Assembly (NCBI RefSeq): GCF_053078305.1
Contig: NZ_CP166879.1
DNA: 64,000 bases
Strand: one strand, 5' to 3'
Made by a program: the position numbers and the translations under genes
Notes under the pieces: model-generated
Databases searched by the model: none
What the model saw: the letters and a program-made list of their open reading frames with translations, nothing else
What the model was told of the DNA's origin: nothing
In this document: piece after piece, positions 1 to 64,000 of the stretch
Layout: each line of letters opens with the position of its first letter
How positions within the stretch are numbered: the first letter of the stretch is position 1

Positions 1-520
1 TCTTTCGCTACCAGGCAGCGAGTGGGAAAAAGAAGATTACCTGAACCTCATCGAGCAACTGGATGAAGAAGGTTTTGATGACTTTACCCGCGTGCGTGAG
101 CTGTTGGGTCTGGCGACCGGGTCGGATAACGGTTGGTACACCCTGCGTATCGGTGAATTAAAAGCCATGCTGGCGCTGGCTGGTGGCGATCTGGAACAGG
201 CTCTGGTCTGGACCGAATGGACGATGGAGTTTAACTCATCGGTATTCAGCCCGGAACGCGCCAACTATTATCGCTGCCTGCAAACGTTGTTATTACTGGC
301 ACAGGAAGAAGATCGCCAGCCGCTGCAATATCTGAATGCGTTTGTTCGCATGTACGGCGCAGATGCCGTGGAAGCCGCCAGTGCGGCAATGAGCGGCGAA
401 GCGGCGTTTTATGGCTTGCAACCAGTAGATAGCGATCTGCACGCGTTTGCTGCACATCAGTCGCTGTTGAAGGCCTACGAAAAGCTGCAGCGCGCCAAAG
501 CAGCATTCTGGGCAAAATAA
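1..520 (+). CDS. ycaO: YcaO-family protein, C-terminal part (gene starts upstream of window)
   Basis: Open frame running in from window edge to stop at 520; sits directly upstream of focA-pflB as in E. coli; call by synteny and recalled sequence. Confidence 0.7.
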   Translation, partial: LSLPGSEWEKEDYLNLIEQLDEEGFDDFTRVRELLGLATGSDNGWYTLRIGELKAMLALAGGDLEQALVWTEWTMEFNSSVFSPERANYYRCLQTLLLLAQEEDRQPLQYLNAFVRMYGADAVEAASAAMSGEAAFYGLQPVDSDLHAFAAHQSLLKAYEKLQRAKAAFWAK

Positions 521-925
521 AATCAAATAGCCTACGCAATGTAGGCTTAATGATTCGTCTGAGTTATATTACGGGGCGTTTTTTTAATGCCCCGCTTTAC
601 ATATATTTGCATTAATAAAATAATTGTAATTATAAGGTTAAATATCGGTAATTTGTATTTAATAAATACGATCGATATTGTTACTTTATTCGCCTGGTGC
701 TCCCTTTTAATTAACTGTTTTAGCGGAGGATGCGGAAAAAATTCAACTCATTTGTTAATTTTTAAAATTTATTTTTATTTGGATAATCAAATATTTACTC
801 CGTATTTGCATAAAAACCATGCGAGTTACGGGCCTATAAGCCAGGCGAGATATGATCTATATCAATTTCTCATCTATAATGCTTTGTTAGTATCTCGTCG
901 CCGACTTAATAAAGAGAGAGTTAGT
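521..925 (+). promoter_or_regulatory. AT-rich focA-pflB upstream regulatory/leader region (multiple anaerobic promoters expected)
   Basis: ~400 bp strongly AT-rich non-coding stretch before focA GTG start; known FNR/ArcA-regulated promoter region in E. coli; individual sites not mapped here. Confidence 0.5.
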
Positions 926-1783
926 GTGAAAGCTGACAACCCTTTTGATCTTTTACTTCCTGCTGCAATGGCCAAAGTGGCCGAAGAGGCGGGTGTCTAT
1001 AAAGCAACGAAACATCCGCTTAAGACTTTCTATCTGGCGATTACCGCCGGTGTTTTCATCTCAATCGCATTCGTCTTCTATATCACAGCAACCACTGGCA
1101 CAGGCACAATGCCCTTCGGCATGGCAAAACTGGTTGGCGGCATTTGCTTCTCTCTGGGGCTGATTCTTTGTGTTGTCTGCGGAGCCGATCTCTTTACTTC
1201 CACAGTGTTGATTGTTGTTGCTAAGGCGAGTGGGCGCATCACCTGGGGTCAGTTGGCTAAAAACTGGCTAAATGTCTATTTTGGCAACCTGGTCGGCGCA
1301 CTGCTGTTTGTACTTTTAATGTGGCTTTCCGGCGAGTATATGACCGCAAATGGTCAATGGGGACTAAACGTCCTACAAACCGCCGACCACAAAGTGCACC
1401 ATACTTTTATTGAGGCCGTCTGCCTTGGTATCCTGGCAAACCTGATGGTATGTCTGGCAGTATGGATGAGTTATTCTGGCCGCAGCCTGATGGACAAAGC
1501 GTTTATCATGGTGCTGCCGGTCGCGATGTTTGTTGCCAGCGGTTTTGAGCACAGTATCGCAAACATGTTTATGATCCCGATGGGTATTGTAATCCGCGAC
1601 TTCGCATCTCCGGAATTCTGGACCGCTGTCGGTTCTGCACCGGAAAATTTTTCTCACCTGACCGTGATGAACTTCATCACTGATAACCTGATTCCGGTTA
1701 CGATCGGTAATATTATCGGCGGTGGTTTGTTGGTTGGGTTGACATACTGGGTCATTTACCTGCGTGAAAACGATCACCATTAA
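926..1783 (+). CDS. focA: Formate channel FocA (GTG start)
   Basis: 285-aa membrane protein beginning VKADNPFDLLLPAAMAKVAEEAG; the track ORF 587..1783 is an in-frame upstream extension through the AT-rich leader. Confidence 0.9.
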   Translation: MKADNPFDLLLPAAMAKVAEEAGVYKATKHPLKTFYLAITAGVFISIAFVFYITATTGTGTMPFGMAKLVGGICFSLGLILCVVCGADLFTSTVLIVVAKASGRITWGQLAKNWLNVYFGNLVGALLFVLLMWLSGEYMTANGQWGLNVLQTADHKVHHTFIEAVCLGILANLMVCLAVWMSYSGRSLMDKAFIMVLPVAMFVASGFEHSIANMFMIPMGIVIRDFASPEFWTAVGSAPENFSHLTVMNFITDNLIPVTIGNIIGGGLLVGLTYWVIYLRENDHH

Positions 1784-1837
1784 TGGTTGTCGAAGTACGC
1801 AGTAAATAAAAAATCCACTTAAGAAGGTAGGTGTTAC

Positions 1838-4120
<2,283 letters not shown>

Positions 4121-4162
4121 TTAGATTTGACTGAAATCGTACAGTAAAAAGCGTACAATAAA

Positions 4163-4188
4163 GGCTCCACGAAAGTGGGGCCTTTTTT
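4163..4188 (+). terminator. Rho-independent terminator after pflB
   Basis: GC hairpin ggctccac-gaaa-gtggggcc followed by T-run. Confidence 0.6.
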
Positions 4189-4311
4189 AGCACGAGAGCC
4201 TTTTTTGTCAGCTATCTATACTTTAAGGTGACTGCCAAAACAGACTCGACGTAGCCTTCGAGCTGCGCACCAACACGGCCTCAGATGGGCCACATCTGGA
4301 GAAACACCGCA

Positions 4312-5052
4312 ATGTCAGTTATTGGTCGCATTCACTCCTTTGAATCCTGTGGAACCGTAGACGGCCCAGGTATTCGCTTTATCACCTTTTTCCAGGGCTG
4401 CCTGATGCGCTGCCTGTATTGTCATAACCGCGACACCTGGGACACGCATGGCGGTAAAGAAGTTACCGTTGAAGATTTGATGAAGGAAGTGGTGACCTAT
4501 CGCCACTTTATGAACGCTTCCGGCGGCGGCGTTACCGCATCCGGCGGTGAAGCAATCCTGCAAGCTGAGTTTGTTCGTGACTGGTTCCGCGCCTGTAAAA
4601 AAGAAGGCATTCATACCTGTCTGGATACCAACGGTTTTGTTCGTCGTTACGATCCGGTGATTGATGAACTGCTGGAAGTAACCGACCTGGTAATGCTCGA
4701 TCTCAAACAGATGAACGACGAGATCCACCAAAATCTGGTTGGAGTTTCCAACCACCGCACGCTGGAGTTCGCTAAATATCTGGCGAACAAAAATGTGAAG
4801 GTGTGGATCCGCTACGTTGTTGTCCCAGGCTGGTCTGACGATGACGATTCAGCGCATCGCCTCGGTGAATTTACCCGTGATATGGGTAACGTTGAGAAAA
4901 TCGAACTTCTCCCCTACCACGAACTGGGCAAACACAAATGGGTGGCGATGGGTGAAGAATACAAACTCGATGGTGTTAAACCACCGAAGAAAGAAACTAT
5001 GGAACGCGTGAAAGGCATTCTTGAGCAGTACGGTCATAAGGTAATGTTCTAA
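4312..5052 (+). CDS. pflA: Pyruvate formate-lyase activating enzyme (radical SAM)
   Basis: 246 aa from [23 protein letters not shown]; CxxxCxxC-type radical SAM cysteine cluster ([10 protein letters not shown]); track ORF starts 9 codons upstream. Confidence 0.92.
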
Positions 5053-5062
5053 TTTCCCCGTA

Positions 5063-5096
5063 AAGCGGCAACTTTATTGAGTTGCCGCTTTTTTAT
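5063..5096 (+). terminator. Rho-independent terminator after pflA
   Basis: Hairpin aagcggcaac...gttgccgctt followed by TTTTTT. Confidence 0.6.
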
Positions 5097-5261
5097 TCCG
5101 CGCTGCATAAATAATTCAGAGCTCTATTTCTCACGCCCTTACAGCACAGCTTCCAAATGTATTACCCAAACCGCCAGTATATGTCCTGCGGCTTGCGCGC
5201 ATTTCTCGATTATGTAAAAACGGGTCAGATCTGCCAGAGTCAGCATCACCGACCACAATAA

Positions 5262-6692
5262 TTATTTACTATTCGCTTTACGCGCCAGCAGCGGGAATAT
5301 CAGTCCTAATCCTACCAGCACAAACGGCGTTGCAACATTCAGCGCCAACTGGAAGGTCCACTCTGCAGTGAAGGCTTCCATTTTCGGGAAGATCCCCGTC
5401 AAACAGGCAAAGGCGGTAAAGGCAAAACACCAAATCCCGACGGTCATTGCCAGAGGCTTATTACGAATAAAGACATATTCTGGTTTATATTTCTGCGCCA
5501 GGCGAACGACTGCAATAAATGCAACAAATACCCATAAATAACGCAGCGGCATCACTACCGAGTTAAGATTCAACAGCCATTTATAGAGATTGTTCATATC
5601 ACCGATGCCGAGAGTCGGCAGCATAATCAGAATTGCCACCAGCACCAGGGTCAGAAAATAGCCATTAACGGGCGTACCAGAAGCGTTGGTACGACATAAA
5701 CTGGCTGGAATATATTTGCTGTCAGCATCACCTAATAGCACTTTAAGCGGGGCATCAATCGAGAATACCAGCGCAGCTACTTGTCCCAGGGTATTCGCAA
5801 TGGCGTAAATCACCATTAAAGTATTACCCATGTTGTAATACTCGCCCAGCTTCTGAAAAGCGTAATATTGACCGTTAGTCATTAAGTCATCCGGGATATT
5901 ACGCGAGTCAAACATCATCCCCATCGCCAGTGAGCCCAGAATGGCACAAACCGCAACCATCACCGCCAAGCATAGCATCCCTTTTGGAAATTCTTTTCCT
6001 GGGTTGCGCGTTTGATTAACGTAAGGAGAAATCTTCTCTGCTCCGCCAACCGCGAAAACCAGCATTGAAATAGTGGTAATGTAGGTAAAGTCGATATGAG
6101 GAATGAACGTTTCCCAGGTAATGTTTGTGGTCGCAATATGCACTTCAGTAATCGCAGGCGCGGTTACCGCCATCGCCACATACAGGAGCGACATAACAAA
6201 CATCGCAATCCCTGCCACAGAACCGACGATTTTCAGCGATTTCATACCGCGTGAAGCAACCCACATAAAGAAGATAAACAGCACCAGCGTTAACCCCTGT
6301 AACGCTACGACTGAATATTCTTTGATTAGCGAACCGTCGCCTTTCATCGCCCAACCGAGCGCAATCAGTATTGCCTGGGGTTTTTGTGCCAGATAGGGAA
6401 TATGCACCACCCAGTAGGTCCACGCGGCGAGGTAAGCCAGTCCGGGTCCCATCGTGTGTTTAATCCAAGTACTGACCCCGCCTTTCCCATCTTTGAAGGT
6501 CGAGCCTAACTGACCAACAATTAGCGCATAAGGTGTGAAATAGAGCGCAAAGATAAACACCCATGAAAAAACAACCACCAGCCCCTGGTTGGCATAGTTA
6601 TTAACAACGTTGCCAAAACCCCAGACAGTGATAAAAGACATCAGCGCAATGTTGTACCATCGCAGCTGTTTTTCCTGAACATTCCCAGCCAT
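5262..6692 (-). CDS. ycaM: Putative amino-acid/polyamine (APC-family) transporter
   Basis: Polytopic membrane protein; likely start MAGNVQEKQLRWYNIALMSF (476 aa); track ORF extends 64 codons upstream. Confidence 0.75.
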   Translation of the reverse strand: MAGNVQEKQLRWYNIALMSFITVWGFGNVVNNYANQGLVVVFSWVFIFALYFTPYALIVGQLGSTFKDGKGGVSTWIKHTMGPGLAYLAAWTYWVVHIPYLAQKPQAILIALGWAMKGDGSLIKEYSVVALQGLTLVLFIFFMWVASRGMKSLKIVGSVAGIAMFVMSLLYVAMAVTAPAITEVHIATTNITWETFIPHIDFTYITTISMLVFAVGGAEKISPYVNQTRNPGKEFPKGMLCLAVMVAVCAILGSLAMGMMFDSRNIPDDLMTNGQYYAFQKLGEYYNMGNTLMVIYAIANTLGQVAALVFSIDAPLKVLLGDADSKYIPASLCRTNASGTPVNGYFLTLVLVAILIMLPTLGIGDMNNLYKWLLNLNSVVMPLRYLWVFVAFIAVVRLAQKYKPEYVFIRNKPLAMTVGIWCFAFTAFACLTGIFPKMEAFTAEWTFQLALNVATPFVLVGLGLIFPLLARKANSK

Positions 6693-6901
6693 AGACAAAT
6701 CCTTCGCCAAAATTAAAGGGGCATCTGTAAAACGAGGGATTATGCGCGGCAAATAAGAAGTGCGGAAATAGCGAAATGCAAAATTATAACCTGCTGCACA
6801 TTTTATTTTTAAACGAATAAAATTTGGAAAAAAGCAAGTCAGATAGAAGAAACAAAAAAGCAGAGTGTGAAACAGTAAGTTCACACTCTGCTTGAATTCA
6901 T

Positions 6902-8050
6902 TTACACGTGAGCAACGGGTTTCGGCGTATGACCGGCGTTGCGAAGCAGCATCAGCAAATAGATAAACGATACGCTGGCGATCATGATAAACAATAAATT
7001 ATCGGAGAAATTCTGCATTAGCATAGCGGTAAATGACGGGCCAAGCAGACTTCCCACGGTATAGCTCAACAGTAAGGCCTGGTTCATCGCCACCAGTTGA
7101 TGATGTTCAACTTTCTCGCAAGCCCAGGCCATCGCCACCGGATATAGCGTAAAGCCAGCGGCACCGAGGATGAATAACGCTGGGGCCATCGCCGCCTGGC
7201 TAAGCATCGCGATACTGCCGAGAATGACGACAAAGACCTGAACACGCAACACCAGCAGTCGACCAAACTTATCCGCCAGACGTCCAATCGGCCATTGTCC
7301 GAGGATACCCGCACTGACCAGTACCGCCATCCAGAAACCAATGCTGGCATTGCTCACCCCTTTGTGATTGAGGTACAACGGCATCAGGCCATATAGAGAT
7401 CCCAGAACGATTCCTGAGATAATGCAGCCATTCACGCCAAGCCGCGCCTGACGGAGTTTTAGCATTGACGTAATTGACGTCGAATCATGGTTTTCAGCCT
7501 GCTGATTCAGGACACGCGTAAACAACAGCGGTAAGATCCCTGCCAACGTCAAACCTGTAACCCACGGCAATACGCTCATCAGCTCGGTTGAGACTTTGCT
7601 GACCAGTAACTGGCCTAAAAACGTTCCCACGTAATAAACCATCATATACGCAGCAAGCAAACGCCCACGGTTACGTGACGTCCCACTGCACATCAGCGCG
7701 CTCTCAACGACTACCCAAATCATGGCACAGCCGACGCCCGCGACAAAACGCCACGCCAACCAGCTCCAGAAACCAATCATCAGGCCAAGGCCGGCACAGC
7801 CAGCGGCAAAAATGAAGGAGGCCAGATAATAGCTGCGGTTAAAGCCAATGCGTTTAATGACATACCCTGTCAGCAATGTACCGACAAGGTTGCCGGTAAA
7901 ATAGGATGAGCTGACAACGCCTACCTGCCATGTGGACATGTGTTCCTGGGCGAGCCAAAGCGGCACGAGTGTATTTAACACCGCGATCGCCAGAGTCAAC
8001 AAAAGCAGGCCAGACAGCAAAAGCATGACAGGCCGGGTATACGTGGACAT
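6902..8050 (-). CDS. ycaD: MFS transporter YcaD
   Basis: 382-aa 12-TM-like protein; synteny between ycaM and ycaC. Confidence 0.8.
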
Positions 8051-8364
8051 GAATTAAAACCGTGAGGAAGTTCAAATTTCATGCGCATCATGCCACCGCC
8101 AAAAACATTGTCAATGGGTGAAAATACGCGCATATCGCAGCGGCGGTATTATCGATTTATATTACTCATTCATAACGCTAATACTGAAGAGATGATTAAT
8201 CTCATCTGATTGTTTTTATTGATCTAACACAAATTTCATACGCTTCGTTCAGTCGAAAAATTTCATGGTCACAGCAAACTCATATTTCCCGTCTATGCTT
8301 TCAGAGCAATGCATCGCGTCTGACCGATTTCAGACGTACCACTGACTCTCGAAAGGAGAAGAGG

Positions 8365-8991
8365 ATGACCAAACCGTATGTTCGTCTTGATAAAAATGAT
8401 GCTGCCGTTTTGCTTGTTGATCACCAGGCTGGTTTACTTTCCCTTGTACGGGATATCGAACCCGATAAGTTTAAAAATAACGTGCTGGCGCTGGGTGACC
8501 TGGCTAAGTATTTCAACTTACCAACTATTCTTACCACCAGTTTTGAAACCGGTCCTAACGGCCCATTAGTTCCAGAACTGAAAGCACAATTCCCCGATGC
8601 ACCTTACATTGCTCGCCCGGGCAATATTAATGCCTGGGATAACGAAGATTTTGTAAAAGCAGTCAAAGCGACAGGTAAAAAACAGTTAATTATTGCCGGT
8701 GTGGTAACCGAAGTTTGCGTGGCATTCCCGGCGCTTTCAGCCATTGAAGAGGGGTTTGATGTGTTTGTCGTGACTGACGCATCAGGGACCTTTAATGAAA
8801 TTACCCGGCATTCGGCGTGGGATCGCATGTCGCAAGCTGGTGCGCAATTGATGACATGGTTCGGCGTGGCTTGCGAGCTACACCGTGACTGGCGTAATGA
8901 TATTGAAGGACTGGCGACGTTGTTCTCTAACCACATTCCTGATTATCGTAATTTGATGACCAGTTATGACACGTTAACGAAGCAGAAATAA
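8365..8991 (+). CDS. ycaC: Isochorismatase-family hydrolase YcaC
   Basis: 208 aa, MTKPYVRLDKNDAAVLLVDHQAGL...; cysteine-hydrolase fold motifs; RBS aaggagaag upstream. Confidence 0.85.
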   Translation: MTKPYVRLDKNDAAVLLVDHQAGLLSLVRDIEPDKFKNNVLALGDLAKYFNLPTILTTSFETGPNGPLVPELKAQFPDAPYIARPGNINAWDNEDFVKAVKATGKKQLIIAGVVTEVCVAFPALSAIEEGFDVFVVTDASGTFNEITRHSAWDRMSQAGAQLMTWFGVACELHRDWRNDIEGLATLFSNHIPDYRNLMTSYDTLTKQK

Positions 8992-8995
8992 AAGA

Positions 8996-9019
8996 GAACC
9001 GGGGCCGAAACCCCGGTTG
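8996..9019. terminator. Bidirectional terminator between ycaC and dmsC
   Basis: Palindrome aaccggggccgaaaccccggtt between convergent genes. Confidence 0.55.
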
Positions 9020-9026
9020 TTACTGA

Positions 9027-9890
9027 TTAGCTTGCGACGGCCATCCCCACGGTCATATGCAAACCATAGAATACGCCGCGACCGATTAATTCCCCTGCCA
9101 GAAGCAGAATGAATGAGACGGATAGTAGCGGAACCGCAGGCTGATAACCTTTTAGCTGTGGTGCAATCCACAAGCACAGGGCAACGGCCAAAAGCACGAT
9201 CCGCCAGGACATCAGCGCACCATAGTCCGGCACCAGCGCTGCGGCCTGCTGCACAGAACTATGAATAGTCGCCAGCTCTGCGCCCTGCATCACTGACATC
9301 ACGCCACTCACTACCAGTGCAAGTACAGAAATGGCTGGCAGCAGACGCATCGCCCAGCCATCGACGCCAGCCAGACTCAGCAACAGGTAACCCAGTAACG
9401 GGCCGCCCATAAACATTGTCAGGAAGAAGCCCATCGGCGTCCAGATGCTGTACCAGGTCGGAACGGTATCAATGCTGTTATAGACACGCACCATCATCCA
9501 GACAAAGACTACGCCAAGAACCATCGTCACTACCAGCCACAGCGTACGCAATGCCGGTGACAGCTTTTTCAGCATTGCCAGCAACCAGCCGATGCCGCCT
9601 ACAGCAAAAAAGATCGAACCGCTGGCGATTTCGTTACTGAGTGCTGAAGCCCCTACCCGGTTGAGCGAGTTAAAGGCGCGCATCGGTGAACCAAGATGGA
9701 GCATAGAGGCGATAAAGCCAATGCCCATCAGCACCCATAAGCCAAACATGCAGGCGATAACACGCTGCTGGGTTTCTGCTCGCAGGTCGCCTTTGAGCAG
9801 CGCCAAAGCCAGAACGATAAAACCACCCGCCACACATTGCCCGAAGACCGTGAAGATCATCAGCGGCCATTCATGCCATCCACTTCCCAT
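9027..9890 (-). CDS. dmsC: DMSO reductase membrane anchor subunit
   Basis: Hydrophobic 287-aa protein from MGSGWHEWPLMIFTVFGQ; downstream of dmsB. Confidence 0.85.
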   Translation of the reverse strand: MGSGWHEWPLMIFTVFGQCVAGGFIVLALALLKGDLRAETQQRVIACMFGLWVLMGIGFIASMLHLGSPMRAFNSLNRVGASALSNEIASGSIFFAVGGIGWLLAMLKKLSPALRTLWLVVTMVLGVVFVWMMVRVYNSIDTVPTWYSIWTPMGFFLTMFMGGPLLGYLLLSLAGVDGWAMRLLPAISVLALVVSGVMSVMQGAELATIHSSVQQAAALVPDYGALMSWRIVLLAVALCLWIAPQLKGYQPAVPLLSVSFILLLAGELIGRGVFYGLHMTVGMAVAS

Positions 9891-9891
9891 C

Positions 9892-10509
9892 TCACACCTC
9901 CTTCGGGTTTGCCAGATAGCCAGTGGTATCCCCGGTCGGGCGGCTATTGGCATTGGGTTTGATCACAATATTCGGTTTGGTAAAGTGAGCTCGCGGCAAC
10001 GGCGCAACGGCCGCCAGATCGCCATGTTTTTTACGCAGCTCGTCGATAGGGCCGAAATCCAGCGCCCGCAGCGGACAAGATTCAACACAGATCGGCTTTT
10101 TACCCTCCGCAACACGGTCATAACAACCATCGCATTTGGTCATATGGCCTTTCGTTTCGTTATATTGCGGTGCGCCATACGGGCAAGCCATATGGCAGTA
10201 GCGGCAACCAATGCACACATCTTCATCGACCACAACAAAACCATCTTCACGTTTATGCATCGCACCGCTCGGGCAGACTTTAGTACAAGCCGGATCTTCG
10301 CAGTGGTTGCACGAAATCGACAGATAGTAGGCAAACACGTTCTGGTGCCAGACACCGTTATCTTCCTGCCAGTCGCCACCAGCATATTCATAAATGCGGC
10401 GGAAGCTGACTTCTGGTGTCAAATCTTTGTAGTCTTTACAAGCCAGCTCGCAGGTTTTGCAACCGGTGCAACGGCTGGAATCAATAAAAAATCCATACTG
10501 GGTTGTCAT
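9892..10509 (-). CDS. dmsB: DMSO reductase iron-sulfur subunit (4x[4Fe-4S] ferredoxin-like)
   Basis: 205 aa with multiple CxxCxxCxxxCP motifs. Confidence 0.92.
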   Translation of the reverse strand: MTTQYGFFIDSSRCTGCKTCELACKDYKDLTPEVSFRRIYEYAGGDWQEDNGVWHQNVFAYYLSISCNHCEDPACTKVCPSGAMHKREDGFVVVDEDVCIGCRYCHMACPYGAPQYNETKGHMTKCDGCYDRVAEGKKPICVESCPLRALDFGPIDELRKKHGDLAAVAPLPRAHFTKPNIVIKPNANSRPTGDTTGYLANPKEV

Positions 10510-10519
10510 CGGTTACTCC

Positions 10520-12964
10520 TTACACCTTTTCAACCTGAACAAGGTTTGTATGTGACGGATTCCCCTTAGCGAGAGGAGACGGACGTTGAGTGGTCAGTAC
10601 GTTAATACAACCACCCTTATCGACACGTTTTGCATCCGGGTCATACCAGGCACCTTCACCCAGTGCGACCACACCCGGCATCATTCGTGGCGTCACTTTC
10701 GCCTCAATATGAACCTCACCACGATCGTTAAAGATCCTGACTTTATCGCCGTTGTGGATACCGCGTTTTTGGGCATCAAGCGGGTTGATCCACATTTCCT
10801 GACGGCAAGCCGCTTTCAGCACATCAACGTTGCCGTAAGTTGAGTGAACGCGAGATTTATAGTGGAAACCCGTAAGCTGCAGCGGATACTGTTTGTTCAG
10901 CGGATCCTGATAACTTTCAAAGCCCGGCGTGTAGATCGGCAGTGGATCGATCACATCGCCTTCTGGCAATTCCCAGGTAGCGGCAATGTCAGCCAGCGCC
11001 TGCGAATAAATCTCAATTTTGCCCGATGGCGTAGTCAGTGGGTTTGCCTGCGGATCTTCACGGAAGGCTTTATAAGCAACGTGATGCCCTTGTGGGTCGC
11101 GCTTTTTAAAGATCCCCTGCTTGCGGAACTCTTCAAACGTTGGCAGTTCAGGAATCGCTTCCCGCGACTGGGCATACAGATGCCGCATCCACTCTTCCTG
11201 TGTACGACCTTCAGTAAACTGTTGCTCAACGCCAAGACGTTTTGCCAGTTCGCTGGTCATCTCATAGATGGTCTTACATTCAAAGCGCGGTTTAATCACC
11301 TGATCGTTGAAAATCACGTAAGACATATTCCCGCAGGATGCATCCAGCGCAAAGTCCATCTGTTCGGAAGCGGTGCAGTCAGGCAGCAGGATGTCAGCAT
11401 ATTTCGCCGATGAAGTCATGTGGCAGTCGATAACCACAATCAGCTCGCACTTCTTATCATCCTGGAGGATTTCATGGGTACGGTTGATTTCAGAATGCTG
11501 GTTAATCAGGCAGTTACCGGCATAGTTCCAGATCATTTTGATCGGCACATCCAGCTTATCTTTCCCGCGCACACCATCACGCAGCGCCGTCATTTCCGGG
11601 CCACGTTCAATGGCATCGGTCCACATAAACATCGAAATGCTGGTCTGGATCGGGTTTTCCAAGGTCGGCATACGGACAAACGGTAAGCTGTATGAACCTT
11701 CACGCGCGCCGCTGTTCCCTCCATTAATACCAACGTTACCGGTCAGAATCGCCAGCATCGAGATAGCGCGAGTCGCGATTTCGCCGTTGGCGTGGCGCTG
11801 CGGCCCCCATCCCTGGCTGATAAACGCCGGTTTGGTACTGCCGATTTCACGAGCCAGTTTGATGATTTTGTCTGCCGGAACACCGGTGATTTGCGAGGCC
11901 CATTCCGGTGTTTTAGCCACGCCATCTGGCCCTTCACCCAGAATATAAGCTTTATAGTGGCCATTTTTCGGCGCACTGGCTGGCAGGGTTTTCTCGTCAT
12001 AGCCAACGCAATATTTATCGAGGAATGCCTGATCCACCAGGTTTTCGGTGATCATGACATACGCCAGACCGTTAACCAGTGCGGCATCTGTTCCTGGACG
12101 AATAGGGATCCACTCATCTTCGCGCCCGGCACCGGTGTCGGTATAGCGCGGATCGATGATGATCATGCGGGCATTAGATTTCTGGCGTGCCTGTTCAAGA
12201 TAGTAAGTCACCCCACCGCCACTCATTCGCGTTTCGCCAGGGTTATTACCAAACAGCACTACCAGCTTACTGTTTTCGATATCCGACGGGCTGTTGCCAT
12301 CTGCCCAGCCGCCGTAGGTATAGTTCAGACCTTCCGCAATTTGCGCGGAAGAGTAGTCACCGTAATGGTTCAGATAACCGCCGCAGCAGTTCATCAGCCG
12401 CGCGACCAGGGTATTTCCCGGCGGCCAGGAGCGGGTCATGGTGCCACCCAGCGTACCGGTGCCATAGTTAAGATAGATGGATTCGTTGCCGTACTCTTTG
12501 ATCAGGCGCTGCATATTGGTCGCGATGATGTCGTAGGCTTCTTCCCAGCTAATGCGCTCGAATTTGCCTTCACCGCGCGCCCCGACTCGTTTCATCGGAT
12601 ATTTCAGGCGGTCCGGATTATAGACACGGCGACGCATGGAACGCCCACGCAAACAGGCGCGAACCTGGTGCAGGCCGTCGTAATTGTCATCGCCGGTATT
12701 GTCCGTTTCGACATATTTGATTTCACCGTCCACGACGTGCATACGTAGCGGGCAGCGACTACCACAGTTAACTGTACAGGCGCTCCAGATAACCTTTTCG
12801 TCTGATTTTGTTGGAATGGCGCTATCGACAGCGTGCGCAATCCGACTAAAAGGTAATGTTAATGCGCTGCTGGCCATTGCCAGGCCGCCGATCGCTGTCG
12901 TTTTTACCAAACCACGGCGACTCACCTCAGCAGCCAATACCGCATCAGGGATTTTCGTTTTCAT
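10520..12964 (-). CDS. dmsA: DMSO reductase catalytic molybdopterin subunit (Tat signal)
   Basis: 814 aa; N-terminal twin-arginine signal (SRRGLVKTTAIGGLAMA); molybdopterin oxidoreductase motifs. Confidence 0.93.
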   Translation of the reverse strand: MKTKIPDAVLAAEVSRRGLVKTTAIGGLAMASSALTLPFSRIAHAVDSAIPTKSDEKVIWSACTVNCGSRCPLRMHVVDGEIKYVETDNTGDDNYDGLHQVRACLRGRSMRRRVYNPDRLKYPMKRVGARGEGKFERISWEEAYDIIATNMQRLIKEYGNESIYLNYGTGTLGGTMTRSWPPGNTLVARLMNCCGGYLNHYGDYSSAQIAEGLNYTYGGWADGNSPSDIENSKLVVLFGNNPGETRMSGGGVTYYLEQARQKSNARMIIIDPRYTDTGAGREDEWIPIRPGTDAALVNGLAYVMITENLVDQAFLDKYCVGYDEKTLPASAPKNGHYKAYILGEGPDGVAKTPEWASQITGVPADKIIKLAREIGSTKPAFISQGWGPQRHANGEIATRAISMLAILTGNVGINGGNSGAREGSYSLPFVRMPTLENPIQTSISMFMWTDAIERGPEMTALRDGVRGKDKLDVPIKMIWNYAGNCLINQHSEINRTHEILQDDKKCELIVVIDCHMTSSAKYADILLPDCTASEQMDFALDASCGNMSYVIFNDQVIKPRFECKTIYEMTSELAKRLGVEQQFTEGRTQEEWMRHLYAQSREAIPELPTFEEFRKQGIFKKRDPQGHHVAYKAFREDPQANPLTTPSGKIEIYSQALADIAATWELPEGDVIDPLPIYTPGFESYQDPLNKQYPLQLTGFHYKSRVHSTYGNVDVLKAACRQEMWINPLDAQKRGIHNGDKVRIFNDRGEVHIEAKVTPRMMPGVVALGEGAWYDPDAKRVDKGGCINVLTTQRPSPLAKGNPSHTNLVQVEKV

Positions 12965-13263
12965 AATGGCTCACTCAAGCTTGCTCACGATTGATTCCAG
13001 TAACAAACCGTATTGTGTAATTATTTCTATAGCAGATCGCTATATAGGCTTGTATACATCGAATAATTTGAAAATCAAAGAGATAGGTAGATTTTCACTC
13101 GAAAGTAGTATTACGTGTAAGTGAGGAGTAATTATTGTTCGGTATCAAAGGGAGACAAAAAAAGCGCCCGCAGGAGGTTTAACGCTACTTACTCCCCTTG
13201 ATGATTTGCTTATTTTTCAATGAGTAAATCAAAACAAGGGGAGCAAATAAGCACAAGTTACAA

Positions 13264-14256
13264 CTAATCGATGGACAGTTTATGGACACTTTCAGCCAGC
13301 GGATTAAAGCTGATTGCATCCTGTAAAAAGTCCGGCGAAAAATGCGCATACGTCATCGTTTGTTGAATCGTGGCATGGCCCAGGATTCGTTGTAGCGTAA
13401 CGATATTTCCGCCATTCATCATGAAATGTGTAGCGAATGTATGACGCATGACATGGGTGGCCTGCCCTTTCGGTAAGTCCGGCTTCACCTCCTGAAGGAT
13501 CTCCCGAAATCTGAGGTAATCAGCCTGGTACAACAATCCGGTTCTGCGGGTTTTAATTAACGCAAGTACCGCATCAGAAACGGGAACGGCGCGAGATTTT
13601 CCGTTCTTGGTGTTAAAGAACATCACGCGGTTACCTACAATATGTTCCCCACGTAAACCAGCTGCTTCACCCCACCTTGCCCCCGTGGAAAGACACAGAA
13701 TGGCAACACGCCGCGCATCTCCATCGAGTCGTTCAAGCAGTCGTTCAATCTCCTCATCTGAAAGAAAGGCCATCTCTGTGTTCCTGACTTTCAGCTTACG
13801 TATTCCCCGAACCGGGTTTTCGTTATGGAACACCTCACCCTCAATCAGCGAGCTGAACATTGCAGACAAGGCACACAAATCGCGGTTAATGCTGGAAGGC
13901 ATTAACCCGGCCTGTAATTTGTCGGACCGGTACCCGAGCATAAATTTTCGCGTCATCTGACTGGCACGAGGATCACCCATCTCACGGTTTATCTTTTCCA
14001 GTCTGACCCTGTAGGTATCCCCGTAATCCTGGTTACGACCATCAAGCAACCACCAGGCCTCTATCAGTTCGGATAACCGACGCTGATCTGCTGGCTTAGC
14101 CTGCCATGGCTTATCATGAAAATTCTGCAAAACATACCTTTCAAACTCCTGCGCCTTTGACTTCAGGGTAAAAATCTTACGAATCCGCTTTCCTTCCGTC
14201 CCTTGTGGCCTTACATCAACCTTATAACGTCCGTCTTTGAGTTGCTTAATCGACAT
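13264..14256 (-). CDS. int: Phage integrase, tyrosine recombinase (P2 Int-like)
   Basis: N-terminus MSIKQLKDGRYKVDVRPQGTEGKRIRK closely resembles P2 Int; C-terminal catalytic region HVMRHTFATHFMMNGGNIVTLQRILGH...TMTYAH; track ORF begins at an upstream TTG. Confidence 0.9.
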   Translation of the reverse strand: MSIKQLKDGRYKVDVRPQGTEGKRIRKIFTLKSKAQEFERYVLQNFHDKPWQAKPADQRRLSELIEAWWLLDGRNQDYGDTYRVRLEKINREMGDPRASQMTRKFMLGYRSDKLQAGLMPSSINRDLCALSAMFSSLIEGEVFHNENPVRGIRKLKVRNTEMAFLSDEEIERLLERLDGDARRVAILCLSTGARWGEAAGLRGEHIVGNRVMFFNTKNGKSRAVPVSDAVLALIKTRRTGLLYQADYLRFREILQEVKPDLPKGQATHVMRHTFATHFMMNGGNIVTLQRILGHATIQQTMTYAHFSPDFLQDAISFNPLAESVHKLSID

Positions 14257-14325
14257 GATTAGCCCCTCCAACGGATAAATTAACCAAACACTCCCTGCGG
14301 GATGAAACCCGCTCGATGTGTAACG

Positions 14326-14673
14326 TCAGCCAGCATTGCGGCCTGATCGGGATGATTTTTGGGTAACGTCGATTGAAGCCAGATCGCCCTCCGACTGAGA
14401 AGATCCATCAAGAGAGAGAGCCGGGGCAATTTGACCCCCAGCTTCAAACGTTTCATCAGTTGTTAACCAAAGTGCATATTTTTTAAAACGTAAATTTTTT
14501 GTGATCTTTAATAAGATCTCACTTCCGATTCCATCTTGCCTTCCCGTTTCGTAATACCTCTGCGTATTAACAGGAATCCCTGTAAGCTCAAAGAATTGCT
14601 TCCTTGTAAGCCTCTCACTTTTCCGGATCATCAAGATTTTTTCACCGATACTTATTGACAGTGTCGAATTCAT
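14326..14673 (-). CDS. Immunity repressor (P2 C-like)
   Basis: From MNSTLSISIGEKILMIRKSERLTRKQFFELTGIPVNTQRYYETGRQ...GQIAPAL; matches P2 C repressor pattern (EKIVLMRKSE...YYESGR...SGQIAPAL) by recall; adjacent to int. Confidence 0.75.
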   Translation of the reverse strand: MNSTLSISIGEKILMIRKSERLTRKQFFELTGIPVNTQRYYETGRQDGIGSEILLKITKNLRFKKYALWLTTDETFEAGGQIAPALSLDGSSQSEGDLASIDVTQKSSRSGRNAG

Positions 14674-14774
14674 ACCACTAAAATCCTCGCAAAAGTGTCG
14701 TAATTTCGACATTAAACAAACCAAAACAAACCTTCATAAGGTGCAATAGGCGCACCTGTGCGAGAGGATAACAA
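14674..14774. promoter_or_regulatory. Divergent lysis/lysogeny switch region between C-like repressor and Cox-like gene
   Basis: Tandem 10-bp direct repeat (t/a)aaacaaacc x2 at 14713-14732 plus palindrome ggtgcaataggcgcacc at 14740-14756; P2-type repressors bind direct repeats. Confidence 0.5.
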
Positions 14775-15299
14775 ATGCGGGACTTCATTGCCGATAAAGA
14801 GTTATCTGACACCGATCACACAACTGGAGCGGCGTACATCAACGCCGATACCAGTCAACAAGAAGCAACAGATAACAACGACGAACAAAAGCCACAGCGC
14901 ACATATAAAAAAGGGGCAACCCTGCGGCTGGATGGCCCAATAGCCGGGCTTTGCTCACTTGAAAAAGGGGCCGCCTACATCGGATTAACAAAAACAGCAT
15001 TACGCGCAGCTCTCCAGCGTAACCAGATGCCAGGGCATAAAACCCGCTCAAACCCTGAAGATGAGAATTCGGATGGTGTTTGGTGGTTTAACGTCAGAGA
15101 GTGGGACAAGCTGGCCGACGAACTCCCGGAATGTGAGCCACCAGAATGGCACAACTGGAAAAGCTACTGGACATACGACCGCCAGAAAAGAAAGTTTACC
15201 CCGGCTGATAAGGAAGATTGCCAGACCGTCAATGGAAAACGGGTTTACAAAGGCAGAAAGTCAAAGCTGGAACAGAGCCAGGATGTAAACGAACGGTGA
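14775..15299 (+). CDS. Cox-like excisionase/transcriptional regulator with long N-terminal extension (start uncertain)
   Basis: Segment GAAYIGLTKTALRAALQRNQMPG...GVWWFNVREW resembles P2 Cox HTH region by recall; divergent from repressor; 174-aa ORF is longer than P2 Cox (91 aa). Confidence 0.5.
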   Translation: MRDFIADKELSDTDHTTGAAYINADTSQQEATDNNDEQKPQRTYKKGATLRLDGPIAGLCSLEKGAAYIGLTKTALRAALQRNQMPGHKTRSNPEDENSDGVWWFNVREWDKLADELPECEPPEWHNWKSYWTYDRQKRKFTPADKEDCQTVNGKRVYKGRKSKLEQSQDVNER

Positions 15300-15305
15300 T
15301 GAACG

Positions 15306-15701
15306 ATGAGCGGCAAAAATAAGTCAGAAAAAAACACAACCGTCCTTAAGCAGTTAAGCCTCCTGAAAGAGGAACACAAGGACGCCACGATACTGATGCA
15401 TCTGGAAGGCTCACCGAAAATAACAATCACAACAACCTATAGCGAGTTACACAAAGAGCTTGAAGGATTAATTAACTTTTGTTCAAAGCTAAAAGCGAAT
15501 GAAAACATTGATGACCTGATACTTAAACCAGAAGCAGAGTTCGGGCACTTTTGCGAAAGTAGAGAAAATGGATGCATCGGAATAATGCTATACGCAACCC
15601 GCGGAATAATGATTAATCTGCCCGTTGAGCAGGCTGTGGATATATTCGGAGAAATGGCACTTAATAAAACCACTATTTACAAAAGAAAAATGCCGGAGTA
15701 A
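15306..15701 (+). CDS. Hypothetical protein in AT-rich moron (131 aa)
   Basis: ATG overlapping stop of upstream gene; local GC ~40% versus ~55% in flanking phage genes; no recognisable motif. Confidence 0.45.
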   Translation: MSGKNKSEKNTTVLKQLSLLKEEHKDATILMHLEGSPKITITTTYSELHKELEGLINFCSKLKANENIDDLILKPEAEFGHFCESRENGCIGIMLYATRGIMINLPVEQAVDIFGEMALNKTTIYKRKMPE

Positions 15702-15714
15702 CCCGGCATGGTTA

Positions 15715-15909
15715 TTAGTATGTTGGTCCCTTAGAAAAGTTCCAGGAACTCTTGCGAGGGTATTTATGAAGTACTTTTTCGCGGACATCGTTAGCCAGAT
15801 CTCTGATTTGATCGTGCTTATCATCAGAAGACGGAGGAACTTCGGGGATTTTATCCACGATTTCAATTACTGATTTAAGCATTTTTATTAATTCATCGTC
15901 GTAAGACAT
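15715..15909 (-). CDS. Hypothetical small acidic protein in AT-rich moron (about 64 aa; start uncertain)
   Basis: Convergent with 15306..15701; track ORF 15715..15942; likely start MSYDDELIKMLKSVIEIVDK. Confidence 0.35.
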   Translation of the reverse strand: MSYDDELIKMLKSVIEIVDKIPEVPPSSDDKHDQIRDLANDVREKVLHKYPRKSSWNFSKGPTY

Positions 15910-16016
15910 TGTTATCTCCTTTTTCTGGTTGTGTGGAAACACCAGAATACCACGCGCCGGGCGTGGTTAAACATCCCGGCACTGATTTTCATTTAACTTA
16001 AACGGGGTTTTCCGAT

Positions 16017-16355
16017 ATGACACAGCGACGCAGCTTCCGCACTGGCGCAGAACGCCACGCAGCCCGTTTCTCAACCAGCGCATCACGCAGCAACTCGCAC
16101 TACAGCCTGCAGGAAACGCACGCCACACCTGACGGGCATCCGGTTAAACAAACCGGTAAACACACCTGGCTGATTAATGATGCCGGAATTGTCATTCACC
16201 GGGGCGCACGCAACCCGATTACCGGAAATACCTGTTACTCCCTGACTCGCGGAGATGAGCAGTTCGGGCAGGATTTCACCCTGCACGAAGCATTAAGAAC
16301 GGCAGACCGGTTAATCAGCGGTCGCAGTTTTCAGCACCCGGAACATCGCCGCTGA
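16017..16355 (+). CDS. Hypothetical phage early protein
   Basis: 112-aa ORF in early operon; no recognisable motif. Confidence 0.4.
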   Translation: MTQRRSFRTGAERHAARFSTSASRSNSHYSLQETHATPDGHPVKQTGKHTWLINDAGIVIHRGARNPITGNTCYSLTRGDEQFGQDFTLHEALRTADRLISGRSFQHPEHRR

Positions 16356-16374
16356 TAAATAAAAGGATTCAGCC

Positions 16375-16617
16375 ATGATCGAAGCCTACAAAATACTTAT
16401 TAATAATGCGTTGCAGCGTTATCACTTCGAACTCGCAAACCGGGGGGTAACCCGGGACGAAGGACTTCGTAACTCACTGCGGGGCGCAATTATGGGACTG
16501 TATAACTGCGCACTGGGCAGCGATGACCGCGAAGCACTGGAAGAATTAAAAGTTATTGTGGCCGAACTGTTTGAAGGTGAAATCGTTGAGCCTTATTTCA
16601 CAGAGGTGGCAGCATGA
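16375..16617 (+). CDS. Hypothetical phage early protein
   Basis: 80-aa ORF with RBS-like aaggattcagcc upstream. Confidence 0.4.
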   Translation: MIEAYKILINNALQRYHFELANRGVTRDEGLRNSLRGAIMGLYNCALGSDDREALEELKVIVAELFEGEIVEPYFTEVAA

Positions 16618-16739
16618 GCGTATTTCTTTCATGGGTGATTCTGATTATTTCCGTGCTTATGGCGATTGGCATTATGCGAATTATCGAAGCGCTGAAAAAT
16701 ATCGAATCTTTATTTACTGGCGAAGAACGCCGTAAATAA
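16614..16739 (+). CDS. Small single-TM membrane peptide (41 aa), translationally coupled (ATGA overlap)
   Basis: Not in the ORF track (below length cutoff); MSVFLSWVILIISVLMAIGIMRIIEALKNIESLFTGEERRK read from sequence; start overlaps preceding stop. Confidence 0.35.
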   Translation: MSVFLSWVILIISVLMAIGIMRIIEALKNIESLFTGEERRK

Positions 16740-16818
16740 ATAACCAACCGGACAGAAAACATTAAAACCATCCGCATCTGCGGAGGGCTTCACTCAATCC
16801 AGAAACGGAGAAACAGCT

Positions 16819-17097
16819 ATGAGCACCAATACACCTACAGAAATAAACAAACTATTTACCGACCCGGCGCATATTGAATTGACGCAAAAAACGCTGACTG
16901 AAATAACCAATGTACTGGATGAAAGAATATCAGAAATAGATAAAGACAAGCATTTTGCTACTTACATGGCCCTGCAAATGCAAAGCATGGCAATGGTGAC
17001 AGCAAAACAGACCATCAGTGAACTCTATATGAAAAACCTGCGCCTTGAGCACGAACTGGCAGAACTCCGGGCACAGTCCGGCCAGTTTTCAGCGTGA
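16819..17097 (+). CDS. Hypothetical phage early protein (predicted coiled coil)
   Basis: 92-aa ORF with RBS aacggagaaacagct before ATG. Confidence 0.4.
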   Translation: MSTNTPTEINKLFTDPAHIELTQKTLTEITNVLDERISEIDKDKHFATYMALQMQSMAMVTAKQTISELYMKNLRLEHELAELRAQSGQFSA

Positions 17098-17360
17098 GGG
17101 GCAGGACGATGAACAGCATATTTACCGCCACAAGACGAACCCTGCTGACGCATTTCACCGATGCCGCGGGCCGCGAATTCATGGTGGAAAGTTATTTAAT
17201 CACAACGACCACGCCGTGCCCGTCAGACGCTGATTATCTCTACATCCATCTGGCTGACGGAACACAAATCACCGCGATTGCCAGTACCGTTCGCGAAGTA
17301 ATGACCATCAGAGGGGCATGGAAATCAGAAACACAAGCCCACGGAGAGCTGCGGCCATGA
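17094..17360 (+). CDS. Hypothetical phage early protein
   Basis: 88-aa ORF, start overlaps preceding stop. Confidence 0.4.
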   Translation: MRGRTMNSIFTATRRTLLTHFTDAAGREFMVESYLITTTTPCPSDADYLYIHLADGTQITAIASTVREVMTIRGAWKSETQAHGELRP

Positions 17361-17569
17361 TCAGCAAGTACACCACCAACGCACGTAAACCCGGTAAAGA
17401 CGCACGCCACCACATCGCCGTACTCCGCAATCTGTTACTGGAGGAAATCGACGACTTCACGGCGACGCTGAGCGGTCCGGGCGCACCAGTAACACCAGGT
17501 GAGATCCACCGGGACCTTAAACGCCGTATTGAAAACGCCATTGATTACACCCTGAACCCGACCGAATAA
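17357..17569 (+). CDS. Hypothetical phage early protein
   Basis: 70 aa from MISKYTTNARKPGK; ATGA overlap with preceding gene; track ORF 17318..17569 starts upstream. Confidence 0.4.
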   Translation: MISKYTTNARKPGKDARHHIAVLRNLLLEEIDDFTATLSGPGAPVTPGEIHRDLKRRIENAIDYTLNPTE

Positions 17570-17595
17570 CCGGAACAGTAACGGAGGTTATCGCG

Positions 17596-18150
17596 ATGAG
17601 ACTTACACCAATGGGAATACCGGGCAAAGCCCCGGCACATGTGAAGGCGTGGACACAGCAGGAAGATCGGTTACTCATCTCGCTTTATCAGGAACACAAC
17701 ACACATCAGATGGCTGAACGAATTCAGCGAACCCGTAAAGCAGTTATGCACCGGATTCGTTTTTTACGTAATCGTGGGCTGATTGGCCGCAAGAGAAAAG
17801 CACCACTGAGTACAGAAGCCATAGCCTTTCTTATTAAAAACCGTCATGTAAAAACCGCACAGGAAATGGCTCTGGAAGTGGGATGTAGTGAGTGCACAGT
17901 GAGGTACACACTGCGTAAACGGGGTTACAACCTGAAAAAATGCGGTGAGAACCACCATTGCGCCAGATACAGCGATCATCTGGTTGAGCTGGTCACGGAG
18001 CTACGCGACATACACAACATGACGTTCTGCATGATCGCTGAACACATCAACAGCACGATACAGATGCACATTAACGACGATGCGGCGTTTCATCTCTACC
18101 ACCGCCGCACAGCGGCTGACGCCGCGCTCTGTGAACTGTTACCGGGCTGA
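17596..18150 (+). CDS. Putative DNA-binding protein with two HTH-like segments (occupies P2 gpB position; function unknown)
   Basis: 184 aa; segments HQMAERIQRTRKAVMHRIRFLRNRG and TAQEMALEVGCSECTVRYTLRKRG look helix-turn-helix-like; RBS acggaggttatcgcg. Confidence 0.4.
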   Translation: MRLTPMGIPGKAPAHVKAWTQQEDRLLISLYQEHNTHQMAERIQRTRKAVMHRIRFLRNRGLIGRKRKAPLSTEAIAFLIKNRHVKTAQEMALEVGCSECTVRYTLRKRGYNLKKCGENHHCARYSDHLVELVTELRDIHNMTFCMIAEHINSTIQMHINDDAAFHLYHRRTAADAALCELLPG

Positions 18151-18266
18151 GTGATCATCATGCACACACAAAAAAACCGCTTGCCATGCCGCAATCAGTC
18201 AGGTTACATTCCCACTGCACCTCATAAAACGGGTGCCGGGATTACCACCCCGCCGACTACACAAGC

Positions 18267-18290
18267 GCACAACCGCGCCAGCGGTTTTTT
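18267..18290 (+). terminator. Rho-independent terminator inside early region
   Basis: Hairpin accgcgccagcggt followed by TTTTTTT. Confidence 0.55.
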
Positions 18291-18470
18291 TGTGCGTACT
18301 GTATCGCCACGTCTTTTTCGCGTCAGAATTATGGCGGGGCGTACGGGGCCGACTTCGGTCGGGCCGGGGTCTTGTGTAGCCGGTTGTGGTAACCCTGTAC
18401 GTCTCGCCACCCTGAGATTACCGCCTCGGGTTGGTGAGTTTTCACAACTTACTACACAAGGGGCCACACC

Positions 18471-18698
18471 ATGGCAAACCGCAAACAACAGCGCGTCCGC
18501 GCTGAGCGTCTTCACATCCGCACCGAAATCAACCGCAGACTCTGGCGCGCATCACGCGTCGCGCAAATCATGTACATCAACATGCTGCATGAACACGCAC
18601 ACGCGCTGTCAGACCGTTACTGTGCCGCCGTCTTCAGCTACCTGGCGGATGACCTGGCAGAGCTGCAGGACCTTATCAACCAGCAACACCACCACTAA
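18471..18698 (+). CDS. Hypothetical small protein
   Basis: 75 aa; ATG with aagggg RBS; preferred over overlapping low-complexity ORF 18151..18780. Confidence 0.4.
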   Translation: MANRKQQRVRAERLHIRTEINRRLWRASRVAQIMYINMLHEHAHALSDRYCAAVFSYLADDLAELQDLINQQHHH

Positions 18699-18766
18699 AC
18701 AACATCCTGAAGCCATCCCGCACCCGTGCGCGGGAGGCTTCCGCACGTCTGTTACCGGAGGTTCTC

Positions 18767-19189
18767 ATGAAGAACGTTAAGGGACTTTCAGATATTCAGG
18801 ATTTTTTTAACTGGATGTGGGCAGTGGATCCCCGGCTGGCTTCCCGCCTGAACGACTGGCACGACTATTACCGCCGCGCCTGTAAACAGGCCGCCAGACG
18901 CGTCACCACATACGGGGATTTCTCCTTCACCGTTGACGGCAGTTACCGCGTGGACGTGAAAGGCGATGGTGATGGTTTTGGTTTTGGTTTATTTCACATC
19001 AACGGAACCGACAGCACCGCCATCAGCTGGTCGTCGTCAGAGATGACGCTTGTTCTGGAAATGACAAACCACAGCGTGGCCGTGAAAGGTATATACACCG
19101 CAGAAGACTTTATCGGTGAATACCAGCGCCTTCTCGTGCTGTACCGGGCAGCGTTTCAGGCGGCAACTGCCGGGGAGTGCGACGCATGA
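18767..19189 (+). CDS. Hypothetical protein preceding replication gene
   Basis: 140-aa ORF; stop overlaps start of the replication gene. Confidence 0.4.
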   Translation: MKNVKGLSDIQDFFNWMWAVDPRLASRLNDWHDYYRRACKQAARRVTTYGDFSFTVDGSYRVDVKGDGDGFGFGLFHINGTDSTAISWSSSEMTLVLEMTNHSVAVKGIYTAEDFIGEYQRLLVLYRAAFQAATAGECDA

Positions 19190-21705
19190 GCGACCATAAC
19201 GCACAACTGGCGTACCCGTGGAACGCCCCGCTGCCGGTTATCGATCCTGAAACGTTCGGCAGAGCGCAACCAACCGCATTACGCCAGGCCATTCAGAGCT
19301 ACATCAACGAAGACATTCGCACTGACGCCAGACTGGATGAAGAAACCGTCGCCTTCCTGACAACCACAGACGAAGGGAAGCGAATTAATTCGCATCTTCA
19401 CCACGACGAAGAGCGTCGGATCAGACTGGAAAAACTGACGCGACACAAACGCGAAAATCCACCCACGCTGGTATCTGAAGCCATGGCAGAGCTGCGCGCC
19501 CTGCCGCCGTTTCTTGCCGGTCCGCTCATCCGTGACCTGGCCCGCCTGAGCCGCAAACAGGAGAGCGCACGCCGGGAAGGGCTTAAGAATAACAGCGCAT
19601 ATGCGGCGGATAACTTCGTTCGTCACGGCCTGCGTGCCCGCCTGAAACGTATCGCCCGTGTGAATGAACGCTTTGCCACCCCGGCCTTTAAGGCCACCGC
19701 CGCCCGCGAACGGCTGGATGAACTGCTTATGCTGCCGCAGCTGAGCCGTGACGAAATCCAGCGCCTTGCCACCCTGACCGCCACCGCGTTTTCCGCCGCA
19801 CTGGAGCGCGCATGTGATGAGGTCATCGAAAAGACCGGCAGGGGTGACGATGACCTGTTCACCTGGTTACTGACCTACCAGCCACTGGCACGCATGGCGT
19901 TAAAACTGGGTATCACACCACCCTGCTGGCCGTCGCTGGAAATCAGACCCGACCGCCGCACCGCCCCCGACCCGGAACAGGTGCCGGGTGCGGTCATGCG
20001 CCTTTCCTGTGCGACATGGTGGAACAGTCAGTTAAGACACCTCCGGGACATCTGGCGTGAAGAGCTGTTACGCGCCGCAGGTCTGGTGTCACGTAAGACA
20101 TCGGTATATATCAGCCATGAAGCGTTACTGGACTGGCGCGAAAAACGCCAGCGCACCCGCGATTTTCTGAAGGCCTGGGACATCGAGAACGAAGAGGGAG
20201 AACGGTTCAGCCTTGAGGATATCTACTGGGCAGGTCTCTCTAATCCGCGTAACCGCCGTAACGAGATGATGGCCTGCGTCCGGGGAATGGAGCAGGTCGC
20301 CGAAGCACGCGGCGACCTGGCGTTTTTCGTCACCGTCACAGCCCCTTCCCGTTTTCACAGCGTGAACGATGACGGCAGCCTGAACCCGAAATACTGCGGA
20401 GCAACGGTACGTGATGCCAGTGATTATCTGGTTTACCGCTTTTTCGCCGCCGTCCGCAGGGCCATCAACAAGGCCGGGCTGGGCTGGTACGGCGTGCGCA
20501 CAGTGGAGCCCCACCACGACGGTACACCGCACTGGCACATGCTGGTATTCACCAGCCCGGAAAACGAAGCCCGTATCACTGAAATCATGCGCAACGCCGC
20601 CATCAGGGAGGACCGCGCAGAGCTGGGTGATGATATCTCCCCGCGTTTTAAATGCGAAAAAATCGACCCGGCAAAAGGCACACCGGCGAGCTATATCGCG
20701 ACCTATATCGGTAAGAACCTGGACGCCAGCGCCTTCATGGGGAATGACCCGAAAACCGGCAAACCTTACGTCGATAAGGAATCAGGCAAAACCATGGCCG
20801 AAACCGTGGAGAACGCCATCGGCTGGGCGGCCCTTCACCGCATCCGCCAGTTCCAGTTCTTCGGTATCCCTCCCCGCCAGGTATGGCGCGAACTCCGCCG
20901 CCTTGCCGGGCAGATGGCCCGTAACCCGGCTGCCCCGCAGCGTCTGGACCATGACGACATTGACGCCATACTGGCCGCCGCCGACGTGGGATGTTTTGCC
21001 ACCTATATCACCCGCCAGGGTGGTGTGCTCATTCCCCGCAACACGTACCTGGTCCGCACCGCATACGAAACTGCCGAAGAGGCCAACGACTACGGCGAAT
21101 TCCCGCAACGCATTTACGGCGTCCGCGCCCCGTCACTCGGGGAGCGCTACACCATATGCACCCACCCGGACACCTGGAAACTGGTCAGACGTAAGCCGGA
21201 AAACGAAGACCGCACGGACGAGGGTTTTGACGTTGAGTGCGGCTTTGCCGCACCTTGGACTCGTGGCAATAACTGTCCCCCTGACCAGAATCTGACCATA
21301 AACGACCCGCCAGAAAGGCAGCCGGACGGACGCAGGGAGCAGCGACTTACCCTGCCGGAAGGTGATTTGGGTGAATGGTTAAGGTCACTGACCCCCACAG
21401 AGCGAAAACAACTCACCAGGCAGCTGAAAAACCCGCCACCTGACACGGAAACCGTGAAAAACGGCGGCATCAGTGCGCCCGCTGGCGGCGTTCGCGTGAG
21501 TGTCGCACTGACCGCTGAGCCACACATCACCGCACAAATCACCCGTGAGCTTGATGCGCTGGGCGTGCAGCTGCATGAAAGCGCCGTCGTTTCCGTCCGG
21601 CACGGTGCCCGCGTGCGCCTGGCTGACGGGCGCACCGCGTACTGGAATGACAGCACCCGCCGCATTGATATCACCCCCGCACCGAATACGGAGGCGCCAC
21701 AATGA
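19177..21705 (+). CDS. Replication initiation endonuclease (P2 gpA-like, HUH rolling-circle Rep)
   Basis: 842 aa; HUH-type motif EPHHDGTPHWHMLVF; located where P2 A lies relative to int-C-cox. Confidence 0.8.
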   Translation: MRRMSDHNAQLAYPWNAPLPVIDPETFGRAQPTALRQAIQSYINEDIRTDARLDEETVAFLTTTDEGKRINSHLHHDEERRIRLEKLTRHKRENPPTLVSEAMAELRALPPFLAGPLIRDLARLSRKQESARREGLKNNSAYAADNFVRHGLRARLKRIARVNERFATPAFKATAARERLDELLMLPQLSRDEIQRLATLTATAFSAALERACDEVIEKTGRGDDDLFTWLLTYQPLARMALKLGITPPCWPSLEIRPDRRTAPDPEQVPGAVMRLSCATWWNSQLRHLRDIWREELLRAAGLVSRKTSVYISHEALLDWREKRQRTRDFLKAWDIENEEGERFSLEDIYWAGLSNPRNRRNEMMACVRGMEQVAEARGDLAFFVTVTAPSRFHSVNDDGSLNPKYCGATVRDASDYLVYRFFAAVRRAINKAGLGWYGVRTVEPHHDGTPHWHMLVFTSPENEARITEIMRNAAIREDRAELGDDISPRFKCEKIDPAKGTPASYIATYIGKNLDASAFMGNDPKTGKPYVDKESGKTMAETVENAIGWAALHRIRQFQFFGIPPRQVWRELRRLAGQMARNPAAPQRLDHDDIDAILAAADVGCFATYITRQGGVLIPRNTYLVRTAYETAEEANDYGEFPQRIYGVRAPSLGERYTICTHPDTWKLVRRKPENEDRTDEGFDVECGFAAPWTRGNNCPPDQNLTINDPPERQPDGRREQRLTLPEGDLGEWLRSLTPTERKQLTRQLKNPPPDTETVKNGGISAPAGGVRVSVALTAEPHITAQITRELDALGVQLHESAVVSVRHGARVRLADGRTAYWNDSTRRIDITPAPNTEAPQ

Positions 21706-22106
21706 CCCGCTTTTATTGCGCCATGCAGCGCCAGCGTTTTGACGAAATGATGCGCCAGCGCACGCCCTTACTGACCCTGAACAACATTGCCACGGGGCCA
21801 CAACCGGGCGATGAGCTGGAAATCACGGTCGTCAGTCCCGATCGCACCACCACGGCCATCATCACCGACATACTCAACGGACGACCGGACAGCACCAACC
21901 GCAGCTGGCTTGTCGCCGTTCGTCCGCGCCGTCCGCCCGGAGAGCCGGAGCCGCTCACGCCTGCCGGAAAAATCATGCGGCAGTACCACGAAGAGCAGGA
22001 ACACAAACACAACGCAGAACTGACCAGAACACTGGCATCGATTAACCGCAAAGCGGCAATTGCCCGCTATGTGCATTCAGCCGCAGGCAGACAATCACGC
22101 AGGTAA
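21702..22106 (+). CDS. Hypothetical protein, translationally coupled to replication gene
   Basis: 134 aa; ATGA overlap with gpA-like stop. Confidence 0.4.
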   Translation: MTRFYCAMQRQRFDEMMRQRTPLLTLNNIATGPQPGDELEITVVSPDRTTTAIITDILNGRPDSTNRSWLVAVRPRRPPGEPEPLTPAGKIMRQYHEEQEHKHNAELTRTLASINRKAAIARYVHSAAGRQSRR

Positions 22107-22115
22107 ACAAAGACC

Positions 22116-22325
22116 ATGAACATAACCAGAAACAGCCAACTAAAGGAGCGCACCATGAACAGCACCAGGAGGATCAGCGACAGAGAGCTTACGAAAATGA
22201 TTGAGTCGGCACAGCAGCTGCTTTCACGACAAAACCCGGTCGTGGAAGAAACATGGTGGGAGAATTTACTGGCAGCACTGACCGAACTCCGGGAACGCCG
22301 GAACAACGAAGGAGCCGCCAAATGA
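22116..22325 (+). CDS. Hypothetical small protein
   Basis: 69-aa ORF; start may be internal (MNSTRRISDREL). Confidence 0.3.
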   Translation: MNITRNSQLKERTMNSTRRISDRELTKMIESAQQLLSRQNPVVEETWWENLLAALTELRERRNNEGAAK

Positions 22326-22648
22326 AGACCCCAGGAATGACCGGAAAGGAAATCATTTTACGCTACCTGGAAACGCACACACGTTTCAGCGCCCCAGAAC
22401 TGGTAGAAAAACTGGGCGTGAAAAGAACCGTCATTAATCAGGCCGCCGGGAAAATGGTACGGGAAGGCCTGCTGGTTGTGGATGGATACACGGACAAGAT
22501 AACGCATTACCGGAAGCCAACGGAAAAGGAACGACAGGAACTGGCGCAACGGGCTGAACGGCAGCAGGAAAAATCAGTCATCGAAGCCTGCAAGCGCAGC
22601 GAAATCATGAAGCGAATTCTGTTTATCTACGGCGCTGCATTCCGTTAA
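22322..22648 (+). CDS. Putative winged-helix DNA-binding protein
   Basis: 108 aa from MKTPGMTGKEIILRYLETHTRFSAPELVEKLGVKRTVINQAAGKMVREGLLVV; ATGA overlap with preceding ORF. Confidence 0.4.
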   Translation: MKTPGMTGKEIILRYLETHTRFSAPELVEKLGVKRTVINQAAGKMVREGLLVVDGYTDKITHYRKPTEKERQELAQRAERQQEKSVIEACKRSEIMKRILFIYGAAFR

Positions 22649-22656
22649 AGGAGCTG

Positions 22657-22680
22657 GTGAGTCGGGGCAAAAATTCTTTT
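22657..22680. terminator. Bidirectional terminator between convergent genes
   Basis: Hairpin ggggcaaaaattctttttgcccc. Confidence 0.5.
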
Positions 22681-22713
22681 TGCCCCGGCGAAGCAGCAGA
22701 CAAGCGAAGCGCG

Positions 22714-22977
22714 TCAGGAACGCCGCGACAGTAGTTCAAGCGCATACCGGCGATCTTCCGGGCGCATGGCATCAACAAGAAACTTCACCATATTGCGACC
22801 GGAGCGGGCGCCGGGGCTGAGGGTATGGGAAAAGGTCATCGTACAGACGAAGGTGTGCCCGCATTCGACATCACTGCATGCACAGTACAGATCCGCAAGT
22901 TCAGGGGTTTTCCAGTCTGTCTTCCGGATGACAGCAGGTGCGCCACAGTCAGGACACCGGGCTTTAAAAATCCGCAT
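22714..22977 (-). CDS. Ogr/Delta-family zinc-finger late-gene transcription activator
   Basis: From MRIFKARCPDCGAPAV...YCACSDVECGHTF: CPxC...CxxxxxCxxTF pattern of P2 Ogr; GGGAGG RBS 7 nt upstream of ATG. Confidence 0.7.
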   Translation of the reverse strand: MRIFKARCPDCGAPAVIRKTDWKTPELADLYCACSDVECGHTFVCTMTFSHTLSPGARSGRNMVKFLVDAMRPEDRRYALELLSRRS

Positions 22978-23014
22978 CTTACCTCCCGATAACACGTATC
23001 CCGGGGAAGACATT

Positions 23015-24088
23015 TTACCCGACCGGCACCACTTTTTCTTCCGCCACATGCCCGGCTTCCACATCAAAACGAAGATAAAGGTGTTCCGGTATATCGGGAT
23101 CGCTGTTCACGGCGTTCATGATTTTACGCTGAAGCGGTATCACCTCATCCTTGCGGTACGTTTCACGCGTCGTTTCCGGGTTAGGGATGGTGGCCCCGTT
23201 CGTGGGGATGATCCCCGCAAGACCGGCAGGAAAGCGGTGTGCCGTAAACACATCCTGGGCGCTGATCCCCTTGATGTTTGAAAATTCATCCTTGGCGCTC
23301 ACCTCACCAATCGGAATAATTTTCACCCCATCCGGCGAACCTTTGGGGATGTTGATGTACAGATTGCGGAAATTTCCCAGCCCCTTAGACTCCGCCACCT
23401 TCTCGCGGATCTCATCCTCCATCTCCGTGGTGATCCCAGGGTCGTTCGTATACAGCAAAAAGCCCATATGCGCCCCGTTGTTGTAGTAACGGCGACGAAA
23501 AAGGCTGGCCTCGCTGTTCAGCAGCGCCGAGTGAATGCCACCGATATAATCCGGCAGCCCGTAAATTTGCTGACGCGGATCATACATCCGCAGAAAGATA
23601 ATATCTTCCGGCGTATAGACCAGCGCGGGACCTTCCTGAAGCACCACGAACTCACCGGTTTTGCGGCGCCGGAGATACAGCGACGGAAGCGGCTCAAGTG
23701 CCACGACGTCGCCGAATACGTTACGCACCTTGAGCAGGGCGAGATCGCCGAACAACAGGTAGTCAAATACCGCCTGTTCCATCTGGTCCGTTGTGAGGCC
23801 ACCACCGGTATAGCCCCCCGCCACCATGTTACGGCGGGCATACAGCACCCCACCGTGCTGGGCGTTAAGGTTCGGGAGCTGCGCCAGTGCCAGGCGGTTA
23901 ATCGGCAGCTGCCAGTGGTTGTGTTCGTTGTCATACCAGATGTTATGGTAGTCCGTGCCGGTGGTCAGCACCGGTTCCGGCTGACCAAACGTGATTGTGC
24001 TGCCACGTGCGGGCGTGAATGCTTTTTTCGTCACGCGTGACGTTTTGTTTCTGCGTTTCTTGCTCATGCGGCTTTCCCGAAGGCCCAT
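23015..24088 (-). CDS. Portal (capsid vertex) protein, P2 gpQ-like
   Basis: 357 aa; size and position upstream of terminase ATPase on same strand as in P2 Q-P; family assignment by recall. Confidence 0.6.
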   Translation of the reverse strand: MGLRESRMSKKRRNKTSRVTKKAFTPARGSTITFGQPEPVLTTGTDYHNIWYDNEHNHWQLPINRLALAQLPNLNAQHGGVLYARRNMVAGGYTGGGLTTDQMEQAVFDYLLFGDLALLKVRNVFGDVVALEPLPSLYLRRRKTGEFVVLQEGPALVYTPEDIIFLRMYDPRQQIYGLPDYIGGIHSALLNSEASLFRRRYYNNGAHMGFLLYTNDPGITTEMEDEIREKVAESKGLGNFRNLYINIPKGSPDGVKIIPIGEVSAKDEFSNIKGISAQDVFTAHRFPAGLAGIIPTNGATIPNPETTRETYRKDEVIPLQRKIMNAVNSDPDIPEHLYLRFDVEAGHVAEEKVVPVG

Positions 24089-25890
24089 GTGGACGGGCGT
24101 TCATAGTCATAATCTACAGGCTCATTAATCACGGCGTGCGAAATGGCAAAAAACACATCCGCATGCCCCGTAACATCCGACCGTTCCGCCACGAACGTCA
24201 GCGCGTTACCGCTTTTTGTGGTGGTGCGGCGTATGGACATGAACGACGCGGGGATCTCCGTGCGTTCACGGCTGGCCTCATCAATGGCGTCTTTCGCCCA
24301 CTCGATACGCTTATGGGCCACCACGTCTATCATTTTCATCACCAGGCGGTTTTTGCTCTCCACGCTGTAAAGAATGGCGTTAGCCTCACGTGGCGCAAAG
24401 CGACTGACGATATCAAACACCCCTTTCCCGATACCGGTGATATCTATGCCGATATAGGTAATGTTAAAGCGCTGCATCAGTTCGCGGATCTGATCGGCCT
24501 GCCAGGTGAAGTTAAATCCCTGCCACTGCCAGACGGCGAGTACACGGAACCGCTCGCCCTCATGGACAGGCGGAGCCACAATCACAAACGTGGAATTATC
24601 CCCGGACCTTGACGGGTCAAAGCCCGCCCATACCTCACGATTGCCGAACGGACGTGCCGCCGTGGGATCGTAGTCACCCCACGTCTCCATCTCCACCTCG
24701 CACCTGACCAGTTCGGAGAACTTAAATACCGCATCCTTGCTGTCAACAAACTCGCAGCCGTACAGCATCGCATAGGTGGTCGGGTTGTAGCGGTTCCTGA
24801 TACGTTCAATATCAACCCGTGCAGACAGGCCACCCGCCACCGCCTCTTCCAGCCGGATAATGTAGCGCCAGATCCCGTCAGGGCATTCACAGCCCACACG
24901 CATCGCGCTTTCTTTCGGAAACTCAACCGCACGACGCGCCGGGTCATCCCCGCGCCAGTCGTCACCATTCCAGACCAGATAAGCCTGGTGGGTTTTGGCG
25001 CTGGGTGTGGAAAAATACGTCGTGCGGTATTTGTCGTGGGTCGCCATTGCCGAGGCCACTTCATGCAGTCGCGTGAATTTTGGGATCCAGAACACCTCAT
25101 CGCCGTAAAGGTGGCCGTTAAATCCCTGGGCGGTGCTGACATTGGTGGACAGGAAGCGCAGCATTGCACCATTGCTCAGACGGATATGCTTACCCGTGAG
25201 CGTGATCCCAAACTGCAGGGCGAAGTTAATAATATATTCACGAAAGATTTCCGCCTGTACCCGTGACGCAGAAAAGAAAATCTGGTTATCACCGGTCACC
25301 ACCGCATCTTCGAACGCTTCCCATGCAAAATACCAGGTCATGCCGATCTGGCGGCTCTTGAGGATGAAACGGCGCTCACGGTGCCGGTTCTCGCGGCAGT
25401 GCAGCTGGTAGGCATAAAGATTTTTACGCGCCCATTCATCCAGCATTTCAGCAGTCAGTCCGGAAACGTCGTTTTTCCGGTAGCGCCGCTTTTTCCCTTC
25501 TCCCCCGCCGCAGGTCCCCGCAGCCGCGCCGTCCTCATACCCTGCCGGACGCAGGGCGGCAATTTCCGCCATCCTTTCAGCGTGTTTGTTTTTCTGGGCG
25601 ATGATCTTCACGTGCTGCGCGATAAGTTCACGCAGTTCGGCAAGTTCACACTCTGTCTTGCCCTCCCGTCCGGTCAGCACATCAATACGCCGGGCGATCA
25701 CGTCCTCAACGGATTCAGCGGGCAGCAGGGCGGCCCACTGCCCCACATCACACCAGTGGTAAACCGTGCGCGGCGGAATACCGAGTTCCGCCGCAATATC
25801 GCGGGGGTGCCACCGCTTCAGGTAAAGCGATCGCGCCGCCTCTTTGATTTCGTCAGAATATTTAGCCATGCGCCCATTATGGCGGCGCAT
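24064..25890 (-). CDS. Terminase large (ATPase) subunit, P2 gpP-like
   Basis: 608-aa ORF; N-terminal HTH-like segment (RDIAAELGIPPRTVYHWC); divergent from scaffold/capsid genes as in P2; true start may be MAKYSDEIK. Confidence 0.65.
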   Translation of the reverse strand: MRRHNGRMAKYSDEIKEAARSLYLKRWHPRDIAAELGIPPRTVYHWCDVGQWAALLPAESVEDVIARRIDVLTGREGKTECELAELRELIAQHVKIIAQKNKHAERMAEIAALRPAGYEDGAAAGTCGGGEGKKRRYRKNDVSGLTAEMLDEWARKNLYAYQLHCRENRHRERRFILKSRQIGMTWYFAWEAFEDAVVTGDNQIFFSASRVQAEIFREYIINFALQFGITLTGKHIRLSNGAMLRFLSTNVSTAQGFNGHLYGDEVFWIPKFTRLHEVASAMATHDKYRTTYFSTPSAKTHQAYLVWNGDDWRGDDPARRAVEFPKESAMRVGCECPDGIWRYIIRLEEAVAGGLSARVDIERIRNRYNPTTYAMLYGCEFVDSKDAVFKFSELVRCEVEMETWGDYDPTAARPFGNREVWAGFDPSRSGDNSTFVIVAPPVHEGERFRVLAVWQWQGFNFTWQADQIRELMQRFNITYIGIDITGIGKGVFDIVSRFAPREANAILYSVESKNRLVMKMIDVVAHKRIEWAKDAIDEASRERTEIPASFMSIRRTTTKSGNALTFVAERSDVTGHADVFFAISHAVINEPVDYDYERPSTWAFGKAA

Positions 25891-26035
25891 CCGGCCCGCA
25901 TTCAGGCAGAAAATTTCGGCTGTGTTCGGCTATCCCGCGTTATCCGAAGACAGCCGAATTCAGCCAGTAGCCCCCCGCTGTAAAAATCCCGACACTCACC
26001 GGAGTTCTTCAGATTTTCACGTAAAAGAGGCCACG

Positions 26036-27085
26036 ATGCCGCAGCCAACGTTGATGACCGACTGGATATGTATCGCCACATCAGGACCGACCGTTGACGG
26101 CCGCGAAATTGATCCGCAGTGGCTGACTGATGCCGCTGAAACCTATTCCCGCAACACCTACACGGCGATGCTGTGGCCCTGGCATGAGGAAGAAATCGGA
26201 CACCGCCAGTACACCAGTAATCTGGGTGAAGTGGACTCACTGAAAGCGGAAACCGGCGAGGACGGTAAAACCCGCCTCTACGCACGGCTGGTCCCTAACC
26301 AGTACCTGATTGAAGCCAACAGACTGGGGCAGAAGCTGTTCACATCCGCCGAGATAGTGGAGAACTTCGCCCGGAGCGGACGCGACTATCTCCTGGGCGT
26401 GGCGGTGACGGATATCCCCGCCAGTCTGGGGACGGAAAAAATCCGCTTCACCCTGAACAACGAGGAATACACGGCACAGCGGGCGAACTGCCAGACGTTC
26501 ACGCTGGGCAGCCTGTCACCGGACACCTCCCCGCCCCCCCGTAAACCTGAATCATTCCTGAAACGCCTGTTCAGCGCAGGACAGACCGACAACACCGACA
26601 CCAGTAAGCCTGATACAGGCGAGGACGCAAAAATGGACGAAATTAAAGCACTGCTTGAAAAGCTGATCACCCTGGTGGAAGGCGGCAGCGCCGCTGCCGC
26701 TGGCGAGGGCACAGCAGACACACCGGAAGAAGCAAAAGCCGAAGTCGCGGAAATCGCCGCCGAAATCGCCGATGCCGCCGCAGAGGTGGCAGAACTGGCA
26801 GAAGAAGTGGAAGCCGCCCCGGAAGATGAGGTTAAGGCTGAAGCCTTCAGCGCCGCGAAAGCGAAGCTGGAAGACGCGATTAAAGCGTTCAGTGCCATCA
26901 CACCGGAAAAAGGCGAACGTTACCGCCGCTTTGCCGCCCGTCGCCGGGACGACACCGACAAAGAAGAAATCAAAGCTATTGCCGAAAAACTTAACGACCT
27001 GACCACGAAGCTGTCAGCAACCGGCATCACGCCACGACCGGCTGGCACACCGGCAGAAAGCGAAAAACCGTTTGACTTTGTTTAA
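26036..27085 (+). CDS. Capsid scaffolding protein, P2 gpO-like
   Basis: From MPQPTLMTDW with aaagagg RBS; YLLGVAVTDIPASLGTE matches P2 gpO YLVGLAVTDDPASLGTE by recall; Ala/Glu-rich C-terminus; track ORF 25844..27085 is an upstream extension. Confidence 0.7.
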   Translation: MPQPTLMTDWICIATSGPTVDGREIDPQWLTDAAETYSRNTYTAMLWPWHEEEIGHRQYTSNLGEVDSLKAETGEDGKTRLYARLVPNQYLIEANRLGQKLFTSAEIVENFARSGRDYLLGVAVTDIPASLGTEKIRFTLNNEEYTAQRANCQTFTLGSLSPDTSPPPRKPESFLKRLFSAGQTDNTDTSKPDTGEDAKMDEIKALLEKLITLVEGGSAAAAGEGTADTPEEAKAEVAEIAAEIADAAAEVAELAEEVEAAPEDEVKAEAFSAAKAKLEDAIKAFSAITPEKGERYRRFAARRRDDTDKEEIKAIAEKLNDLTTKLSATGITPRPAGTPAESEKPFDFV

Positions 27086-27096
27086 GGACACGCAAC

Positions 27097-28125
27097 ATGC
27101 AACTGAACCAGAAAACCGAATCACTGCTTCGTAAGTACGCTGCCGGACTGGGCGCGGCAAACGGGGTTGACGACGTCACACGCTATTTTGCGCTGTCTGA
27201 CCCGAAGGAGACCGCGCTGCGTGACGCCATCATGCACTCCGACGAGTTTTTATCAAAACTGCCGAACGTGCTGGATGTTGAACAGGTGACAGGCCAGGTG
27301 GTTACCACCGGCGTTCCGGGCCTCCATACCGGACGTAAAAAAAATGCCCGTTTCACCCTTCCGCTGGGTGTTACCGGGAATGAATACAAGCTGGCTGAAA
27401 CCGATTCCGGTGCCCACCTCCTGTACACCACACTGGTCACCTGGGCAAACGCAGGCGGTGAAAACGAGTTCTTTAACCGCATTCAGAATTTTGTTAACAG
27501 ACAGATCGCGCTGGATATCCTGCGCATCGCCTTTAACGGTACCAGCGTGGCCGAAGATACCGACCCGGTAACCAACAAAAACGGCGAGGACGTCAACACC
27601 GGCTGGCATGCCATCGTCAAAGGCCGCAGCGCAAAACAGATCGTGGAGGCTGGCCCGACGCTGGGCAAGGGTGGCGACTTTATCGGGCTGGATGCAGCCG
27701 TGGCAGACCTCGTGCACACCCTCATTGATGAGTCGTATCGCGGTCATCCGGATCTGGTGGTACTGGTTGCGCCCGATCTTGTGGCACAGGACAAGGTGAC
27801 GCTGCTTAACGCCATCGACGCCCCCACGGAAAAAGTGGCCGCGCAGCTTATCGGTCGCCAGATCGCCGGGCTGACAGCATACACCCCGCCGTTCATGCCG
27901 GAAGGACGCCTGATTGTCACCACGCTGGCAAACCTTCACATCTACACGCAGCGCGGCACCCGTCAGCGCCGTGCGGAGTGGAACGACGATCGCAAGCGTT
28001 TTGAAAACAACTATCTGCGCATGGAAGGTTACGCCGTGGAGCACGACGAAATTTACGCGGCCTACGACAAGCTGACCATCAAGGGCGCAGAAGCGGCAGA
28101 AGAGCCCGCATCTGGCGGCGCATAA
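27097..28125 (+). CDS. Major capsid protein, P2 gpN-like
   Basis: 342 aa; GKGGDFIGLDAAVADL and HPDLVVLVAPDLVAQDK resemble P2 gpN segments by recall. Confidence 0.7.
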   Translation: MQLNQKTESLLRKYAAGLGAANGVDDVTRYFALSDPKETALRDAIMHSDEFLSKLPNVLDVEQVTGQVVTTGVPGLHTGRKKNARFTLPLGVTGNEYKLAETDSGAHLLYTTLVTWANAGGENEFFNRIQNFVNRQIALDILRIAFNGTSVAEDTDPVTNKNGEDVNTGWHAIVKGRSAKQIVEAGPTLGKGGDFIGLDAAVADLVHTLIDESYRGHPDLVVLVAPDLVAQDKVTLLNAIDAPTEKVAAQLIGRQIAGLTAYTPPFMPEGRLIVTTLANLHIYTQRGTRQRRAEWNDDRKRFENNYLRMEGYAVEHDEIYAAYDKLTIKGAEAAEEPASGGA

Positions 28126-28142
28126 GCACAGAGGGCGGCGCA

Positions 28143-28841
28143 ATGACACCCTGCCAGCGACACCGGGCGAAAATCCGCACACAGGAGGCACTCGAACGCC
28201 GGGAGGCGCTGACGGCCTCCCCGGTCAGCTTCCACCTGTTACGCGCGGAGCTTGATCGCGATGTGGCACGGCTGCGCAGTCTTCCGGTCCGTGAAGAGCG
28301 GCTGGCGTTCAAGCGCGACATTCTCCTGCCGCGCTGGCTGCCCGTCGCGGAGCGCTATATCGCTGACGGAAAGCGCCACGCCTGCCCGGTACTGGTGTAC
28401 TGCATCATCTGGCTGTTCGACACGGGCGACCTGAGTCGCGCCCTTGACTGGGCAGACATTGCCATCAGTGAAGGCCAGGCCACGCCGGACAACTTCCGCA
28501 GCACCCTGCCCGCCTTCGTGGCAGACACGGTGCTGCAGTGGGCCACCGACAACAGCGAGGCCGGACACAGCATAGAACCGTATTTTTCGCGCACCTTCAG
28601 GAACGTCACCACCTCGTGGCGGCTGCATGAGGAAATCCGCGCGAAGTGGTTCAGATTTGCCGGGCTGTATCTTCTGCGCGACGAGGCGGGCAAACCGAGA
28701 GCCACCGCGATTAATGATACTGCCGTACTGGAAAAGGCAGACGCATACCTGGCACAGGCGGCAGCACTGAGCCGTACCGCTGGCGTAAAAAGTATCAGGG
28801 CGCGCATCAGGGCACGCATCAGCGCCCTTAATGCAGCGTAA
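28143..28841 (+). CDS. Terminase small/endonuclease subunit, P2 gpM-like
   Basis: 232-aa ORF in the P2 M position after capsid gene. Confidence 0.5.
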   Translation: MTPCQRHRAKIRTQEALERREALTASPVSFHLLRAELDRDVARLRSLPVREERLAFKRDILLPRWLPVAERYIADGKRHACPVLVYCIIWLFDTGDLSRALDWADIAISEGQATPDNFRSTLPAFVADTVLQWATDNSEAGHSIEPYFSRTFRNVTTSWRLHEEIRAKWFRFAGLYLLRDEAGKPRATAINDTAVLEKADAYLAQAAALSRTAGVKSIRARIRARISALNAA

Positions 28842-28948
28842 ACGACTACCCGCAGGGCCGGGCGGGCGCGGGAGGAGGCATCAGTGACGGAAACTGTATG
28901 GCCGTGGAATCCCGGACAGCCCGCCTTTTTATTCATATGAGGCACGTC

Positions 28949-29422
28949 ATGAGCGAACCGAGCTTCAGCGTCAGCGGTAAACCGCTGAAATCCACACCGC
29001 AGACGGTGACAAACGGCGAGCCGTTCTGGCCGGACCTTAATCTGGCTGAGCTTCAGGGGTCACGCACGCTTCCGGCTGATTTACCCGACGACACGGCGGC
29101 CATGGCGCTACTTGCCGCAGTGGCCGAGGTAAACACCACGCTGGCGCCGGTTGTGGCGCACTGGAAGGCGCAGGGGCATGAACGCGCCGCAGACGTACCG
29201 GGGGCCAGGCTGGGCGATGAAACCCAGCTGGTCGCACAGTACAAAAAGGCCGTTTATGCCCGTGCCAAGGCCGATCTTATGGGCGAGTTCGCCACCATTG
29301 GTCGCCGTGAAACCTATCCGGGGCAGGAAAGCGAGGACACACGCGCCACCTTACTGGCTGAAGCCTCGCTGGTCATGCGTAACATGCTGGGGCACAGACG
29401 CGCGGGAGTGCACATTATATGA
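28949..29422 (+). CDS. Head completion/stabilisation protein, P2 gpL-like
   Basis: 157 aa from MSEPSFSVSGKPLK; position after M as in P2. Confidence 0.45.
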   Translation: MSEPSFSVSGKPLKSTPQTVTNGEPFWPDLNLAELQGSRTLPADLPDDTAAMALLAAVAEVNTTLAPVVAHWKAQGHERAADVPGARLGDETQLVAQYKKAVYARAKADLMGEFATIGRRETYPGQESEDTRATLLAEASLVMRNMLGHRRAGVHII

Positions 29423-29892
29423 ACCAGCTGGAAAGCCTGACCGCCTTCATTACCGAAAATCTGCCGCCTGACGCCATGCAGTTCTTCATGAGCAGTCAGG
29501 AAGACGCGCAGCTTATCCGCAGTCAGAAGGCGCTGGGTAACGACCAGATCCGCATGGGCGTGATGACGTACACCGGCGTGATTGCATGGGATAACTTCCC
29601 GTTCCGCAAATACTCACCGGGGCTGGTTTACGCGCTGGTCATGGCCTGGCTGGAAGAGCACGCGGACCCGCTGAGGGAGGAATTCCGCCCGGAGGATGTG
29701 AACGTCGACCCGCAGTTTAACGATGAGGACTCGTGCCTTCTCGATATCACGGTGGGACTGGCTGACCCGCTGATCATCCGGGTTCAGGAAGACGGCCCCG
29801 TTCCGTACAGGGGGAAACGCTGGACACTGGTTAACCCTGAAATCTGGACGGCGGAAACCATGGATCTGTTTGTCAGCAGGAGCCGCGAATGA
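29419..29892 (+). CDS. Tail completion protein (P2 gpR-like)
   Basis: 157 aa; overlapping start/stop with neighbours; assignment by position and size. Confidence 0.4.
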   Translation: MNQLESLTAFITENLPPDAMQFFMSSQEDAQLIRSQKALGNDQIRMGVMTYTGVIAWDNFPFRKYSPGLVYALVMAWLEEHADPLREEFRPEDVNVDPQFNDEDSCLLDITVGLADPLIIRVQEDGPVPYRGKRWTLVNPEIWTAETMDLFVSRSRE

Positions 29893-30599
29893 TAAGCGGC
29901 CAGCTGAACCCGCAGCAGCTGGCAGAAGCACAGGCGATGCTTCAGTCGCTGGATCTGCCCCCGAAAAAACGCCGTCGCCTGTTATGGCGTATTGCCCGGC
30001 ACGGCATTATCGCCGCTGCCAGACGCCATCAGCGCGATCAGGCCGCACCGGACGGTACAGCATGGGCACCCCGGAAACGCGGTAAGGGGAAAATGTTCAG
30101 AAAGCTGCCGCGTCTTCTGGCGGTCCGTGAGATGCCCGGACAGGATGCCGTAAAGGTTTATTTCCGTAACGGCAATCACACCAGTGGCAGGAGCCGCATC
30201 AGTGCCGGTGCCGTGGGCTGGGTTCACCACAACGGCGCAGAAATCCGGGTCAGTGCTGACAGCTTCAGCGGTCAGGACCAGAACGGGCAGACCGCCACCC
30301 GCCGACAGGCAAAACGACTGCGGGAGCTGGGCTTTAAGGTACGCCAGAAGGGGCGCTGGCGGAAAGCATCCATGAAATACCTGTTAACGCTTTCGCGGGC
30401 GCAGGCCGGGTTGCTGATCACCATTATGGAAGATCAGATTATCGCCGGACCACGCCAGCAGAAGGCCCGGACATGGACCATTACCCTTCCGTCGCGCGTC
30501 TTTCTGGGGGTAACAAACGAAGAATTTTCACACATCCTGGCACGCCAGATGAACGCAATGGGCTACGGCCTGGACGTTGACGCACAGGATATCAGATAA
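29889..30599 (+). CDS. Phage virion morphogenesis / tail completion protein (P2 gpS / Mu G family-like)
   Basis: 236 aa; position after R-like gene. Confidence 0.4.
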   Translation: MISGQLNPQQLAEAQAMLQSLDLPPKKRRRLLWRIARHGIIAAARRHQRDQAAPDGTAWAPRKRGKGKMFRKLPRLLAVREMPGQDAVKVYFRNGNHTSGRSRISAGAVGWVHHNGAEIRVSADSFSGQDQNGQTATRRQAKRLRELGFKVRQKGRWRKASMKYLLTLSRAQAGLLITIMEDQIIAGPRQQKARTWTITLPSRVFLGVTNEEFSHILARQMNAMGYGLDVDAQDIR

Positions 30600-30610
30600 G
30601 GAGTCACACC

Positions 30611-31756
30611 GTGAGCTGGCCGAATGTAACCGTAAGCCATCAGAACCGTTTCAACGGTGCCACCCGTGAAGTGGAGCGCACGCTGCTTTTTGTGGGCTAT
30701 GGCAAAAAGAACACAGGTAACACCCTTTCCGTCTCCCCTGAGACCGACCTGGACGACGTGCTGGGACCGGATGAAAGCCTGCTTAAATCCACGCTTACCG
30801 CCGCAATCGCCAACGGTGGCCAGAACTGGTTTGCCTATGTTCACGTTCTGTCTGAACCCAAACCCCCGGCACCGGAGGGTGGCGACGCTAACGCCGCATG
30901 GGTGGACGCGGTGAAAAAAGCGCAGACCATTGCTTCTGCCGAGGGCGTGGTGATTGCCATTGACATCACGGCCAAAGATGCCGTTAACCGCGCCACCGAA
31001 ACCCGCGCCCTGCTTCAGTCCGCTTATGGCCGCTTTGTCTGGTTCATGCTGTGCGTGGCCGGACCGGGCAAGGATGAAGCATGGGCGGCATACGTCACCC
31101 GCATCAGTGCCATACAGGACGGCGTGGCAGCACCTGGCGTGATGGTGGTTCCCCGCTTATGGGGAAATGAGCCCGGCGTACTGGCGGGCCGTCTCTGTAA
31201 TCCTTCCGTCACCGTTGCGGACAGTCCGGCACGTGTGGCAACCGGTGCCCTGGTGGCGATGGGTAACGATGAGATCCCGCAGGACGGCAAGAAACAGCCC
31301 CTTGAGCTGGCCACGCTGCGCTCGCTGGAAGGCAAACGCTTCAGCGTGCCCATGTGGTATCACGATTTCGACGGGCTCTACTGGTCAGACGGACGCACCC
31401 TTGATGTGGAGGGGGGCGATTACCAGGTCATCGAAAACGTGCGCGTGGTGGATAAGGTCTCCCGCCGTGTACGTCTGCGCGCCATTGCCCGCCTTGCGGA
31501 TCGCGCACTCAACAGCACACCGGGCAGCATTGCCGCCAGCCAGACATATTTCAGCCGCACGCTGCGTGAAATGGCGCTCGCCACGGAGATTAACGGCGTA
31601 CCGTTCCCCGGCGAGGTTAAACCGCCACAGGACGGGGATATCACCATCGTCTGGACCAGCAGTACACACGTGCAGATTTACATTGTGGTACGCCCCTACG
31701 AGAGCGCAAAAGCCATTGGCGTAAGTATTGAACTCGACACAGCACTGGAGATCTGA
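30611..31756 (+). CDS. Putative tail sheath protein
   Basis: 381 aa, immediately before a ~150-aa tube-sized gene; assignment by size and order only. Confidence 0.35.
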   Translation: MSWPNVTVSHQNRFNGATREVERTLLFVGYGKKNTGNTLSVSPETDLDDVLGPDESLLKSTLTAAIANGGQNWFAYVHVLSEPKPPAPEGGDANAAWVDAVKKAQTIASAEGVVIAIDITAKDAVNRATETRALLQSAYGRFVWFMLCVAGPGKDEAWAAYVTRISAIQDGVAAPGVMVVPRLWGNEPGVLAGRLCNPSVTVADSPARVATGALVAMGNDEIPQDGKKQPLELATLRSLEGKRFSVPMWYHDFDGLYWSDGRTLDVEGGDYQVIENVRVVDKVSRRVRLRAIARLADRALNSTPGSIAASQTYFSRTLREMALATEINGVPFPGEVKPPQDGDITIVWTSSTHVQIYIVVRPYESAKAIGVSIELDTALEI

Positions 31757-31757
31757 C

Positions 31758-32219
31758 ATGGCCGGAAATGAACGTATCAGCGGCGGCGCGTTTGATATCA
31801 ACTACGACGGGATCATGATCCACGTGGAAAGCGCCACCGTCACCATCACCGACAACAGCGCCGTGGCACAGACGCGCGGCGTGCCGAACGGCTACACCCG
31901 TGGTTCTGTTTCTGCCGATGTGGAGGTGGAAGTCGACGCGCAGAACTTTAAAAAGTTTGGTGCCGTGGCCCGCTCTGCGGGGTCGTGGCGTGCCATTCCT
32001 GAAAAGGATTTTCTCTTTTATGCCAACAACGGCAGCGAGGAGGAAAAAATCGAGGTGTTCGGCTGCGTCCCCATGTTGTCGGACGTGGTGAACATCAGCG
32101 CAGGTGAAGCCGGAAAGACCACGAAAAAAATCAAGTTCATGGTCACAAGCCCGGACTTTATCAGCATTGACGGCGTGCCCTACCTGTCAGCCCGTGACAC
32201 CCGCGATCTGAAGGGGTGA
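31758..32219 (+). CDS. Putative tail tube protein
   Basis: 153 aa from MAGNERISGGAFD; position after sheath candidate. Confidence 0.35.
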   Translation: MAGNERISGGAFDINYDGIMIHVESATVTITDNSAVAQTRGVPNGYTRGSVSADVEVEVDAQNFKKFGAVARSAGSWRAIPEKDFLFYANNGSEEEKIEVFGCVPMLSDVVNISAGEAGKTTKKIKFMVTSPDFISIDGVPYLSARDTRDLKG

Positions 32220-32223
32220 TGCC

Positions 32224-42209: not shown

Positions 42210-42723
42210 TGGTGAGGGTATTTTCATGCAGAACATGGTGATTTCGCCCTCGATGCAGTTCCAGGAAAAGGACCAGTCCGGTCAGACATCGAGCACCGCG
42301 AACGCCGAGCAGGGCATCAAGGCCAAAGAGCTTCGCGTAACCGGGATGATCACCTTTGACAATGAGCGGGCCCTTCAGCGCATTTTCCAGCTGGCCTCTG
42401 CCACCACCGGGGACGGTGCCCTGAAAGTTTACCGTATCGCAAACGCCACCGCTGCCGCCATTAACTTTCGTGAAGGGACATTTTCCGGGCAGATAGACGC
42501 ACAGCAGCAGACCGACCGCCTCGCCTGGCAGGTCAGCTTCACATTACGCGAAAGACGAAGCGTACCGGAAAAACGCCAGGCACGCGCCGCACCCGGCAGC
42601 AGCCGTAAACAGACGCCGCAGACGCCCGGCGCAAAAGGCGGGACCGTGGCCGACGAAACACCGGAGAAAATGACCTGGTTCGAAGAAAAGGTCCTCAAAC
42701 CCGTCAATGATGCGCTGGAGTAA
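42181..42723 (+). CDS. Hypothetical tail-region protein (start uncertain)
   Basis: 180-aa ORF overlapping upstream gene; alternative start MQNMVISPS. Confidence 0.3.
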   Translation: MSQTALLALDGEGIFMQNMVISPSMQFQEKDQSGQTSSTANAEQGIKAKELRVTGMITFDNERALQRIFQLASATTGDGALKVYRIANATAAAINFREGTFSGQIDAQQQTDRLAWQVSFTLRERRSVPEKRQARAAPGSSRKQTPQTPGAKGGTVADETPEKMTWFEEKVLKPVNDALE

Positions 42724-42725
42724 CC

Positions 42726-44399
42726 ATGAACCCCACTAAACGTCTGTTACTGGGTAACGACACCATTCAGCTGGTCAGCTGTTCCGTCATGCTTGAGCTG
42801 AACGCGTGCGGACGCGGATTTATCACGGCCAGAACGGAGCAGAACTACACCGGGCGCCCTGTTCGTCTCGATATCGGATACGGAAACGACCTGGTGCGCT
42901 GGTTTACCGGATACGTTGAACGCAGCCAGCCCGCTGAAAACGGCTCGGTGCGGCTTCTGATTCGTGAAATGGCGGGGATCCTTGATCACCCCTTCCCCTG
43001 TTCATTTCAGCACCCGACAATGCGCACGGTCACACAGTGGCTGAGTGAGACCAGCGGGCTGGAAATCATCCTGCCGGACAACGCGGCTTACACTGACAGA
43101 CCCGTTCCGCATTTCACGCACAGCGGCACGGGCTACGAACTGCTGGCCAGTCTGGGGCGTATTTTCTCCGTACCGGACTACATCTGGCATCCGTTACCGG
43201 ACGGCGGCATTATGGCCGCTGCCGCCGCGCAGGGGATGTTTTCCGGTCGCCCCGTCACCATCCCGCACGAGTTCAGCCAGGCATCAACGGGCGGACACAG
43301 TATGACCCTCCCGATGATTCAGACGCTGCGACCGGGTGTGGAGGTGAACGGTCAGCGCCTGACGATGGTCATGCTGGAAGATGACAACATGACCATCACG
43401 TGGACACCACGCAATAAAGCCACCGGCGCCCCCCTCCAGAAGTCCCCTTTCCGTCGCCAGGCTGAAAAGGCCTTCCCTGAACTGGCATCAGGGCTTCACC
43501 TGCCCAAACTGGCACGTGTTGAGGCGCCGACCGAAGCCGTCAGCGCGGGCAATATTGCCGACCCGTTCAGACCCCGCTACGCGGTGAATCTCCAGCTGCT
43601 TGACGAGAACGGCAACCCGGCAGCGGATACGCCCGTTTATAACGCCGTTCCCCTCCCCGTTCCTATGGCGGGCAGTGAGTCCGGCATGTTCCAGTTCCCG
43701 CCCCCCGGAACCCTGGTGGAAGTGGGATTTGTGGAAGGCCGGGCGGATAAGCCCTTCATCCGCCAGATAATGGCAGAGGGCCACAATCTGCCCGACGTGA
43801 AGCCGGGCGAGCAGTTGCAGCAACAGCGCGACGGCGTATCGCAGCGCGTGACGGTCGCCGGAGACTGGGAGCGCCAGACAGACCAGCGGATACAGGAGAC
43901 ATCACGCGAGCGCGTGGTGAGCGCAGACGAGGAGACGCGGAGCCTGACCAGCCGGGAGACCACCATACAGGCAACCGACACAACCACCGTCCTGGGCGTA
44001 TCCACGCTTCAGGCTGGCGCAGTCACCCATATCACTGAAGAGAACTACAGCATCAGCACGGGCGGGCACATGATGGTGGTTGCCGGTACCTGTGAGCGCG
44101 ACGTGGAAGGCGACACACTGGACACCGTGGGCGGCAGCCTTACCGAAAAGATTAAGGGCGTCCGTCACAGTATTGCGCAGGCGCAGAAGCTGGTTGGCGA
44201 TACGGTGAAGCTGGGAAACGAGGGCATTAATGTACTGACCATGCTGACGGACCTTGCCGATGTGGTGGAAGAGCTGGCCGATATTACGGCATCACATACC
44301 CACCCCAAAACGGGCACGTCTCCGCAGGCCGCACAGTTCAGCCAGGTCGCTCAGGAGTGCCGCCAGCTTAAAAATAAATATTCACCAATAATCGAATAA
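42726..44399 (+). CDS. Putative baseplate hub / central spike protein
   Basis: 557 aa; C-terminal region with histidine motif ITASHTHP resembling iron-binding spike tips (P2 gpV-type); last gene before non-coding right arm. Confidence 0.35.
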   Translation: MNPTKRLLLGNDTIQLVSCSVMLELNACGRGFITARTEQNYTGRPVRLDIGYGNDLVRWFTGYVERSQPAENGSVRLLIREMAGILDHPFPCSFQHPTMRTVTQWLSETSGLEIILPDNAAYTDRPVPHFTHSGTGYELLASLGRIFSVPDYIWHPLPDGGIMAAAAAQGMFSGRPVTIPHEFSQASTGGHSMTLPMIQTLRPGVEVNGQRLTMVMLEDDNMTITWTPRNKATGAPLQKSPFRRQAEKAFPELASGLHLPKLARVEAPTEAVSAGNIADPFRPRYAVNLQLLDENGNPAADTPVYNAVPLPVPMAGSESGMFQFPPPGTLVEVGFVEGRADKPFIRQIMAEGHNLPDVKPGEQLQQQRDGVSQRVTVAGDWERQTDQRIQETSRERVVSADEETRSLTSRETTIQATDTTTVLGVSTLQAGAVTHITEENYSISTGGHMMVVAGTCERDVEGDTLDTVGGSLTEKIKGVRHSIAQAQKLVGDTVKLGNEGINVLTMLTDLADVVEELADITASHTHPKTGTSPQAAQFSQVAQECRQLKNKYSPIIE

Positions 44400-44411
44400 T
44401 TATTCACTTTA

Positions 44412-44440
44412 ACAGGCCGCGCAATGTGGCCTTTTTTATT
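44412..44440 (+). terminator. Rho-independent terminator after last tail gene
   Basis: Hairpin ggccgcgcaatgtggcc followed by TTTTTT. Confidence 0.55.
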
Positions 44441-44459
44441 CCCGGACAATAAAAAATAT

Positions 44460-45100
44460 TCATCACCGGACATCACCCACCACGAAAAAACCGTCCGCAG
44501 CAGAAAAAAAGATGGACGAAACGCCCCACGTAATCCCCACGTAAAACGTCGCGTAACGCCACGTAACGAAGAGATAACCCCGCCAGCCCGATTCGATCCC
44601 CTGACATCAGAAAACGATTTCTGCGCCCCAAAATCGCCGCAAATGGCCGGAAATTTTCGGGGGCGACGTAACGCGTAAAGTGACGTAATCGGCGCTACCC
44701 CGCACACGCCTCCGGTATTTGTGTACGATAAATTTTGCAAATCGAAAGGGGTGCAAAACACCCCTCCAGGGCGCGCCATTACTGAGTTTTTCCCTTCTGA
44801 ATGGTTTTGCACTTTGTGCAAGGTTTTGCAAAAGTGTGCAAAAACTCCGGCTTTCTGAGGATCCCGAAAAATTTTAATGCACTGAATAACAAGAGATTTT
44901 TAAAATTACGTCACGATCGAAGATCTGAAAAAGGATCCGACGACGAAAACGAAAAAATCAGGAAAGCCAGAACTGGCGCGGTCTGGCGGGGAGTGGCAGC
45001 AAAAATCACTTTTGCACACTTTTGCACAACTGCTCCGAAAAAGGATGGCGAAGGGGAAGGAAAACAGCCACGTCATCCGTTGCACGTAACGGACGTAAAA
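44460..45100. repeat. Non-coding iteron array (ACGTAA-type and TTTTGCAC/GTGCAAAA-type short repeats)
   Basis: At least 10 copies of (c/g)acgtaa(c) at 44528-44690 and 45070-45100; direct/inverted ttttgca(c/a) copies at 44735-44850 and 45010-45030; no credible ORF. Confidence 0.6.
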
Positions 45101-45105
45101 GGTAA

Positions 45106-45463
45106 ATTACGCGCGGGTGCCTTTCGGCTGACGGCTGGAAGGAATACCTGAAGGCCGGATGTGAAAAGGCCCCGAGTCAACTAACGTTAACCCGAGGCCC
45201 TGACACTTCCTACCTGACAAGTGGAAGGTTAGCGCCTCCCTGTAAAAGGAGTCAAGCGCTATGCCGCAAAAAACGATCATAGTGAGCATTTTATGCATAA
45301 CTATTTTGATGATTGTCTGGATGATACACACGTCACCGTGTGAGTTCAGGCTTAACATCATGTGGTCACAATTTGCGGCGTTCTTGCAGTGTAAACAGTA
45401 AGAAACCGCAGCGGGGGTGAAAGCCCCCGCTATCCGGTTGCCGGGTTCGGTCGATATGGCACC
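45106..45463 (+). repeat. Copy 1 of ~360-bp duplicated module carrying a small hydrophobic-peptide gene (type I toxin-like locus)
   Basis: Near-identical to 45826..46186 (about 90% by eye); starts attacgcgcgggtgcctttcgg, ends at GC hairpin gcgggggtgaaagcccccgc. Confidence 0.7.
45261..45401 (+). CDS. 46-aa hydrophobic peptide, Hok/Gef-like candidate type I toxin (copy 1)
   Basis: MPQKTIIVSILCITILMIVWMIHTSPCEFRLNIMWSQFAAFLQCKQ; AGGAG RBS 8 nt upstream; single TM then Cys-containing tail, as in Hok family; highly structured leader. Confidence 0.45.
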   Translation: MPQKTIIVSILCITILMIVWMIHTSPCEFRLNIMWSQFAAFLQCKQ

Positions 45464-45516
45464 TTTTCTCCATTGGATTACAGACGTATTTGCCCGCGAC
45501 ATGCGGGCCTTTTTGT

Positions 45517-45720
45517 TCAGTTGTATTTATTGTGGTCGTTACTGGCAGTGGCATTAACTGATTTTGCATGAATAGCACAAATTTTTTCCACGATAACACC
45601 ACACGCTTCAAGGTCTTCCGGGCGTGAAACCTTTATTTTTGTAATAGTCTCAGGATTATCAGCCGTTCCACTTTGCACAACCTCAATTTCAATTTTTTTT
45701 CTTGAAAGAATCATTTTCAT
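45517..45720 (-). CDS. Hypothetical small protein (67 aa) between the two duplicated modules
   Basis: ATG-initiated ORF in AT-rich spacer; weak SD. Confidence 0.25.
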   Translation of the reverse strand: MKMILSRKKIEIEVVQSGTADNPETITKIKVSRPEDLEACGVIVEKICAIHAKSVNATASNDHNKYN

Positions 45721-45825
45721 CGCCCCGACACAGGACAGAGTAAGCCTGTGCGAAAGAATATCACCAGTGCGATAGCGTTGTCTGCTTCAACGCCAGGCAT
45801 TGCGCACACAAAGGGAAATCAGTAC

Positions 45826-46186
45826 ATTACACGCGGGTGCCTTTCGGCTGATGGCTGGAAGGATTACCTGAAGGCCGGATGTGGAAAGGCCCCGAGTCAA
45901 CTTTAATGTTAACCCGAGGCCCTGACCATCTACCCTAAGCAAGTGGAAGGTTAGCGCCTCCCTGTAAAAGGAGTCAAGCGCTATGCCGCAAAAAACGATC
46001 ATCGTGAGCATTTTATGCTTAACCATGTTGTTGACCGTCTGGATGATACACCGTTCTCCGTGTGAGTTCAGGCTTAACATCATGTGGTCAGAATTTGCGG
46101 CGTTCTTGCAGTGTAAACCGTAAGAAACCGCAGCGGGGGTGAAAGCCCCCGCTATCCGGTTGCCAAAGGTTCGGTCGAAAGTCGCA
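45826..46186 (+). repeat. Copy 2 of ~360-bp duplicated module (type I toxin-like locus)
   Basis: Direct repeat of 45106..45463 with scattered substitutions. Confidence 0.7.
45983..46123 (+). CDS. 46-aa hydrophobic peptide, Hok/Gef-like candidate type I toxin (copy 2)
   Basis: MPQKTIIVSILCLTMLLTVWMIHRSPCEFRLNIMWSEFAAFLQCKP; same RBS and frame as copy 1; differences are mostly conservative. Confidence 0.45.
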   Translation: MPQKTIIVSILCLTMLLTVWMIHRSPCEFRLNIMWSEFAAFLQCKP

Positions 46187-46206
46187 CCCTCACACAAAAG
46201 TCACAA

Positions 46207-46238
46207 AGAAAAACAAAGCCCGCAGCGTAAAAACTGCG
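46207..46238. terminator. Bidirectional rho-independent terminator (serS end / right-arm transcripts)
   Basis: Perfect hairpin aagcccgcag-cgtaaaaa-ctgcgggctt flanked by A-run and T-run. Confidence 0.65.
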
Positions 46239-46362
46239 GGCTTTTTTGTTTCAAAGATGGACGTTATCTGGACACATGAAAATAAAAAATCTTTATTTTC
46301 AATATGTTAACCACCCACTAAAACCACCCGCAGGCGCTTTTTAGATTCAGAAAAATTAGGTA

Positions 46363-47676
<1,314 letters not shown>

Positions 47677-47745
47677 TTAAATGGGAGATGTGGCCACAGC
47701 CTGCGACCACAGGGATACAGTAACAACATTACCGCAACGATAACA

Positions 47746-49089
47746 TTAACGGTAGCGTTTTATGGGGCTATTTTGATCCTGTTCAGCCAGCCAGGCGAGC
47801 TTTTCGCCAATCTTGCCTTCAAGGCCCCTGTTTGTCGGGAAATAATAGCGTGTTTGTGCTATTTCCGGCGGGAAGTAAACCTCACCGGCAGCATAAGCGT
47901 TTGCTTCATCATGAGCGTAACGATATTCCTGCCCGTAGCCCATTTCCTTCATTAATTTCGTCGGCGCATTACGCAAATGAACCGGCACGTCATAATCCGG
48001 GCGTTCGCGAGCATCGGCCAGCGCGGCTTTAAACGCAGTGTAGACAGCGTTGCTTTTTGGCGCGCAGGCCAGGTAAACAATCGCCTGAGCAATGGCGCGT
48101 TCACCTTCCGCCGGGCCAACGCGAGTAAAGCAATCCCAGGCCGCAATTGCCACCTGCATCGCTCGTGGATCGGCATTACCGACGTCTTCAGACGCAATCG
48201 CCAGACAGCGACGCGCGACATATAACGGATCGCCACCAGCGGTAATAATTCGCGCATACCAGTACAGCGCCGCATCGGGTGCGCTACCACGTACCGACTT
48301 ATGCAGTGCAGAAATCAGATCGTAAAAGCGATCGCCTTTGTTATCAAAGCGGGCGCTACGTTCACCGGCGATTTCGGTCAGTAATTCAGGCTTCAGGACC
48401 CGCTTACCGCTATCATCGACTTCGGCCATATCCGCCATCATTTCCAGCGTATTTAACGCCCGGCGCGCGTCGCCATTCACCAGTTCTGCAATGGCACGTC
48501 GTGTTTCATCTGGCAGAACAATATCCTGACCACCATAGCCACGGGTTTTGTCTTCCATCGCCTGAGTTAGTACTTGCTCAATATCCTCTGTACTCAGGGA
48601 TTTCAACAGATAAACACGGGCACGGGAAAGCAGTGCCGAATTAAGCTCAAACGACGGGTTTTCAGTGGTTGCGCCAATAAAAGTGATGGTGCCGTCTTCA
48701 ATATGTGGCAGAAATGCATCCTGCTGGCTTTTGTTGAAACGGTGAACTTCGTCAACAAAAAGAATAGTGCGGCGACCTGCATTGCGGTTTTGCCGGGCGC
48801 GCTCGATCGCCTCGCGAATCTCTTTCACGCCAGAGGTGACGGCAGAAATACGTTCCACATCAGCGTTCGCATAGCGGGCAATCACTTCAGCGAGGGTTGT
48901 TTTGCCGGTACCCGGTGGCCCCCAGAGGATCATAGAATGTAAATGCCCGGCTTCGATAGCGCGCGGCAACGGCTTCCCCGCAGCCAGCAAATGTTGCTGA
49001 CCGATATACTGTGCTAAATTTTCTGGCCGCATACGCGCGGCCAGAGGTTGAAAAGTATTATCCGAAAAATCGAGCGACAGATTGCTCAC
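47746..49089 (-). CDS. rarA: Replication-associated recombination protein A (MgsA, AAA+ ATPase)
   Basis: 447 aa; Walker [10 protein letters not shown]; synteny serS-rarA-lolA. Confidence 0.92.
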
Positions 49090-49099
49090 TCAGGTGCCT

Positions 49100-49711
49100 C
49101 TACTTACGTTGATCATCTACCGTGACGCCTTGCGGCGGGGTGAAGGTAAATTTCGCTGCATCCACAGCCCCATTTTGCTGGGATTTCAGTTGATAACTGC
49201 TGCGCTGATCGTCCTGCTCCACCGCGCTAAACTGATGGATTGTGCCATCACGTCCCACGTTAATGGTGAACTGCTTCAGATTGCCATTGCTGGCTTTCGG
49301 CGTCAGGACAAAGTCATCGCCATTCTGTTTGATATTGTACTGCTGCCAGTCGCTGGACTGGTTGCGGGCAATCAGCATAAACGGCGTATTACCGGTGGCA
49401 TCTTTCAGCCAGGTTGCCGTAGCTTGCTCAACGAACGGGTTATAGAACCACAGTGTTTTACCGTCAGAAACCAGAATGCTTTCATCAGGTTGTGTCATAT
49501 GCCAGTTGAATAAGTTTGGACGTTTCACCCACAGATCGCCCTGACCTTCCTGCACCGCCGCGCCGCTACCGTCAGTCACTTTTTGTGTGAAGCTGGCGTG
49601 GAAGCTGCTGACTTTATCCAGGCGGCTTTTCAGATCGCTTGCGGCATCAGCCCAAACGCTGCTTGCTACTAAGCTTGAGAGTAATGCACAGGTGATGGCA
49701 ATTTTTTTCAT
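49100..49711 (-). CDS. lolA: Outer-membrane lipoprotein carrier protein LolA
   Basis: 203 aa with signal peptide [21 protein letters not shown]. Confidence 0.92.
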
Positions 49712-49865
49712 CATTATTCCTCAAATTACGTCACTCCCGATCGGGAGTTCCCTCTACTCTCTATTCCAGGCTAATAATCAGCTTGAGGAAAGAAGAAAAT
49801 ACTGAATTTTCAGTTGATAGAGTGCCGGATGCGACGCTACCGCGCCTTATCCGGCAATGCATTAA

Positions 49866-52800
49866 TTAGTCAAACGGCGGTGGGGCCAGCACTTCACGAT
49901 TACCGTTGTGCCCCTGTTCGCTGACAATCCCCTGCGCTTCCATCTGTTCGATAATACGCGCTGCACGGTTATAACCAATGCGGAACTGACGCTGTACGCC
50001 TGAAATTGACGCTTTGCGTTTTTCAGTGACAAACTGCACCGCCTGATCGAACAACGGATCCAGTTCTTCAGCGCCATCGAAACCACCCGCACCACCTTCG
50101 CTTTCGCTGTCGGAGGTGATGCCATCAACATACTGTGGGCGACCACGCGCTTTCCAGTCCTGCACCACGGCATGAACTTCCTGATCGCGAACAAAAGCAC
50201 CATGGACACGTACCGGCAACGTGGAGTTCGGCCCAGAGTAGAGCATATCCCCCATACCCAGCAGTGATTCCGCGCCAGCCTGATCAAGAATGGTACGTGA
50301 GTCAATCTTACTGGATACGGTAAAGGCGATACGGGTCGGAATATTCGCTTTAATCAGACCAGTAATAACATCAACCGATGGACGCTGAGTTGCCAGTACG
50401 AGGTGGATACCCGCGGCACGGGCTTTTTGCGCCAGACGTGCTATCAGCTCTTCCACTTTTTTACCTACCGTCATCATCAGGTCGGCAAATTCGTCAACCA
50501 ACACCACAATGTATGGCTCTTTTTTCAGCACCGGATGCTGGGCATCCATACTGTCACCCGGCTTCCAGTACGGGTCTGGAATCGGACGCATCATGCGATC
50601 GGCTTCAGCAATTTTTTCGTTATAACCCGCCAGATTACGCACACCCAGCGCAGACATCAGTTTATACCGACGCTCCATCTCGTTAACACACCAGCGCAGC
50701 GCGTTGGCGGCATCTTTCATATCAGTAACGACTTCCGTTAACAGATGCGGAATGCCTTCATAAACCGAAAGCTCCAGCATTTTCGGGTCGATCATGATGA
50801 AACGCACATCTTCTGGCTGCGCTTTATAAAGCATGCTCAGGATCATCGCGTTCACACCGACAGACTTACCGGAACCGGTAGTCCCCGCAACCAACAAGTG
50901 CGGCATTTTCGCCAGATCGGCAACCACCGGCTCACCGGCGATATCTTTACCCAGCACCACGGTTAATGGCGACGGATTATCGCGGAATTTGGCGTTATCC
51001 AATACTTCGCGCAGATAAACGGTTTGTCGTTTTTTATTCGGTAACTCCAGACCTACATAGGGTTTGCCAGGAATAACTTCAACGACACGCACCGCCACCG
51101 TCGAAAGTGAACGGGCAAGGTCCCGTGACAAGTTAGAAATGCGCGCCGCTTTTACGCCCGGTGCCAGGTTAAGTTCAAAGCGAGTGATAACCGGCCCCGG
51201 AGAGTAATTGACGACATCGGCTTTAATACGGAAATCAGCCAGACGTGCTTCCACCAGACGCGCCATTTGTTCAAGCGCAAAGGTATCTACCGGCTCCACT
51301 TCGCTCGGCGGCGGTGTCAGCAAATCCAGAGAAGGCAGCGGCGTCGTCGGTTTATGCAACGGACGGCTGTCGCCATTACGCATCAACAGCGGATGAAGCA
51401 GAGTATCCTGCGGCTGTGGCGCAACTGGCTGTTGCGGCTGCTGATATTGCTGCTGTGGTGCAGCCGATTGTTGTGGCTGCTGATACTGCGGCTGCGGCGC
51501 AACTGGCTGTTGCGGCCGCTGATATTGCGGCTGCGGTGCAACCGGTTGTTGCGGCTGCTGATATTGCTGCTGCGGTGCAACCGGTTGTTGCGGCTGCTGA
51601 TATTGCTGCTGTGGCGCAACCGGCTGTTGTGGCTGCTGATACTGCTGCTGCGGTGCAACCGGTTGTTGCGGCTGCTGTACAGGTTCAACAATTGGCGTAA
51701 ACAACGGTTCGTGTGGACCATCATCCAGCAACGCTTTCATTGGCGAAAATTCAAAATCATCCAGCGAGAACGGATTCGCCCCAGCCGGTTGTTCGCCGGA
51801 ATAACGTTGTTGTTGAGTTTGCGCAAACTGACGAGCCAGTTCAGCCTCTGCCGCAGCATCTGCATCTTCTGCGTTTACGGGCACATCATGTTGATACTGT
51901 TCGCCATAGCGTTGCTGCTGTGTCTGGGCGAACTGACGTGCCAGTTCATCCTGCTGCATCGCATCGATTTCATCATCATTATACTGATCGCCAGAATCAT
52001 ACTGATTGCGCTGGGCTTCACGGGCTTTTTCTTCCGCCGCACGCTGTGAGGGCAGTTTAATACCGTAAGACGCCAGTTCACGACGAGTTGGCACGCGGAT
52101 ACGTTTCGGTCGTGGCAACTGCGGGCCAATCCCCTCTTTGACCTGCGGACGCGGTCCACCGCTATTTGCCAGACTGAAGACTGGCGCAGCAACGGTTGCG
52201 GCAGCCCCCGTCGCCAGTGTCGCTTTTTTCACGCCAGATGCCAGCGGAGAAACAGCGGCAGCGGCTTCTACTGGAGGTATTGCTGCAACAGAAGGTGCTT
52301 TCAGCGAAGATTTGATCGGTTCTGGTTCTTTAACCGGTTCTGGAATCGGTTGATACCAGGCCGCAAGTTGTTCACGTTCACGGGCTCGCTTCTCTTCCAC
52401 TTCTTCAAAGTAGTAAAGCGGCGGACGCGCGGGTTTTGTCTCTTCTACAACGGGTTCAGGCTCCACAACAGGCTGCTGTTCAACAGGTTGCGGCTGTTGG
52501 TACAACGGCTCCTGAGCGGCTGGCTGCTGATAAGTTTGCTCAGTCTGGTATGTAGACTGTGGAGCAAAAGTGGATTGCTGCTCTTCGGCTTGCCAGGCGT
52601 TACCTGCCACCGGTTGTTCTGGCGCAGGGGCATAATACGGCTGTTGCGCAGGCTGTTCCGGCGCAGTTGCGTAATACGGTTGCTGAACAGGTTGTTCCGC
52701 CGCAGGAGCGTAGTAAGGTTGTTGCGCAGGTTGTTCAGCTGCAGGTGCATAATACGGCTGCTGCGGCTGTACTGGTTGTTGCAGCGGCTCATTATATTGC

Positions 52801-53972
52801 ACTGCAGGCTGCGCATATTGTGACTGCTGTGGGTAACCTTCCGGTGCAGGAGCAATAACCGGCTCTCCCGTTTGTGGACCCGGTACAGGCTGCCAGGCTA
52901 CTGTAGGTTGCGCAGGTGGAACATCAACAGAGGCAACAGGTGGCGTCTGAGTCACAGGTTCAACCGGTGCAGCCCAGCTTTGCGTCGCCGTGGTAGCAGC
53001 AGCTGCTACAGCGACAGGTTCGGTAATTGGCGCACCGTTTAATAATGGATCGTATTCGTCATATTCTGGCTGCGTTGCACGATTGCCCGAAAATAGGACG
53101 TCGTCCGGGTCGGCAGCCACACCGCGTGCAGTGTAGGTAATCTCTTCGTCATCATCCATCCGCTTACCGGAGAACAACGCAGCGTCTGTTTGCCGCCCCA
53201 TCGGATTAATGAATTTTTCCGCCAACCGTTTACGACGCGCTAGCGCGCCGCGAAGAATACGGGCACGGCGTGATTCATGCTGTTTGCCGTGATTTTCATC
53301 TTCATACTCTTCGTCGTCTTCATACTCATCTTCATCGACCCAGGTATCATCGCGACGGGTACGATTACTGGCGAAGGTGAGAATGTTTAAAATCCAGCCG
53401 CCGAGTTTTTCAGCAATGGTCACCCATGACCAACCGGTGAACAACGTCAGGCCCGCTGCCCAAACGCAGAGCAGCGCAATAGTTCCCCCGCTACTGTGTA
53501 GCAGTGGTTGTAGCGTAGTGCTTAGTAAGCTGCCAATGACGCCACCGGAGGCAAAATACCAGATATCGTCAGCGTTGATTGCCGCCAGACCACAGGAGGT
53601 AAGGATGAGCGCCAAAACGCCAATGATGCGTAGCGAAACGGCAAAATAATCAATGTATTCGTCGCTGGACTGATGACGCCAGGCAAACCAACAACCGCCG
53701 ACAATAATGACGGGAATGGTGTAAGCCATCACGCCAAAAATAAAGAACAGCGTATCTGCCAACCACGCACCGGGCATCCCACCTAAATTATGGATAGGTT
53801 CATGCCAGGCCGTTTGCGACCAGCTGGGGTCCGAAGGGTTAAAGCTTAGTAAGGCAGCCATCAACCAGACGGCAAACAGGACAATAAGGATCAGCAACGC
53901 CTCCAGAAGGCGGCGACCGCTACTTAACTTTGTCAATGTGACTTCTTTGTCTTCAGTGTATTCCTGGCTCAA
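49866..53972 (-). CDS. ftsK: DNA translocase FtsK
   Basis: 1368 aa; N-terminal TM domain, long Pro/Gln-rich linker, C-terminal motor with Walker A GTTGSGKS. Confidence 0.95.
51405..51685. repeat. In-frame 39-bp tandem repeats within ftsK linker (encode PQQPVAPQ(Q/P)QYQQ units)
   Basis: About 7-8 consecutive near-identical 39-nt units visible in sequence. Confidence 0.8.
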
Positions 53973-54106
53973 GAAAGGCTCTCCAGGTTACAGGCTTTTC
54001 CTGCCCGATGCTAAAACGGACAACAGTACCAGGTTACCCCAGTACTGTTGCTGTATGGATTAACAGGAGTGTAATCAAAATACGCCGATTTTGCACCTGT
54101 TCCGTG

Positions 54107-54601
54107 TTAGCGCGTCTTAATAACCAGACGATTACTCTGCTTGACTTCTTCCATAACAACGTATGTCCGTGTGTCATTGACGCCAGGCAGACGCAGCAGG
54201 GTTTCCCCCAGCAACTTACGGTAAGCTGACATATCCGGCACGCGTGTTTTCAACAGGTAGTCGAAATCACCGGATACTAAATGACACTCCTGAATTTCTT
54301 CAAGTTTTTGTACAGCGGTATTGAATTGTTCAAACACATCCGGTGCGCCACGATTCAGAGTAATCTCAACGAATACCAGAAGTGATGCATCCAGATAATG
54401 GGGGTTCAGCAGCGCCGTATAGCCCTGAATAAACCCTTGTCTTTCCAGCCGACGCACACGCTCAAGGCACGGCGTTGGGGAAAGTCCCACACGTTTAGAA
54501 AGCTCGACGTTAGAAATACGCCCATCCTTTTGCAACTCATTAAGAATGTTACGATCGATACGGTCGAGATCTTTGCCAGGGCGCTTCTTGCTATCTACCA
54601 T
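54107..54601 (-). CDS. lrp: Leucine-responsive regulatory protein
   Basis: 164 aa from MVDSKKRPGKDLDRIDRNILNELQKDGRISNVELSKRVGLSPTPCLERVRRLE; track ORF starts 18 codons upstream. Confidence 0.95.
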   Translation of the reverse strand: MVDSKKRPGKDLDRIDRNILNELQKDGRISNVELSKRVGLSPTPCLERVRRLERQGFIQGYTALLNPHYLDASLLVFVEITLNRGAPDVFEQFNTAVQKLEEIQECHLVSGDFDYLLKTRVPDMSAYRKLLGETLLRLPGVNDTRTYVVMEEVKQSNRLVIKTR

Positions 54602-55028
54602 TATTATTGTCTCTCTGTATTCCTTCCCTACTCCTGTCTGACCCTGAAACATCACTGTTCAGAGTCGCTACCCGTCACGATAGACCGAAATCATGAAGAT
54701 TCACGGCGCGCAATGCCTGGGTCTACGGTGAGAAGACCGTTGCCTTGTGGCAGCTATCGACATCACGAATGGCGTCTGTCCACGCCATACGTAGATTTCA
54801 CTAGCACGGTAAACATGGTATTTACATGCATGGTTATGCGCATATAAGAATACTGTTTTTTTTCTTCCTCGAATGTTTTCGCAAAACACCAGGGGATTGT
54901 CAAAGCAAAACATCGATTTTTAGTACAACATGCCAGATATTCATTAACAGGGGCGTTTATTCATCATTTAATCGGCTTATAAAGCGGGAAATTTAAGTAG
55001 CAGAGGTGATAATGACGGGAGAATTTGA

Positions 55029-56111
<1,083 letters not shown>

Positions 56112-56137
56112 TTTTACAAATCAGTAACAAAAGTAAA

Positions 56138-56177
56138 GAAGGCGACACCATGCGACTATGGGTCGCCTTTATTTTTT
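56138..56177 (+). terminator. Rho-independent terminator after trxB
   Basis: Hairpin ggcgacaccatgcgactatgggtcgcc then TTTATTTTTT. Confidence 0.55.
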
Positions 56178-56233
56178 CCCCGTTGTAACATTGCTCTGCA
56201 AATAATTCTGATAACTCACCTGCTAAGCGTGCA

Positions 56234-58000
56234 ATGAATAAATCTCGTCAAAAAGAGTTAACCCGCTGGTTAAAACAGCAAAGCGTCATCTCCCAACGTT
56301 GGCTGAATATTTCTCGTCTGCTGGGCTTTGTGAGCGGCATATTGATCATTGCCCAGGCATGGTTCATGGCGCGAATTCTGCAACATATGATTATGGAGAA
56401 TATTCCCCGTGAAGCCCTGCTGCTTCCCTTTACGTTACTGGTTCTGACCTTTGTACTGCGCGCATGGGTGGTCTGGTTACGCGAACGGGTGGGTTATCAC
56501 GCCGGGCAGCATATCCGCTTTGCCATCCGCCGTCAGGTTCTCGACCGTCTGCAACAAGCAGGGCCAGCGTGGATTCAGGGTAAACCTGCGGGGAGCTGGG
56601 CGACGCTGGTACTCGAGCAAATTGACGATATGCATGATTACTATGCACGCTACCTGCCGCAAATGGCGCTGGCAGTGTCGGTGCCGTTGCTGATTGTGGT
56701 GGCGATCTTCCCCTCTAACTGGGCTGCGGCGCTCATTCTGCTGGGCACAGCACCGCTAATTCCGTTGTTTATGGCGCTGGTTGGAATGGGGGCTGCCGAT
56801 GCTAACCGACGTAACTTTCTCGCTCTTGCTCGCTTAAGTGGGCATTTCCTCGATCGCCTGCGCGGCATGGAAACACTGCGTATTTTTGGTCGTGGTGAAG
56901 CTGAAATTGAAAGTATTCGTTCTGCTTCGGAAGATTTCCGCCAACGGACAATGGAAGTGCTACGACTGGCGTTTTTATCCTCCGGCATTCTCGAATTTTT
57001 TACCTCGCTGTCAATTGCTCTGGTGGCAGTCTACTTTGGTTTTTCCTATCTCGGCGAGCTGGATTTTGGTCACTACGATACTGGCGTGACGCTGGCTGCG
57101 GGTTTTCTGGCCCTGATCCTTGCGCCAGAGTTTTTCCAGCCATTACGCGATCTCGGTACGTTTTATCATGCTAAAGCCCAGGCTGTTGGTGCAGCTGACA
57201 GTCTGAAAACGTTTATGGAAACCCCGCTCGCCCATCCGCAGCGCGGTGAGACGGAATTAGCATCAACCGATCCGCTGACCATTGAGGCCGAGGATCTGTT
57301 TATCACGTCGCCGGAAGGTAAAACGCTGGCCGGACCGCTGAACTTTACTTTGCCAGCAGGCCAACGTGCAGTGTTGGTTGGTCGCAGCGGTTCAGGTAAA
57401 AGCTCACTGCTGAACGCGCTTTCTGGTTTTCTCTCATATCAGGGATCATTACGAATCAACGGGATAGAATTACGCGATTTATCACCAGAATCATGGCGTA
57501 AACATCTCTCCTGGGTTGGGCAAAACCCACAATTACCGGCAGCAACATTACGGGATAACGTACTACTGGCGCGACCTGATGCCAGCGAACAAGAATTACA
57601 AGCAGCGCTGGATAACGCCTGGGTCAGCGAGTTTCTACCGCTCCTGCCACAAGGCGTTGATACGCCTGTTGGCGACCAGGCTGCCCGCCTTTCCGTGGGG
57701 CAGGCGCAGCGCGTGGCGGTGGCCCGTGCGTTACTAAATCCCTGTTCGCTATTACTGTTGGATGAACCCGCTGCCAGCCTTGATGCTCACAGTGAACAGC
57801 GCGTAATGGAGGCGCTGAATGCCGCCTCTCTGCGCCAGACAACGTTAATGGTCACCCACCAGTTAGAAGATCTTGCTGACTGGGATGTCATTTGGGTTAT
57901 GCAGGATGGCCGGATTATTGAGCAAGGACGTTACGCGGAATTAAGTGTGGCTGGTGGCCCATTCGCCACATTACTGGCCCATCGTCAGGAGGAGATTTAA
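56234..58000 (+). CDS. cydD: Cysteine/glutathione ABC exporter subunit CydD
   Basis: 588 aa; TMD plus NBD with Walker A GRSGSGKSS and signature LSVGQAQR. Confidence 0.92.
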   Translation: MNKSRQKELTRWLKQQSVISQRWLNISRLLGFVSGILIIAQAWFMARILQHMIMENIPREALLLPFTLLVLTFVLRAWVVWLRERVGYHAGQHIRFAIRRQVLDRLQQAGPAWIQGKPAGSWATLVLEQIDDMHDYYARYLPQMALAVSVPLLIVVAIFPSNWAAALILLGTAPLIPLFMALVGMGAADANRRNFLALARLSGHFLDRLRGMETLRIFGRGEAEIESIRSASEDFRQRTMEVLRLAFLSSGILEFFTSLSIALVAVYFGFSYLGELDFGHYDTGVTLAAGFLALILAPEFFQPLRDLGTFYHAKAQAVGAADSLKTFMETPLAHPQRGETELASTDPLTIEAEDLFITSPEGKTLAGPLNFTLPAGQRAVLVGRSGSGKSSLLNALSGFLSYQGSLRINGIELRDLSPESWRKHLSWVGQNPQLPAATLRDNVLLARPDASEQELQAALDNAWVSEFLPLLPQGVDTPVGDQAARLSVGQAQRVAVARALLNPCSLLLLDEPAASLDAHSEQRVMEALNAASLRQTTLMVTHQLEDLADWDVIWVMQDGRIIEQGRYAELSVAGGPFATLLAHRQEEI

Positions 58001-59722
58001 ATGCGCGCTTTGCTACCCTATCTGGCACTGTATAAACGTCATAAATGGATGTTAAGTCTTGGTATTGTGCTGGCAATTGTGACGCTGCTCGCCAGTATCG
58101 GTCTGTTGACACTTTCCGGCTGGTTCCTCTCGGCCTCAGCGGTTGCGGGGGTTGCCGGACTGTACAGCTTCAACTATATGCTACCCGCTGCGGGCGTGCG
58201 TGGTGCAGCAATCACCCGTACTGCCGGGCGTTATTTTGAACGTCTGGTAAGTCACGACGCGACTTTCCGCGTGTTGCAGCATCTGCGCATTTACACCTTC
58301 AGCAAATTGTTGCCCCTCTCCCCTGCCGGACTGGCGCGCTATCGTCAGGGCGAATTGCTCAACCGCGTGGTGGCGGATGTTGATACGCTCGATCATCTTT
58401 ACCTGCGCGTTATCTCGCCGCTGGTGGGCGCTTTTGTGGTGATTATGGTGGTGACAATCGGGTTAAGTTTCCTTGATTTCACCCTCGCCTTTACGCTGGG
58501 CGGCATTATGTTACTGACGCTTTTCCTGATGCCACCGCTGTTTTATCGTGCGGGAAAAAGCACCGGGCAAAATCTGACTCATCTTCGCGGACAGTATCGC
58601 CAACAACTGACGGCCTGGCTGCAAGGGCAAGCTGAACTGACCATTTTTGGTGCCAGCGATCGTTATCGCACGCAACTAGAGAATACAGAAATTCAATGGC
58701 TGGAAGCGCAACGCCGTCAATCTGAACTGACCGCATTGTCGCAAGCGATAATGCTGCTCATTGGCGCATTAGCGGTGATCCTGATGCTGTGGATGGCGTC
58801 TGGCGGCGTTGGCGGCAATGCTCAACCCGGCGCGTTAATTGCCCTGTTTGTCTTCTGCGCGTTAGCCGCGTTTGAAGCACTGGCACCAGTAACGGGTGCA
58901 TTTCAGCATCTGGGGCAAGTCATTGCCTCTGCCGTTCGGATCACTGATTTAACGGATCAAAAACCGGAGGTCACCTTCCCTGATACCCAAACTCGTGTTG
59001 CCGATCGCGTTTCGCTGACATTACGGGATGTTCAGTTCACTTATCCGGAGCAATCCCAACAGGCACTTAAAGGGATTTCTCTTCAGGTAAACGCCGGGGA
59101 ACATATAGCGATTCTCGGGCGAACCGGATGCGGCAAATCAACACTGTTACAACTGCTGACCCGCGCATGGGACCCGCAACAGGGCGAGATTTTGCTTAAC
59201 GATAGCCCCATAGCCAGCCTGAATGAAGCGGCTCTACGACAGACCATCAGCGTTGTTCCTCAGCGAGTGCATCTGTTTAGCGCCACGCTGCGTGATAATC
59301 TGTTACTCGCCTCGCCTGGCAGTAGTGATGAGGCTCTGTCGGAGATCTTGCGTCGCGTTGGTCTGGAGAAGCTGCTCGAGGATGCAGGTCTCAACAGTTG
59401 GTTAGGTGAAGGCGGACGCCAGCTCTCCGGTGGTGAACTGCGCCGTCTGGCTATCGCCCGTGCGCTGTTACATGATGCGCCACTGGTGTTGCTGGATGAA
59501 CCTACCGAAGGCTTAGATGCCACAACCGAAAGTCAGATCCTTGAATTGCTTGCAGAAATGATGCGTGAGAAAACGGTGTTAATGGTCACCCATCGACTTC
59601 GCGGACTCTCTCGTTTCCAACAAATAATAGTGATGGACAACGGGCAAATTATTGAGCAAGGTACTCACGCAGAACTGCTTGCCAGACAGGGGCGTTATTA
59701 CCAGTTCAAGCAGGGTTTGTAA
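58001..59722 (+). CDS. cydC: Cysteine/glutathione ABC exporter subunit CydC
   Basis: 573 aa; Walker A GRTGCGKST, signature LSGGELRR; abuts cydD stop. Confidence 0.92.
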   Translation: MRALLPYLALYKRHKWMLSLGIVLAIVTLLASIGLLTLSGWFLSASAVAGVAGLYSFNYMLPAAGVRGAAITRTAGRYFERLVSHDATFRVLQHLRIYTFSKLLPLSPAGLARYRQGELLNRVVADVDTLDHLYLRVISPLVGAFVVIMVVTIGLSFLDFTLAFTLGGIMLLTLFLMPPLFYRAGKSTGQNLTHLRGQYRQQLTAWLQGQAELTIFGASDRYRTQLENTEIQWLEAQRRQSELTALSQAIMLLIGALAVILMLWMASGGVGGNAQPGALIALFVFCALAAFEALAPVTGAFQHLGQVIASAVRITDLTDQKPEVTFPDTQTRVADRVSLTLRDVQFTYPEQSQQALKGISLQVNAGEHIAILGRTGCGKSTLLQLLTRAWDPQQGEILLNDSPIASLNEAALRQTISVVPQRVHLFSATLRDNLLLASPGSSDEALSEILRRVGLEKLLEDAGLNSWLGEGGRQLSGGELRRLAIARALLHDAPLVLLDEPTEGLDATTESQILELLAEMMREKTVLMVTHRLRGLSRFQQIIVMDNGQIIEQGTHAELLARQGRYYQFKQGL

Positions 59723-59763
59723 GCTATTATTGAACGATCCGACTTGCGTGGAGTTTTGCGGTC

Positions 59764-60468
59764 ATGCGCCTGGTTCAGCTTTCTCGCCATTCAATAGCCT
59801 TCCCTTCCCCGGAAGGCGCATTACGTGAGCCTAACGGCCTGCTGGCACTTGGGGGCGATCTTAGCCCTGCGCGCCTGTTAATGGCTTACCAGCGTGGTAT
59901 TTTTCCGTGGTTTTCTCCAGGCGACCCCATCCTCTGGTGGTCGCCCGATCCCCGCGCGGTGCTATGGCCAGAATCACTGCATATCAGCCGTAGTATGAAG
60001 CGATTTCATAAACGCTCGCCCTATCGTGTCACGATGAATTACGCTTTTGGTCAGGTGATTGAAGGCTGTGCCAGCGATCGCGAAGAAGGAACCTGGATCA
60101 CGCGTGGCGTGGTCGAAGCCTACCATCGCCTTCACGAACTCGGTCATGCCCACTCCATTGAAGTCTGGCGTGAAGATGAGCTTGTCGGCGGTATGTACGG
60201 CGTGGCCCAGGGAACGCTATTTTGTGGCGAGTCCATGTTCAGCCGGATGGAAAATGCGTCTAAAACGGCGCTTCTGGTATTCTGTGAGGAATTTATCGGT
60301 CATGGCGGTAAGCTTATCGACTGCCAGGTCCTTAACGATCACACAGCATCGCTTGGTGCCTGCGAAATTCCCCGCCGGGATTACCTTAATTATCTCAATC
60401 AAATGCGCCTCGGACGATTGCCGAATAATTTCTGGGTACCACGATGCTTGTTTTCACCACAAGAATGA
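59764..60468 (+). CDS. aat: Leucyl/phenylalanyl-tRNA--protein transferase
   Basis: 234 aa [50 protein letters not shown]. Confidence 0.92.
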
Positions 60469-60749
60469 ATGTTTTCGGCACATTTCTCCCCAGAGTGTTA
60501 TAATTGCGGTCGCAGAGTTGGTTACGCTCATTACCCCGCTGCCGATAAGGAATTTTTCGCGTCAGGTAACGCCCATCGTTTATCTCACCGCTCCCTTATA
60601 CGTTGCGCTTTTGGTGCGGCTTAGCCGTGTGTTTTCGGAGTAATGTGCCGAACCTGTTTGTTGCGATTTAGCGCGCAAATCTTTACTTATTTACAGAACT
60701 TCGGCATTATCTTGCCGGTTCAAATTACGGTAGTGATACCCCAGAGGAT

Positions 60750-60971
<222 letters not shown>

Positions 60972-61224
60972 TTGTTTTACCGCCTGATGGGCGAAGAGAA
61001 AGAACGAGTAAAAGGTCGGTTTAACCGGCCTTTTTATTTTGTGATATGTATGAAGTACTTTGGAAGTATAAGTCCGTAACTTGTCTCGATGTAGATATAC
61101 TGCACAACTTGTTTACAGTATGAGCAAACAATAATTATCATTAAAATTCTTCTTGACCGTTTTACTCCAACTCCCTATAGTAGCGCCCCGTTGCCACCCA
61201 TGAGGTTTGGCAGCAAAACAATTT

Positions 61225-61312
61225 GGTGAGGTGTCCGAGTGGCTGAAGGAGCACGCCTGGAAAGTGTGTATACGGCAACGTATCGGGGGTTCGAATCCCC
61301 CCCTCACCGCCA
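61225..61312 (+). tRNA. serW: tRNA-Ser (anticodon GGA), long-variable-arm class II tRNA
   Basis: GGTGAGGTGTCCGAGTGGCTGAAGGAGCACGCCTGGAAAGTGTG...GGTTCGAATCCCCCCCTCACCGCCA; acceptor stem complementarity, T-loop GGTTCGAATCC, CCA end. Confidence 0.93.
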
Positions 61313-61317
61313 TATTT

Positions 61318-61351
61318 AAAGAAGAGCTCGTACGAAAGTGCGAGCTTTTTT
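61318..61351 (+). terminator. Rho-independent terminator after tRNA-Ser
   Basis: Hairpin aagagctcgtacgaaagtgcgagctt followed by TTTTTTT. Confidence 0.6.
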
Positions 61352-61655
61352 TTCGCATTTTATCTGTCTGTACGGCAGTGAACATGGTGGGCGGGTGGAG
61401 TATGTTACCTGTGAATTTCTAAGCTGCCTGTACGGCAGTGAACACAAATACTACACGTTTAGCCCGTTGTTAATAAAGCAAAACCATCTCATTTTCCTGC
61501 TACCACCCTTTTTTTATCCTTACCTTACCGCAGCACTAATTATCAACAACTTACCATCATCATCAAAAAAAGGGTCTGAACCTCCTCCCCCATAAATAAA
61601 AAGTCCGTAACCTCTTTCGAGATTACGGACTTCACCAACCTACTTAACAATCAGA

Positions 61656-63932
61656 TTAATGCGCTGCTTCCGCCTTGTGCTTTTGTGCACTCTGGAATCC
61701 GTAAGTCAGCTCATTTTTCTCTTTATCCAGCGCGACGGTGACCTGACCGCCGTCCACCAGCGAACCAAACAGCAGTTCGTTGGCAAGCGGTTTTTTCAGG
61801 TTGTCCTGGATGACACGCGCCATCGGACGTGCGCCCATTGCCCGGTCGTAACCTTTCTCGGCCAGCCAGTTACGCGCTTCCTGGCTCACTTCCAGCGAAA
61901 CACCTTTCTGATCCAGCTGAACCTGCAACTCGACGATGAATTTATCCACCACCTGATGGATCACGTCAGTTGACAGATGATCGAACCAGATAATGTTGTC
62001 GAGACGGTTACGGAATTCCGGTGTAAAGATCTTCTTGATCTCTTCCATCGCATCGGTGCTGTTATCCTGGTGGATAAGACCAATGGATTTACGCTCAGTT
62101 TCCCGTACCCCGGCGTTGGTGGTCATCACCAGCACCACGTTACGGAAGTCCGCTTTGCGTCCGTTGTTATCGGTCAGCGTACCGTTGTCCATCACCTGCA
62201 ACAGAATATTGAACACGTCCGGGTGCGCTTTCTCGATTTCGTCCAGCAGCAGCACCGCATGTGGATGCTTGATGACCGCATCAGTCAGCAAACCGCCCTG
62301 ATCAAAACCAACGTATCCCGGAGGCGCACCAATAAGACGGCTGACGGTATGGCGTTCCATATACTCGGACATATCAAAGCGCAGAAGCTCAATGCCCAAA
62401 GCTTTCGAAAGCTGTACCGTCACCTCTGTTTTCCCGACCCCGGTAGGGCCGGCAAACAGGAACGAACCAACCGGTTTATGTTCGTGACCTAAACCTGCAC
62501 GCGCCATCTTAATGGCTTCAGTCAGCGCCTCAATAGCTTTATCCTGACCGAAGACCAGCATTTTCAGGCGATCGCCGAGGTTTTTCAGGGTATCGCGGTC
62601 ACTCTGAGAAACACTCTTCTCTGGAATGCGTGCAATACGGGCCACCACGGACTCAATATCCGCCACATTTACGGTTTTCTTGCGTTTGCTTACCGGCATC
62701 AGGCGTGCGCGAGCGCCCGCTTCGTCGATAACATCAATCGCTTTATCCGGCAGATGACGATCGTTAATGTATTTCACCGCCAGCTCTACCGCCGCACGCA
62801 CCGCTTTTGCGGTATAACGCACGTCGTGGTGCGCTTCATACTTCGGTTTCAGGCCATTGATGATTTGAACAGTTTCTTCGATCGACGGTTCAGTAATATC
62901 AATTTTCTGGAAGCGACGCGCCAGAGCACGGTCTTTCTCGAAAATGTTGCTGAACTCCTGATAGGTTGTCGAACCAATTACGCGAATTTTACCGCTGGAG
63001 AGCAACGGTTTGATTAGGTTAGCCGCATCGACCTGACCACCAGACGCTGCACCCGCACCGATAATGGTGTGGATCTCATCAATAAACAGGATGCTGTTAG
63101 TGTCCTGCTCCAGCTGCTTGAGCAACGCTTTAAAACGTTTTTCAAAGTCGCCGCGATATTTTGTGCCCGCTAACAGAGAACCGATATCGAGAGAGTAAAT
63201 CGTACAGTCAGCCATCACTTCCGGCACATCGCCCTGAACAATTCGCCAGGCAAGACCTTCTGCAATCGCGGTTTTACCGACACCAGATTCCCCCACCAGC
63301 AGCGGGTTGTTTTTACGGCGACGGCAGAGAACCTGAATAGCACGCTCCAGCTCCTTCTCACGACCAATCAGTGGGTCGATTCCGCCCACGCGCGCAAGCT
63401 GATTCAGGTTCGTCGTGAAATTCTCCATACGTTCCTCCCCACCAGCTTGTTCTTCGCTGTTTGGCTGGCTGCCAGGATCAGAAGACTGTGTCGGCTCGTC
63501 TTTACGCGTGCCATGAGAGATAAAGTTCACCACATCGAGACGGCTGACTTCATGTTTACGCAACAGATATGCCGCCTGCGACTCCTGTTCGCTAAAGATA
63601 GCGACCAGAACGTTTGCACCGGTAACCTCATTGCGACCGGAGGACTGGACATGGAAGACCGCACGTTGCAGTACACGCTGAAAACTCAGCGTCGGCTGTG
63701 TGTCGCGCTCCTCTTCACTGGCAGGCAGAACGGGTGTGGTTTGTTCAATAAAGGCTTCCAGTTCCTGACGGAGCGCAACCAAATCCACAGAACACGCTTC
63801 CAGCGCCTCCCGGGCAGATGGGTTACTGAGCAGCGCCAGTAACAAGTGCTCGACGGTCATAAACTCATGACGGTGCTCGCGCGCTCTGGCGAAAGCCATA
63901 TTTAAACTGAGTTCCAGTTCTTGATTGAGCAT
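61656..63932 (-). CDS. clpA: ATP-dependent Clp protease ATP-binding subunit ClpA
   Basis: 758 aa from [35 protein letters not shown]; two AAA+ modules (GESGVGKTA and GPTGVGKTE Walker A); track ORF starts 5 codons upstream. Confidence 0.95.
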
Positions 63933-64000
63933 AGGCACCTCCCCCAATTTTTATGCCTGCATTCAGGCTTTTTCTAGCGTACACAGCAATGGATGCTCAT

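Follow-up and report, generated by a model that had tools for sequence, protein, structure and literature searches.

What became of the two genes that, in Escherichia coli K-12, lie between pflA and ycaM? In the genome considered here (NCBI RefSeq assembly GCF_053078305.1, contig NZ_CP166879.1), of which we analysed one stretch of 64,000 nucleotides, hereafter the window, the genes run in the order focA, pflB (1838-4120), pflA on the plus strand, a short gap, ycaM on the minus strand, ycaD (6902-8050, minus strand) and ycaC. Both genes that flank the gap are intact. The first, pflA, encodes the pyruvate formate-lyase activating enzyme (WP_000111043.1 in the annotation of strain ET350, and collinear with K-12 pflA) and occupies 4312-5052, with its stop codon at 5050-5052. 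The second, ycaM, so named in the annotation of both ET350 and O157:H7, encodes an APC-family permease in which Pfam recognizes AA_permease_2 and AA_permease; it occupies 5262-6692, with its stop codon at 5262-5264. The DNA belongs to E. coli, and over 4700-5700 it does not differ from that of ET350 (100% identity). The gap between the two genes had been put at about 210 bp in a preliminary description of this DNA, and exact coordinates (5053-5261) give 209 bp. It had also been described as non-coding; an intact gene is indeed absent from it, the list of open reading frames containing only chance ORFs of 41-46 aa.

The corresponding order in K-12 MG1655 (NC_000913.3) is ycaD, ycaM, ycaN (948660-949568), ycaK (949668-950258) and pflA, so the preliminary description was right that ycaK and ycaN intervene in the reference, where pflA does not stand directly beside ycaM. 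The stop codons of ycaM and ycaN abut in K-12, with zero intergenic bases. Upon pairwise alignment of the window to the K-12 pflA-ycaM interval, the flanks are collinear over 4900-5108 and 5149-5500, and between them a segment of 40 bp (5109-5148) replaces 1,511 bp of K-12 (NC_000913.3 948773-950283). The replaced segment comprises all 591 bp of ycaK together with the 25 bp following it, the 99 bp that separate ycaK from the divergent ycaN, and the first 796 of the 909 bp of ycaN; of the latter gene, codons 1-265 are gone, as is the base that opens codon 266. Taken as a whole, the K-12 region ycaM-ycaN-ycaK-pflA (b0899-b0902) resembles that of the window closely, with pflA, its terminator, ycaM and ycaD collinear and 96-100% identical; the difference is that the window lacks 948773-950283 and holds 40 unrelated bp instead.

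Read from left to right, the 209 bp thus resolve into a small number of parts. The intrinsic terminator of pflA comes first (5062-5099, plus strand); it was called by a terminator scan and has a 13-bp stem (5062-5091) with a T-run behind it. All three alleles of the locus that are described below have this terminator, its sequence being identical in K-12 and in an APEC strain without ycaK, ycaN and ycaM. The 17 nt at 5092-5108 are the final K-12-collinear bases, the alignment ending at 5108, and the left breakpoint so defined lies, in K-12 terms, 25 bp beyond the stop codon of ycaK. Then comes the junction filler, AAATAATTCAGAGCTCTATTTCTCACGCCCTTACAGCACA, which occupies the 40 bp of 5109-5148 and is absent from the K-12 locus. 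The remainder, 5149-5261 on the plus strand, is the 3' end of ycaN, comprising 2 nt, the last 36 codons and the stop, and equivalent to K-12 948660-948772.

This remnant is identical to the 3' end of K-12 ycaN at 109/113 nt (96.5%). Translation of 5151-5261 on the plus strand gives FQMYYPNRQYMSCGLRAFLDYVKTGQICQSQHHRPQ followed by the stop, which corresponds to YcaN residues 267-302 with 34/36 identical and two substitutions, and so bears out the guess in the preliminary description that a leftover C-terminus might be found here. The reading frame of ycaN has been kept, as have its position and orientation relative to ycaM, with the stop codon abutting that of ycaM just as in K-12. The intact K-12 protein features an HTH_1 domain at residues 7-63 and a LysR_substrate domain at 91-290 (Pfam); for the 36-residue remnant alone, zero Pfam families are matched. 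It possesses neither the HTH domain nor a complete LysR substrate-binding domain, nor a start codon or promoter of its own, both the 99 bp of divergent promoter region and the leading 796 bp of ycaN falling within the missing 1,511 bp. To judge from its sequence, then, the remnant is a dead 3' fragment, incapable of expression as a regulator. PGAP/RefSeq reaches the same view of the same bases, annotating in ET350, in O157:H7 and in further strains an incomplete pseudogene of a LysR family transcriptional regulator that is missing its N-terminus; the pseudogenes NMD37_RS15245 (ET350) and GL980_RS18470 (O157:H7) are the same feature, equivalent to 5151-5261, and do not differ from it. Since RefSeq already carries this annotation, the finding is to that extent known, and a literature search on the pflA-ycaM polymorphism returned nothing specific.

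We consider it highly probable, at roughly 90%, that the gap is the scar of one old 1.5-kb deletion in an ancestral pflA-ycaK-ycaN-ycaM-ycaD arrangement. A single event would have taken out 1,511 bp, and with them ycaK, the divergent promoter region and most of ycaN, leaving a junction with 40 bp of filler; what stayed would be non-coding, consisting of the pflA terminator, the filler and the 113-bp 3' fragment of ycaN. The structure of the gap, the homologies of its parts, the frequency of the junction among genomes and its occurrence in E. fergusonii are direct observations; the direction of the change and its having been a single event are things that we infer. The preliminary description raised both a deletion in this genome and an insertion in K-12; the former is favoured by the ycaN remnant together with the presence of ycaK-ycaN at the same locus in other lineages. 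The proposal of a deletion holds in that sequence has been lost relative to K-12; it needs amending in that the loss is not clean, 40 bp sitting at the junction. A clean deletion would leave no such filler, and the event may therefore have had more than one step.

The origin of these 40 bp was sought widely. No source was found in the replaced K-12 segment (both strands), in 12 kb of the K-12 locus or in the 64-kb window, where alignment scores equalled those of shuffled sequence, and the same was true of the Salmonella interval and of the ycaK-ycaN loci of Pseudocitrobacter, of a divergent enterobacterial contig (L092) and of eight other genera. Within E. coli, a blastn search (E <= 10) finds the filler in 1,023 genomes, once per genome and essentially nowhere but at the pflA-ycaM junction, the matches amounting to 1,023 chromosomal places and one plasmid place. 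A common junction marked by such a filler provides a clean marker of shared descent for the deleted allele.

How widespread is the deleted allele? Among 5,426 complete E. coli genomes, in which each class was counted by its own separate search (the classes sum to 5,411), 1,023 (19%), many O157:H7 among them, have the deletion junction and the 40-bp filler. About 3,341 keep ycaK-ycaN as in K-12, and in 1,047 (~19%), e.g. APEC O1:K1:H7, pflA stands directly beside ycaD, without ycaK, ycaN or ycaM. An identical junction in 1,023 independent complete genomes establishes the structural difference as real rather than artefactual. By the same count the deletion is a major allele, and the suggestion that it might be strain-specific has to be given up, the allele being shared by 19% of complete E. 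coli genomes and by Escherichia fergusonii as well. In the course of these searches, 21 separate places in one genome were seen to match part of the 1-kb query 4700-5700, and 12 matching places lay on plasmids; in either case duplications or assembly artefacts are possible.

The third allele, examined in APEC O1:K1:H7 strain E16002, offers a comparison. Here, too, a deletion at the same locus begins just past the pflA terminator, and here, too, the junction contains unexplained filler, in this instance the 8 bp GTGCACAG. It differs in that ycaM has also been lost and no ycaN remnant is left, the terminators of pflA and ycaD standing back to back. The segment concerned (8354-8449 of the E16002 locus, L003) is equivalent to window 5096-6868, with only GTGCACAG between the two terminators.

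The age of the deletion is addressed by E. fergusonii. Its pflA-ycaM interval (CP040805.1) corresponds base for base in its layout to that of the window, with the terminator, the 17 nt, the 40-bp filler and the ycaN remnant adding up to the same 209 bp, and the junction with filler is found in four E. fergusonii-type assemblies in all (CP040805.1 and three similar). The two intervals differ in sequence, with ~10-11% divergence across filler and remnant; the filler differs at 4/40 bases, and the E. fergusonii remnant has decayed, having acquired a premature stop and lost the original one, although tblastn still picks it up (E 1e-14). Alleles and phylogroups of E. coli differ by 1-1.5% in the flanks. 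That E. fergusonii has the same junction at ~10% divergence, as against 1-1.5% among E. coli, argues that the deletion is old.

The allele is distributed, however, at odds with the species tree, since the genes are deleted in E. fergusonii and in part of E. coli and intact in K-12-like E. coli; this calls for either a long-lived polymorphism or transfer by homologous recombination. The remnant in E. coli differs from K-12 ycaN at 4/113 positions and from the E. fergusonii remnant at ~13/113, and, being nearer to K-12 ycaN, it requires recombination between alleles if the deletion predates the species split. Recombination has indeed acted here, as judged by a sharp fall in identity between E. 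coli and E. fergusonii at ~5585, inside ycaM: from pflA to this point the two are 90-99% identical, and thereafter only 70-85%, which is the level seen against Salmonella. From ~5585 onward (the 5' part of ycaM, ycaD and ycaC) one lineage seems to carry a replaced segment. YcaD of E. fergusonii shares only 89% identity with that of E. coli, no more than Citrobacter YcaD does, and E. fergusonii is without dmsABC between ycaC and serS.

Such a boundary raises the alternative that the deletion is recent within E. coli and that the allele was spread by homologous recombination across species, in either direction, rather than by inheritance from a common ancestor. We regard this as a possibility to be taken seriously, albeit on balance doubtful. 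The step from 90-99% to 70-85% identity would mark the edge of a transferred segment inside ycaM, and the ~10-11% divergence of filler and remnant is less than neutral interspecies divergence by our own rough expectation. Against this, it may just as well be the 70-85% block, beyond the boundary, that was replaced, and a divergence of 10% is still many times the 1-1.5% among E. coli phylogroups, so that any transfer would itself be old. This alternative differs from an old deletion inherited in common only in how the allele spread, and not in what the interval is.

Another alternative is that the short pflA-ycaM order is ancestral, with K-12-like strains having gained ycaK-ycaN by horizontal insertion and the window preserving the state before insertion. 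Salmonella might be cited in its favour, as its order is pflA-[290 bp]-ycaM-ycaD, an interval without ycaK or ycaN and with no detectable remnant. Among representative genomes of 100,044 species, the YcaN of K-12 has no counterpart outside E. coli that exceeds 74% identity, and the matches in the protein database fall from ~99% (E. coli/Shigella) to 84-85% and then to 79% (Pseudocitrobacter); in neither the species-representative genomes nor the protein database is an intact ycaN seen in Escherichia other than E. coli/Shigella. The pair is, moreover, scattered across genera, and its GC contents of 42.8% and 46.6% are below those of its neighbours. The remnant, on the other hand, speaks strongly for the opposite direction. 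The 113 bp in the window agree with the 3' end of ycaN at 96.5% of positions and keep both its frame and its stop; a gene end truncated in this way cannot have preceded an intact LysR gene, which an insertion would have had to rebuild from it. Both outer junctions are common to the intact and deleted alleles, and, further, the pair occupies the same locus elsewhere: in Pseudocitrobacter corydidari ycaK-ycaN lies between pflA and ycaD, and contig L092 is arranged as in K-12 (ycaK-ycaN-ycaM), its DNA being 75-87% identical to K-12. These two lineages identify the K-12 order as the older state, and they led us to reject a recent, E. coli-specific insertion of ycaK-ycaN. More broadly, ycaK and ycaN form a divergent pair ~100 bp apart in eleven loci, mostly of other Enterobacterales genera (one is labelled Caballeronia). 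A horizontal gain by K-12-like strains is thus very improbable; if the pair was instead gained earlier, ahead of the split between E. coli and E. fergusonii, the window would still be read as a deletion. The locus is in any case a changeable one: Pseudocitrobacter corydidari carries a second LysR regulator and a choloylglycine-hydrolase-family (CBAH) gene between pflA and ycaK (4217-6278 of its locus, L091) and is without ycaM, and the pflA-ycaD gap is variable across Enterobacteriaceae.

The least probable of the alternatives, that the interval is itself a functional element (a small protein, a small RNA or a regulator binding site, with the filler and its palindrome AGAGCTCT under selection), can draw on the minus-strand RNA of the whole interval folding better than shuffled sequence (z -3.96) and on the retention of the filler in both E. 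coli and E. fergusonii, but the folding signal appears to arise largely from two terminator-type hairpins, the palindrome is broken to AGGGCTCT in E. fergusonii and in E. coli strain 23CRST013 and its lack of conservation makes a function for the filler unlikely, the filler diverges about as fast as the adjoining pseudogene, promoter-like sites occur at shuffled-sequence frequency, the ORFs are only the chance ones of 41-46 aa, and an Rfam family match is absent. On this last point, a search of Rfam 15 over the interval gave nothing at the gathering score; the STnc250 model reached 17.7 bits as against the 42 needed (E 0.61) on the pflA terminator hairpin, a weak match that reflects no more than this hairpin.

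The ycaN remnant may nonetheless have acquired a use of a humbler kind. Within it lies, on the minus strand, a putative terminator of ycaM (5214-5254), recognized by predicted folding as a hairpin (5223-5254) followed by CGUUUUUAC. On the ycaM-sense strand the hairpin starts 8 nt past the ycaM stop, and a hairpin with a U-run is found directly 3' of the ycaM stop in every lineage compared. Its predicted energy is -13.8 kcal/mol in the window, which is weak (z -1.3) and was not called by a simple terminator scan, and -11.1 kcal/mol in K-12. The strongest version is that of E. fergusonii, with a perfect 13-bp stem at -24 kcal/mol (z -4.6), and this one is called a terminator by the simple scan. 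In K-12, RNA-seq describes ycaM-ycaN as overlapping convergent transcripts (PMC12288877). On these predictions the remnant now probably serves as the ycaM 3' UTR and terminator, a role that may explain where the deletion stops.

One might go further and see in the stem of E. fergusonii the product of compensatory hairpin evolution. This idea is weakened by the observation that, of seven differences versus E. coli, two or three at most belong to E. fergusonii alone, contig L092 with its intact ycaN having several of them (AGAAC, CGA). The fullest form of the proposal would be that the remnant has long been kept for the ycaM terminator and 3' UTR and, no longer under coding constraint, reshaped into a stronger one in E. 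fergusonii, with the intact and deleted alleles constituting a long-lived or recombination-exchanged polymorphism across the E. coli / E. fergusonii boundary, perhaps because some niches favour possession of the YcaN/YcaK pair and others its absence. We offer this as speculation that is rather unlikely to be correct.

Several observations on the neighbouring genes may be set down in their own right. Two clusters of differences are seen in pflB relative to both K-12 and the APEC strain: 8 differences in 16 bp at 2113-2128, altering INKQLEKIVG, and 4 differences in 6 bp at 2429-2434, changing KDKL to KDKY. O157:H7 has the bases of the window at every site of both clusters, and E. fergusonii has most of the first. 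These clusters look, from the sequences, like small patches of recombination or gene conversion. The pflB-pflA intergenic region (window 4121-4311) may be an integration hotspot, as it contains foreign genes in other genomes; sopD is located there in Salmonella (L086 10452-11411), and a phage integrase lies directly upstream of pflA in E. coli FDAARGOS_1281 (L094 29-1024), with pflA being called longer, at 258-265 aa, in both.

As to ycaM, the nearest relatives of its product outside the E. coli/Salmonella cluster, among the matches listed, are permeases of Paenibacillus, Brevibacillus and Clostridium (63-71% identity), and not of other Proteobacteria, which hints at an old transfer between phyla. 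A recent import of ycaM from Firmicutes (Paenibacillus and Clostridium, 65-70%) was considered and rejected; the YcaM proteins of Salmonella and E. fergusonii are 93-95% identical to that of E. coli and fall in the same 90% cluster, so the gene is evidently resident in these enterobacteria. No protein labelled E. albertii occurs among the YcaM cluster matches listed.

What, then, does a cell with the deleted allele go without? The lost products are YcaK, a flavodoxin-like NAD(P)H oxidoreductase, and YcaN, a LysR-type regulator, and on the account of an old deletion such a cell would have lost both members of a regulator-enzyme pair. The antisense transcription that in K-12 runs from ycaN into ycaM would disappear as well. 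Deletion of ycaN in K-12 alters the expression of ycaC, ycaD and focA, and the mutant is negative for formate utilization in a carbon-source phenotype array (PMC9068703). Given that YcaN and YcaK are absent from lineages with the deletion allele, regulatory results obtained for YcaN in K-12 are not transferable to them.

The significance of the locus is slight beyond bookkeeping, the allele being common, old and already annotated. It does nonetheless place YcaN and YcaK among the accessory, rather than the core, genes of E. coli, and it provides a small example of how the remnant of a gene survives by overlapping the 3' end of its convergent neighbour.

Follow-up and report, generated by a model that had tools for sequence, protein, structure and literature searches.

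The question raised by this locus is what separates dmsA from serS: the two genes lie 238 bp apart in the reference E. coli genome MG1655 and ∼33.4 kb apart in the DNA analysed here. The window, a stretch of 64,000 nucleotides from contig NZ_CP166879.1 (assembly GCF_053078305.1), carries a block of phage genes between them, as an earlier note on this DNA had recognised. With a probability of roughly 0.85, we interpret this block as a temperate contractile-tailed phage of the Peduoviridae that was probably integrated by site-specific recombination. Functions are assigned by homology throughout.

Limits of the element and its attachment site

Alignment with genomes that have an empty site, as the earlier note had proposed, located both junctions and the core that they share. 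These genomes match the window as far as ∼13174–13180 and again from ∼46320, and the spacer is interrupted by an insert at 13175–46334 (33,160 bp, counting one core copy). The interval 12965–46362 first given for the prophage is correct as gene-to-gene limits but not for the element; it includes ∼210 bp of host DNA at the left, which is the dmsA promoter region, and 28 bp at the right. The GC content is 0.561 for the insert (0.583 for its late genes) and 0.509 for the flanks. Neither att core had been found by eye in the earlier note; the 8-bp CCCGCAGG is present at both junctions, is common to attL, attR and attB, and lies in junctions that are identical in three independent genomes. Published P2-family cores are mostly longer, at ∼20 to 110 nt.

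The site is indeed intergenic, with protein genes on either side rather than a tRNA gene. Insertion here is less unusual than had been implied, because non-tRNA intergenic sites are typical for P2-type integrases and prophage PhiECO5 of UTI89 already occupies the serS–dmsA spacer (Nilsson et al. 2011, PMC3448106). In UTI89 the prophage lies at 911187–948481, between serS (ending at 911155) and dmsA (starting at 948688).

Table 1. Positions of features in the window, left to right, with strand and basis of assignment (a point stands for no strand).
Feature	Position	Strand	Basis or detail
dmsA, host left flank	10520..12964	-	ORF; RefSeq annotation of matching genomes
STnc130, putative enterobacterial sRNA, full-length, crosses attL	13055..13189	+	Rfam match
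dmsA FNR box, probable, TTGATaccgAACAA	13135..13148	-	sequence reading
attL core CCCGCAGG	13167..13174	.	junction comparison; same junction in strain 2013C-3033
P2-type tyrosine integrase, 330 aa	13264..14256	-	phrog_1; Pfam Int_N and Phage_integrase
P' arm-type Int sites, two TGGACA	13272..13288	+	starts 13272 and 13283 (11 bp apart)
C-type immunity repressor, helix-turn-helix	14326..14724	-	phrog_147
Cox-family regulator, probable excision directionality factor, 174 aa	14775..15299	+	phrog_23196
Small early genes: DUF4761, DUF4754, DNA-binding protein, Ash-like ORF, others	15306..19189	+	
isrK-like RNA and C4 antisense RNA, within Ash-like ORF	18217..18414	+	18217-18291; 18327-18414
gpA-type replication endonuclease (origin nickase), 842 aa	19177..21705	+	phrog_91, E 8e-237
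Small accessory genes, including Ren-like/MarR-like winged-helix protein (22253-22648)	21702..22648	+	phrog_14984, phrog_142
Ogr/Delta-type zinc-finger late activator (ORF limits)	22714..23067	-	phrog_603; PGAP name of homologue
Portal (Q-like) and large terminase (P-like) (ORF limits)	23015..25890	-	phrog_68, phrog_5909/3746
Scaffold (O), major capsid (N), small terminase (M), head completion/adaptor (L)	25844..29422	+	phrog_73, 70, 74, 71
Tail terminator, Neck1, DUF2586-type tail sheath, tail tube	29419..32219	+	phrog_65, 26, 907, 1182
Lysis cassette: holin, M15 endolysin (33271-33609), Rz/Rz1	32224..34095	+	
Tail chaperone, tape measure (728 aa), DUF2590, baseplate J, I	within 34092..44399	+	
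Tail fibre (686 aa), fibre assembly protein, two conserved unknowns, baseplate/hub protein (557 aa)	within 34092..44399	+	
Conserved repeat-motif-rich stretch, without convincing gene	44400..45110	.	
Terminator-like hairpin closing late operon	44414..44432	+	
Two probable hok/sok-type toxin loci, ∼720-bp direct duplication	45102..46164	+	hok ORFs 45261-45401, 45983-46123
67-aa ORF between hok copies	45517-45720	-	
Phage-borne bidirectional terminator-like hairpin, ∼80 bp inside attR	46215..46244	.	
P arm-type Int sites, TGGACG and TGGACA	46258..46274	+	starts 46258 and 46269 (11 bp apart)
attR core CCCGCAGG	46327..46334	.	junction comparison; same junction in two other genomes
serS, host right flank	46363..47655	-	ORF; comparison with reference E. 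coli

The integrase adjoins dmsA and is of P2 type, both as claimed before, with 56% identity to P2 Int and 89% to the Int of the ZH193/PhiECO5 type. Alignment with P2 Int shows that the catalytic residues R195, K218, H269, R272, H295 and Y304 are conserved and that the P2-type discriminators Y12, D15 and R17, in the N-terminal arm-binding domain, are invariant. The arm repeats (gaTGGACAg and taTGGACAc at the left, gaTGGACGt and tcTGGACAc at the right) all resemble the published P2-type consensus tgTGGaCa; the four copies lie within ∼490 bp on a single strand, compared with a background density of 0.89 per kb. The P' pair overlaps the int 3' end, and the P pair is conserved in the attR of ZH193. 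The heterobivalent P2-type enzyme would bind these four repeats, two per arm in 11-bp phasing, together with inverted core-type half-sites, and would exchange strands within the 8-bp overlap. In PhiECO5-type prophages (ZH193, UTI89) attP is common with attB over 20 bp that contain the same 8 bp, whereas here the identity is 8 bp only, which narrows where strand exchange must occur; comparison of the two core lengths would show how far the strand-exchange region can extend in this family of integrases.

In the empty site, the core forms the loop and inner stem of a hairpin, AAAGCGCC-CGCA-GGCGCTTT, bordered by an A-run and a T-run, that is probably a bidirectional terminator downstream of serS. 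A simple terminator scan did not call this hairpin, probably because the A and T runs pair together and use up the required T tail. The same hairpin is the terminator hairpin of STnc130, which scores 122.3 bits in the window, with two stem pairs broken, and 140.1 bits in the empty site of MG1655 (gathering score 55); the literature found gives STnc130 only as a 'putative sRNA' beside dmsA. A box on the opposite strand, 18 bp from the core, is probably the dmsA FNR site; an FNR site at −41.5 of dmsABC has been reported (PMC3688515).

Folding energies are −15.4 and −14.1 kcal/mol for attB, −10.2 for attR and −3.5 for attL, and four symmetrically placed positions distinguish the core half-sites of attP from those of attB. 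Judged by folding only, the serS-strand hairpin would be largely rebuilt at attR with a phage terminator behind it, the opposite-strand hairpin at attL, that of STnc130, would be lost on integration, and dmsA would keep its FNR box and promoter. A more speculative proposal, which we think improbable, is that attB is a terminator common to serS and STnc130, the latter overlapping the dmsA promoter antisense, and that lysogeny keeps the serS-strand terminator and abolishes the STnc130-strand one because the half-sites differ symmetrically. If so, the lysogen would retain a serS-strand terminator of −10.2 kcal/mol plus the phage back-up, the STnc130-strand terminator would fall from −14.1 to −3.5 kcal/mol, and transcription from a host promoter would enter the prophage, antisense to int. 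In PhiECO5-type lysogens the 20-bp core would leave the attL stem pairs in place but shorten the T-run, and the type of lysogen would then determine how host sRNA and int antisense transcription are rewired.

Gene modules of the prophage

Membership of the P2 family (Peduoviridae), already proposed for the block, is supported by its head, replication and regulatory genes. The C-type repressor is just 61% identical to the copy in strain 2013C-3033, and a 100% identical homologue of the Cox-family regulator is named 'Cox family DNA-binding protein' by PGAP. The isrK-like and C4 RNAs score 63.6 and 79.6 bits, over the Rfam gathering score; the accessory genes at 21702..22648 gave only weak matches in PADLOC. 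A divergent Peduoviridae head cluster follows: one strand encodes the portal and the large terminase (78% and 76% identity, respectively, to Salmonella phage SI7), and the other encodes the scaffold, capsid, small terminase and head completion proteins (52–68%).

A contractile tail set, a further Peduoviridae trait, is present, comprising sheath, tube, tape measure, baseplate J and I, fibre and chaperone. The sheath is 67% identical to those of SW3 and SI7, 59% to those of ESSI-2-like phages and 48% to that of HP1. The genes at 34092..44399, which include a profile match to phrog_2258 (E 1e-242), are all full length and colinear with SI7; for the head, tail and lysis proteins together this holds in 24 of 24 cases, at 47–85% identity. 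An orphan N6/N4 DNA methyltransferase (32519–33271) is placed between holin and endolysin, and SI7 has none at this position of its lysis cassette. By homology, then, the early, replication and head modules are assigned to the P2 family and the tail and lysis layout to the HP1/Irrigatiovirus type, not the P2 order, the P2-like parts being limited to int-C-cox, gpA, ogr and the head modules.

These assignments suggest a life cycle in which the C repressor would maintain lysogeny and the Cox-family protein would bias recombination towards excision. On derepression, rolling-circle replication would start from a nick made at the origin by gpA, and Ogr would switch on the late operons; virions would combine a P2-type head with a contractile tail of the HP1/Irrigatiovirus type, with lysis by holin, M15 endolysin and Rz/Rz1.

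Intactness and alternative readings

The description of the prophage as intact stands at the level of its ORFs. Some 45 ORFs, covering integrase, repressor, cox, replication, head, lysis and tail, are uninterrupted rather than scattered pseudogenes, and no frameshifts or truncations were detected among them. The description does not extend to a cos site or an excised form: a search allowing up to three mismatches did not find the P2 cos 19-mer, no cos site was identified in the element, and neither IMG/VR nor the JGI metagenome contigs contain the reconstructed attP junction.

Both negative results would fit a cryptic ('grounded') prophage, in which the ORFs look intact yet excision, replication or packaging has been lost through non-coding defects (cos, ori, promoters, att arms) or missense changes invisible to ORF inspection. 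The four altered half-site positions might lower recombination efficiency, and all five near-identical IMG/VR contigs are in the prophage arrangement, two of them reaching a host junction. This reading is nevertheless unlikely, given the uninterrupted ORFs, the full length of every structural and lysis protein relative to SI7, an isolated phage, the intact arm sites and integrase catalytic residues, and an identity of 95–99% over 11 genomes, which suggests recent horizontal spread and not decay in place. Mitomycin C induction could be negative even if the phage is viable, because P2-type C repressors are not known to be SOS-cleavable.

The right end could suggest two adjacent elements, the prophage itself and a hok/sok-bearing remnant of an earlier PhiECO5-type prophage at the same site. 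The stretch at 44400..45110 contains eight copies each of ACGTAA and TTTTGCA and a 21-nt inverted repeat, and family searches with its orf116 gave no match. The hok ORFs match phrog_251 (MokW-like; E 2e-18 and 5e-19), and the Rfam sok matches, at 49.5 and 35.8 bits, are under the gathering score of 59. PhiECO5-type prophages also have hok beside attR, the hok/sok copies vary from one to three among relatives, and the GC content of this cargo is 0.476 compared with 0.583 in the late genes. There is, however, no third att-like junction in the block, where other copies of CCCGCAGG lie in coding sequence without att flanks. The P-arm Int sites are distal to the hok copies, beside attR, which places the hok loci inside the element, and every member of the lineage retains the entire right end as one unit. 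We regard a second element as very improbable. A tailocin (phage-tail-like bacteriocin) or phage satellite, to which the contractile tail module might point, is effectively refuted by the full head and packaging set (portal, both terminase subunits, scaffold, capsid, adaptor), the replication nickase, integrase and immunity switch, and a size of 33 kb that is typical of Peduoviridae.

Comparison with known phages and prophages

A related integrase occupies the serS–dmsA site in 343 of 5,426 complete E. coli genomes, and this particular mosaic is found in 11 of them (0.2%), from varied hosts and countries. None of the phage records covers more than 14% of the element. We conclude that the element combines known parts in a new and rare mosaic, at an already catalogued site, and does not represent a new kind. 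Its practical value is modest and the understanding of prophages or att sites is unchanged, but attL, attR and a reconstructed attP are now defined for a rare E. coli prophage lineage without a close sequenced phage relative, and the coordinates are usable for junction PCR.

The closest late genes are those of SI7, SW3 and SW5 (Salmonella; Peduoviridae, genus Irrigatiovirus), in which the order of head, tail and lysis genes is identical to that in the window and the DUF2586 sheath, DUF2590 and terminal baseplate protein recur. Genera are usually delimited at ∼70% nucleotide similarity over the genome. The element is not in the same genus as SI7, because a 22.8-kb query aligns over only ∼13% of its length, at 71% DNA identity; the late-gene synteny holds, but the early region is unrelated, with Int 50% and gpA 34% identical, an unrelated Cox, no hok/sok loci in SI7 and a different att.

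P2 (Peduovirus) has the same type of arm site, C/cox switch, gpA nickase, Ogr and divergent Q-P / O-N-M-L head cluster, and also integrates between protein-coding genes, at a different attB; its tail and lysis organisation is unlike that of the window. Assignment to Peduovirus was rejected: there is no P2/186 DNA match, the lysis genes come after those for sheath and tube, and the sheath belongs to the DUF2586 type. Sheath type and late-gene layout agree instead with HP1 and HP2 (Haemophilus) and the 'HP1 cluster' prophages PhiECO4 and PhiECO6, the latter two compared by their published description. HP1 differs in its 186-type switch and its integration into a tRNA-Leu gene, and PhiECO4 is listed at the P2 site, not serS–dmsA (Nilsson et al. 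2011, PMC3448106).

PhiECO5 and related prophages of ST131 strains (ZH193, for example) share the att site, the orientation, the position of int beside dmsA, the hok gene beside attR and the matching arm-type repeats, and their P88-like early region is ∼81% identical in DNA to the window from int-C-cox to gpA. Unlike the element, they have the classical P2 tail order (V-W-J-I-H-G, FI-FII-E-T-U-D-ogr), parM/parR-like genes and a GC content of 0.519. One integrase/att module is thus common to two structurally different Peduoviridae lineages. E. coli prophages that join a P2-type regulatory region to HP1-cluster late genes have been noted before, and the element is a clean example of the exchange between regulatory/integration and morphogenesis modules that Nilsson et al. 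(2011, PMC3448106) proposed for P2-like phages.

The insertion and its attachment site

The earlier note placed a prophage between dmsA and serS, and this is borne out by the spacing of the two genes in MG1655 (238 bp) and by comparison of the junctions with 5,426 complete E. coli genomes. In nearly all of these the match to the window stops at about 13174-13180 on the left and resumes at about 46320 on the right; measured against this usual arrangement, the block between is an insertion. The insert occupies 13175-46334 (33,160 bp with one core copy counted). Limits of 12965-46362, as first proposed, hold from gene to gene, but as insert ends they take in host DNA, ∼210 bp of it on the left side and 28 bp on the right.

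The att sites were mapped by aligning the empty site with both junctions. This alignment to insert-free genomes, suggested in the earlier note, defined attL on the dmsA side, attR on the serS side and the duplicated core CCCGCAGG, which had not been found by eye. The empty site, attB, reads ...GACAAAAAAAGCG-CCCGCAGG-CGCTTTTTAGATTC..., and the junction expected for the excised attP, as reconstructed, is ...AAAACCA-CCCGCAGG-AGGTTTAACGC.... Identical junctions are seen in the independent genomes 2013C-3033 and Z1323MEC0001, which carry related prophages. The reconstructed attP junction was sought with two patterns in IMG/VR, and also in JGI metagenome contigs, with 0 hits in either, leaving the excised form unsupported.

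A structurally different prophage occupies the same site in ZH193 (ST131) and UTI89, with an integrase 89% identical to that in the window. Its attP and attB are identical over 20 bp, AAAGCGCCCGCAGGCGCTTT, which is the entire hairpin. In the attP of the window phage both stem arms are altered symmetrically, GCGCC to CCACC and GGCGC to GGAGG, giving four half-site differences from attB. Because only the central 8 bp are common to attP and attB, strand exchange by this phage, as judged by sequence comparison, must fall within CCCGCAGG. Each arm carries a pair of TGGAC[A/G] repeats, a motif with a background of 0.89 per kb, and all four fit the published P2-type arm consensus tgTGGaCa (PMC3448106). 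The position of the arm sites, together with the gene content, speaks against reading the element as a tailocin, a satellite or two elements, and these readings were rejected.

Features of the dmsA-serS region and the prophage
Feature	Position	Strand	Remarks
Host dmsA	10520-12964	-	
STnc130 (Rfam)	13055-13189	+	full-length match across attL; antisense to dmsA promoter region
Probable dmsA FNR box	13135-13148	-	TTGATaccgAACAA; 18 bp from core
attL core	13167-13174		...AAAAAAAGCG-CCCGCAGG-AGGTTTAACGCTAC...
Arm-type repeats TGGAC[A/G], one arm	13272, 13283	+	starts 11 bp apart
Ren/MarR-like protein	22253-22648		
Orphan N6/N4 DNA methyltransferase	32519-33271	+	between holin and endolysin
Two hok/sok-type loci	45102-46164		∼720-bp tandem duplication, 94% identical; 67-aa ORF between
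Bidirectional terminator-like hairpin	46215-46244		strong, 11-12 bp stem; in phage P arm, ∼80 bp from attR
Arm-type repeats TGGAC[A/G], other arm	46258, 46269	+	starts 11 bp apart
attR core	46327-46334		...CTAAAACCA-CCCGCAGG-CGCTTTTTAG...
Host serS	46363-47655	-	

The integrase adjoining dmsA is of P2 type, as first described. It comprises 330 aa with the Pfam domains Int_N and Phage_integrase, shares 56% identity with P2 Int and 50% with SI7 Int, and retains the invariant catalytic residues R195, K218, H269, R272, H295 and Y304. Tyr, Asp and Arg at N-terminal positions 12, 15 and 17 (Y12, D15, R17), the counterparts of the residues that Nilsson et al. (PMC3448106) describe as P2-type arm-binding discriminators, are likewise invariant.

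A related integrase is joined to dmsA in 343 of the 5,426 genomes (6.3%). The UTI89 coordinates given by Nilsson et al. (PMC3448106) allowed the site to be traced to PhiECO5; their 2011 listing places that prophage at 911187-948481, exactly between serS (ending at 911155) and dmsA (starting at 948688). A literature search for dmsA and serS together with prophage or integrase returned nothing. An intergenic site flanked by protein genes rather than a tRNA gene, also recognised at the outset, is typical of P2-type integrases, which insert between genes (Nilsson et al., PMC3448106). The attachment site is thus not new; the uncommon part is the mosaic.

Host sequences at the junctions

The terminal hairpin of STnc130, which the literature found names only as a 'putative sRNA' beside dmsA (PMC3632133), is the att hairpin of attB. 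STnc130 scores 140.1 bits at the empty site; in the window, with two stem pairs disrupted, it scores 122.3 bits. On the serS strand the hairpin folds at -15.4 kcal/mol in attB and -10.2 kcal/mol in attR, with the U-run kept; on the opposite strand the values are -14.1 kcal/mol for attB and -3.5 kcal/mol for attL. From these energies and the Rfam structure we infer that the attB hairpin acts as a terminator. A simple consensus scan did not call it as one, probably because the A and T runs on either side pair with each other and so use up the T tail. Read-through of STnc130 past attL would enter int in antisense. At the other end, the hairpin in the phage P arm is placed to shield the prophage and would halt any serS read-through.

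The candidate FNR box, which we take to be that of dmsABC, remains attached to dmsA after insertion. This operon has a documented FNR site at -41.5 (PMC3688515).

Elsewhere in the window, an orphan mini-CRISPR (61355-61443) adjoins tRNA-Ser(GGA) (61225-61312). Its two repeats with CTGTACGGCAGTGAAC lie ∼32 nt apart, and one is matched by Rfam CRISPR-DR4 (50.1 bits, - strand). It is presumably the known residual type I-F array of this part of the E. coli chromosome.

Gene content and accessory features

Genes were identified by PHROG, NCBIfam and Pfam searches. The switch and early region runs from int through the C-type repressor, a 174-aa Cox-family protein and several small early genes to the gpA origin nickase (842 aa) and Ogr. 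The portal and large terminase lie on the - strand, and the scaffold, major capsid, small terminase and head adaptor on the + strand. The tail genes form two parts. The first comprises the tail terminator, Neck1, a DUF2586-type sheath and the tube; the second begins with the chaperone, a 728-aa tape measure, DUF2590 and baseplate J and I, and ends with a 686-aa tail fibre, a fibre assembly protein, two conserved unknowns and a 557-aa baseplate protein (phrog_2258, E 1e-242). Lysis is represented, between the two tail parts, by the holin, an M15 endolysin and Rz/Rz1. By tblastn all 24 of 24 head, tail and lysis proteins are colinear and full length relative to the Salmonella phage SI7, at 47-85% identity, and no frameshift or truncation was detected in the prophage. 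The prophage is intact at the ORF level, in agreement with the first impression that all modules are present with no obvious frameshifts. A search for the P2 cos 19-mer, allowing ≤3 mismatches, gave no match, and cos was not located. Since the cos of P2 adjoins gene Q, the equivalent here may by analogy fall between 22648 and 22714 or beside the portal gene. With a P2-type C repressor, mitomycin C might fail as an inducer.

In two close relatives the tail fibre gene is annotated by PGAP as a pair of partial pseudogenes (L003 4317-6377, L004 3317-5383). The fibre in the window aligns to both in one continuous segment at 91-92% identity, and the annotation was probably misled by a mosaic fibre.

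Screened with PADLOC, the accessory ORFs yield no defence system other than the orphan type II-like methyltransferase, which has no adjacent restriction enzyme gene. SI7 has no methyltransferase at this position, in contrast to the window phage. Since it is placed between holin and endolysin, it would be expressed late. The hok/sok-type loci number one in ZH193 and UTI89, two in Z1323MEC0001 and three in 2013C-3033, and constitute a predicted variable-copy toxin array beside attR, common to two phage lineages.

At 18217-18414 (+), inside the N-terminal half of a 209-aa Ash-like ORF (18151-18780), are two RNAs in tandem, one isrK-like (63.6 bits) and the other a C4 antisense RNA (79.6 bits), an arrangement that we take to resemble the RNA-controlled antirepressor modules of P1/P7 and Gifsy-1. 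Protein-family matches to this ORF may be calls over an RNA gene. The 711-bp stretch 44400-45110 has no convincing gene and is 97-99% conserved in all lineage members; it contains ACGTAA eight times (0.38 expected), TTTTGCA eight times (0.23 expected) and a 21-nt inverted repeat (44823-44843 / 45010-45030; fold z-score -3.0).

Relationships to other phages

GC content is 0.561 in the insert and 0.509 in the flanks. That of the late region (22700-44400), 0.583, exceeds the values for E. coli (0.509), the SI7 late genes (0.552) and 75 IMG/VR relatives (median 0.531, maximum 0.574). A search of species-representative genomes for the phage-side attL junction found no other, GC-richer native host; just two chance hits, in Streptomyces and a Bacillota MAG, were returned, and the idea of another host is unsupported.

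At the DNA level the element is covered to no more than 14% by any of 50,697 phage genome records. Its int-to-gpA region is ∼81% identical to P88-like/PhiECO5-type prophages; a 2.9-kb late part, from capsid to Neck1 genes, shows 71% identity to SI7, a member of the Peduoviridae, genus Irrigatiovirus, isolated from irrigation water. The sheath protein is 67% identical to those of SW3, SW5 and SI7, 59% to those of ESSI-2-like phages and vB_YenM_324, and 48% to those of phiO18P, HP1 and HP2. The element is thus a member of the Peduoviridae in which a P2-type integration and immunity module is joined to an HP1/Irrigatiovirus-type morphogenesis and lysis module. Tests for the genera Peduovirus and Irrigatiovirus both failed, and the element is probably an unnamed species or genus. 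At least 80% of the mosaic is held by 11 of the 5,426 genomes, at 95-99% identity; IMG/VR contains five near-identical contigs, beyond which matches fall to 67% identity.

The C repressor (14326-14724, -) is 61% identical to that of 2013C-3033, though that prophage is otherwise 97-100% identical, and the Ash-like ORF is 75% identical to its copy there. This suggests an immunity-region swap between near-identical phages.

One IMG/VR metagenome contig, L011 (IMGVR_UViG_3300021279_000032), was considered as a free genome running from a hub gene through attP into int; this was ruled out, the junction being that of a prophage adjoining ytfP, with different cargo. Its 5400-7039 region belongs to a sibling phage, 98% identical from the tail fibre assembly gene to the hok locus and joined to host ytfP at a different terminator-like hairpin, gcgCCACCcgaaGGTGGcg, after a TGTGGACA motif. 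Its low-GC cargo includes a protein of 328 aa with matches to DNA-ligase families over the N-terminal ∼85 residues. The late module is thus not tied to a single att module.

We conclude that the element is a prophage of the Peduoviridae, ordinary and well preserved; its mosaic is new and rare, and its attachment site had been catalogued before. The pairing of a P2-type regulatory region with HP1-cluster late genes is found also in the E. coli prophages PhiECO4 and PhiECO6 (Nilsson et al. 2011, PMC3448106).

Follow-up and report, generated by a model that had tools for sequence, protein, structure and literature searches.

Does the order of the tail and lysis genes in a P2-like prophage of Escherichia coli reflect a reshuffled P2 genome, or is it the normal layout of another branch of the Peduoviridae? 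The prophage lies in a 64,000-nucleotide stretch of DNA (contig NZ_CP166879.1; here called the window), where a first-pass annotation had placed it at 13000-46250. That placement was approximately right: comparison with the empty site of K-12, which aligns to window positions 12923-13180 and 46320-46483 with an overlap of 21 bp, defines a chromosomal insert of 33.2 kb at 13175-46334. The insertion point, in the dmsA-serS interval, is the serS terminator, and the two junctions carry the same short core.

13167-13174, unstranded: attL core CCCGCAGG, in the serS terminator at the left prophage junction; exact 8-mer common to both ends
46327-46334, unstranded: attR core CCCGCAGG, at the right prophage junction adjoining serS; same exact 8-mer

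Our gene map combines the open reading frame (ORF) list, Pfam, PHROGs, and the PGAP annotation of an E. coli prophage that is 97-98% identical to this one and occupies the same site in a second, independently sequenced genome. We found one integrase and one att-core pair; the genes for head, tail, lysis, replication, and switch functions occur as one full set. No truncated genes were seen in the prophage, and all expected genes are full-length ORFs, including that for the tail fibre; strain Z1323MEC0001 has a pseudogene in place of this fibre gene. The insert has the usual size of a P2-family phage genome, and at least 80% of its late region is carried by 11 complete E. coli genomes. Judged by gene completeness, the prophage looks complete and is apparently intact, and it very likely represents a temperate myovirus of the HP1 group of the Peduoviridae with the canonical layout of that group. 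No prior description of it was found in the literature on Irrigatiovirus and HP1-like E. coli prophages.

The left arm carries int, C, cox, and A, in the order that the first-pass annotation had given; Pfam and tblastn identify int, C, and A as P2-family genes, and cox is a near-cutoff assignment (percentages marked aa are amino acid identities).

13264-14271, minus strand: tyrosine integrase int (Pfam Int_N and Phage_integrase; 54% aa to P2 Int)
14326-14724, minus strand: C-type immunity repressor, HTH (41% aa to P2 C, 37% to the SI7 regulator)
14775-15299, plus strand: Cox-like excisionase/regulator (Pfam Phage_Cox at 27.4 bits, just below the 27.5 cutoff; PGAP "Cox family DNA-binding protein")
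18217-18698, plus strand: isrK and C4 antisense RNA elements, then a 75-aa ORF; candidate antirepressor module
19177-21705, plus strand: gpA-type replication endonuclease (Pfam Phage_GPA, 2e-106)
22646-22719, unstranded: bidirectional terminator at the junction of the early and late modules (92-93% identical to P88-like phages)

A Pfam search with the C-like repressor (14326-14724) gave no match; PGAP names its homologue "helix-turn-helix domain-containing." Much of this arm resembles P88-like phages. The int gene is about 95% identical in nucleotide sequence to that of the P88-like prophage 569R5 (vB_EcoM-569R5), contiguously from dmsA, and gpA is 53% aa identical to its P88 counterpart and 33-34% to those of P2 and SI7. 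Rfam places isrK at 18217-18291 and C4 at 18327-18414, in a segment 83-84% identical in nucleotide sequence to P88-like phages; the matching stretch of P88 (4978-5575) holds a gene annotated as "derepression protein" at 5282-5512, a correspondence at the level of the segment and not ORF to ORF. The junction terminator lies 3' of the portal stop codon in P88-like phages and 3' of the ogr stop codon here.

Beyond this terminator lies a head block of the P2 family, in which the portal and large terminase genes diverge from those for scaffold, capsid, small terminase, and head completion. The ORF list, Pfam, and PHROGs confirm its earlier description as P2-like Q-P/O-N-M-L with ogr adjoining Q.

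22714-22977, minus strand: Ogr/Delta-like zinc-finger late activator (Pfam Ogr_Delta, 1.3e-15), directly adjoining Q
23015-24088, minus strand: portal Q (Pfam Phage_portal; 78% aa to SI7, 52% to HP1, 33% to P2)
24064-25869, minus strand: terminase large subunit P (Pfam Terminase_6N, Terminase_6C, Terminase_5; 76% aa to SI7, 47% to HP1, 41% to P2)
25915-25958, unstranded: nested palindrome within the control region between the divergent P and O genes; candidate site for the late activator
26036-27085, plus strand: scaffold O (Pfam Phage_GPO)
27097-28125, plus strand: capsid N (Pfam Phage_cap_P2; 68% aa to SI7)
28143-28841, plus strand: small terminase M (Pfam Phage_term_smal)
28898-29422, plus strand: head completion L (PHROG head-tail adaptor Ad1)

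The products of O, N, M, and L are 52-68% aa identical to those of SI7, and homologues of the large terminase occur in 490 records. The Ogr-like protein is 51% aa identical to the regulator at the same position in SI7 and matches, by tblastn, an unannotated ORF adjoining Q in HP1. The core dyad of the P/O palindrome (25925-25948) is also present in HP1, at 13700-13723, and both SI7 and YenM324 have related sequence that can be aligned with it. The P2-type late promoter motif TGT-N12-ACA occurs 10 times in the window, where chance alone would give 15, and at no point in the P/O region or any other intergenic late region; a generic scan of 22000-41900 for sigma-70 promoters and terminators gave counts at or below shuffle expectation and was uninformative. 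To our knowledge, late regulation in the HP1 group has been far less studied than that of P2. Kept in HP1, SI7, and YenM324, the palindrome could be an uncharacterised operator for HP1-group Ogr homologues, unlike the TGT-N12-ACA site of P2, and the prophage supplies a candidate late-control palindrome for this group.

The remaining late genes form a rightward series.

29419-29892, plus strand: gpR-like tail terminator, directly 3' of L (Pfam P2_Phage_GpR; PHROGs)
29889-30599, plus strand: gpS-like tail completion protein (Pfam Phage_tail_S; PHROGs)
30611-31756, plus strand: HP1-type tail sheath (DUF2586; PHROG tail sheath, 1e-146)
31728-32219, plus strand: HP1-type tail tube (Phage_HP1_Orf24; 85% aa to SI7)
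32224-32529, plus strand: holin (PHROGs)
32519-33271, plus strand: DNA methyltransferase, interrupting the lysis cassette
33271-33609, plus strand: M15 endolysin (PHROGs)
33606-33992, plus strand: Rz-like spanin (PHROGs)
34092-34367, plus strand: tail assembly chaperone (34092-34555 when extended in the -1 frame)
34557-36743, plus strand: tape measure (PHROG; 49% aa to SI7, 30% to HP1)
36740-37090, plus strand: DUF2590 protein at the W position (Pfam)
37068-38252, plus strand: Baseplate_J (Pfam)
38245-38793, plus strand: Tail_P2_I (Pfam)
38816-40876, plus strand: H-like tail fibre (PHROGs; C-terminal patches match P2 H)
40876-41472, plus strand: G-like fibre assembly protein (PHROGs; C-terminal patches match P2 G)
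41484-44399, plus strand: three baseplate/hub genes, homologues of HP1 orf33, orf34, and orf35 (Pfam HP1_ORF34)

Sheath and tube are 48-52% aa identical to HP1, the DUF2590, J, and I proteins 49-59% to HP1 orf28-30, and the hub proteins (PHROG baseplate protein, 1e-242) 26-43%. By tblastn, holin, endolysin, and spanin had no detectable match in HP1 and matched SI7 instead, and the methyltransferase that splits the lysis cassette had no counterpart in SI7, HP1, P2, or P88. A candidate -1 frameshift site, A_AAA_AAC, lies at 34358 in the chaperone gene, where the -1 frame is open over 34355-34555; in the PGAP annotation the two parts appear as "tail assembly chaperone" and DUF6890. On this map the lysis genes do follow the tube gene rather than L, as first proposed, with the extra methyltransferase absent from that proposal. 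A W-J-I-H-G block had been placed after the tape measure; the position is correct, but the gene taken for W encodes the DUF2590 protein and not a member of the GPW_gp25 family. No P2-type U, D, or V gene appears in the prophage gene map.

The full order is int-C-cox...A, then ogr-Q-P on the minus strand, O-N-M-L, R-like, S-like, sheath, tube, holin, endolysin, spanin, chaperone, tape measure, DUF2590, J, I, H, G, and the three hub genes. The same order is found in the deposited annotations of the Haemophilus phage HP1 (Hpunavirus), the Salmonella phage SI7 (Irrigatiovirus), the Yersinia phage YenM324 (Tresduoquattuorvirus), and the Cronobacter phage ESSI-2 (Seongnamvirus); the regulator adjoining the portal gene is annotated in the last three, its HP1 counterpart being the ORF detected by tblastn. 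From ogr to the last hub gene, the inserted methyltransferase apart, the best tblastn matches are collinear in SI7 (47-85% aa), and most are collinear in HP1 too (26-59% aa). The annotations of P2 and P88 have a different late order, and the sheath, tube, DUF2590, J, I, and hub proteins, which match HP1 and SI7, had no tblastn match in P2 or P88. Pfam likewise assigns the prophage tail to DUF2586, Phage_HP1_Orf24, DUF2590, and HP1_ORF34, and the P2 tail to Phage_sheath_1, Phage_tube, GPW_gp25, Phage_GPD, and GpU. Sheath homologues occur in 76 phage records, and among the matches listed all are HP1-group phages. Earlier work described the HP1-like genus as having capsid genes in P2 order and tail genes unrelated to those of P2 (PMC2771037), and Irrigatiovirus, Seongnamvirus, and Hpunavirus have been placed in the HP1 group, with Xuanwuvirus and Peduovirus in the P2 group (PMC10612066, Table 2).

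These comparisons bear directly on the first-pass view that the tail and lysis order is rearranged. Membership of the P2 family is plain for the head genes, int, C, A, and ogr, and R, S, J, and I fall in Pfam families common with P2, as might be expected had recombination reshuffled the tail and lysis genes of a P2-type (Peduovirus-like) genome into a novel order. Such an origin is nevertheless scarcely credible, given that at least five genera, spanning Pasteurellaceae to Enterobacterales, have the same order, that the sheath, tube, W-position, and hub proteins belong to families other than those of P2 and have no BLAST match there, and that the arrangement is already in the literature (PMC2771037, PMC10612066). 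Because the order matches, gene for gene, that of a well-described phage genus, the proposed rearrangement fails on its own terms. As judged from annotation and homology, the tail and lysis order is the standard layout of the HP1 branch, neither a rearrangement of P2 nor an unusual recombinant, and the tail module is made of HP1-type families, not of relocated P2 genes. What stands of the suggested "distinct lineage or recombinant" is a lineage distinct from P2 and a modular genome.

By the ICTV criterion, members of one genus have whole-genome nucleotide similarity of about 70%. A VIRIDIC-like calculation of intergenomic similarity gave 39.3% to SI7, 8.4% to P88, about 4% to HP1, and 2.8% to P2, and megablast against SI7 covered 12% of a 24-kb query (window 13000-37000) at 71% identity. 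The value for SI7 is below the Irrigatiovirus threshold; Peduovirus differs in gene order and tail families as well as in similarity, and the resemblance to Xuanwuvirus is limited to the early region and hok, the late order of P88 being P2-type. The prophage lies outside every named genus compared because its similarity to SI7 is only about 39%; SI7 is its nearest phage, and it probably stands at the level of an unnamed genus.

SI7 (Irrigatiovirus SI7; also SW3 and SW5) shares the identical late order from ogr/Q through the final hub gene, 47-85% aa identity over all late proteins bar the inserted methyltransferase (TerL 76%, capsid 68%, tube 85%), and the noncoding region 3' of the hub gene, candidate cos included. 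It differs in the early region (int 50%, A 34% aa), where it has three methyltransferases, and lacks both the methyltransferase in the lysis cassette and hok loci. HP1 (Hpunavirus HP1), the HP1-like prototype, has int, repressor, cox, and rep, Q and P divergent from O-N-M-L, and then R/S-like genes, sheath, tube, hol/lys, chaperone, tape measure, and orf28-35 (late proteins 26-59% aa), with the Ogr-like ORF and P/O-region dyad in common; its repressor is CI-type whereas that of the prophage is C-type, its lysis proteins are not detectably similar, and its host belongs to another family. P2 (Peduovirus P2) shares int-C-cox-A, Q-P/O-N-M-L, the gpR, gpS, J, and I families, an Ogr-type activator, and a cos-like motif, but it has its lysis genes between L/X and R, V-W-J-I-H-G before FI-FII-E-T-U-D, ogr adjoining att, cos adjoining Q, and other sheath, tube, W, and hub families. 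P88 and its relatives (Xuanwuvirus; e.g., vB_EcoM-569R5) use the same dmsA/serS attachment site and share the int region (about 95% to 569R5), early patches of 68-84% nucleotide identity (cox, DUF4761, the isrK/C4 module, gpA), the junction terminator (92-93%), and a right-end hok locus. Their late order, in contrast, is L-X-lysis-R-S-V-W-J-I-H-G followed by FI-FII-E-T-U-D, with P2-type tail proteins, and the best Ogr-like match in P88 lies near the right end, after a D-like tail gene, and not next to Q.

The right end holds a candidate packaging site and hok loci.

44692-44710, minus strand: candidate cos cohesive-end sequence GGCGTGTGCGGGGTAGCGC, from alignment
45102-45442 and 45822-46164, plus strand: two tandem hok/sok-type loci (PGAP Hok/Gef family proteins)

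The candidate cos GGCGTGTGCGGGGTAGCGC resembles P2 cos GGCGAGGCGGGGAAAGCAC and aligns with conserved sequence in SI7 and YenM324 and, at its physical end, with the ESSI-2 record, in which 15 nt are terminally duplicated. A position next to Q, as in P2, was also considered, but the 74 bp at 22646-22719 consist of the bidirectional terminator and a stop codon, with no convincing likeness to the P2 cos junction, and no cos-like sequence was found adjoining ogr/Q. The suggestion that cos may be organised differently from P2 finds support in alignment: cos likely lies near attP rather than next to Q, the position known for the HP1 group, in which cos adjoins attP (PMC2771037). The prophage gives a sequence-level cos prediction.

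The genome is genuinely modular, in that its int/attP/early region is common to the P2-order P88-like coliphages and its late region is SI7/HP1-like. We lean, by a modest degree, towards a cross-subgroup hybrid, in which an HP1-group (SI7-like) structural, lysis, and packaging module would meet an integration, immunity, and replication module that circulates among the P2-group P88-like coliphages. The two joints would be the shared terminator (22646-22719) and the hok/attP/int arm. The shared dmsA/serS site, the int region of about 95% identity, the two tandem hok loci, and the patchy similarity to P88-like phages would also suit a composite of two elements at one att site, namely, an SI7-like prophage to which a deletion had joined what was left of a P88-like one (int, early genes, hok), and thus a scar rather than a functional phage. 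This we regard as unlikely. A tandem double lysogen or a scar was looked for, but there is a single integrase with one att pair, and no att-like core lies between or around the hok copies, whose identity is 94-96% over the repeat families detected. P88 has one hok locus at its right end, and a P88-like prophage has two; a doubled hok locus therefore cannot be read as a fusion scar peculiar to this prophage. The P2-family size, the single gene set without visible truncation, the near-identical element at the same site in a second genome, and the late region kept in 11 complete genomes also count against fusion.

On the HP1-group reading, which we consider very likely, a P2-type tyrosine integrase inserted the phage into the E. 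coli serS terminator. Its switch and replication genes (int, C, cox, A) are of the P2 family, as is the head block, with the Ogr-like activator adjoining Q. Late transcription would start from the divergent P/O region, and one long rightward operon runs from L through R and S to the sheath, tube, lysis, chaperone (with its candidate -1 frameshift), tape measure, baseplate, fibre, and hub genes. Packaging may proceed via cos between the last tail gene and attP, and on this reading the integration/early region has been exchanged with P88-like coliphages using the same attachment site.

Overall, the finding is an ordinary one: the layout is standard for the long-known HP1 branch, and the split of the Peduoviridae into HP1 and P2 groups has already been published. 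The proper label is an HP1-group Peduoviridae prophage nearest Irrigatiovirus, not a rearranged P2, and its importance beyond such bookkeeping is small. Its minor value is to document exchange of an int/attP/early module between HP1-group and P2-group coliphages at the serS/dmsA site; if the hybrid origin is correct, two deep branches of the Peduoviridae would swap whole nonstructural modules within one host species.

The window comes from an Escherichia coli chromosome, and the prophage is inserted between dmsA and serS; in K-12, which has the empty site, the two lie ~240 bp apart. When the K-12 intergenic segment was aligned to the window, it split into two pieces, 12923-13180 and 46320-46483, overlapping by 21 bp. 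The neighbouring genes and the att core are as follows.

10520-12964, minus strand: dmsA, left neighbour of the prophage
46363-47655, minus strand: serS, right neighbour of the prophage
13167-13174 and 46327-46334: att core CCCGCAGG, exact at both ends and lying within the serS terminator

The split of the empty site and the core at both ends define an insert of ~33.2 kb (13175-46334), close to the extent of 13000-46250 proposed in the first-pass annotation. G+C content is ~0.50 in the flanks versus 0.55-0.61 across 18-44 kb. A full-length match to the Rfam model of the STnc130 sRNA (122 bits) lies at 13055-13189 and spans the attL core, so integration swaps out the final bases of the sRNA and the serS terminator hairpin; on the attR side, the phage supplies a partial substitute (ACCACCCGCAGGCGCTTTTT). 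Well outside the prophage, tRNA-Ser(GGA) (61225-61312) has a lone CRISPR-DR4 repeat beside it (61416-61443, minus strand), probably an orphan CRISPR remnant.

Pfam matches in the prophage include an integrase, gpA, Ogr_Delta, portal, large terminase, GPO scaffold, P2-family capsid, and small terminase, and PHROGs assign a head-tail adaptor, tail terminator, tail completion protein, sheath, tube, tape measure, holin, endolysin, Rz-like spanin, baseplate wedge, tail fibre, fibre assembly protein, and baseplate protein. The cox assignment scores 27.4 bits against a Pfam cutoff of 27.5, and the repressor, which has no Pfam match, shows 41% identity to P2 C. The early and head genes run int(-), C(-), cox ... 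A; ogr(-), Q(-), P(-); O, N, M, L, followed by gpR-like and gpS-like genes, sheath, tube, holin, a DNA methyltransferase gene, M15 endolysin, spanin, chaperone, tape measure, DUF2590, Baseplate_J, Tail_P2_I, fibre, fibre assembly, and three baseplate/hub genes. This map bears out the earlier placement of the lysis genes after the tube gene and of ogr beside Q and, for J-I-H-G, that of a W-J-I-H-G block after the tape measure. The methyltransferase (250 amino acids, 32519-33271; PHROG 67, 3e-70) lies between holin and endolysin; SI7, HP1, and YenM324 have no gene at this position, and the ESSI-2 annotation shows none. This moron-like insertion within the lysis cassette is presumably expressed late.

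The first-pass annotation had taken this arrangement to suggest a distinct lineage or recombinant within the P2-like group. That reading holds in part, but the order itself is not new, as HP1, Salmonella phage SI7, Yersinia phage YenM324, and Cronobacter phage ESSI-2 are all annotated with one common late order, the same as in the prophage: L, tail terminator, tail completion, sheath, tube, holin, endolysin, and spanin, then chaperone, tape measure, DUF2590, J, I-like, fibre, assembly, and three baseplate genes. P2 and P88, by contrast, have a P2-type late order. In tblastn searches of every window protein against P2, P88, HP1, and SI7, the late genes (ogr through the final hub gene, leaving aside the inserted methyltransferase) had collinear best matches in SI7 (47-85% amino acid identity), and most were also collinear in Haemophilus phage HP1 (26-59%). 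TerL, with 490 homologous records across the family, is closest to that of SI7 (76%), followed by YenM324 (58%), ESSI-2 (55-57%), Vibrio and Aeromonas phages (48-50%), HP1 (47%), P2 (41%), and P88 (36%). Lavigne et al. (2009, PMC2771037) separated the P2-related phages into two genera, "P2-like" and "HP1-like," and a 2023 study (PMC10612066, Table 2) places Hpunavirus, Irrigatiovirus, and Seongnamvirus, among others, in the HP1 group and Peduovirus and Xuanwuvirus in the P2 group. Together with the HP1-group annotations, this published division shows that the gene order is that of a well-described genus.

The tail genes of the prophage are not relocated P2 genes. Searches (tblastn) with the sheath, tube, DUF2590, J, I, and hub proteins against P2 and P88 gave no match. 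The prophage tail proteins belong to HP1-named Pfam families (DUF2586, Phage_HP1_Orf24, DUF2590, and HP1_ORF34), whereas their P2 counterparts fall into Phage_sheath_1, Phage_tube, GPW_gp25, Phage_GPD, and Phage_P2_GpU; only gpR, gpS, Baseplate_J, and Tail_P2_I are common to both. Sheath homologues occur in 76 phage records, and the matches listed are all from the HP1 group (HP1/HP2, F108, K139, Aeromonas, Vibrio, Pseudoalteromonas, ESSI-2, and SI7). HP1-group and P2-group tail modules have been argued to be ancient paralogues (PMC10612066).

In a VIRIDIC-like calculation of genome-wide similarity, SI7 reached 39%, restricted to 22.7-44.4 kb, and P88 reached 8%, restricted to the early region and hok; HP1 and P2 scored 4% and 3%. 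Across the left arm (dmsA to 14436, including int), identity to vB_EcoM-569R5 is ~95%; this P88-like prophage occupies the same integration site but, unlike the one here, has a P2-type order. Identity with P88-like phages is 68-84% for cox, DUF4761, the 18159-18761 segment, and gpA, and the similarity stops at a bidirectional terminator of 74 bp (22646-22719), itself 92-93% identical, that lies 3' of the ogr stop codon here versus 3' of the portal stop codon in P88. A P88-like prophage of strain SCU-106 matches the right arm (45786-46334) at 98% identity. From these identities, the integration/early module appears to be shared with P2-group coliphages, and the late module is of the HP1 group; modular exchange of nonstructural genes is also reported in PMC10612066. 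Fusion of two prophages into a scar could give such a composite, but it is unlikely: there is a single int and a single att pair, a search for an internal att core near hok found none, the gene set is full and single, strain Z1323MEC0001 carries a near-identical element at this site, and at least 80% of the late region is present in 11 of 5,426 complete E. coli genomes.

The cargo slot between gpA and the terminator varies between carriers. In the window (22093-22650) it holds small ORFs, including one for a MarR/wHTH-like protein (22253-22648); in Z1323MEC0001 (locus L002, 10985-12151) a YafO-family toxin gene takes their place. Two tandem hok/sok-type toxin loci (45102-46164; 94-96% identical across the repeat families found, spacing ~720 bp) belong to the att-bounded insert, where they occupy the interval from the cos-like region to attR; P88 has one such locus, and the SCU-106 prophage, at the same site, has two.

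An annotated transcriptional regulator adjoins the portal gene in SI7, YenM324, and ESSI-2. In HP1, an ORF directly downstream of Q (record L004, 10632-10447, minus strand) matches the Ogr-like protein of the window (tblastn, 27% over 62 amino acids, E=1e-7), and HP1 therefore appears to carry an Ogr/Delta-like gene without RefSeq annotation. The Ogr-like zinc-finger protein (87 amino acids) would switch on late transcription. A nested palindrome at 25915-25958, in the divergent P/O region (TTCGGCTGTG-TTCGGCTATCC-CGCG-TTATCCGAA-GACAGCCGAA), is the sole long conserved noncoding element in the late region; its core dyad TTCGGCTATCCCGCGTTATCCGAA is also found at the equivalent position of HP1 (13700-13723), and SI7 and YenM324 have related sequence that can be aligned. 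The P2 late-promoter motif TGT-N12-ACA was not found in the P/O region. Ogr homologues of the HP1 group may use the palindrome, which is unlike the P2 site, as their operator. Intergenic gaps are few past the P/O region, making a single long rightward late operon plausible. At the 3' end of the tail chaperone gene, A_AAA_AAC occurs at 34358 and the -1 frame is open to 34555; a frameshift here would be the analogue of P2 E/E+E'.

In the noncoding stretch past the last hub gene, GGCGTGTGCGGGGTAGCGC (44692-44710, minus strand) is a candidate cos. In alignments it falls on the end of the ESSI-2 record, where there is a 15-nt terminal duplication (GCGGGTGCGGTGTAG), and on sequence conserved in SI7 and YenM324; it resembles P2 cos (GGCGAGGCGGGGAAAGCAC), and the GACGTAA/GACGGAA repeats flanking it are similar to those beside HP1 cos. 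This would place cos near attP, the HP1-group position. The suggestion that cos is organised differently from that of P2 is thus probably right, although such an arrangement was already known for the HP1 group. The 700-bp stretch past the last tail gene is dense in short repeats (44470-44710 and 44740-45060), comprising CACGTAA/GACGTAA and TTTTGCA(C/A)A, the latter shared with SI7. Possible roles for the repeats are binding of terminase (cosB-like) or of Int/Cox/IHF. The called ORFs at 44424-44678 and 44801-45151 have no phage homologues (tblastn against P2, P88, HP1, and SI7), the second has no Pfam match, and both are probably spurious.

Lysogeny would be maintained by the C-type repressor, whose gene diverges from cox and the early operon, and gpA would initiate rolling-circle replication. 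Rfam models place isrK (18217-18291) and C4 antisense RNA (18327-18414) in the early region, just upstream of a 75-amino-acid ORF (module 18217-18698), and the matching stretch of P88 contains a gene annotated "derepression protein," which together suggest antirepressor-based induction. The P1 immI region provides a precedent for this mode of induction. By analogy, the segment looks like an immI-like antirepressor control module, here in a P2-family prophage with a C-type repressor.

Overall, the prophage is an HP1-group peduovirus with a P88-like integration/early module and probably represents a new lineage within the HP1 group at the genus level. The gene order originally described is correct; the novelty claimed for it as a rearranged P2 falls, the HP1-group layout being already known, and the mosaic character survives as the apparent combination of P88-like early and HP1-group late modules. 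This mosaic would represent module exchange of the kind reported for nonstructural genes (PMC10612066).

Follow-up and report, generated by a model that had tools for sequence, protein, structure and literature searches.

Repressors of the P2 C type are helix-turn-helix proteins of about 100 amino acids, and 'non-palindromic direct repeats' are regarded as the hallmark of their operators. [quoted passage not shown] The sites of Apl in phage 186 are direct repeats one helical turn apart, placed between and overlapping the face-to-face promoters (PMC7498355). PhiECO5, a prophage of E. coli UTI89, represents the tentative P2-like immunity class IX (Nilsson et al. 2011, PMC3448106).

The 64-kb stretch of DNA analysed here (the window) contains a 33-kb P2-like prophage inserted in the serS terminator. 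Comparison with an empty attB placed the host/phage junction at 13174 and resolved the att core; a search for exact repeats of at least 12 bp had found none. The C and cox genes are divergently transcribed from a 101-bp intergenic spacer and are adjacent to a P2-type integrase gene (ORFs, Pfam and the RefSeq annotation of the near-identical strain 04-00955, with which the C start at 14673 is also consistent). The repressor is a P2 C homologue and not of the 186 CI type: it matches the P2 C protein in the PDB (2XCJ/2L49; phmmer E = 4.6e-18, residues 6–94 covered) and phrog_147 (E = 3e-27), and it shares 41% of its residues with P2 C and 42% with WPhi C. The Cox-like protein matches Pfam Phage_Cox at profile positions 11–86 of 87 (E = 3e-6; 27.4 bits versus a cut-off of 27.5) and aligns collinearly with P2, WPhi and P88 Cox. 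The top PDB match of its AlphaFold core (pLDDT ~80) is P2 Cox (4LHF; probability 1.00, target-normalised TM 0.70), with phage and putative excisionases also listed among the fold matches. The NCBIfam search and a comparison of its profile with PDB sequences gave no match, and the profile aligned weakly with short Cox proteins (hhalign E = 0.018); its identity as Cox is settled from the Pfam match and the fold match. The window protein is twice as long as P2 Cox. Both protein homologies and the adjacent integrase bear out the divergent C-like and Cox-like genes and the P2-like immunity switch proposed in a preliminary description made from the sequence alone: the region is an ordinary P2-type C/Cox lysis/lysogeny switch of a P2-like prophage.

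Gene order, face-to-face logic, the homologous C and the Cox core fold are shared with P2 (NC_001895; PMC3936717, PMC2995052), whose Cox lacks the N- and C-terminal extensions of the window protein. In WPhi (Liu & Haggard-Ljungquist; GenBank AJ245959), as in the window, C and cox diverge beside int and the early promoter Pe has its −35 element, TTGACA, adjoining or overlapping the start of C, but the spacer measures 152 bp instead of 101 bp, Cox has 90 instead of 174 amino acids and the attachment site is different. The features of the locus are listed in Table 1.

Table 1. Features of the C/cox region and the neighbouring attachment site (window coordinates; operator, box and promoter assignments are predictions)
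Feature	Position	Strand	Remarks
Candidate second Cox-box array, int-proximal att arm	13176–13213	−	ATAAGCA, ATCAAGG, GTAAGTA, TTAAACC; steps 11, 10, 10
P2-type tyrosine integrase	13264–14256	−	Pfam Int_N and Phage_integrase; RefSeq annotation of 04-00955
Immunity repressor C gene, P2 type, 115 aa	14326–14673	−	Immunity type A; ORF, PDB and phrog matches
Exchangeable immunity cassette	14430–14713 (approximate borders)		N-terminal DNA-binding part of C, Pe, O1/O2
Early (lytic) promoter Pe	14655–14684	+	−35 TTGACA 14655–14660, 18-bp spacer, −10 TAAAAT 14679–14684
Candidate C operator half-site O1	14660–14666		AGTGTCG; in Pe spacer by the −35; overlaps C codons 3–5
Candidate C operator O2	14694–14712		AGTGTCG 14694–14700 and inverted arm CGACA 14707–14711
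Candidate Pc, model (i)	14711–14739	−	−35 TTATGA 14739–14734, 17-bp spacer formed by boxes 1–2, −10 TTTAAT 14716–14711
Flagged tandem repeat, (T/A)AAACAAACC twice	14713–14732	+	Boxes 1–2; cores ACAAACC at 14716–22 and 14726–32
Four-box array, candidate cox-boxes	14716–14752	+	ACAAACC, ACAAACC, ATAAGGT, ATAGGCG; exact 10-bp phase
Candidate Pc, model (ii)	14730–14760	−	−10 GAAGGT 14735–14730, −35 CAGGTG 14760–14755; poor consensus
Flagged palindrome GGTGC-N7-GCACC, GGTGCAATAGGCGCACC	14740–14756		Falls on boxes 3–4 of the array; not an independent element
Shine-Dalgarno GAGAGGA of cox-like gene	14762–14768	+	AGAGGATAAC nearly invariant in relatives
Cox-like gene, 174 aa	14775–15299	+	Cox core ~residues 55–135; acidic N-terminal, basic C-terminal extension

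Thirty-three related prophages share the Cox of the window and the right half of its switch. Three C repressors occur among them, 50–53% identical to one another and differing in the recognition helix, and Cox identity among the three immunity types is 70–100%. Type A (C protein WP_001089369) is that of the window and of strain 04-00955, type B is found for example in vB_EcoM-569R5, and type C is that of PhiECO5, which resembles the window prophage in its integration site beside dmsA, its long Cox, its box array and the conserved C-terminal tail of C, but carries a repressor only 50% identical and the sites TTCACCA / CTTCACC-N4-GGTGAAG. Given the 50–53% repressor identity and the different candidate operators, types A, B and C are presumably heteroimmune. 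One relative, L015, amounts to a natural cassette swap: it is 100% identical to the window outside ~14430–14713 and ~50% identical inside, the divergent block stopping at the first tandem box, and its Cox is 100% identical to that of the window, yet both its repressor and its repeats are of type C. The same pattern, identical outside and divergent inside, separates the window from its type B relatives. Prophages that are identical except for the cassette are thus natural swap experiments, which allow the two sets of sites considered below to be separated without bench work.

The preliminary description had taken a tandem repeat of AAACAAACC, with or without a nearby palindrome, as candidate C operator half-sites that would set immunity. 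The repeat is as described: the perfect 9-mer lies twice head to tail at 14714–14732 with a period of 10 (14713–14722 reads TAAACAAACC and 14723–14732 AAAACAAACC). It exceeds chance: when the 101-bp intergenic region was shuffled 5000 times with its dinucleotides preserved, a perfect run of at least 9 at offsets 8–12 arose in 11 cases. Across the 64-kb window, AAACAAACC with at most one mismatch is not enriched (24 matches versus 18.6 expected); one AAACAAACC-like pair is located at 16146/16158, within an ORF. Could the repeat be a functionless low-complexity feature that arose by chance or by replication slippage? It is A-rich simple sequence, and its copy number among relatives is 2 or 3 (L035 has three copies, an expansion by one 10-bp unit), but this origin is scarcely credible in view of the shuffling result and of the conservation of the repeat in 27 distinct sequences whose flanks have diverged to ~50%. 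The palindrome GGTGCAATAGGCGCACC does exist, but it pairs in its outer 5 bp only (GGTGC/GCACC, 7-nt spacer). Inverted repeats with arms of at least 5 bp appeared in 316 of 1000 shuffles, which is chance level, and RNAalifold analysis of the right half of the spacer in 14 distinct relatives found a 4-bp GC stem kept and no compensatory changes.

An operator role for these elements had two arguments in its favour: the direct repeats in the C–cox spacer are genuine, and P2-type C repressors do recognize direct-repeat half-sites (PMC1904268, PMC2995052). The comparative data have largely refuted it, and we consider it most improbable. The tandem repeat is kept nearly unchanged in all three immunity types, beside C repressors that differ in their recognition helix, and because of this conservation it cannot set immunity. 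Repeat and palindrome both lie outside the ~280-bp cassette whose exchange distinguishes otherwise identical prophages. The repeat occupies ~+22 to +41 relative to the predicted Pe start, away from the Pe core promoter, instead of flanking the −10 or −35, and its 10-bp spacing compares with 22, 26 and 34 bp in mapped C operators. Moreover, a better candidate that co-varies with C is present 20–50 bp to the left.

Promoter prediction on both strands (consensus scan of 14200–15400) returned a sole strong promoter-like site, Pe on the plus strand, which matches the consensus at 11 of 12 positions; no minus-strand site reached the threshold. The −35 of Pe sits within C codons 5–6, its TTGACA is the same in each of the 27 distinct relatives, and its position relative to the C start is that of the annotated Pe in P2 and WPhi. 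Transcription from Pe would start at about 14691. The O2 copy of AGTGTCG is a direct repeat of O1, 34 bp downstream, and the two flank the Pe −10; they agree with the P2-type pattern of two direct half-sites 22–34 bp apart flanking the Pe −10/−35. O2 additionally forms the dyad TGTCG-TAATTT-CGACA (14696–14711); no other perfect TGTCG-N6-CGACA is present in the window. By itself the AGTGTCG pair is weakly significant (136 of 5000 shuffles), so that the case for AGTGTCG as the C operator rests on covariation; its number across the window (6 versus 7.15 expected) is at chance level. An anchored search (7 offsets × 11 spacings) of the 27 distinct sequences detected a 6–14 bp repeat in every one, the chance of a 7-bp repeat being ~0.005 per sequence. 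At homologous positions the half-site is AGTGTCG in type A, AAGATAACC in type B and TTCACCA in type C, so that it changes with the repressor while the tandem repeat stays constant, and L015 has exchanged both together. The arms of O2 are also type-specific in relatives, with compensatory change (AACC/GGTT to ACTC/GAGT), and the centre varies freely. The immunity-specific C sites are therefore most likely, as predicted sites, the AGTGTCG repeat flanking the Pe −10.

A stem that is kept, a variable loop and compensatory stem changes among relatives are also what would be expected if the O2 dyad TGTCG-N6-CGACA acted as an RNA hairpin, either at the 5′ end of the early transcript, of which it would occupy ~+5 to +21, or in the C leader. 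However, a hairpin explains neither why the left arm is repeated as O1 in the Pe spacer in every immunity type, nor why the arm sequence shifts with repressor type, nor why dyads occur at both +16 and +49 from the −35 in related phages. No Rfam match was obtained in 14000–15600, even at E up to 1, and we regard a hairpin as very unlikely.

The arrangement of the predicted operator closely parallels that of WPhi, where two identical direct half-sites of 10 bp (TATTGGTGAC) lie 34 bp apart and flank the Pe −10 (PMC1904268), with direct repeats between O2 and cox. The half-site of the window differs in sequence and is shorter (7 bp shared), and its O2 has an inverted partner that is absent from WPhi. 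O1 and O2 also flank the Pe −10 in P2, but the P2 half-sites are 8 bp long, 22 bp apart and non-palindromic, unlike those of the window.

It is most likely that the flagged tandem repeat constitutes boxes 1–2 of a candidate docking array for Cox, situated between O2 and cox. A box matrix derived from 27 sequences has A at 106 of 108, C at 88 of 108, A at 104 of 108 and A at 106 of 108, followed by R, S and S. When the window was ranked for four-box phased arrays with a matrix built from the relatives alone, this array came first among 127,928 positions (24.1 bits; 18.2 for the next unrelated site). Boxes 3–4 (ATAAGGT and ATAGGCG) are degenerate in the window, each scoring less than 6 bits, and the four boxes compare with at least six at P2 targets (PMC3936717). 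The boxes track Cox rather than the repressor, being constant across the three C types. The winged-helix region varies too little among family members to inform on Cox/box covariation, except in L044/45, whose Cox (70%) and boxes are both the most divergent. The modular pattern is repeated in PhiR44_2, Chuche and Shae, which form an independent clade: their short Cox proteins are nearly identical and they share ATAAGCC boxes at 10-bp phase, while three different dyad operators occur among them.

In P2 the same place between O2 and cox is occupied by three good cox-boxes at 10-bp phase (TAAAAGGCA, TATAAGACA and TTAAACGCA, then TTCATGAGG), to which correspond in the window TTAAACAAA, the second box and then TTCATAAGG. 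TTAAACAAA, at 14712, has one mismatch to the P2 consensus; the density of such sites is 0.28 per 100 bp, so that it is not significant alone. The consensus differs, TTAAA(G/C)NC(A/C) in P2 versus ACAA-R-S-S in the window, and the distance from the TTCAT block to the cox start is ~20 bp, or two boxes, longer in the window.

The boxes might instead be kept as promoter or leader sequence with no dedicated protein, either as the −35, spacer and −10 of Pc, as the start of the C mRNA or as an A/C-rich translational enhancer in the 84-nt cox leader. They do lie where Pc must be, and they overlap the Pc core in both candidate models, which disagree with each other. Model (i), derived by reading the sequence, matches 8 of 12 consensus positions, which is under the scan threshold, and is collinear with the annotated Pc of P2 (TTATGA-N17-TTTAAT versus TCATGA-N16-TATAAT, minus strand). 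In model (ii) the −10 position is TGTGATGGT in most relatives, and the distance to the Pe −10 is 51 bp versus 55 bp in P2. The three-copy variant of L035 was considered as evidence against model (i) and rejected, since the inserted unit regenerates a similar −35 (TTGTTT for TTGTGA). An A/C-rich RNA would moreover be unstructured, and boxes 3–4 of the window are weak. On the other hand, conservation as promoter or leader predicts neither the exact 10-bp register over four boxes, nor the expansion by one 10-bp unit in L035, nor a related phased array in the att arm, nor the likeness to cox-box and Apl arrays that have been mapped to the corresponding position (PMC3936717, PMC7498355), and we consider it unlikely.

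The attachment site was searched with the same matrix. On the int-proximal (P′) arm the minus-strand array at 13213 ranks 7th of 127,928 and a plus-strand array 27th of ~128,000, while three boxes on the serS-side (P) arm rank 17th of ~128,000; the motif is weak and plain motif counts in the att arms are unremarkable. The array of the int-proximal arm is suggestive of a second Cox site. ACAAACC at 13003 and its complement at 13047 were rejected as att-arm boxes, as they belong to host DNA upstream of dmsA, the junction being at 13174. A similar array is present at att in 186, where Apl binding needs at least three adjacent sites (PMC7498355).

Taken together, we think it fairly probable that the spacer holds two separate sets of sites, a predicted C operator (O1/O2) and a predicted Cox array (the boxes). 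Binding by both proteins, the Pe start and the position of Pc are what we infer from the anatomy of the spacer, its conservation and covariation, the homologies of C and Cox and the statistics of box phasing. C would bind AGTGTCG at O1, between the Pe −35 and −10, and at O2, just past the Pe start; the 34 bp from O1 to O2 correspond to about three helical turns, and the arm centres of the O2 dyad, 11 bp apart, would suit a symmetric C dimer in two consecutive major grooves. With C on these sites, RNA polymerase would be kept from Pe and the prophage would stay silent, and the C sites and the N-terminal half of C would together form an exchangeable immunity unit. The Cox-like protein, which is encoded first in the Pe operon, would bind the four phased boxes cooperatively and double as excision-directionality factor and repressor: on boxes that overlap a weak Pc it would stop the synthesis of C and direct the phage into lytic growth, in the manner of P2 Cox and 186 Apl. 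The first lytic gene of 186 likewise codes for an excision-directionality factor, Apl, which acts on direct repeats spaced 10–11 bp between and over face-to-face promoters (PMC7498355). The 186 switch differs: its repressor is of the CI type, Apl is different in sequence, and there are seven sites of 6 bp, compared with four recognisable boxes in the window, where the att array is suggestive. For annotation, 10-bp-phased tandem repeats beside cox or apl would then point to sites of an excision-directionality factor and not to repressor operators.

Two wider extensions are offered tentatively, and we put their joint chance slightly below even. The window prophage, phiT5282H, SEN4/5, PhiR44_2, Chuche, Shae and P88 have longer C repressors (106–122 aa), and the operators of this clade may be dyad-symmetric, with arms of 5–9 bp, centred at ~+16 and +49 from the Pe −35. 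Dyad-symmetric operators would then be common among P2-type C repressors, which bears on how a symmetric C dimer reads direct repeats. If the dyad reading is true, immunity in the dmsA/serS prophage family may be swapped as a ~280-bp cassette by recombination between the conserved C-terminal tail of C and the Cox-box array, the tandem repeat being the right-hand crossover. The locus offers a testable map of an uncharacterised immunity type, with candidate repressor operators, candidate Cox sites and module borders. Our literature search found no naming of the type A cassette as an immunity class. It represents a different and much rarer allele than that of PhiECO5, being present in 3 of 5426 complete E. 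coli genomes; the prophage family as a whole occurs in 350 of them (~6%), including UTI89 and ST131 strains.

The switch in the window belongs to the P2-type C/Cox family, in which the immunity repressor C and the excision-directionality factor Cox are divergently encoded. The preliminary description had named both genes correctly: C has a homologue of solved structure, the Cox-like protein scores 27.4 bits against Pfam Phage_Cox (cut-off 27.5) and aligns collinearly with the Cox proteins of P2, WPhi and P88, and the top PDB match of its core (residues 59-120, modelled with confidence) is 4LHF, the crystal structure of P2 Cox (probability 1.00, target TM 0.70). P2 and WPhi Cox lack two extensions found here, an acidic, little conserved N-terminal one (residues 1-55) and a basic C-terminal one (residues 136-174; KRKF...GKRVY.GR.SKL), both modelled at low confidence.

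Direct reading confirmed the tandem 10-bp repeat reported between the two genes: a perfect 9-mer occurs in two head-to-tail copies with a period of 10. It is above chance level: when the 101-bp spacer was shuffled 5000 times with dinucleotides preserved, only 11 shuffles had an equally long run at offsets 8-12; no enrichment of the 9-mer was seen elsewhere in the window. The 'palindrome' described next to it is present, with only its outer 5 bp pairing (GGTGC-N7-GCACC), and inverted repeats as good occur in 32% of shuffles. Across 14 distinct relatives a 4-bp GC stem alone is conserved at this position and no compensatory change was found in the stem. Another repeat pair, AAACAAACC and AAACACACC, 12 bp apart inside a DUF4761-family ORF of the early operon, is probably due to chance.

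Features of the switch and its surroundings (positions in the window)
Feature	Position	Strand	Remarks
att common core	13167-13174; 46327-46334		CCCGCAGG
P2-type integrase	13264-14256	minus	near att junction
TGGAC(A) pair, int side	13272-13277; 13283-13288		inside 3' end of int
Repressor C, 115 aa	14326-14673	minus	homologous to P2 C protein of solved structure, E = 4.6e-18
Conserved tail of C	14326-14430	minus	last ~35 residues
Predicted Pe	14655-14660; 14679-14684	plus	TTGACA, 18-bp spacer, TAAAAT
AGTGTCG copies (candidate sites O1, O2)	14660-14666; 14694-14700		34 bp apart
Dyad at O2	14696-14711		TGTCG-TAATTT-CGACA
Tandem repeat	14713-14722; 14723-14732		TAAACAAACC; AAAACAAACC
'Palindrome'	14740-14756
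Pc candidate (i)	14739-14711	minus	TTATGA-N17-TTTAAT; weak; collinear with annotated P2 Pc
Pc candidate (ii)	14760-14730	minus	CAGGTG-N17-GAAGGT; weak; P2-like distance from Pe
Cox-like protein, 174 aa	14775-15299	plus	Pfam, collinear alignment, fold match
N-terminal extension	14775-14940	plus
C-terminal extension	15180-15299	plus
Repeat pair in early operon	16146-16166
ACAAA(A/G) repeats	46194-46241		right prophage end
TGGAC(A) pair, other arm	46258-46262; 46269-46273

Promoter prediction on both strands gave a sole strong promoter-like site (11 of 12 consensus positions), which overlaps C codons 5-6, is directed towards cox and corresponds to the annotated early promoter Pe of P2 and WPhi. 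With the Pe start predicted at ~14691, the tandem repeat would lie at ~+22 to +41, within the cox leader and off the Pe core. The scan of the switch region returned no minus-strand site up to threshold for the lysogenic promoter Pc; the annotated P2 Pc is TCATGA-N16-TATAAT, and either of the two weak candidates overlaps the repeat array.

In IMG/VR, 33 loci (27 distinct sequences) carry a long Cox at 70-100% identity, and these split into three repressor types, whose recognition helices all differ (VNTQRYY, LATIRNY and VGTIGNY for types A, B and C). TTGACA is common to all types, and in each a type-specific repeat stands at the same two positions.

Repressor types and their repeats (repeat located after Pe -35 and again 32-34 bp downstream; palindrome at the second copy)
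Type	Members	C protein	Repeat	Palindrome
A	window, L014, L022	same type	AGTGTCG	TGTCG-N6-CGACA
B	L002 and others	53% identical to window	AAGATAACC	AAGATAACC-N4-GGTTATCTT
C	L015, UTI89 PhiECO5, others	50% identical to window	TTCACCA	CTTCACC-N4-GGTGAAG

The type B arms show a compensatory change (AACC/GGTT to ACTC/GAGT), with free variation at the centre. The tandem ACAAACC repeat, by contrast with these type-specific elements, is found in all three types. In the related prophage locus L015, Cox is 100% identical to that of the window, and the DNA is 100% identical from int to ~14420 and again from ~14714 on, with ~50% identity in between; the repressor and the repeats of the divergent block are both of type C. 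This pattern places at ~14430-14713 the borders of a predicted exchangeable immunity cassette, which takes in Pe, O1/O2 and the DNA-binding half of C and ends on the right at the first tandem box. Locus L022 is the converse, with a type A cassette and a type B right half. The last ~35 residues of C (GQIAPALSLDGS.QSEGD...TQKS.RSGRN.G) are kept across the three types (compared with L002, L015 and L047), unlike the DNA-binding half, which is ~50% identical between types; this tail, which is disordered and dispensable in P2 C (PMC2995052), appears to provide the homology on the left side when cassettes are exchanged. Types A, B and C are predicted to be heteroimmune. The type A cassette represents an uncharacterised immunity allele and a rare one, with only 3 carriers among 5426 complete E. 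coli genomes.

The tandem repeat had been put forward as C half-sites defining immunity. Its conservation across three C types and its position outside the block swapped in L015, together with L022, show at the level of sequence comparison that it does not set immunity specificity. The same comparison and swaps point instead to the two AGTGTCG copies and the associated inverted arm as the putative immunity-specific C operator. Both copies were recovered by repeat search; one lies within the Pe spacer and the other directly past the predicted Pe start, and TGTCG-N6-CGACA has one perfect occurrence only in 64 kb. [quoted passage not shown] The dyad character of O2 and the long, extended Cox are modest departures from the textbook picture.

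The tandem repeat is most likely part of a putative Cox-box array over Pc; of the preliminary description, the repeat itself and its gene context hold, the palindrome is weak and the functional assignment fails. When the 27 distinct sequences are set in 10-nt columns back from the cox ATG, four boxes fall in exact register (TTTACAAGCC, AAAACAAACC, ATCACAAGGC and GCGACAAGCG in typical relatives; TAAACAAACC, AAAACAAACC, TTCATAAGGT and GCAATAGGCG in the window), with a core of A (106/108), C (88/108), A (104/108) and A (106/108) followed by R, S, S. The tandem repeat makes up boxes 1-2, and the 'palindrome' lies on boxes 3-4. Scored by a weight matrix derived from relatives only (four boxes at 10-11-bp phase), the array at 14716 ranks first among the 127,928 positions of the two strands, at 24.1 bits versus 18.2 for the next unrelated site. 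The second-best scores (56105-56130 and 56340-56365), in host DNA in and beside an A-rich intergenic stretch, are taken to be background of a weak motif. Locus L035 (IMG/VR UViG_2541047944_000005) has three tandem ACAAACC boxes versus two, the insertion being exactly one 10-bp unit, so the expansion upstream of cox keeps the helical phase; the most divergent boxes occur in L044/45, which also have the most divergent Cox (70%).

At the homologous place P2 has TAAAAGGCA, TATAAGACA and TTAAACGCA, with starts 10 and 9 bp apart, which fit the published cox-box consensus TTAAA(G/C)NC(A/C), and then TTCATGAGG, whose counterpart in the window is TTCATAAGG. In P2, each target contains at least six cox-boxes, spaced 10-11 bp start to start, and those at Pc overlap its -10 and -35 (PMC3936717); in 186, the Apl sites are again direct repeats with a spacing of one helical turn, between and over the face-to-face promoters and also at att (PMC7498355). 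The modular pattern is repeated in an independent clade (PhiR44_2, Chuche and Shae), where near-identical 95-aa Cox proteins and common ATAAGCC boxes at 10-bp phase accompany three different dyad operators.

Alongside the observed anatomy, conservation, covariation, phasing statistics and protein homologies of the switch, we infer all C and Cox binding events and transcription start sites in the following scheme. In a lysogen, C dimers would sit on O1 and O2, three helical turns apart, and block Pe. O2 could offer a specific arm to each of the two recognition helices, and the 11 bp between arm centres agrees with the symmetric P2 C dimer, which spans two consecutive major grooves (PMC2995052). 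Under Pc candidate (i), O2 and its inverted arm would abut or overlap the Pc start, giving negative autoregulation as in P2. Upon derepression or infection, the Cox-like protein would be made from Pe and polymerise on the phased boxes over Pc, silencing C; at att it would act as excision-directionality factor.

For such a bifunctional Cox, sites are expected in an att arm as well. A simple motif count in the att arms was unremarkable, and two apparent box matches proved to be host DNA and were dropped. The phased-array score lends weak support. By this score, the boxes ATAAGCA, ATCAAGG, GTAAGTA and TTAAACC on the minus strand of the int-proximal arm from 13213, with successive steps of 11, 10 and 10, come out at rank 7 of 127,928 (the chance of rank 7 or better in a pre-specified target of ~200 positions is roughly 0.01). 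The plus strand of this arm ranks 27, and a 3-box array at 46192 in the other arm ranks 17. Because the motif is weak, these candidate Cox sites are suggestive only.

In the Pe regions of phiT5282H, SEN5, PhiR44_2, Chuche, Shae and P88 (L007, L009, L010, L011, L012 and L013), perfect dyads (5-7-bp arms, 2-6-bp centre) have their centres at ~+16 and/or +49 relative to the Pe -35; those of P2 and WPhi have none. This suggests that much of the C family may use dyad-symmetric operators, and goes against the view that all P2-like C proteins read non-palindromic direct repeats. The nearest described prophage relative, UTI89 PhiECO5 (type C), has tentatively been placed in immunity class IX (PMC3448106).

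The window is E. coli chromosome (99.4% identity with strain 04-00955), and the ~33-kb P2-like prophage (Peduoviridae, P88/Xuanwuvirus-like) sits between dmsA and serS; related prophages occupy the same site in ~350 complete E. coli genomes. Comparison with an empty site identified attB as the serS terminator hairpin (AAAAAAAGCGCCCGCAGGCGCTTTTT), with insertion in its loop/stem. A hybrid hairpin is kept at both prophage junctions, which probably leaves serS with a terminator-like end. Three ACAAA(A/G) repeats, following one another in steps of 9-10 bp, were noted close to the right prophage end. They adjoin a terminator hairpin that is strong and bidirectional (GCCCGCAG-N8-CTGCGGGC, flanked by A and T runs); the third belongs to the terminator A-tract, which makes its meaning ambiguous. 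Both att arms also contain TGGAC(A) direct-repeat pairs, 11 bp apart, in agreement with the P2-type integrase arm-site consensus tgTGGaCa (PMC3448106).

Follow-up and report, generated by a model that had tools for sequence, protein, structure and literature searches.

A 174-residue Cox-type protein of a P2-family prophage, most probably translated from its first ATG

Introduction

The Cox protein of phage P2 forms a helical filament that wraps DNA, represses the Pc promoter, and promotes excision (PMC3936717). The P2 cox-boxes are spaced at 10–11 bp and overlap Pc, and lambda Xis is described in the same paper as having an unstructured tail (PMC3936717). In phage 186, Apl doubles as a switch regulator (PMC7498355). 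The operators of P2-type phages are direct repeats (PMC1904268).

Variation among P2-like switches was treated by Nilsson et al. (2011, PMC3448106). In that paper, GQIAPAL is given as a motif conserved in P2-type C proteins, a "group 2" of Cox proteins is described as larger than group 1, with only six residues in common, and the UTI89 prophage PhiECO5 is among the prophages analyzed.

The present analysis concerns a window of 64,000 nucleotides from contig NZ_CP166879.1 (assembly GCF_053078305.1). The original prediction for this window, made from the sequence letters, proposed a Cox-like protein of roughly twice the length of P2 Cox, encoded divergently from a repressor gene. The ORF very probably encodes a Cox-type regulator of a P2-family (Peduoviridae) prophage, a protein of 174 aa whose translation begins at the first ATG.

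Results

Gene neighborhood and prevalence of the long cox gene

The window contains a prophage of ~33 kb, inserted between dmsA (10520–12964, minus strand) and serS. The prophage genes are of P2 type, including those for portal, terminase, scaffold, major capsid, Ogr/Delta, and gpA replication proteins. The integrase gene (13264–14256, minus strand) is a RefSeq CDS for a P2-type tyrosine integrase of 330 aa with the Pfam domains Int_N and Phage_integrase. It adjoins the HTH repressor gene (14326–14673, minus strand). The 115-aa product of this RefSeq CDS is a P2-type C immunity repressor (PHROG 147, E 3e-27) and contains GQIAPAL within GGQIAPALS. The long cox-type gene lies on the plus strand at 14775–15299, divergent from the repressor as proposed. 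Its ORF of 174 codons plus stop begins at the first ATG, again in agreement with the prediction, and RefSeq carries the same 525-nt CDS. With 174 aa against 91 aa, the estimate of about twice the P2 Cox length was accurate.

The order of int, C-type repressor, and long cox was kept at different chromosomal sites, and it was seen in Salmonella, Serratia, and Yersinia loci and in UTI89. For the att core, no exact repeat of at least 12 nt was common to the int-proximal junction (12965–13263) and the window beyond position 30000. In a near-identical genome (L005, 32589–34733), the far end of the prophage adjoins two Hok/Gef genes and serS.

Downstream of cox, a 131-aa ORF (15306–15701, plus strand) starts 6 nt after the cox stop codon and had no Pfam or PHROG match. 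The gene directly 3' of cox varies between related prophages. In some related prophages with a long Cox, one gene of the early operon encodes the Pfam "Derepression" domain, PF25738 (L010, 8446–8579; L011, 7309–7542; L012, 7388–7669), a domain that we presume may be the P4 epsilon antirepressor family.

A search of 5,426 complete E. coli genomes found homologues in 356 (~6.6%), all of the matches listed being annotated as Cox family. Near-identical DNA with the same 525-nt CDS annotated was found in ten complete E. coli genomes. Since the long form is already cataloged in RefSeq and as PHROG 23196 and is fairly common in E. coli, it is an ordinary member of the E. coli prophage gene pool. The RefSeq product name is "Cox family DNA-binding protein", and no paper using this name was found in the literature.

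Probable identity as a Cox protein

The protein proved to be Cox-like, as originally predicted. Residues 59–130 matched PF10743 (Phage_Cox) over model positions 11–86 of 87, with 27.4 bits, 0.1 bit short of the gathering cut-off of 27.5, and nearly all homologues carry PF10743 in the precomputed Pfam assignments. Residues 1–170 matched the 174-position model of PHROG 23196 (E 3e-95), and residues 28–135 matched the 121-position model of PHROG 1831. Judging from its model length and the matched region, PHROG 1831 is presumably a shorter Cox-type family. The NCBIfam search with the protein gave no match.

In hhalign comparisons, the family profile aligned with the 123-aa Cox of phage pro483 over residues 49–136 (probability 97%, E 6e-11). 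The comparison with the single sequence of the 91-aa P2 Cox was marginal (probability 9%). When the PDB was searched by sequence, neither the family profile nor the core sequence retrieved a Cox structure, and only the fold search found one. The top Foldseek match of the AF2 model in the PDB was P2 Cox (4LHF) with a probability of 1.00 and an E-value of 2.3e-3 (TM 0.65 normalized to the target, 75 columns, ~19% identity). A putative Klebsiella excisionase ranked second, and RdfS and mycobacteriophage Xis appeared further down. The model shows a winged-HTH fold like that of P2 Cox plus C-terminal helices.

By position, the gene is the first of the early operon, divergent from the repressor and beside int in a P2-like genome. 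Its product is unlike the characterized members P2 Cox and WPhi Cox in size (~80–90 aa against 174 aa). Size is no formal criterion of the Cox family, the annotated members of which range from 91 to ~196 aa.

Acidic head, winged-helix core, and basic tail

The AF2 model rests on an alignment of 80 sequences that includes Cox proteins of intermediate length; with a shallow alignment of 51 sequences, pLDDT was 45 and the model was unusable. Residues 46–134 form a Cox-like winged-helix domain between a disordered acidic head and a conserved basic tail.

The N-terminal extension covers codons 1–45 (14775–14909, plus strand). Codons 1–12 are conserved (MRDFIADKELSD), and codons 13–45 encode a hypervariable acidic linker with in-frame indels and a basic patch at its end. 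Residues 1–45 include 10 D/E against 5 K/R. The pLDDT was ~45 over residues 1–45 and below 50 for residues 1–38.

The core covers codons 46–134 (14910–15176, plus strand) and is supported by Pfam, hhalign, AF2, and Foldseek. The model places the HTH helices at residues 62–69 and 73–81, the wing strands at 87–90 and 102–106, and further helices at 107–120 and 123–130, including the PPEWHxWK motif. The pLDDT was 86–96 over approximately residues 51–125.

Codons 135–174 and the stop codon (15177–15299, plus strand) encode the C-terminal tail, recognized by its conservation and charge. Residues 135–174 include 12 K/R against 7 D/E, a net charge of +5 within a family range of +3 to +10. R136, F141, K146, C149, G154, R161, and the SKLE motif (S163–E166) are invariant or nearly so. 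The tail was modeled with moderate confidence (pLDDT 65–73).

This layout differs from the original prediction, which placed the HTH segment in the C-terminal half behind an acidic N-terminal region of ~70 residues. The HTH helices are predicted at 62–69 and 73–81 within a core at approximately 46–134. The acidic character of the N-terminal region stands, but its length is reduced to ~45 residues. The extra length of the protein is shared between this extension and the 40-residue basic tail, which the prediction did not include.

The charge pattern was surveyed in an alignment of 80 Cox proteins comprising long forms and relatives. The core was constant at ~88 aa, the N-terminal extension ranged from 5 to 62 aa, and the C-terminal tail ranged from 6 to 46 aa and was net positive. 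All 24 of 24 long Cox proteins had an extension with a net negative charge, as did 91% of the other relatives (100–180 aa). Head charge and tail charge were anticorrelated, with rho values of −0.52 overall and −0.50 within the long family; the relationship is uncorrected for phylogeny and weak within subgroups. In this alignment, the head, core, and tail charge pattern recurs, in shorter form, across the Cox subgroup of 100–196 aa. By this comparison, the 174-aa protein stands at the long extreme of a continuous size range, and Cox proteins of 115–148 aa occur in many Peduovirus phages and enterobacterial prophages.

Several Cox homologues of 118–123 aa are annotated as "ribosomal protein S15P/S13E" (L004, 1586–1957, in phage pro483; KR073661, KR073660, LR595885, and LR595887). 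This label on Peduovirus Cox homologues is evidently a mis-annotation.

Conserved first-ATG start and reading frame

The comparison covered 48 related loci, 41 of them distinct, taken from viral contigs and from the genomes of E. coli, Salmonella, Yersinia, and Serratia. The homologous protein set comprised 51 full-length sequences of 166–192 aa, with identity down to 52%. Upstream of ATG1, a Shine-Dalgarno (SD) sequence, GAGGA (14764–14768), is followed by a 6-nt spacer, the whole covering 14764–14774 on the plus strand. The anti-SD pairing was calculated as −5.8 kcal/mol. An in-frame TAA lies two codons 5' of ATG1 (14769–14771).

The SD, spacer, and ATG block, GAGGATAACAAATG, was kept in 41 of 41 distinct loci, with the exception of a single A-to-G change (GATAGC) in three of them. 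Across the loci, it can be written as (A/G)GAGGATAACAA(A)ATG. The flanks of this block have diverged, and the adjoining operator region is wholly different between immunity types. Within the 51 proteins, M1, A6, L10, and S11 are invariant. Among 27 distinct DNA alleles of the N-terminal extension, frame 0 alone was free of stop codons in all 27, despite the linker indels. The pN/pS of the linker was 0.15–0.49 in pairs with unsaturated dS and 0.56 when pooled, compared with 0.16 for the Cox core and 0.29 for the C-terminal tail. At the sequence level, the linker pattern is one of relaxed but real coding constraint, and the start site and reading frame of the long cox gene are conserved among the loci.

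A +1-frame ORF of 61 aa over the N-terminal extension (14758–14943, plus strand) was rejected, being open in only 20 of 27 alleles. The +1 frame is often open because frame 0 is poor in hydrophobic codons; the more hydrophobic alleles have 4–5 stops.

A frozen block from the Shine-Dalgarno sequence to codon 12

Conservation around the start extends over 14764–14810, from the SD sequence to codon 12. Synonymous divergence collapses in the first 12 codons, with a pooled pS of 0.14 against ~0.7 elsewhere. Codon entropy was 0.18 bits in codons 1–12 against 0.97 bits in the core, and TTA TCT was used in 35 of 35 alleles. The synonymous conservation of codons 1–12 supports a translation start at ATG1. 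A pS of 0.14 also means that the conservation of codons 5–12 is at least partly at the nucleotide level, so the conservation of the N-terminal peptide is no proof of a function of the peptide itself.

The block includes an inverted repeat (14766–14807, plus strand), with GGATAAC over the SD sequence (14766–14772) and GTTATCT in codons 9–11 (14801–14807). Most alleles had the corresponding GGAUAAC/GUUAUCU helix in their MFE fold, and a G.U pair is retained in the one arm variant. As an SD-sequestering hairpin, the structure was not more stable than shuffled sequences (z −0.53), and no compensatory change was found among the alleles.

These features could be read as a long form made from ATG1 whose N-terminal extension is functionless at the peptide level. 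The 12 conserved codons would then be a nucleotide-level element, such as an initiation-region structure or a protein-binding site, and the linker would be a tolerated, drifting spacer. The loss of synonymous divergence in codons 1–12, the pairing in most MFE folds, and the hypervariability of the linker in both sequence and length are consistent with such an element. However, the hairpin z-score, the lack of true compensatory change, and a linker pN/pS below 1 argue against this reading. The head has also stayed net negative in 100% of long Cox proteins and 91% of the other Cox relatives despite the turnover of its sequence, and its charge scales with the positive charge of the C-terminal tail. 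We regard a peptide without function as a real possibility, though a doubtful one.

Internal start codons

The original prediction offered two explanations for the length of the ORF: an internal non-ATG start or an extended Cox variant. The conserved ATG1 region together with the Cox-like core supports the extended variant. The internal start failed, as no in-frame ATG, GTG, or TTG occurs between codon 1 and Met85, and only CTG50 and CTG52 are found there. Met85 itself belongs to the invariant MPGHK motif, which lies just past the predicted helix-turn-helix. An internal start with a good ribosome-binding site giving a protein of ~90 aa was also considered in the prediction; no such start was found, and CTG50 would yield ~125 aa.

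A true start near codon 50, which is CTG here and TTG in some relatives, would give a Cox protein of ~125 aa, comparable to the pro483-like forms of 118–123 aa. The upstream 147 nt would then be a leader or incidentally translated, which would fit the predicted disorder of residues 1–45. An SD-like AAGGGG lies 6 nt before CTG50, with −7.0 kcal/mol against −5.8 kcal/mol for the SD sequence of ATG1, but this string merely encodes a conserved Lys-Lys-Gly. The TTG found in 13 of 35 alleles is preceded by AAAAAAGGAG, an AAGGAG-like SD sequence. However, the 35 distinct alleles carry CTG (8), TTG (13), TTA (11), CTT (1), and CTA (1) at this codon, so the site has not been kept as a start codon, and four of the tabulated distinct loci are without any canonical start before Met85. 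The essentially invariant SD, spacer, and ATG of the first start, the invariant first residues, the openness of frame 0 in 27 of 27 alleles through indel-bearing linkers, and the pN/pS below 1 also count against it. We consider a start near codon 50 very improbable as the origin of the main product. A minor short isoform may arise from an internal start in the TTG alleles. The reading preferred here is translation of the full 174 aa from ATG1.

Candidate promoters, operator, and phased boxes of the switch region

A candidate early promoter Pe was located at 14655–14684 (plus strand), with TTGACA, an 18-nt spacer, and TAAAAT (11 of 12 in the promoter scan). This promoter extends into the beginning of the repressor gene, and transcription from it would be expected to start at ~14691. 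The −35 sequence TTGAC was kept in 11 loci. As this Pe-like promoter lies 5' of ATG1, the N-terminal extension is expected to be transcribed. A weak candidate for the lysogenic promoter Pc, taken from reading the sequence and absent from the output of the consensus promoter scan, may face Pe on the minus strand (14711–14739). It consists of a −35 TTATGA (14739–14734), a 17-nt spacer, and a −10 TTTAAT (14716–14711), and its transcription would be expected to start at ~14704.

A repeat search identified the direct repeat AGTGTCG at 14660–14666 and 14694–14700 (14660–14700, plus strand), which brackets the −10 of Pe. The repeated word tracks the repressor allele, being AGTGTCG here, AGATAAC in loci L002 and L003, and other, partly palindromic words in L006 and L011. 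The direct repeat may be the C operator, as it appears to co-vary with the immunity type in the way expected of one. Together, the short C-type repressor with GQIAPAL and the candidate direct-repeat operator at Pe are P2-type switch traits.

Four boxes with a 10-bp phase, ACAAA, ACAAA, ATAAG, and ATAGG, lie between Pe and the cox start (14716–14750, plus strand). Among 35 distinct loci, ACAA[AG] was present 59 nt before the ATG (−59) in 26, at −49 in 31, at −39 in 18, and at −29 in 25, and locus L038 has five phased boxes. The boxes are kept in register across immunity types. The ACAAR array was unique in the 64-kb window and occurred in 0 of 20 shuffles; no phased box array was found near the prophage ends. 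The array is a candidate set of Cox-binding boxes over the candidate Pc.

That the protein is another winged-helix protein in the Cox position, for example one acting solely as a Cro-like repressor or solely as an AlpA/Xis-type excisionase, would agree with the marginal sequence similarity to P2 Cox and with the failure to find candidate binding sites at the att ends, but is highly unlikely given that P2 Cox is the best structural match in the PDB, the profile link to the Cox proteins of bona fide Peduovirus phages is clear, the order of int, C, and cox is identical, and the phased repeats resemble cox-boxes.

Discussion

With translation from ATG1 as the very probable reading, the annotation question can be taken as settled: the long form is a real gene product, and its start was not mis-called.

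If it behaves like P2 Cox and 186 Apl, the long Cox would act after Pe fires, oligomerizing on the ACAAR boxes that lie in 10-bp phase between Pe and the cox ATG. Cox on these boxes would cover the facing Pc and shut off the transcription of C and int. The same analogy suggests that the long Cox would also serve as an excision directionality factor with Int. In addition, the acidic head might compete with DNA, within the same molecule, for the basic tail and core and in this way tune the concentration threshold or extent of filament formation, which is a tentative idea that we consider rather unlikely. The broader proposal is that the head and tail act together as an electrostatic module by which a filament-forming directionality factor regulates itself, and/or that the frozen block from the SD sequence to codon 12 controls cox translation in cis, as an operator, an RNA hairpin, or a protein site. 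We rate this proposal as unlikely.

The Cox proteins studied in the laboratory (~90 aa) are the short end of a family, and the rest of the Cox subgroup has a constant core of ~88 aa with an acidic head of variable length and a basic tail. Tuning of filaments on DNA by the head and tail, should it occur, would bear on the setting of P2-like switches and on excision.

Comparison with known systems

P2 Cox (91 aa; 4LHF; PF10743) is likewise encoded by the first early gene, divergent from C and beside int, and has a winged-helix fold. The candidate boxes with a 10-bp phase over the expected Pc region would be a further likeness. In contrast, the protein described here has an extra acidic disordered N-terminal extension of 45 aa and a basic tail of 40 aa, and the candidate box word is ACAAR, compared with TTAAAG/CNCA in P2.

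The Cox proteins of pro483, P24E6b, 11W, and related phages (118–123 aa) share the ~88-aa core and the PxEWHxWK motif, and here too the core lies between a variable, acidic extension at the N terminus and a basic tail, which is short. However, their extension is ~21–26 aa and their tail ~9–12 aa, against 45 and 40 aa here, and core identity is ~26–31%. Both these pro483-like proteins and the long form probably belong to the larger "group 2" Cox that Nilsson et al. noted (2011, PMC3448106).

PhiECO5 of UTI89 (NC_007946) also lies beside dmsA with the int/C/cox layout and encodes a 173-aa Cox of the PHROG 23196 family. Protein identity would be ~74%, as estimated from similar 173-aa alleles. It differs in immunity type, C operator words, and linker sequence.

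[quoted passage not shown] The tail of Xis is C-terminal and binds Int and Fis. Neither Apl nor Xis has a detectable sequence relationship to the 174-aa protein, and neither has an acidic N-terminal extension, the feature that the long Cox has in addition to its basic tail.

Follow-up and report, generated by a model that had tools for sequence, protein, structure and literature searches.

A recurring convergent gene pair in a variable early-region interval of P2-like prophages

We analyzed a stretch of 64,000 nucleotides from contig NZ_CP166879.1 of assembly GCF_053078305.1 (the window, to whose positions all unprefixed coordinates refer), which is part of an Escherichia coli chromosome carrying a P2-like prophage inserted beside dmsA (Table 1). 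At the left end of this prophage, the gene for a helix-turn-helix (HTH) repressor is divergent from a Cox-family gene, annotated in RefSeq as 'Cox family DNA-binding protein', and the placement of a candidate early promoter Pe between these two genes corresponds to the Pe/Pc layout of P2. From its sequence and position, this promoter would transcribe cox, the adjoining ORF131 and the downstream early genes, in which the DUF4761- and DUF4754-family genes are followed by more small early genes and then by the replication endonuclease gpA.

Table 1. Positions of the genes and signals at the prophage left end in the window.
Feature	Position	Strand	Basis or remark
dmsA	10520-12964	-	adjoins the prophage insertion
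Integrase gene	13264-14271	-	prophage left end
HTH repressor ORF	14326-14724	-	divergent from cox
Candidate early promoter Pe	14655-14684	+	consensus scan; TTGACA-18-TAAAAT, 11/12 matches
Cox-family gene, 174 aa	14775-15299	+	phrog_23196, E 3e-95; left flank of the variable interval
ORF131	15306-15701	+	orphan family A; predicted second gene of the Pe early operon
Terminator-like hairpin for the leftward ORF64 transcript	15680-15709	-	terminator scan; hairpin itself 15690-15709
ORF64	15715-15909	-	orphan family B; convergent with ORF131
Shine-Dalgarno sequence AGGAGA of ORF64	15915-15920	-	5 nt upstream of the ATG; read from the sequence
Conserved leader/promoter-like element upstream of ORF64	15944-15982	-	comparison of variants
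DUF4761-family gene	16017-16355	+	phrog_2492, E 2e-36, and RefSeq annotation; right flank of the variable interval
DUF4754 gene	16375-16617	+	early region
Replication endonuclease gpA	19177-21705		starts ~3.5 kb downstream of the AT-rich segment

Several RNA-related elements are found elsewhere in the window. A full-length match (122 bits) to the enterobacterial sRNA STnc130 lies at 13055-13189, between dmsA and the integrase gene, i.e., at the chromosome/prophage junction. Inside the P2-like early operon, Rfam gathering-level matches to isrK (18217-18291, 63.6 bits) and to the C4 antisense RNA (18327-18414, 79.6 bits) stand directly upstream of a 75-aa 'derepression protein' ORF (18471-18698), and together this stretch looks like an antisense-controlled antirepressor cassette of the P1/P7 c4-ant type in a P2-like phage. 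Far to the right there is a tRNA-Ser (GGA) gene (61225-61312) and, ~100 bp past it on the opposite strand, a single 28-nt match to the CRISPR-DR4 repeat model (61416-61443).

The segment between positions 15300 and 15950 is AT-rich and holds two genuine uncharacterized genes. Its GC content is 0.401 (40.1%), compared with 0.50 in cox and 0.57 in the DUF4761 gene, and it is the lowest-GC stretch of 651 bp in the prophage (13.2-50 kb; mean 0.558, sd 0.049; about -3.2 sd), which bears out a preliminary description of ~650 bp at ~40% GC, below the surroundings. ORF131 (GC 0.40) begins with an ATG 6 nt past the cox stop codon (15297-15299) and so abuts the Cox-like gene, as had also been reported, and its stop codon is separated by 13 nt from that of the convergent ORF64 (GC 0.385). 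The position and orientation given earlier for a convergent ~64-aa acidic ORF are likewise correct; its acidity is not, the protein being barely acidic overall (pI 6.05, net charge -1.3, 12 D+E vs 11 K+R) and its acidic character being confined to the N-terminal half.

ORF131 has neither promoter nor terminator signals of its own and abuts cox, an arrangement from which it is predicted to belong to the Pe early operon. ORF64 is preceded by a Shine-Dalgarno sequence and followed by a terminator-like hairpin that spans the last codons and the stop of ORF131 (stem ATGCCGG/CCGGCAT, then TTTTCTTTTG; MFE -11.9 kcal/mol, z -2.6), with the T-run on the - strand only. A GC-rich hairpin follows the stop codon of the ORF64-family gene in 10/10 variants of the pair described below, even though the hairpin sequences are unrelated; the T-rich tails favour the strand of this gene, the strongest being that of the window with 8 T in 10 nt.

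Comparison of the variants also revealed a conserved leader element upstream of ORF64 (fold z about -2.4). It combines TGGTATTCT at 15952-15944, which resembles an extended -10 when read on the - strand, with an inverted repeat CCACGC-N5-GCGTGG (15950-15966) and an alternative stem GCCGGG...CCCGGC (15956-15980); the repeat differs from the CCATGC/GCATGG of the relatives by one compensatory double change (CCAYGC/GCRTGG). The element precedes every leftward cargo gene, whether or not this is related to ORF64, and is found in none of the rightward-only variants. The TGnTA..T motif is present in 10/10 pairs, where it stands at -68 to -81 relative to the start codon (at -43 for the window type), with the qualification that it was defined post hoc, is expected by chance in 13% of shuffled 150-nt regions and is weak by consensus; a standard consensus scan of the - strand returned no -35/-10 promoter. 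We propose that the element may act as the promoter of the leftward genes; a leftward terminator is an equally good reading of the inverted repeat, which has a T-rich tail. In most variants, the leader is ~65-75 nt long and has a further hairpin lying between the TGnTAT motif and the start codon of the leftward gene (L015:4129-4272, L032, L033, L007, L041, L043, L047). The window type has lost this stretch, and its leader is only ~30 nt. An Rfam scan of 14200-17200 at E<=1 yielded no RNA family.

Searches for known relatives of the two proteins were uniformly empty. Against PHROGs, PADLOC, NCBIfam and Pfam, there was nothing beyond a meaningless 12.9-bit match to TupC, and neither protein matched the PADLOC-DB 2.0 defense models at E<=1. 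When the PDB was searched with profiles of the two families, no match had an E value below 0.29; 50,697 phage records yielded no tblastn match to either protein, and a word-indexed homolog search recovered near-identical E. coli proteins only. The functions suggested in the preliminary description (superinfection exclusion, toxin-antitoxin or anti-defense) thus found no backing in the PADLOC, PHROGs, NCBIfam, Pfam, PDB or AFDB searches. Its statement that neither ORF resembles a known P2 early gene holds, since the HMMs of both families (hmmsearch --max; set of 246 segments) have no match in the six-frame translated int-to-A regions of P2 and 186 (AF063097 24500-31500 and U32222 21500-28500; best E 0.43, best score ~4 bits). 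The identification of ORF131 or ORF64 with any of the P2/186 early genes (orf78, B, orf80-83; cII, fil, dhr, orf79-84) was rejected for lack of homology. A literature search with the RefSeq protein accessions and with DUF4761/DUF4754 found no papers.

ORF131 belongs to a family (A) of proteins of 131-225 aa that share a common core of ~110 aa and are represented in at least 10 variants. The first diverged homolog was a 202-aa protein of E. albertii with 33% identity to ORF131, encoded in the sole locus obtained from a scan of genome contigs with a single Cox protein as the query. The family is very small, as 1.84 billion representative proteins searched exhaustively by HMM gave only eight clusters, one of which is likely spurious (484 aa). 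Its distant members (P0023, P0024 and P0025) come from P2-like prophages, where they lie downstream of a different type of cox or of another switch region, and each is followed by a convergent gene, which is of 60-62 aa next to P0023 and P0024. The gene opposite P0025 (225 aa) at locus L043 is of 103 aa and on the - strand; a 62-aa member of the ORF64 family is carried there by a second A paralog (147 aa). The relatives of ORF131 have dN/dS values of 0.13-0.32, indicating purifying selection. An AF2 model built from an 8-sequence alignment predicts, with moderate confidence (pLDDT 71, pTM 0.69), an alpha/beta protein with a long N-terminal helix and two beta-beta-alpha units, for which Foldseek against AFDB50 matched uncharacterized family members only. 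The A alignment shows no invariant polar residues of the catalytic type, and neither an HTH nor any other Pfam domain was found in ORF131, in agreement with a predicted fold that lacks an HTH.

ORF64 is a member of a second family (B) of 59-64 aa proteins, whose matches come only from Escherichia, E. albertii and Yersinia and are all annotated as hypothetical. They are predicted to form two helices (residues 3-20 and 30-49 of ORF64 in the fusion model discussed below) with a Pro-rich loop between them, an invariant K-Y-P and a short disordered tail; conserved residues of the catalytic type are absent from this family too. The relatives of ORF64 are under purifying selection (dN/dS 0.13-0.51). 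Several genomes have truncated or frameshifted B genes of 53, 36, 90 and 106 aa (L053:3001-3162; P0005, P0015, P0019), and at locus L053, the truncated B adjoins an intact A of 140 aa. A want of conservation, which the preliminary description had named as grounds for discarding the ORFs, is excluded for both by diverged homologs of kept length and dN/dS values well below 1.

We compared the interval between cox and the DUF4761 gene across 41 syntenic loci drawn from the window, from E. coli genomes, from E. albertii and from 33 IMG/VR contigs, over which cox is 70-100% identical and the DUF4761-family gene is always present (41/41). The interval ranges from 289 to 1388 bp and is AT-rich in all 41 loci (GC 0.39-0.46). 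Its contents fall into at least five unrelated types: (i) a convergent pair in which a - gene comes after a + gene of 131-202 aa; (ii) a 68-aa membrane protein encoded on the + strand (phrog_14475); (iii) a 64-aa protein on the + strand; (iv) a 151-aa protein on the - strand (phrog_28512), accompanied by a small + ORF; and (v) other combinations (e.g., L036). Searched against PADLOC and PHROGs, the alternative cargo gave only PHROGs of unknown function and noise-level PADLOC matches. Of 5426 complete E. coli genomes, only 10 have the exact DNA of the window's segment, and three of these have the ORF131 part alone, with ORF64 swapped for a +172-aa and a -107-aa ORF. The early region of P88-type (P2-like) prophages thus has, between cox and the DUF4761 gene, an accessory interval that is genuinely prone to swapping. 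The comparison of related prophages, which the preliminary description had recommended, disposes of the possibility that the segment is part of the conserved core.

The marks by which morons (sensu Hendrix/Juhala) are usually recognized are distributed unevenly over the segment. Presence or absence at the same site among close phages is evident from the above counts (10/5426 genomes; at least five alternative contents over 41 loci). Deviant base composition is also evident (0.401 against the prophage mean of 0.558), though it is true of every interval variant, so that low GC is no peculiarity of this cargo, as had been supposed. A downstream terminator of its own is present for ORF64 alone, ORF131 having none. 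The earlier picture of a foreign two-gene moron can thus be retained only in part: the segment is variable, compositionally deviant and not core, but it is not one foreign cassette dropped in; ORF64 has moron-like autonomous signals, but ORF131 appears to be just the second gene of the Pe operon.

The position of the interval distinguishes it from the described accessory sites. One P2 accessory hotspot is gpA-gpQ, the old/tin locus (PMC9122126), and the two classical moron positions of P2 include that of Z/fun between the tail genes G and FI (PMC3573123); 8% of P2 defense systems are placed somewhere between integrase and primase (bioRxiv 10.64898/2026.02.27.708500). The segment, lying between cox and the DUF4761 gene, is outside both described hotspots (gpA-gpQ and G-FI), and the variable slot after cox is a previously undescribed one. 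The morons known from P2-like phages (old and tin at the A-Q site, Z/fun at the G-FI site) are likewise AT-rich and of variable presence, and ORF64 resembles them in opposing the lytic operon and in having its own terminator, together with a candidate promoter; P2 tin, like ORF64, is on the strand opposite to the early genes. Unlike these morons, ORF64 is located inside the early operon right after cox and is tied to a rightward early partner, and neither ORF64 nor ORF131 is homologous to any known moron product. The early operons of the reference phages P2 and 186 lack leftward genes altogether.

The same hotspot can also hold another type of convergent pair (L002:6423-7242, L041:5766-6804 and L043:5001-5937), made up of a + gene of 172-259 aa and, opposite it, a - gene of 103-107 aa. 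Homology links the - proteins to one another (L002 vs L041, 27% over 70 aa; L041 vs L043, 58%), and in L043, the + protein joins an A-family core to the domain that makes up the C-terminal ~95 aa of the 259-aa protein of L041.

The A-B pair itself recurs widely. A prophage of the UTI89/P88 type has, at the same site, a +140-aa and a convergent -63-aa gene that align with ORF131 and ORF64; this allele is present in 271 of the 5426 genomes (all at >=99% identity) and the L015-type allele in two. Ten sequence-distinct A-B pairs were assembled from prophages of Escherichia and Yersinia, plus three whose host is unchecked; in every pair the genes converge, and their stop codons lie -4 to +13 nt from each other. 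Pairs also occur beside a different Cox (PF10743, 103-135 aa) and, at one locus, without a recorded Cox domain. On these comparisons, ORF131 and ORF64 are rare alleles of a recurring convergent pair at the post-cox position in many P2-like prophages. Over the 10 pairs, pairwise identity ranges from 14 to 88% for A and from 22 to 97% for B, and between types, it is only 14-36% for A and 22-46% for B; the cox and DUF4761 genes of the other variant types are 70-80% and 60-86% identical to the window copies. Such a rate of divergence of A and B would fit genes of the conflict type or genes exchanged from a pool. The identities of A and B covary (Spearman 0.41, Pearson 0.91).

The association of the two families is asymmetric. 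Each B homolog for which the context was fetched adjoins an A, and B without A was never met; A is also paired with unrelated leftward genes (L002, L007 and L033/L037), as at locus L002, where an A 97% identical to ORF131 remains and ORF64 is replaced. Between the window and locus L044, ORF131 has diverged (dS 0.38, 88% amino acid identity) and ORF64 is nearly identical (dS 0.03), a difference that places a recombination breakpoint at the 3'-3' junction and terminator hairpin (15701-15715 vs L044:4402-4416). At L002, the conserved leader reaches the start codon of a different gene, and this join, taken with the dS difference between the window and L044, shows cassette exchange at both ends of the leftward gene. 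An AlphaFold model of the fusion ORF131-(G4S)6-ORF64 from 10 paired sequences (pLDDT 59, pTM 0.47, against 71 and 0.69 for A by itself; no contact map) is not convincing as a co-fold, and as a prediction, it speaks neither for nor against a complex.

We consider it firmly supported that an early-operon gene A and a separately signaled leftward gene B recur together in the accessory interval after cox. The likely role of the pair is that of an accessory phage-conflict module, for which we infer the following mechanism. As our best explanation, to which we assign a probability of roughly 0.4, we posit that the window has a rare allele of a tail-to-tail pair, in which A is made early and B, made in the lysogen, acts on or with A. 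ORF131 would be expressed early in lytic growth from the Pe operon, and ORF64 would constitute a separate leftward transcription unit with its own ribosome-binding site, upstream element and a terminator within ORF131. Given these separate leftward signals, ORF64 is probably made mainly when Pe is silent, i.e., in the lysogen; its transcription would be met head-on by that of the rightward early operon, and the early transcript would be antisense to its mRNA. An action of B on or with A is suggested by the presence of B only beside A, the parallel divergence of the two and the lack of catalytic-type residues in either. B might neutralize A arising from leaky expression; it might instead neutralize the A of a relative that superinfects, in which case the accessory function would be akin to exclusion or immunity; or it might time the action of A. 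The presence of A without B in L002 and of a truncated B with an intact A in L053 counts against this explanation. An allele-specific early-protein/inhibitor system, in which a constitutive B of the lysogen with its KYP motif would bind the cognate A of an incoming relative and inactivate it, or keep the lysogen's own A in check up to induction, is unlikely.

The main rival, which we hold to be somewhat doubtful, is that A and B are functionally independent neighbors whose co-occurrence reflects linkage alone, for the terminator of B inside A ties the two physically and could explain why they are found together. ORF131 would then be a non-essential early protein directed at the host or its defenses, comparable in position and dispensability to Fil and Dhr of 186, and the leftward slot would be a generic slot for lysogenic conversion (moron) genes with a conserved promoter, of which ORF64 is the commonest cargo. 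The same upstream element does stand before unrelated leftward genes of 78, 107 and ~160-183 aa, as well as before the leftward genes of L003, a variant without A; the A of L002 keeps 97% identity while its B has been swapped; a recombination junction separates A and B; and the co-fold is unconvincing. In 186, too, the non-essential host-directed genes fil and dhr are small, dispensable genes of the early operon just past the switch, at a position comparable to that of ORF131, though they have no sequence similarity to the pair and no convergent partner gene. Independence is harder to reconcile with the finding that B is never without A in 10 diverged versions and with at least two kinds of upstream Cox genes: the junction recombines readily, and pure linkage should break equally often for B. 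The covariation of A and B identities also speaks against it. Rather improbable is a regulatory device for the lysis-lysogeny decision like cII/OOP of lambda or cII/pE of 186, in which the gene following cro/cox/apl sets the decision and, through antisense pairing and transcriptional interference, a leftward transcript damps either that gene or the early genes further downstream. ORF131 indeed occupies the cII position as the first gene after one of the cro/cox/apl type, and the convergent transcript would end in its 3' end and be wholly antisense to the early polycistronic RNA, much as OOP of lambda is antisense to the 3' end of cII (PMC7067206); moreover, the candidate leftward promoter lacks a -35 and has an inverted repeat where a regulator would bind. 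Yet, when ORF131 is considered as a CII-type activator, its position just after cox agrees and the DNA-binding HTH is missing, with no other recognizable DNA-binding signature and no informative structural neighbor, and the switch components of lambda and 186 have no sequence similarity to A or B. Since many related prophages lack A and have the 68-aa membrane protein or the 64-aa protein instead, A is not a core switch component and, unlike the cII genes, the module is dispensable. The upstream element is present in L003 without A, the terminator would halt leftward transcripts short of cox, C and int, and the leftward transcript, unlike those of lambda and 186, encodes a conserved protein under purifying selection and is thus more than an antisense RNA.

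We regard as very improbable that the pair is a toxin-antitoxin or abortive-infection system defending the host against other phages. It has the look of one in so far as a small helical protein and a larger partner, diverging in parallel as in type II toxin-antitoxin systems, are found in an AT-rich variable prophage locus, and it falls in the stretch between integrase and primase to which 8% of P2 defense systems map (bioRxiv 10.64898/2026.02.27.708500). However, the genes are convergent and on different promoters rather than in a co-transcribed, autoregulated operon; neither matches a toxin or antitoxin family or has a recognizable fold of that kind, and we reject a classical toxin-antitoxin operon on these grounds. 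A known defense system is similarly rejected, with no PADLOC match for either protein or for the alternative cargo. The larger gene would moreover be on the lytic early promoter and hence repressed in the lysogen, where a defense must be ready, and truncated B coexists with intact A. That one or both ORFs are chance frames in an AT-rich spacer is effectively refuted: neither has an annotated relative and one RefSeq genome (H4) annotates a single gene under the segment, but against this stand homologs with identities down to 14-25% that keep length, position and orientation, the low dN/dS, the strong Shine-Dalgarno sequence of ORF64 and the consistent AF2 fold predicted for the A family.

At present, this account is an anatomical description of uncharacterized genes, in which nothing as yet points to an unusual mechanism. 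P2-like elements rank among the most frequent prophages of E. coli, and their described accessory hotspots (old/tin and Z/fun) have already been the source of many defense systems. Our analysis marks a further variable slot in these prophages, inside the early operon right after cox, with interchangeable, uncharacterized small genes and a conserved leftward control region. The UTI89-type pair is present in ~5% of complete E. coli genomes, where a role in phage exclusion, prophage stability or host physiology would matter. The pair is also compact (two genes in ~700 bp), and natural swap variants such as L002 offer ready-made controls. In the unlikely event that B acts in an allele-specific manner on A, the two would represent a second, protein-level layer of immunity among P2-like phages, the specificity of which would diversify by co-evolution of A and B and by cassette swapping at the 3'-3' junction.

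Follow-up and report, generated by a model that had tools for sequence, protein, structure and literature searches.

The locus and its prophage setting

The window analysed here, a stretch of 64 000 nucleotides taken at its full length, contains a complete P2-family prophage, whose insertion site lies between dmsA and serS; its nearest relatives among isolated phages are P88 and further members of Xuanwuvirus. The prophage genes follow one another in the order integrase, C-type repressor, cox, small genes, DUF4761, DUF4754 and the gene of a 41-aa peptide, which is the subject of this analysis; beyond it come further small genes, a SANT/Myb-like gene, the gene of a ‘derepression protein’, the gpA replication endonuclease gene and the P2-type structural and lysis genes (table 1). 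The genes from cox to gpA are co-oriented, with the exception of one minus-strand insert, and the integrase and C repressor genes are divergent. The peptide gene sits within this Cox-to-gpA block of a P2-family prophage, in agreement with the original prediction, which had placed it in an early operon.

Only one strong promoter-like match was detected on the plus strand between the repressor gene and position 18181. Since this sole strong sigma-70-like site lies just before cox, an early operon is a reasonable reading of the block, and the site is presumed to be the early promoter, Pe, driving the operon that includes the peptide gene. As a hairpin that passes the terminator scan is found between the presumed Pe and the peptide gene, co-transcription of the latter from Pe is an assumption. 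This strong bidirectional hairpin parts a 75-aa minus-strand ORF, which converges on the early operon, from a plus-strand ORF; the slot of the 75-aa ORF varies among otherwise near-identical prophages, and the segment 15690–15942 is a moron-like insert.

Several other features of the window were recorded. Just upstream of the ‘derepression protein’ ORF lie an isrK Hfq-binding RNA and a C4 antisense RNA; a 209-aa GTG ORF and an ‘ash family’ pseudogene of the RefSeq annotation cover these RNA genes, and not a protein gene. Judging by this arrangement, the derepression (anti-repressor) gene of this P2-family prophage may be under antisense control of the c4 type, like that of P1/P7. The small RNA STnc130 may mark the prophage attachment site. 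Between the right end of the prophage and serS, two copies of a 46-aa Hok/Gef-like peptide (beginning MPQKTIIVSILC) are carried by a repeated unit; the related genome JNEC-KY172 has three annotated Hok/Gef copies at this place. A tRNA gene and, about 100 bases beyond it, a single match to a CRISPR direct repeat family complete the list.

Table 1. Features of the window considered in the text, with their positions, strands and the basis of each assignment.
Feature	Position	Strand	Basis or remark
sRNA STnc130	13055–13189	+	122 bits; between dmsA and int, near the integrase end
C-type repressor gene	14326–14724	−	
Candidate early promoter Pe	14655–14684	+	sigma-70-like consensus scan; TTGACA-18-TAAAAT, 11/12
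cox (Cox family DNA-binding protein), first early-operon gene	14775–15299	+	ORF list; RefSeq annotation of a near-identical prophage
ORF	15306–15701	+	
Bidirectional hairpin	15690–15709		terminator scan
75-aa ORF	15715–15942	−	
DUF4761 gene	16017–16355	+	Pfam PF15958, E 1.1e-48; L092 and L095 (divergent loci) retain the synteny
DUF4754 gene, 80 aa	16375–16617	+	Pfam PF15946, E 1.3e-15
Shine-Dalgarno-like GAGGTGG	16603–16609	+	read from the sequence; 4 nt 5′ of the peptide ATG, inside the end of the DUF4754 gene
Peptide gene	16614–16739	+	identical to WP_000110304.1
Predicted transmembrane (TM) helix of the peptide, residues 3–21	16620–16676	+	
Predicted amphipathic helix of the peptide, residues 22–35	16677–16718	+	conserved I-E-x-[LF]-F-T-G-[DE] motif
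Hairpin TCCGC-atct-GCGGA	16771–16784	+	5-bp stem, 4-nt loop; in the gap after the peptide gene, 31 nt past the stop
92-aa ORF	16819–17097	+	
209-aa GTG ORF	18151–18780		
isrK Hfq-binding RNA	18217–18291	+	Rfam, 63.6 bits (gathering 50)
C4 antisense RNA	18327–18414	+	Rfam, 79.6 bits (gathering 45)
‘Derepression protein’ ORF	18471–18698		
Hok/Gef-like peptide, 46 aa, two copies	45261–45401; 45983–46123	+	
tRNA	61225–61309	+	
CRISPR direct repeat family DR4, single match	61416–61443	−	

The peptide frame is maintained as a coding sequence

The 41-aa ORF starts with ATG and its product is MSVFLSWVILIISVLMAIGIMRIIEALKNIESLFTGEERRK. The initiation codon (16614–16616) shares two bases with the TGA (16615–16617) of the upstream DUF4754 gene in the sequence ATGA, a 4-nt overlap of the two genes, so that the coordinates and the start–stop overlap with the preceding gene were confirmed exactly as first described. 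Translation of the ATGA-linked gene would occur by coupling to the DUF4754 gene, helped by the Shine-Dalgarno-like sequence that precedes it.

Conservation of the frame was assessed on 93 loci. Of these, 91 came from phage records, complete Escherichia coli genomes and IMG/VR, with DUF4754 as the entry point, and two, representing divergent lineages, were added by a profile search. The same frame, an intact ORF and the 4-nt overlap with DUF4754 were found at every locus. The start, located one base before the DUF4754 stop, is an ATG in 92 cases and a GTG in one, and among the 91 loci found through DUF4754 the overlap reads ATGA in 90 and GTGA in the remaining one. The original prediction had named a frame lost from related prophages as one observation that would speak against it; its conservation at 93 of 93 loci, together with the single hydrophobic helix predicted for the product, instead upholds the reading of this ORF as the gene of a single-pass membrane-type peptide.

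Four main lineages (the window type, the P88 type and the divergent L092 and L095), with identities down to about 50%, were then compared at the codon level. Between lineages, the pN/pS ratio was 0.27–0.50 in the peptide frame, where synonymous differences were significantly in excess (binomial P 0.002–0.03), versus 0.8–4 in the two shifted sense frames; the selection signal is a moderate one and draws on a small number of sites, with some 30 differences in each pair. A 59-aa antisense ORF (16598–16777, minus strand) shares its wobble positions with the sense frame and could thus have borrowed the synonymous signal, but was rejected as a real gene, being interrupted by a stop in 51 of the 93 loci (P88 included) and having no conserved start. 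The peptide frame is therefore a genuine coding sequence, subject to purifying selection of moderate strength, and its translation is inferred.

Constraint is not uniform along the peptide. Forms of 30, 37, 41 and 45 aa exist, the longest of which arises by frameshift, and the tail past about residue 30 is less constrained. Truncations to 30 aa and frameshifted 45-aa tails concern eight of the 93 loci, among which are those of the isolated phages Chuche and PhiR44_2, so that the tail is dispensable and the peptide gene in its entirety may be so too.

The upstream partner was also examined. The AF2 model of the DUF4754 protein is a three-helix bundle (pLDDT 89.4), for which a Foldseek comparison with the PDB returned generic helical-bundle matches only (E ≥ 0.8), with no informative relative among them, and a deeper search for DUF4754 homologues returned five near-identical matches and nothing else. 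The two genes are as a rule inherited together, the pairwise identities of DUF4754 and of the peptide being correlated (r = 0.83). In strain N51 (L010, 2332–2696), however, a P88-type DUF4754 that is 43% identical to that of the window is followed by a peptide 100% identical to that of the window. As the joint of this mosaic falls exactly at the DUF4754/peptide boundary, the latter is a usable recombination joint, and tight co-adaptation of the two products is not required.

Annotation and distribution of the family

The claim that the gene was unannotated did not hold, since PGAP calls WP_000110304.1 at the same coordinates and the corresponding gene of P88, gp07, is annotated as a ‘membrane protein’. 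WP_000110304.1 (‘hypothetical protein’) is an identical protein, encoded at the corresponding position of a prophage with 99.4% identity; the homologue of phage vB_EcoM-569R5 is likewise labelled ‘putative membrane protein’, and gene callers and phage annotators thus call this gene independently. The exact peptide sequence of the window occurs on at least 1000 contigs.

P88 gp07 (YP_009113050.1, 37 aa) is homologous to the window peptide, with 63% identity over the shared length, and a tblastn search gave identities of 63–66% (E 2e-9 to 6e-9) to P88, Shae_phiSM, P884B11 and 520873. In P88 and its other Xuanwuvirus/P88-like counterparts, the same ATGA overlap with DUF4754, the same early-operon position and the same downstream hairpin are found, whereas the window peptide, with its 41 aa and an extra basic ERRK tail, differs from gp07 and represents a rarer sequence type. 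Indeed, the P88-type DUF4754–peptide segment was detected in 1363 of 5426 complete E. coli genomes, O157:H7 included, always with a ‘hypothetical protein’ called, as against 22 of the 5426 for the window type.

Beyond these relatives, little was retrieved. A word-based search with the peptide gave close relatives only, and an exhaustive HMM profile search of 1.84 billion cluster representatives gave 18 matches, all of them family members or fragments. A Pfam scan at E ≤ 1 returned no family (Lambda_Kil and Hok/Gef included), PADLOC at E ≤ 10 returned none for either form of the peptide, and nothing significant was found in NCBIfam, in PHROGs (queried with the single peptide and with all 18 variants) or among PDB sequences. 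The best sub-significant matches were to phrog_29659 (E 0.028, one variant), phrog_5315 (E 0.045) and TatA (E 0.11).

When the DUF4754 neighbour was sought among GTDB species representatives (one genome per prokaryotic species), matches were restricted to E. albertii and to one short contig from a metagenome-assembled genome binned as Collinsella, which is probably misbinned. The divergent copy L092 resides in E. coli, as judged by its glsA flank, and one phage copy of the peptide comes from Citrobacter rodentium. The peptides form a narrow orphan family, confined to P88-like Peduoviridae of Escherichia and Citrobacter. Nothing on the peptide gene was found in the literature on WP_000110304, DUF4754, Xuanwuvirus, 186 fil/dhr and P2-like small membrane proteins, and no experimental characterization of a window-type or P88-type peptide was found there either. 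The gene is thus already in public annotation and belongs to the general class of small uncharacterized phage membrane proteins.

Predicted architecture of the peptide

The clean hydrophobic helix and charged tail initially proposed for the peptide were both recovered. Residues 3–21 form a hydrophobic segment with a mean Kyte-Doolittle value of 2.74 over 19 aa, while a value of at least 2.5 was reached by only three of the 205 ATG-started ORFs of 30–60 aa in the six frames of the window. The C-terminal part contains five K/R and four D/E and ends, in the window form, with the basic tail ERRK; residues 20–35 are amphipathic (muH 0.56–0.73). An AF2 model built from an 18-sequence alignment predicts a single continuous helix from residue 2 to residue 40, with a mean pLDDT of 82.7 and values greater than 87 across the first 30 residues.

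The invariant residues across the family variants are S2, F4, S6, W7, I12, G19, I23 and I24, and nearly every replacement in the TM segment is a conservative exchange among I, V, L and M. The small residues S2, S6, S13 and A17 share one face of the predicted helix, and each of the four lineages shows the motif I-E-x-[LF]-F-T-G-[DE].

Two other readings of the hydrophobic segment were set aside. A lipoprotein was rejected because the window form contains no Cys and because Cys16, which lies mid-helix in the P88 type, is not conserved; a signal or secreted peptide was rejected as no basic residue stands ahead of the hydrophobic span.

A conserved hairpin follows the peptide gene

In the short hairpin that follows the peptide gene, pairing is complete (100%) across 17 distinct sequences, and two of the five pairs show compensatory CG-to-UA changes; its flanks are conserved as well (AAAAC.A upstream, GG-N2-TT downstream). 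It is kept in all lineages except the L009 clade and marks the right edge of the conserved DUF4754–peptide block, sequences further rightward differing between phages. A T-rich run is present on the minus strand; on the plus strand there is no U-tract, and the hairpin had no Rfam match. It could be a stabilizer of the mRNA 3′ end, a processing site, a weak terminator comparable to tR1 of phage 186, or a DNA site.

In the L009 clade (E. coli G1/2, 3452–3547; same in L011–L018), the hairpin is replaced by a 31-aa hydrophobic ORF, MKNVKAIHTIATVWVIFQVSALIWLALKIWE, which starts 12 nt past the stop of the first peptide and has no RefSeq annotation. With this second hydrophobic ORF, the clade would possess a tandem pair of small membrane-type peptides. 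In the window, the 92-aa ORF located past the hairpin had weak matches to two PADLOC models of candidate defence proteins, PDC-M64B (E 3.5e-4) and PDC-M64C (E 3.2e-3), and no Pfam family.

Proposed role and alternative explanations

We consider it probable that this bona fide gene of a P88-like (Xuanwuvirus, P2-family) prophage encodes an accessory early-lytic inner-membrane peptide that acts by packing of its TM helix. The gene would be transcribed as part of the early lytic operon from cox, and its product would be a bitopic inner-membrane peptide. An N-out/C-in orientation is predicted because the two residues ahead of the span carry no charge, while R22 and further basic residues follow it. 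In this topology, two residues would be periplasmic, residues 3–21 would span the membrane and R22 would lie at the cytoplasmic interface, with residues 22–35 forming a cytoplasmic amphipathic helix that ends in F-T-G-[D/E] and precedes a short, variable basic tail.

Since the TM helix is conserved beyond bare hydrophobicity, more so than a mere anchor would require, and displays small residues on one face, a pattern known from small proteins whose action relies on contact with the helix of a partner, helix–helix packing is the most likely mode of action, as read solely from this pattern of conservation. The helix would pack against an inner-membrane protein of the host or of the phage early in lytic growth, the peptide thereby serving as an accessory modulator of the host, and the juxtamembrane amphipathic helix may provide a second contact surface. 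Bacterial small single-pass inner-membrane regulators such as AcrZ, MgrB, MgtS and Blr bind larger membrane proteins. The peptide resembles them in its length (less than 50 aa), in its predicted single TM helix, which would leave very few residues in the periplasm, and in the positive charges of its cytoplasmic part; it shows no homology to them, however, and is encoded by a phage in an early lytic operon. The combination of a TM helix with an amphipathic helix is also a weak architectural echo of the N-terminus of TatA, again with no homology, the peptide scoring 12.4 bits with the TatA/E model NF003393 against a cut-off of 104.

More specifically, and only tentatively, the peptide may be an early effector that modulates a specific host inner-membrane machine through its Ser/Ala/Gly TM face, possibly together with the DUF4754 protein. 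Such an effector could, for instance, target FtsH, a component of the divisome, an insertase or translocase, or else a transporter that competing phages exploit.

Membrane-embedded small inhibitors of division do exist, such as SidA and DidA of Caulobacter and gp56 of phage SPO1, and the original prediction had drawn an analogy with Kil and Fil. On such a reading, the peptide would block host division or kill the host early in lytic growth, and a bitopic protein of the divisome might be what it binds in the membrane. In phage 186, the cell division inhibitor Fil (75 aa) and Dhr (66 aa) are likewise products of small, non-essential early-lytic genes of a P2-family phage. These two genes overlap each other, lie between the switch and replication genes and are followed by the terminator tR1, a position analogous to that of the peptide gene, which comes after the switch genes and before the hairpin and the replication genes. 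However, 186 belongs to a different genus (Eganvirus), its fil–dhr block is not homologous to DUF4754 and the peptide, and Fil and Dhr as translated have no N-terminal hydrophobic or TM helix, unlike the peptide. In BLASTP, neither the 41-aa nor the 37-aa form aligned with 186 Fil (NP_052282.1) at E ≤ 100, Dhr showed no detectable similarity either, and a resemblance seen by eye between IIRIVHFVIKGVK and IMRIIHSVKKIER did not survive the comparison with Fil. Lambda Kil (47 aa), also a small peptide from the early operon of a temperate coliphage, offers a functional analogy only. Indeed, Kil is a soluble peptide of helix-turn-helix structure, whose disruption of FtsZ rings depends on ZipA (PMC3961180; PMC11762379), and its architecture thus differs from the single helix with a 19-residue span modelled for the peptide, which in addition had no match to the Pfam family Lambda_Kil. 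The analogy with Kil and Fil is therefore reduced to one of position: division inhibition is possible, without being favoured over other membrane targets, and a truly Kil/Fil-like function appears doubtful.

A different use of the cytoplasmic helix would be that of a membrane tether, the amphipathic helix docking the DUF4754 bundle at the inner membrane in a complex of fixed proportion. The strict adjacency of the two genes and their 4-nt overlap at all 93 loci are consistent with such a complex, as are the correlation between their identities and the conserved motif borne by the amphipathic helix. Linkage alone would nevertheless yield the same correlation, strain N51 shows that the pair can be shuffled at the gene boundary, truncated-tail variants persist, and the fold of DUF4754 gave no functional clue, so that we regard a tether as unlikely.

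The location of the gene bears on a third alternative, in which the peptide would exclude superinfecting phages or block their DNA injection, in a manner comparable to T4 Imm or HK97 gp15. A small, predicted inner-membrane peptide of a temperate phage would suit this role, and the P88-type module is very common in E. coli (1363 of the 5426 genomes). Yet the gene lies inside the lytic early operon and has no promoter-like site of its own; it should accordingly be repressed in lysogens, where the exclusion genes of temperate phages are normally expressed. Given also that PADLOC returned no match, exclusion is an improbable function.

It is very improbable that the peptide is a pore-forming, depolarizing toxin of type I (Hok/TisB-like) controlled by an antisense RNA. 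Size and hydrophobicity are similar to those of such toxins, the serine-containing helical face could line an oligomeric pore, and translational coupling to a frame upstream is known for Hok too. But the upstream partner is here a genuine conserved protein and not a leader frame, the Pfam scan gave no match to Hok/Gef or another toxin family, no Rfam RNA was found at 16.5–16.9 kb at E ≤ 1, promoter-like matches on the minus strand are at chance level, and the real Hok/Gef-like genes of the window lie elsewhere (table 1).

Finally, the shortness of the ORF, its variable and at times frameshifted tail and the conserved hairpin that comes after it might evoke a functionless chance frame, or one with a cis role only, such as keeping ribosomes on the mRNA up to the hairpin, but this is hardly tenable in view of a frame intact at 93 of 93 loci in four lineages down to about 50% identity, a synonymous excess found in the peptide frame only, conservative replacements and invariant residues, and a stop codon at least 31 nt from the hairpin, which is thus beyond the reach of a terminating ribosome.

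Implications

As the peptide is already listed in databases as a hypothetical protein, the present finding adds little beyond the gene being real. Small membrane peptides are nonetheless easily missed, and several of those that have been studied are specific regulators or inhibitors of large membrane machines. The family described here is widespread: about one in four complete E. coli genomes has a P88-like prophage that carries it. Should the helix-packing peptide proposed above act on a defined target in the host, it would provide a compact tool, or a lead, to perturb that target, and would enlarge the repertoire of host-takeover functions of P2-family phages, which is poorly known.
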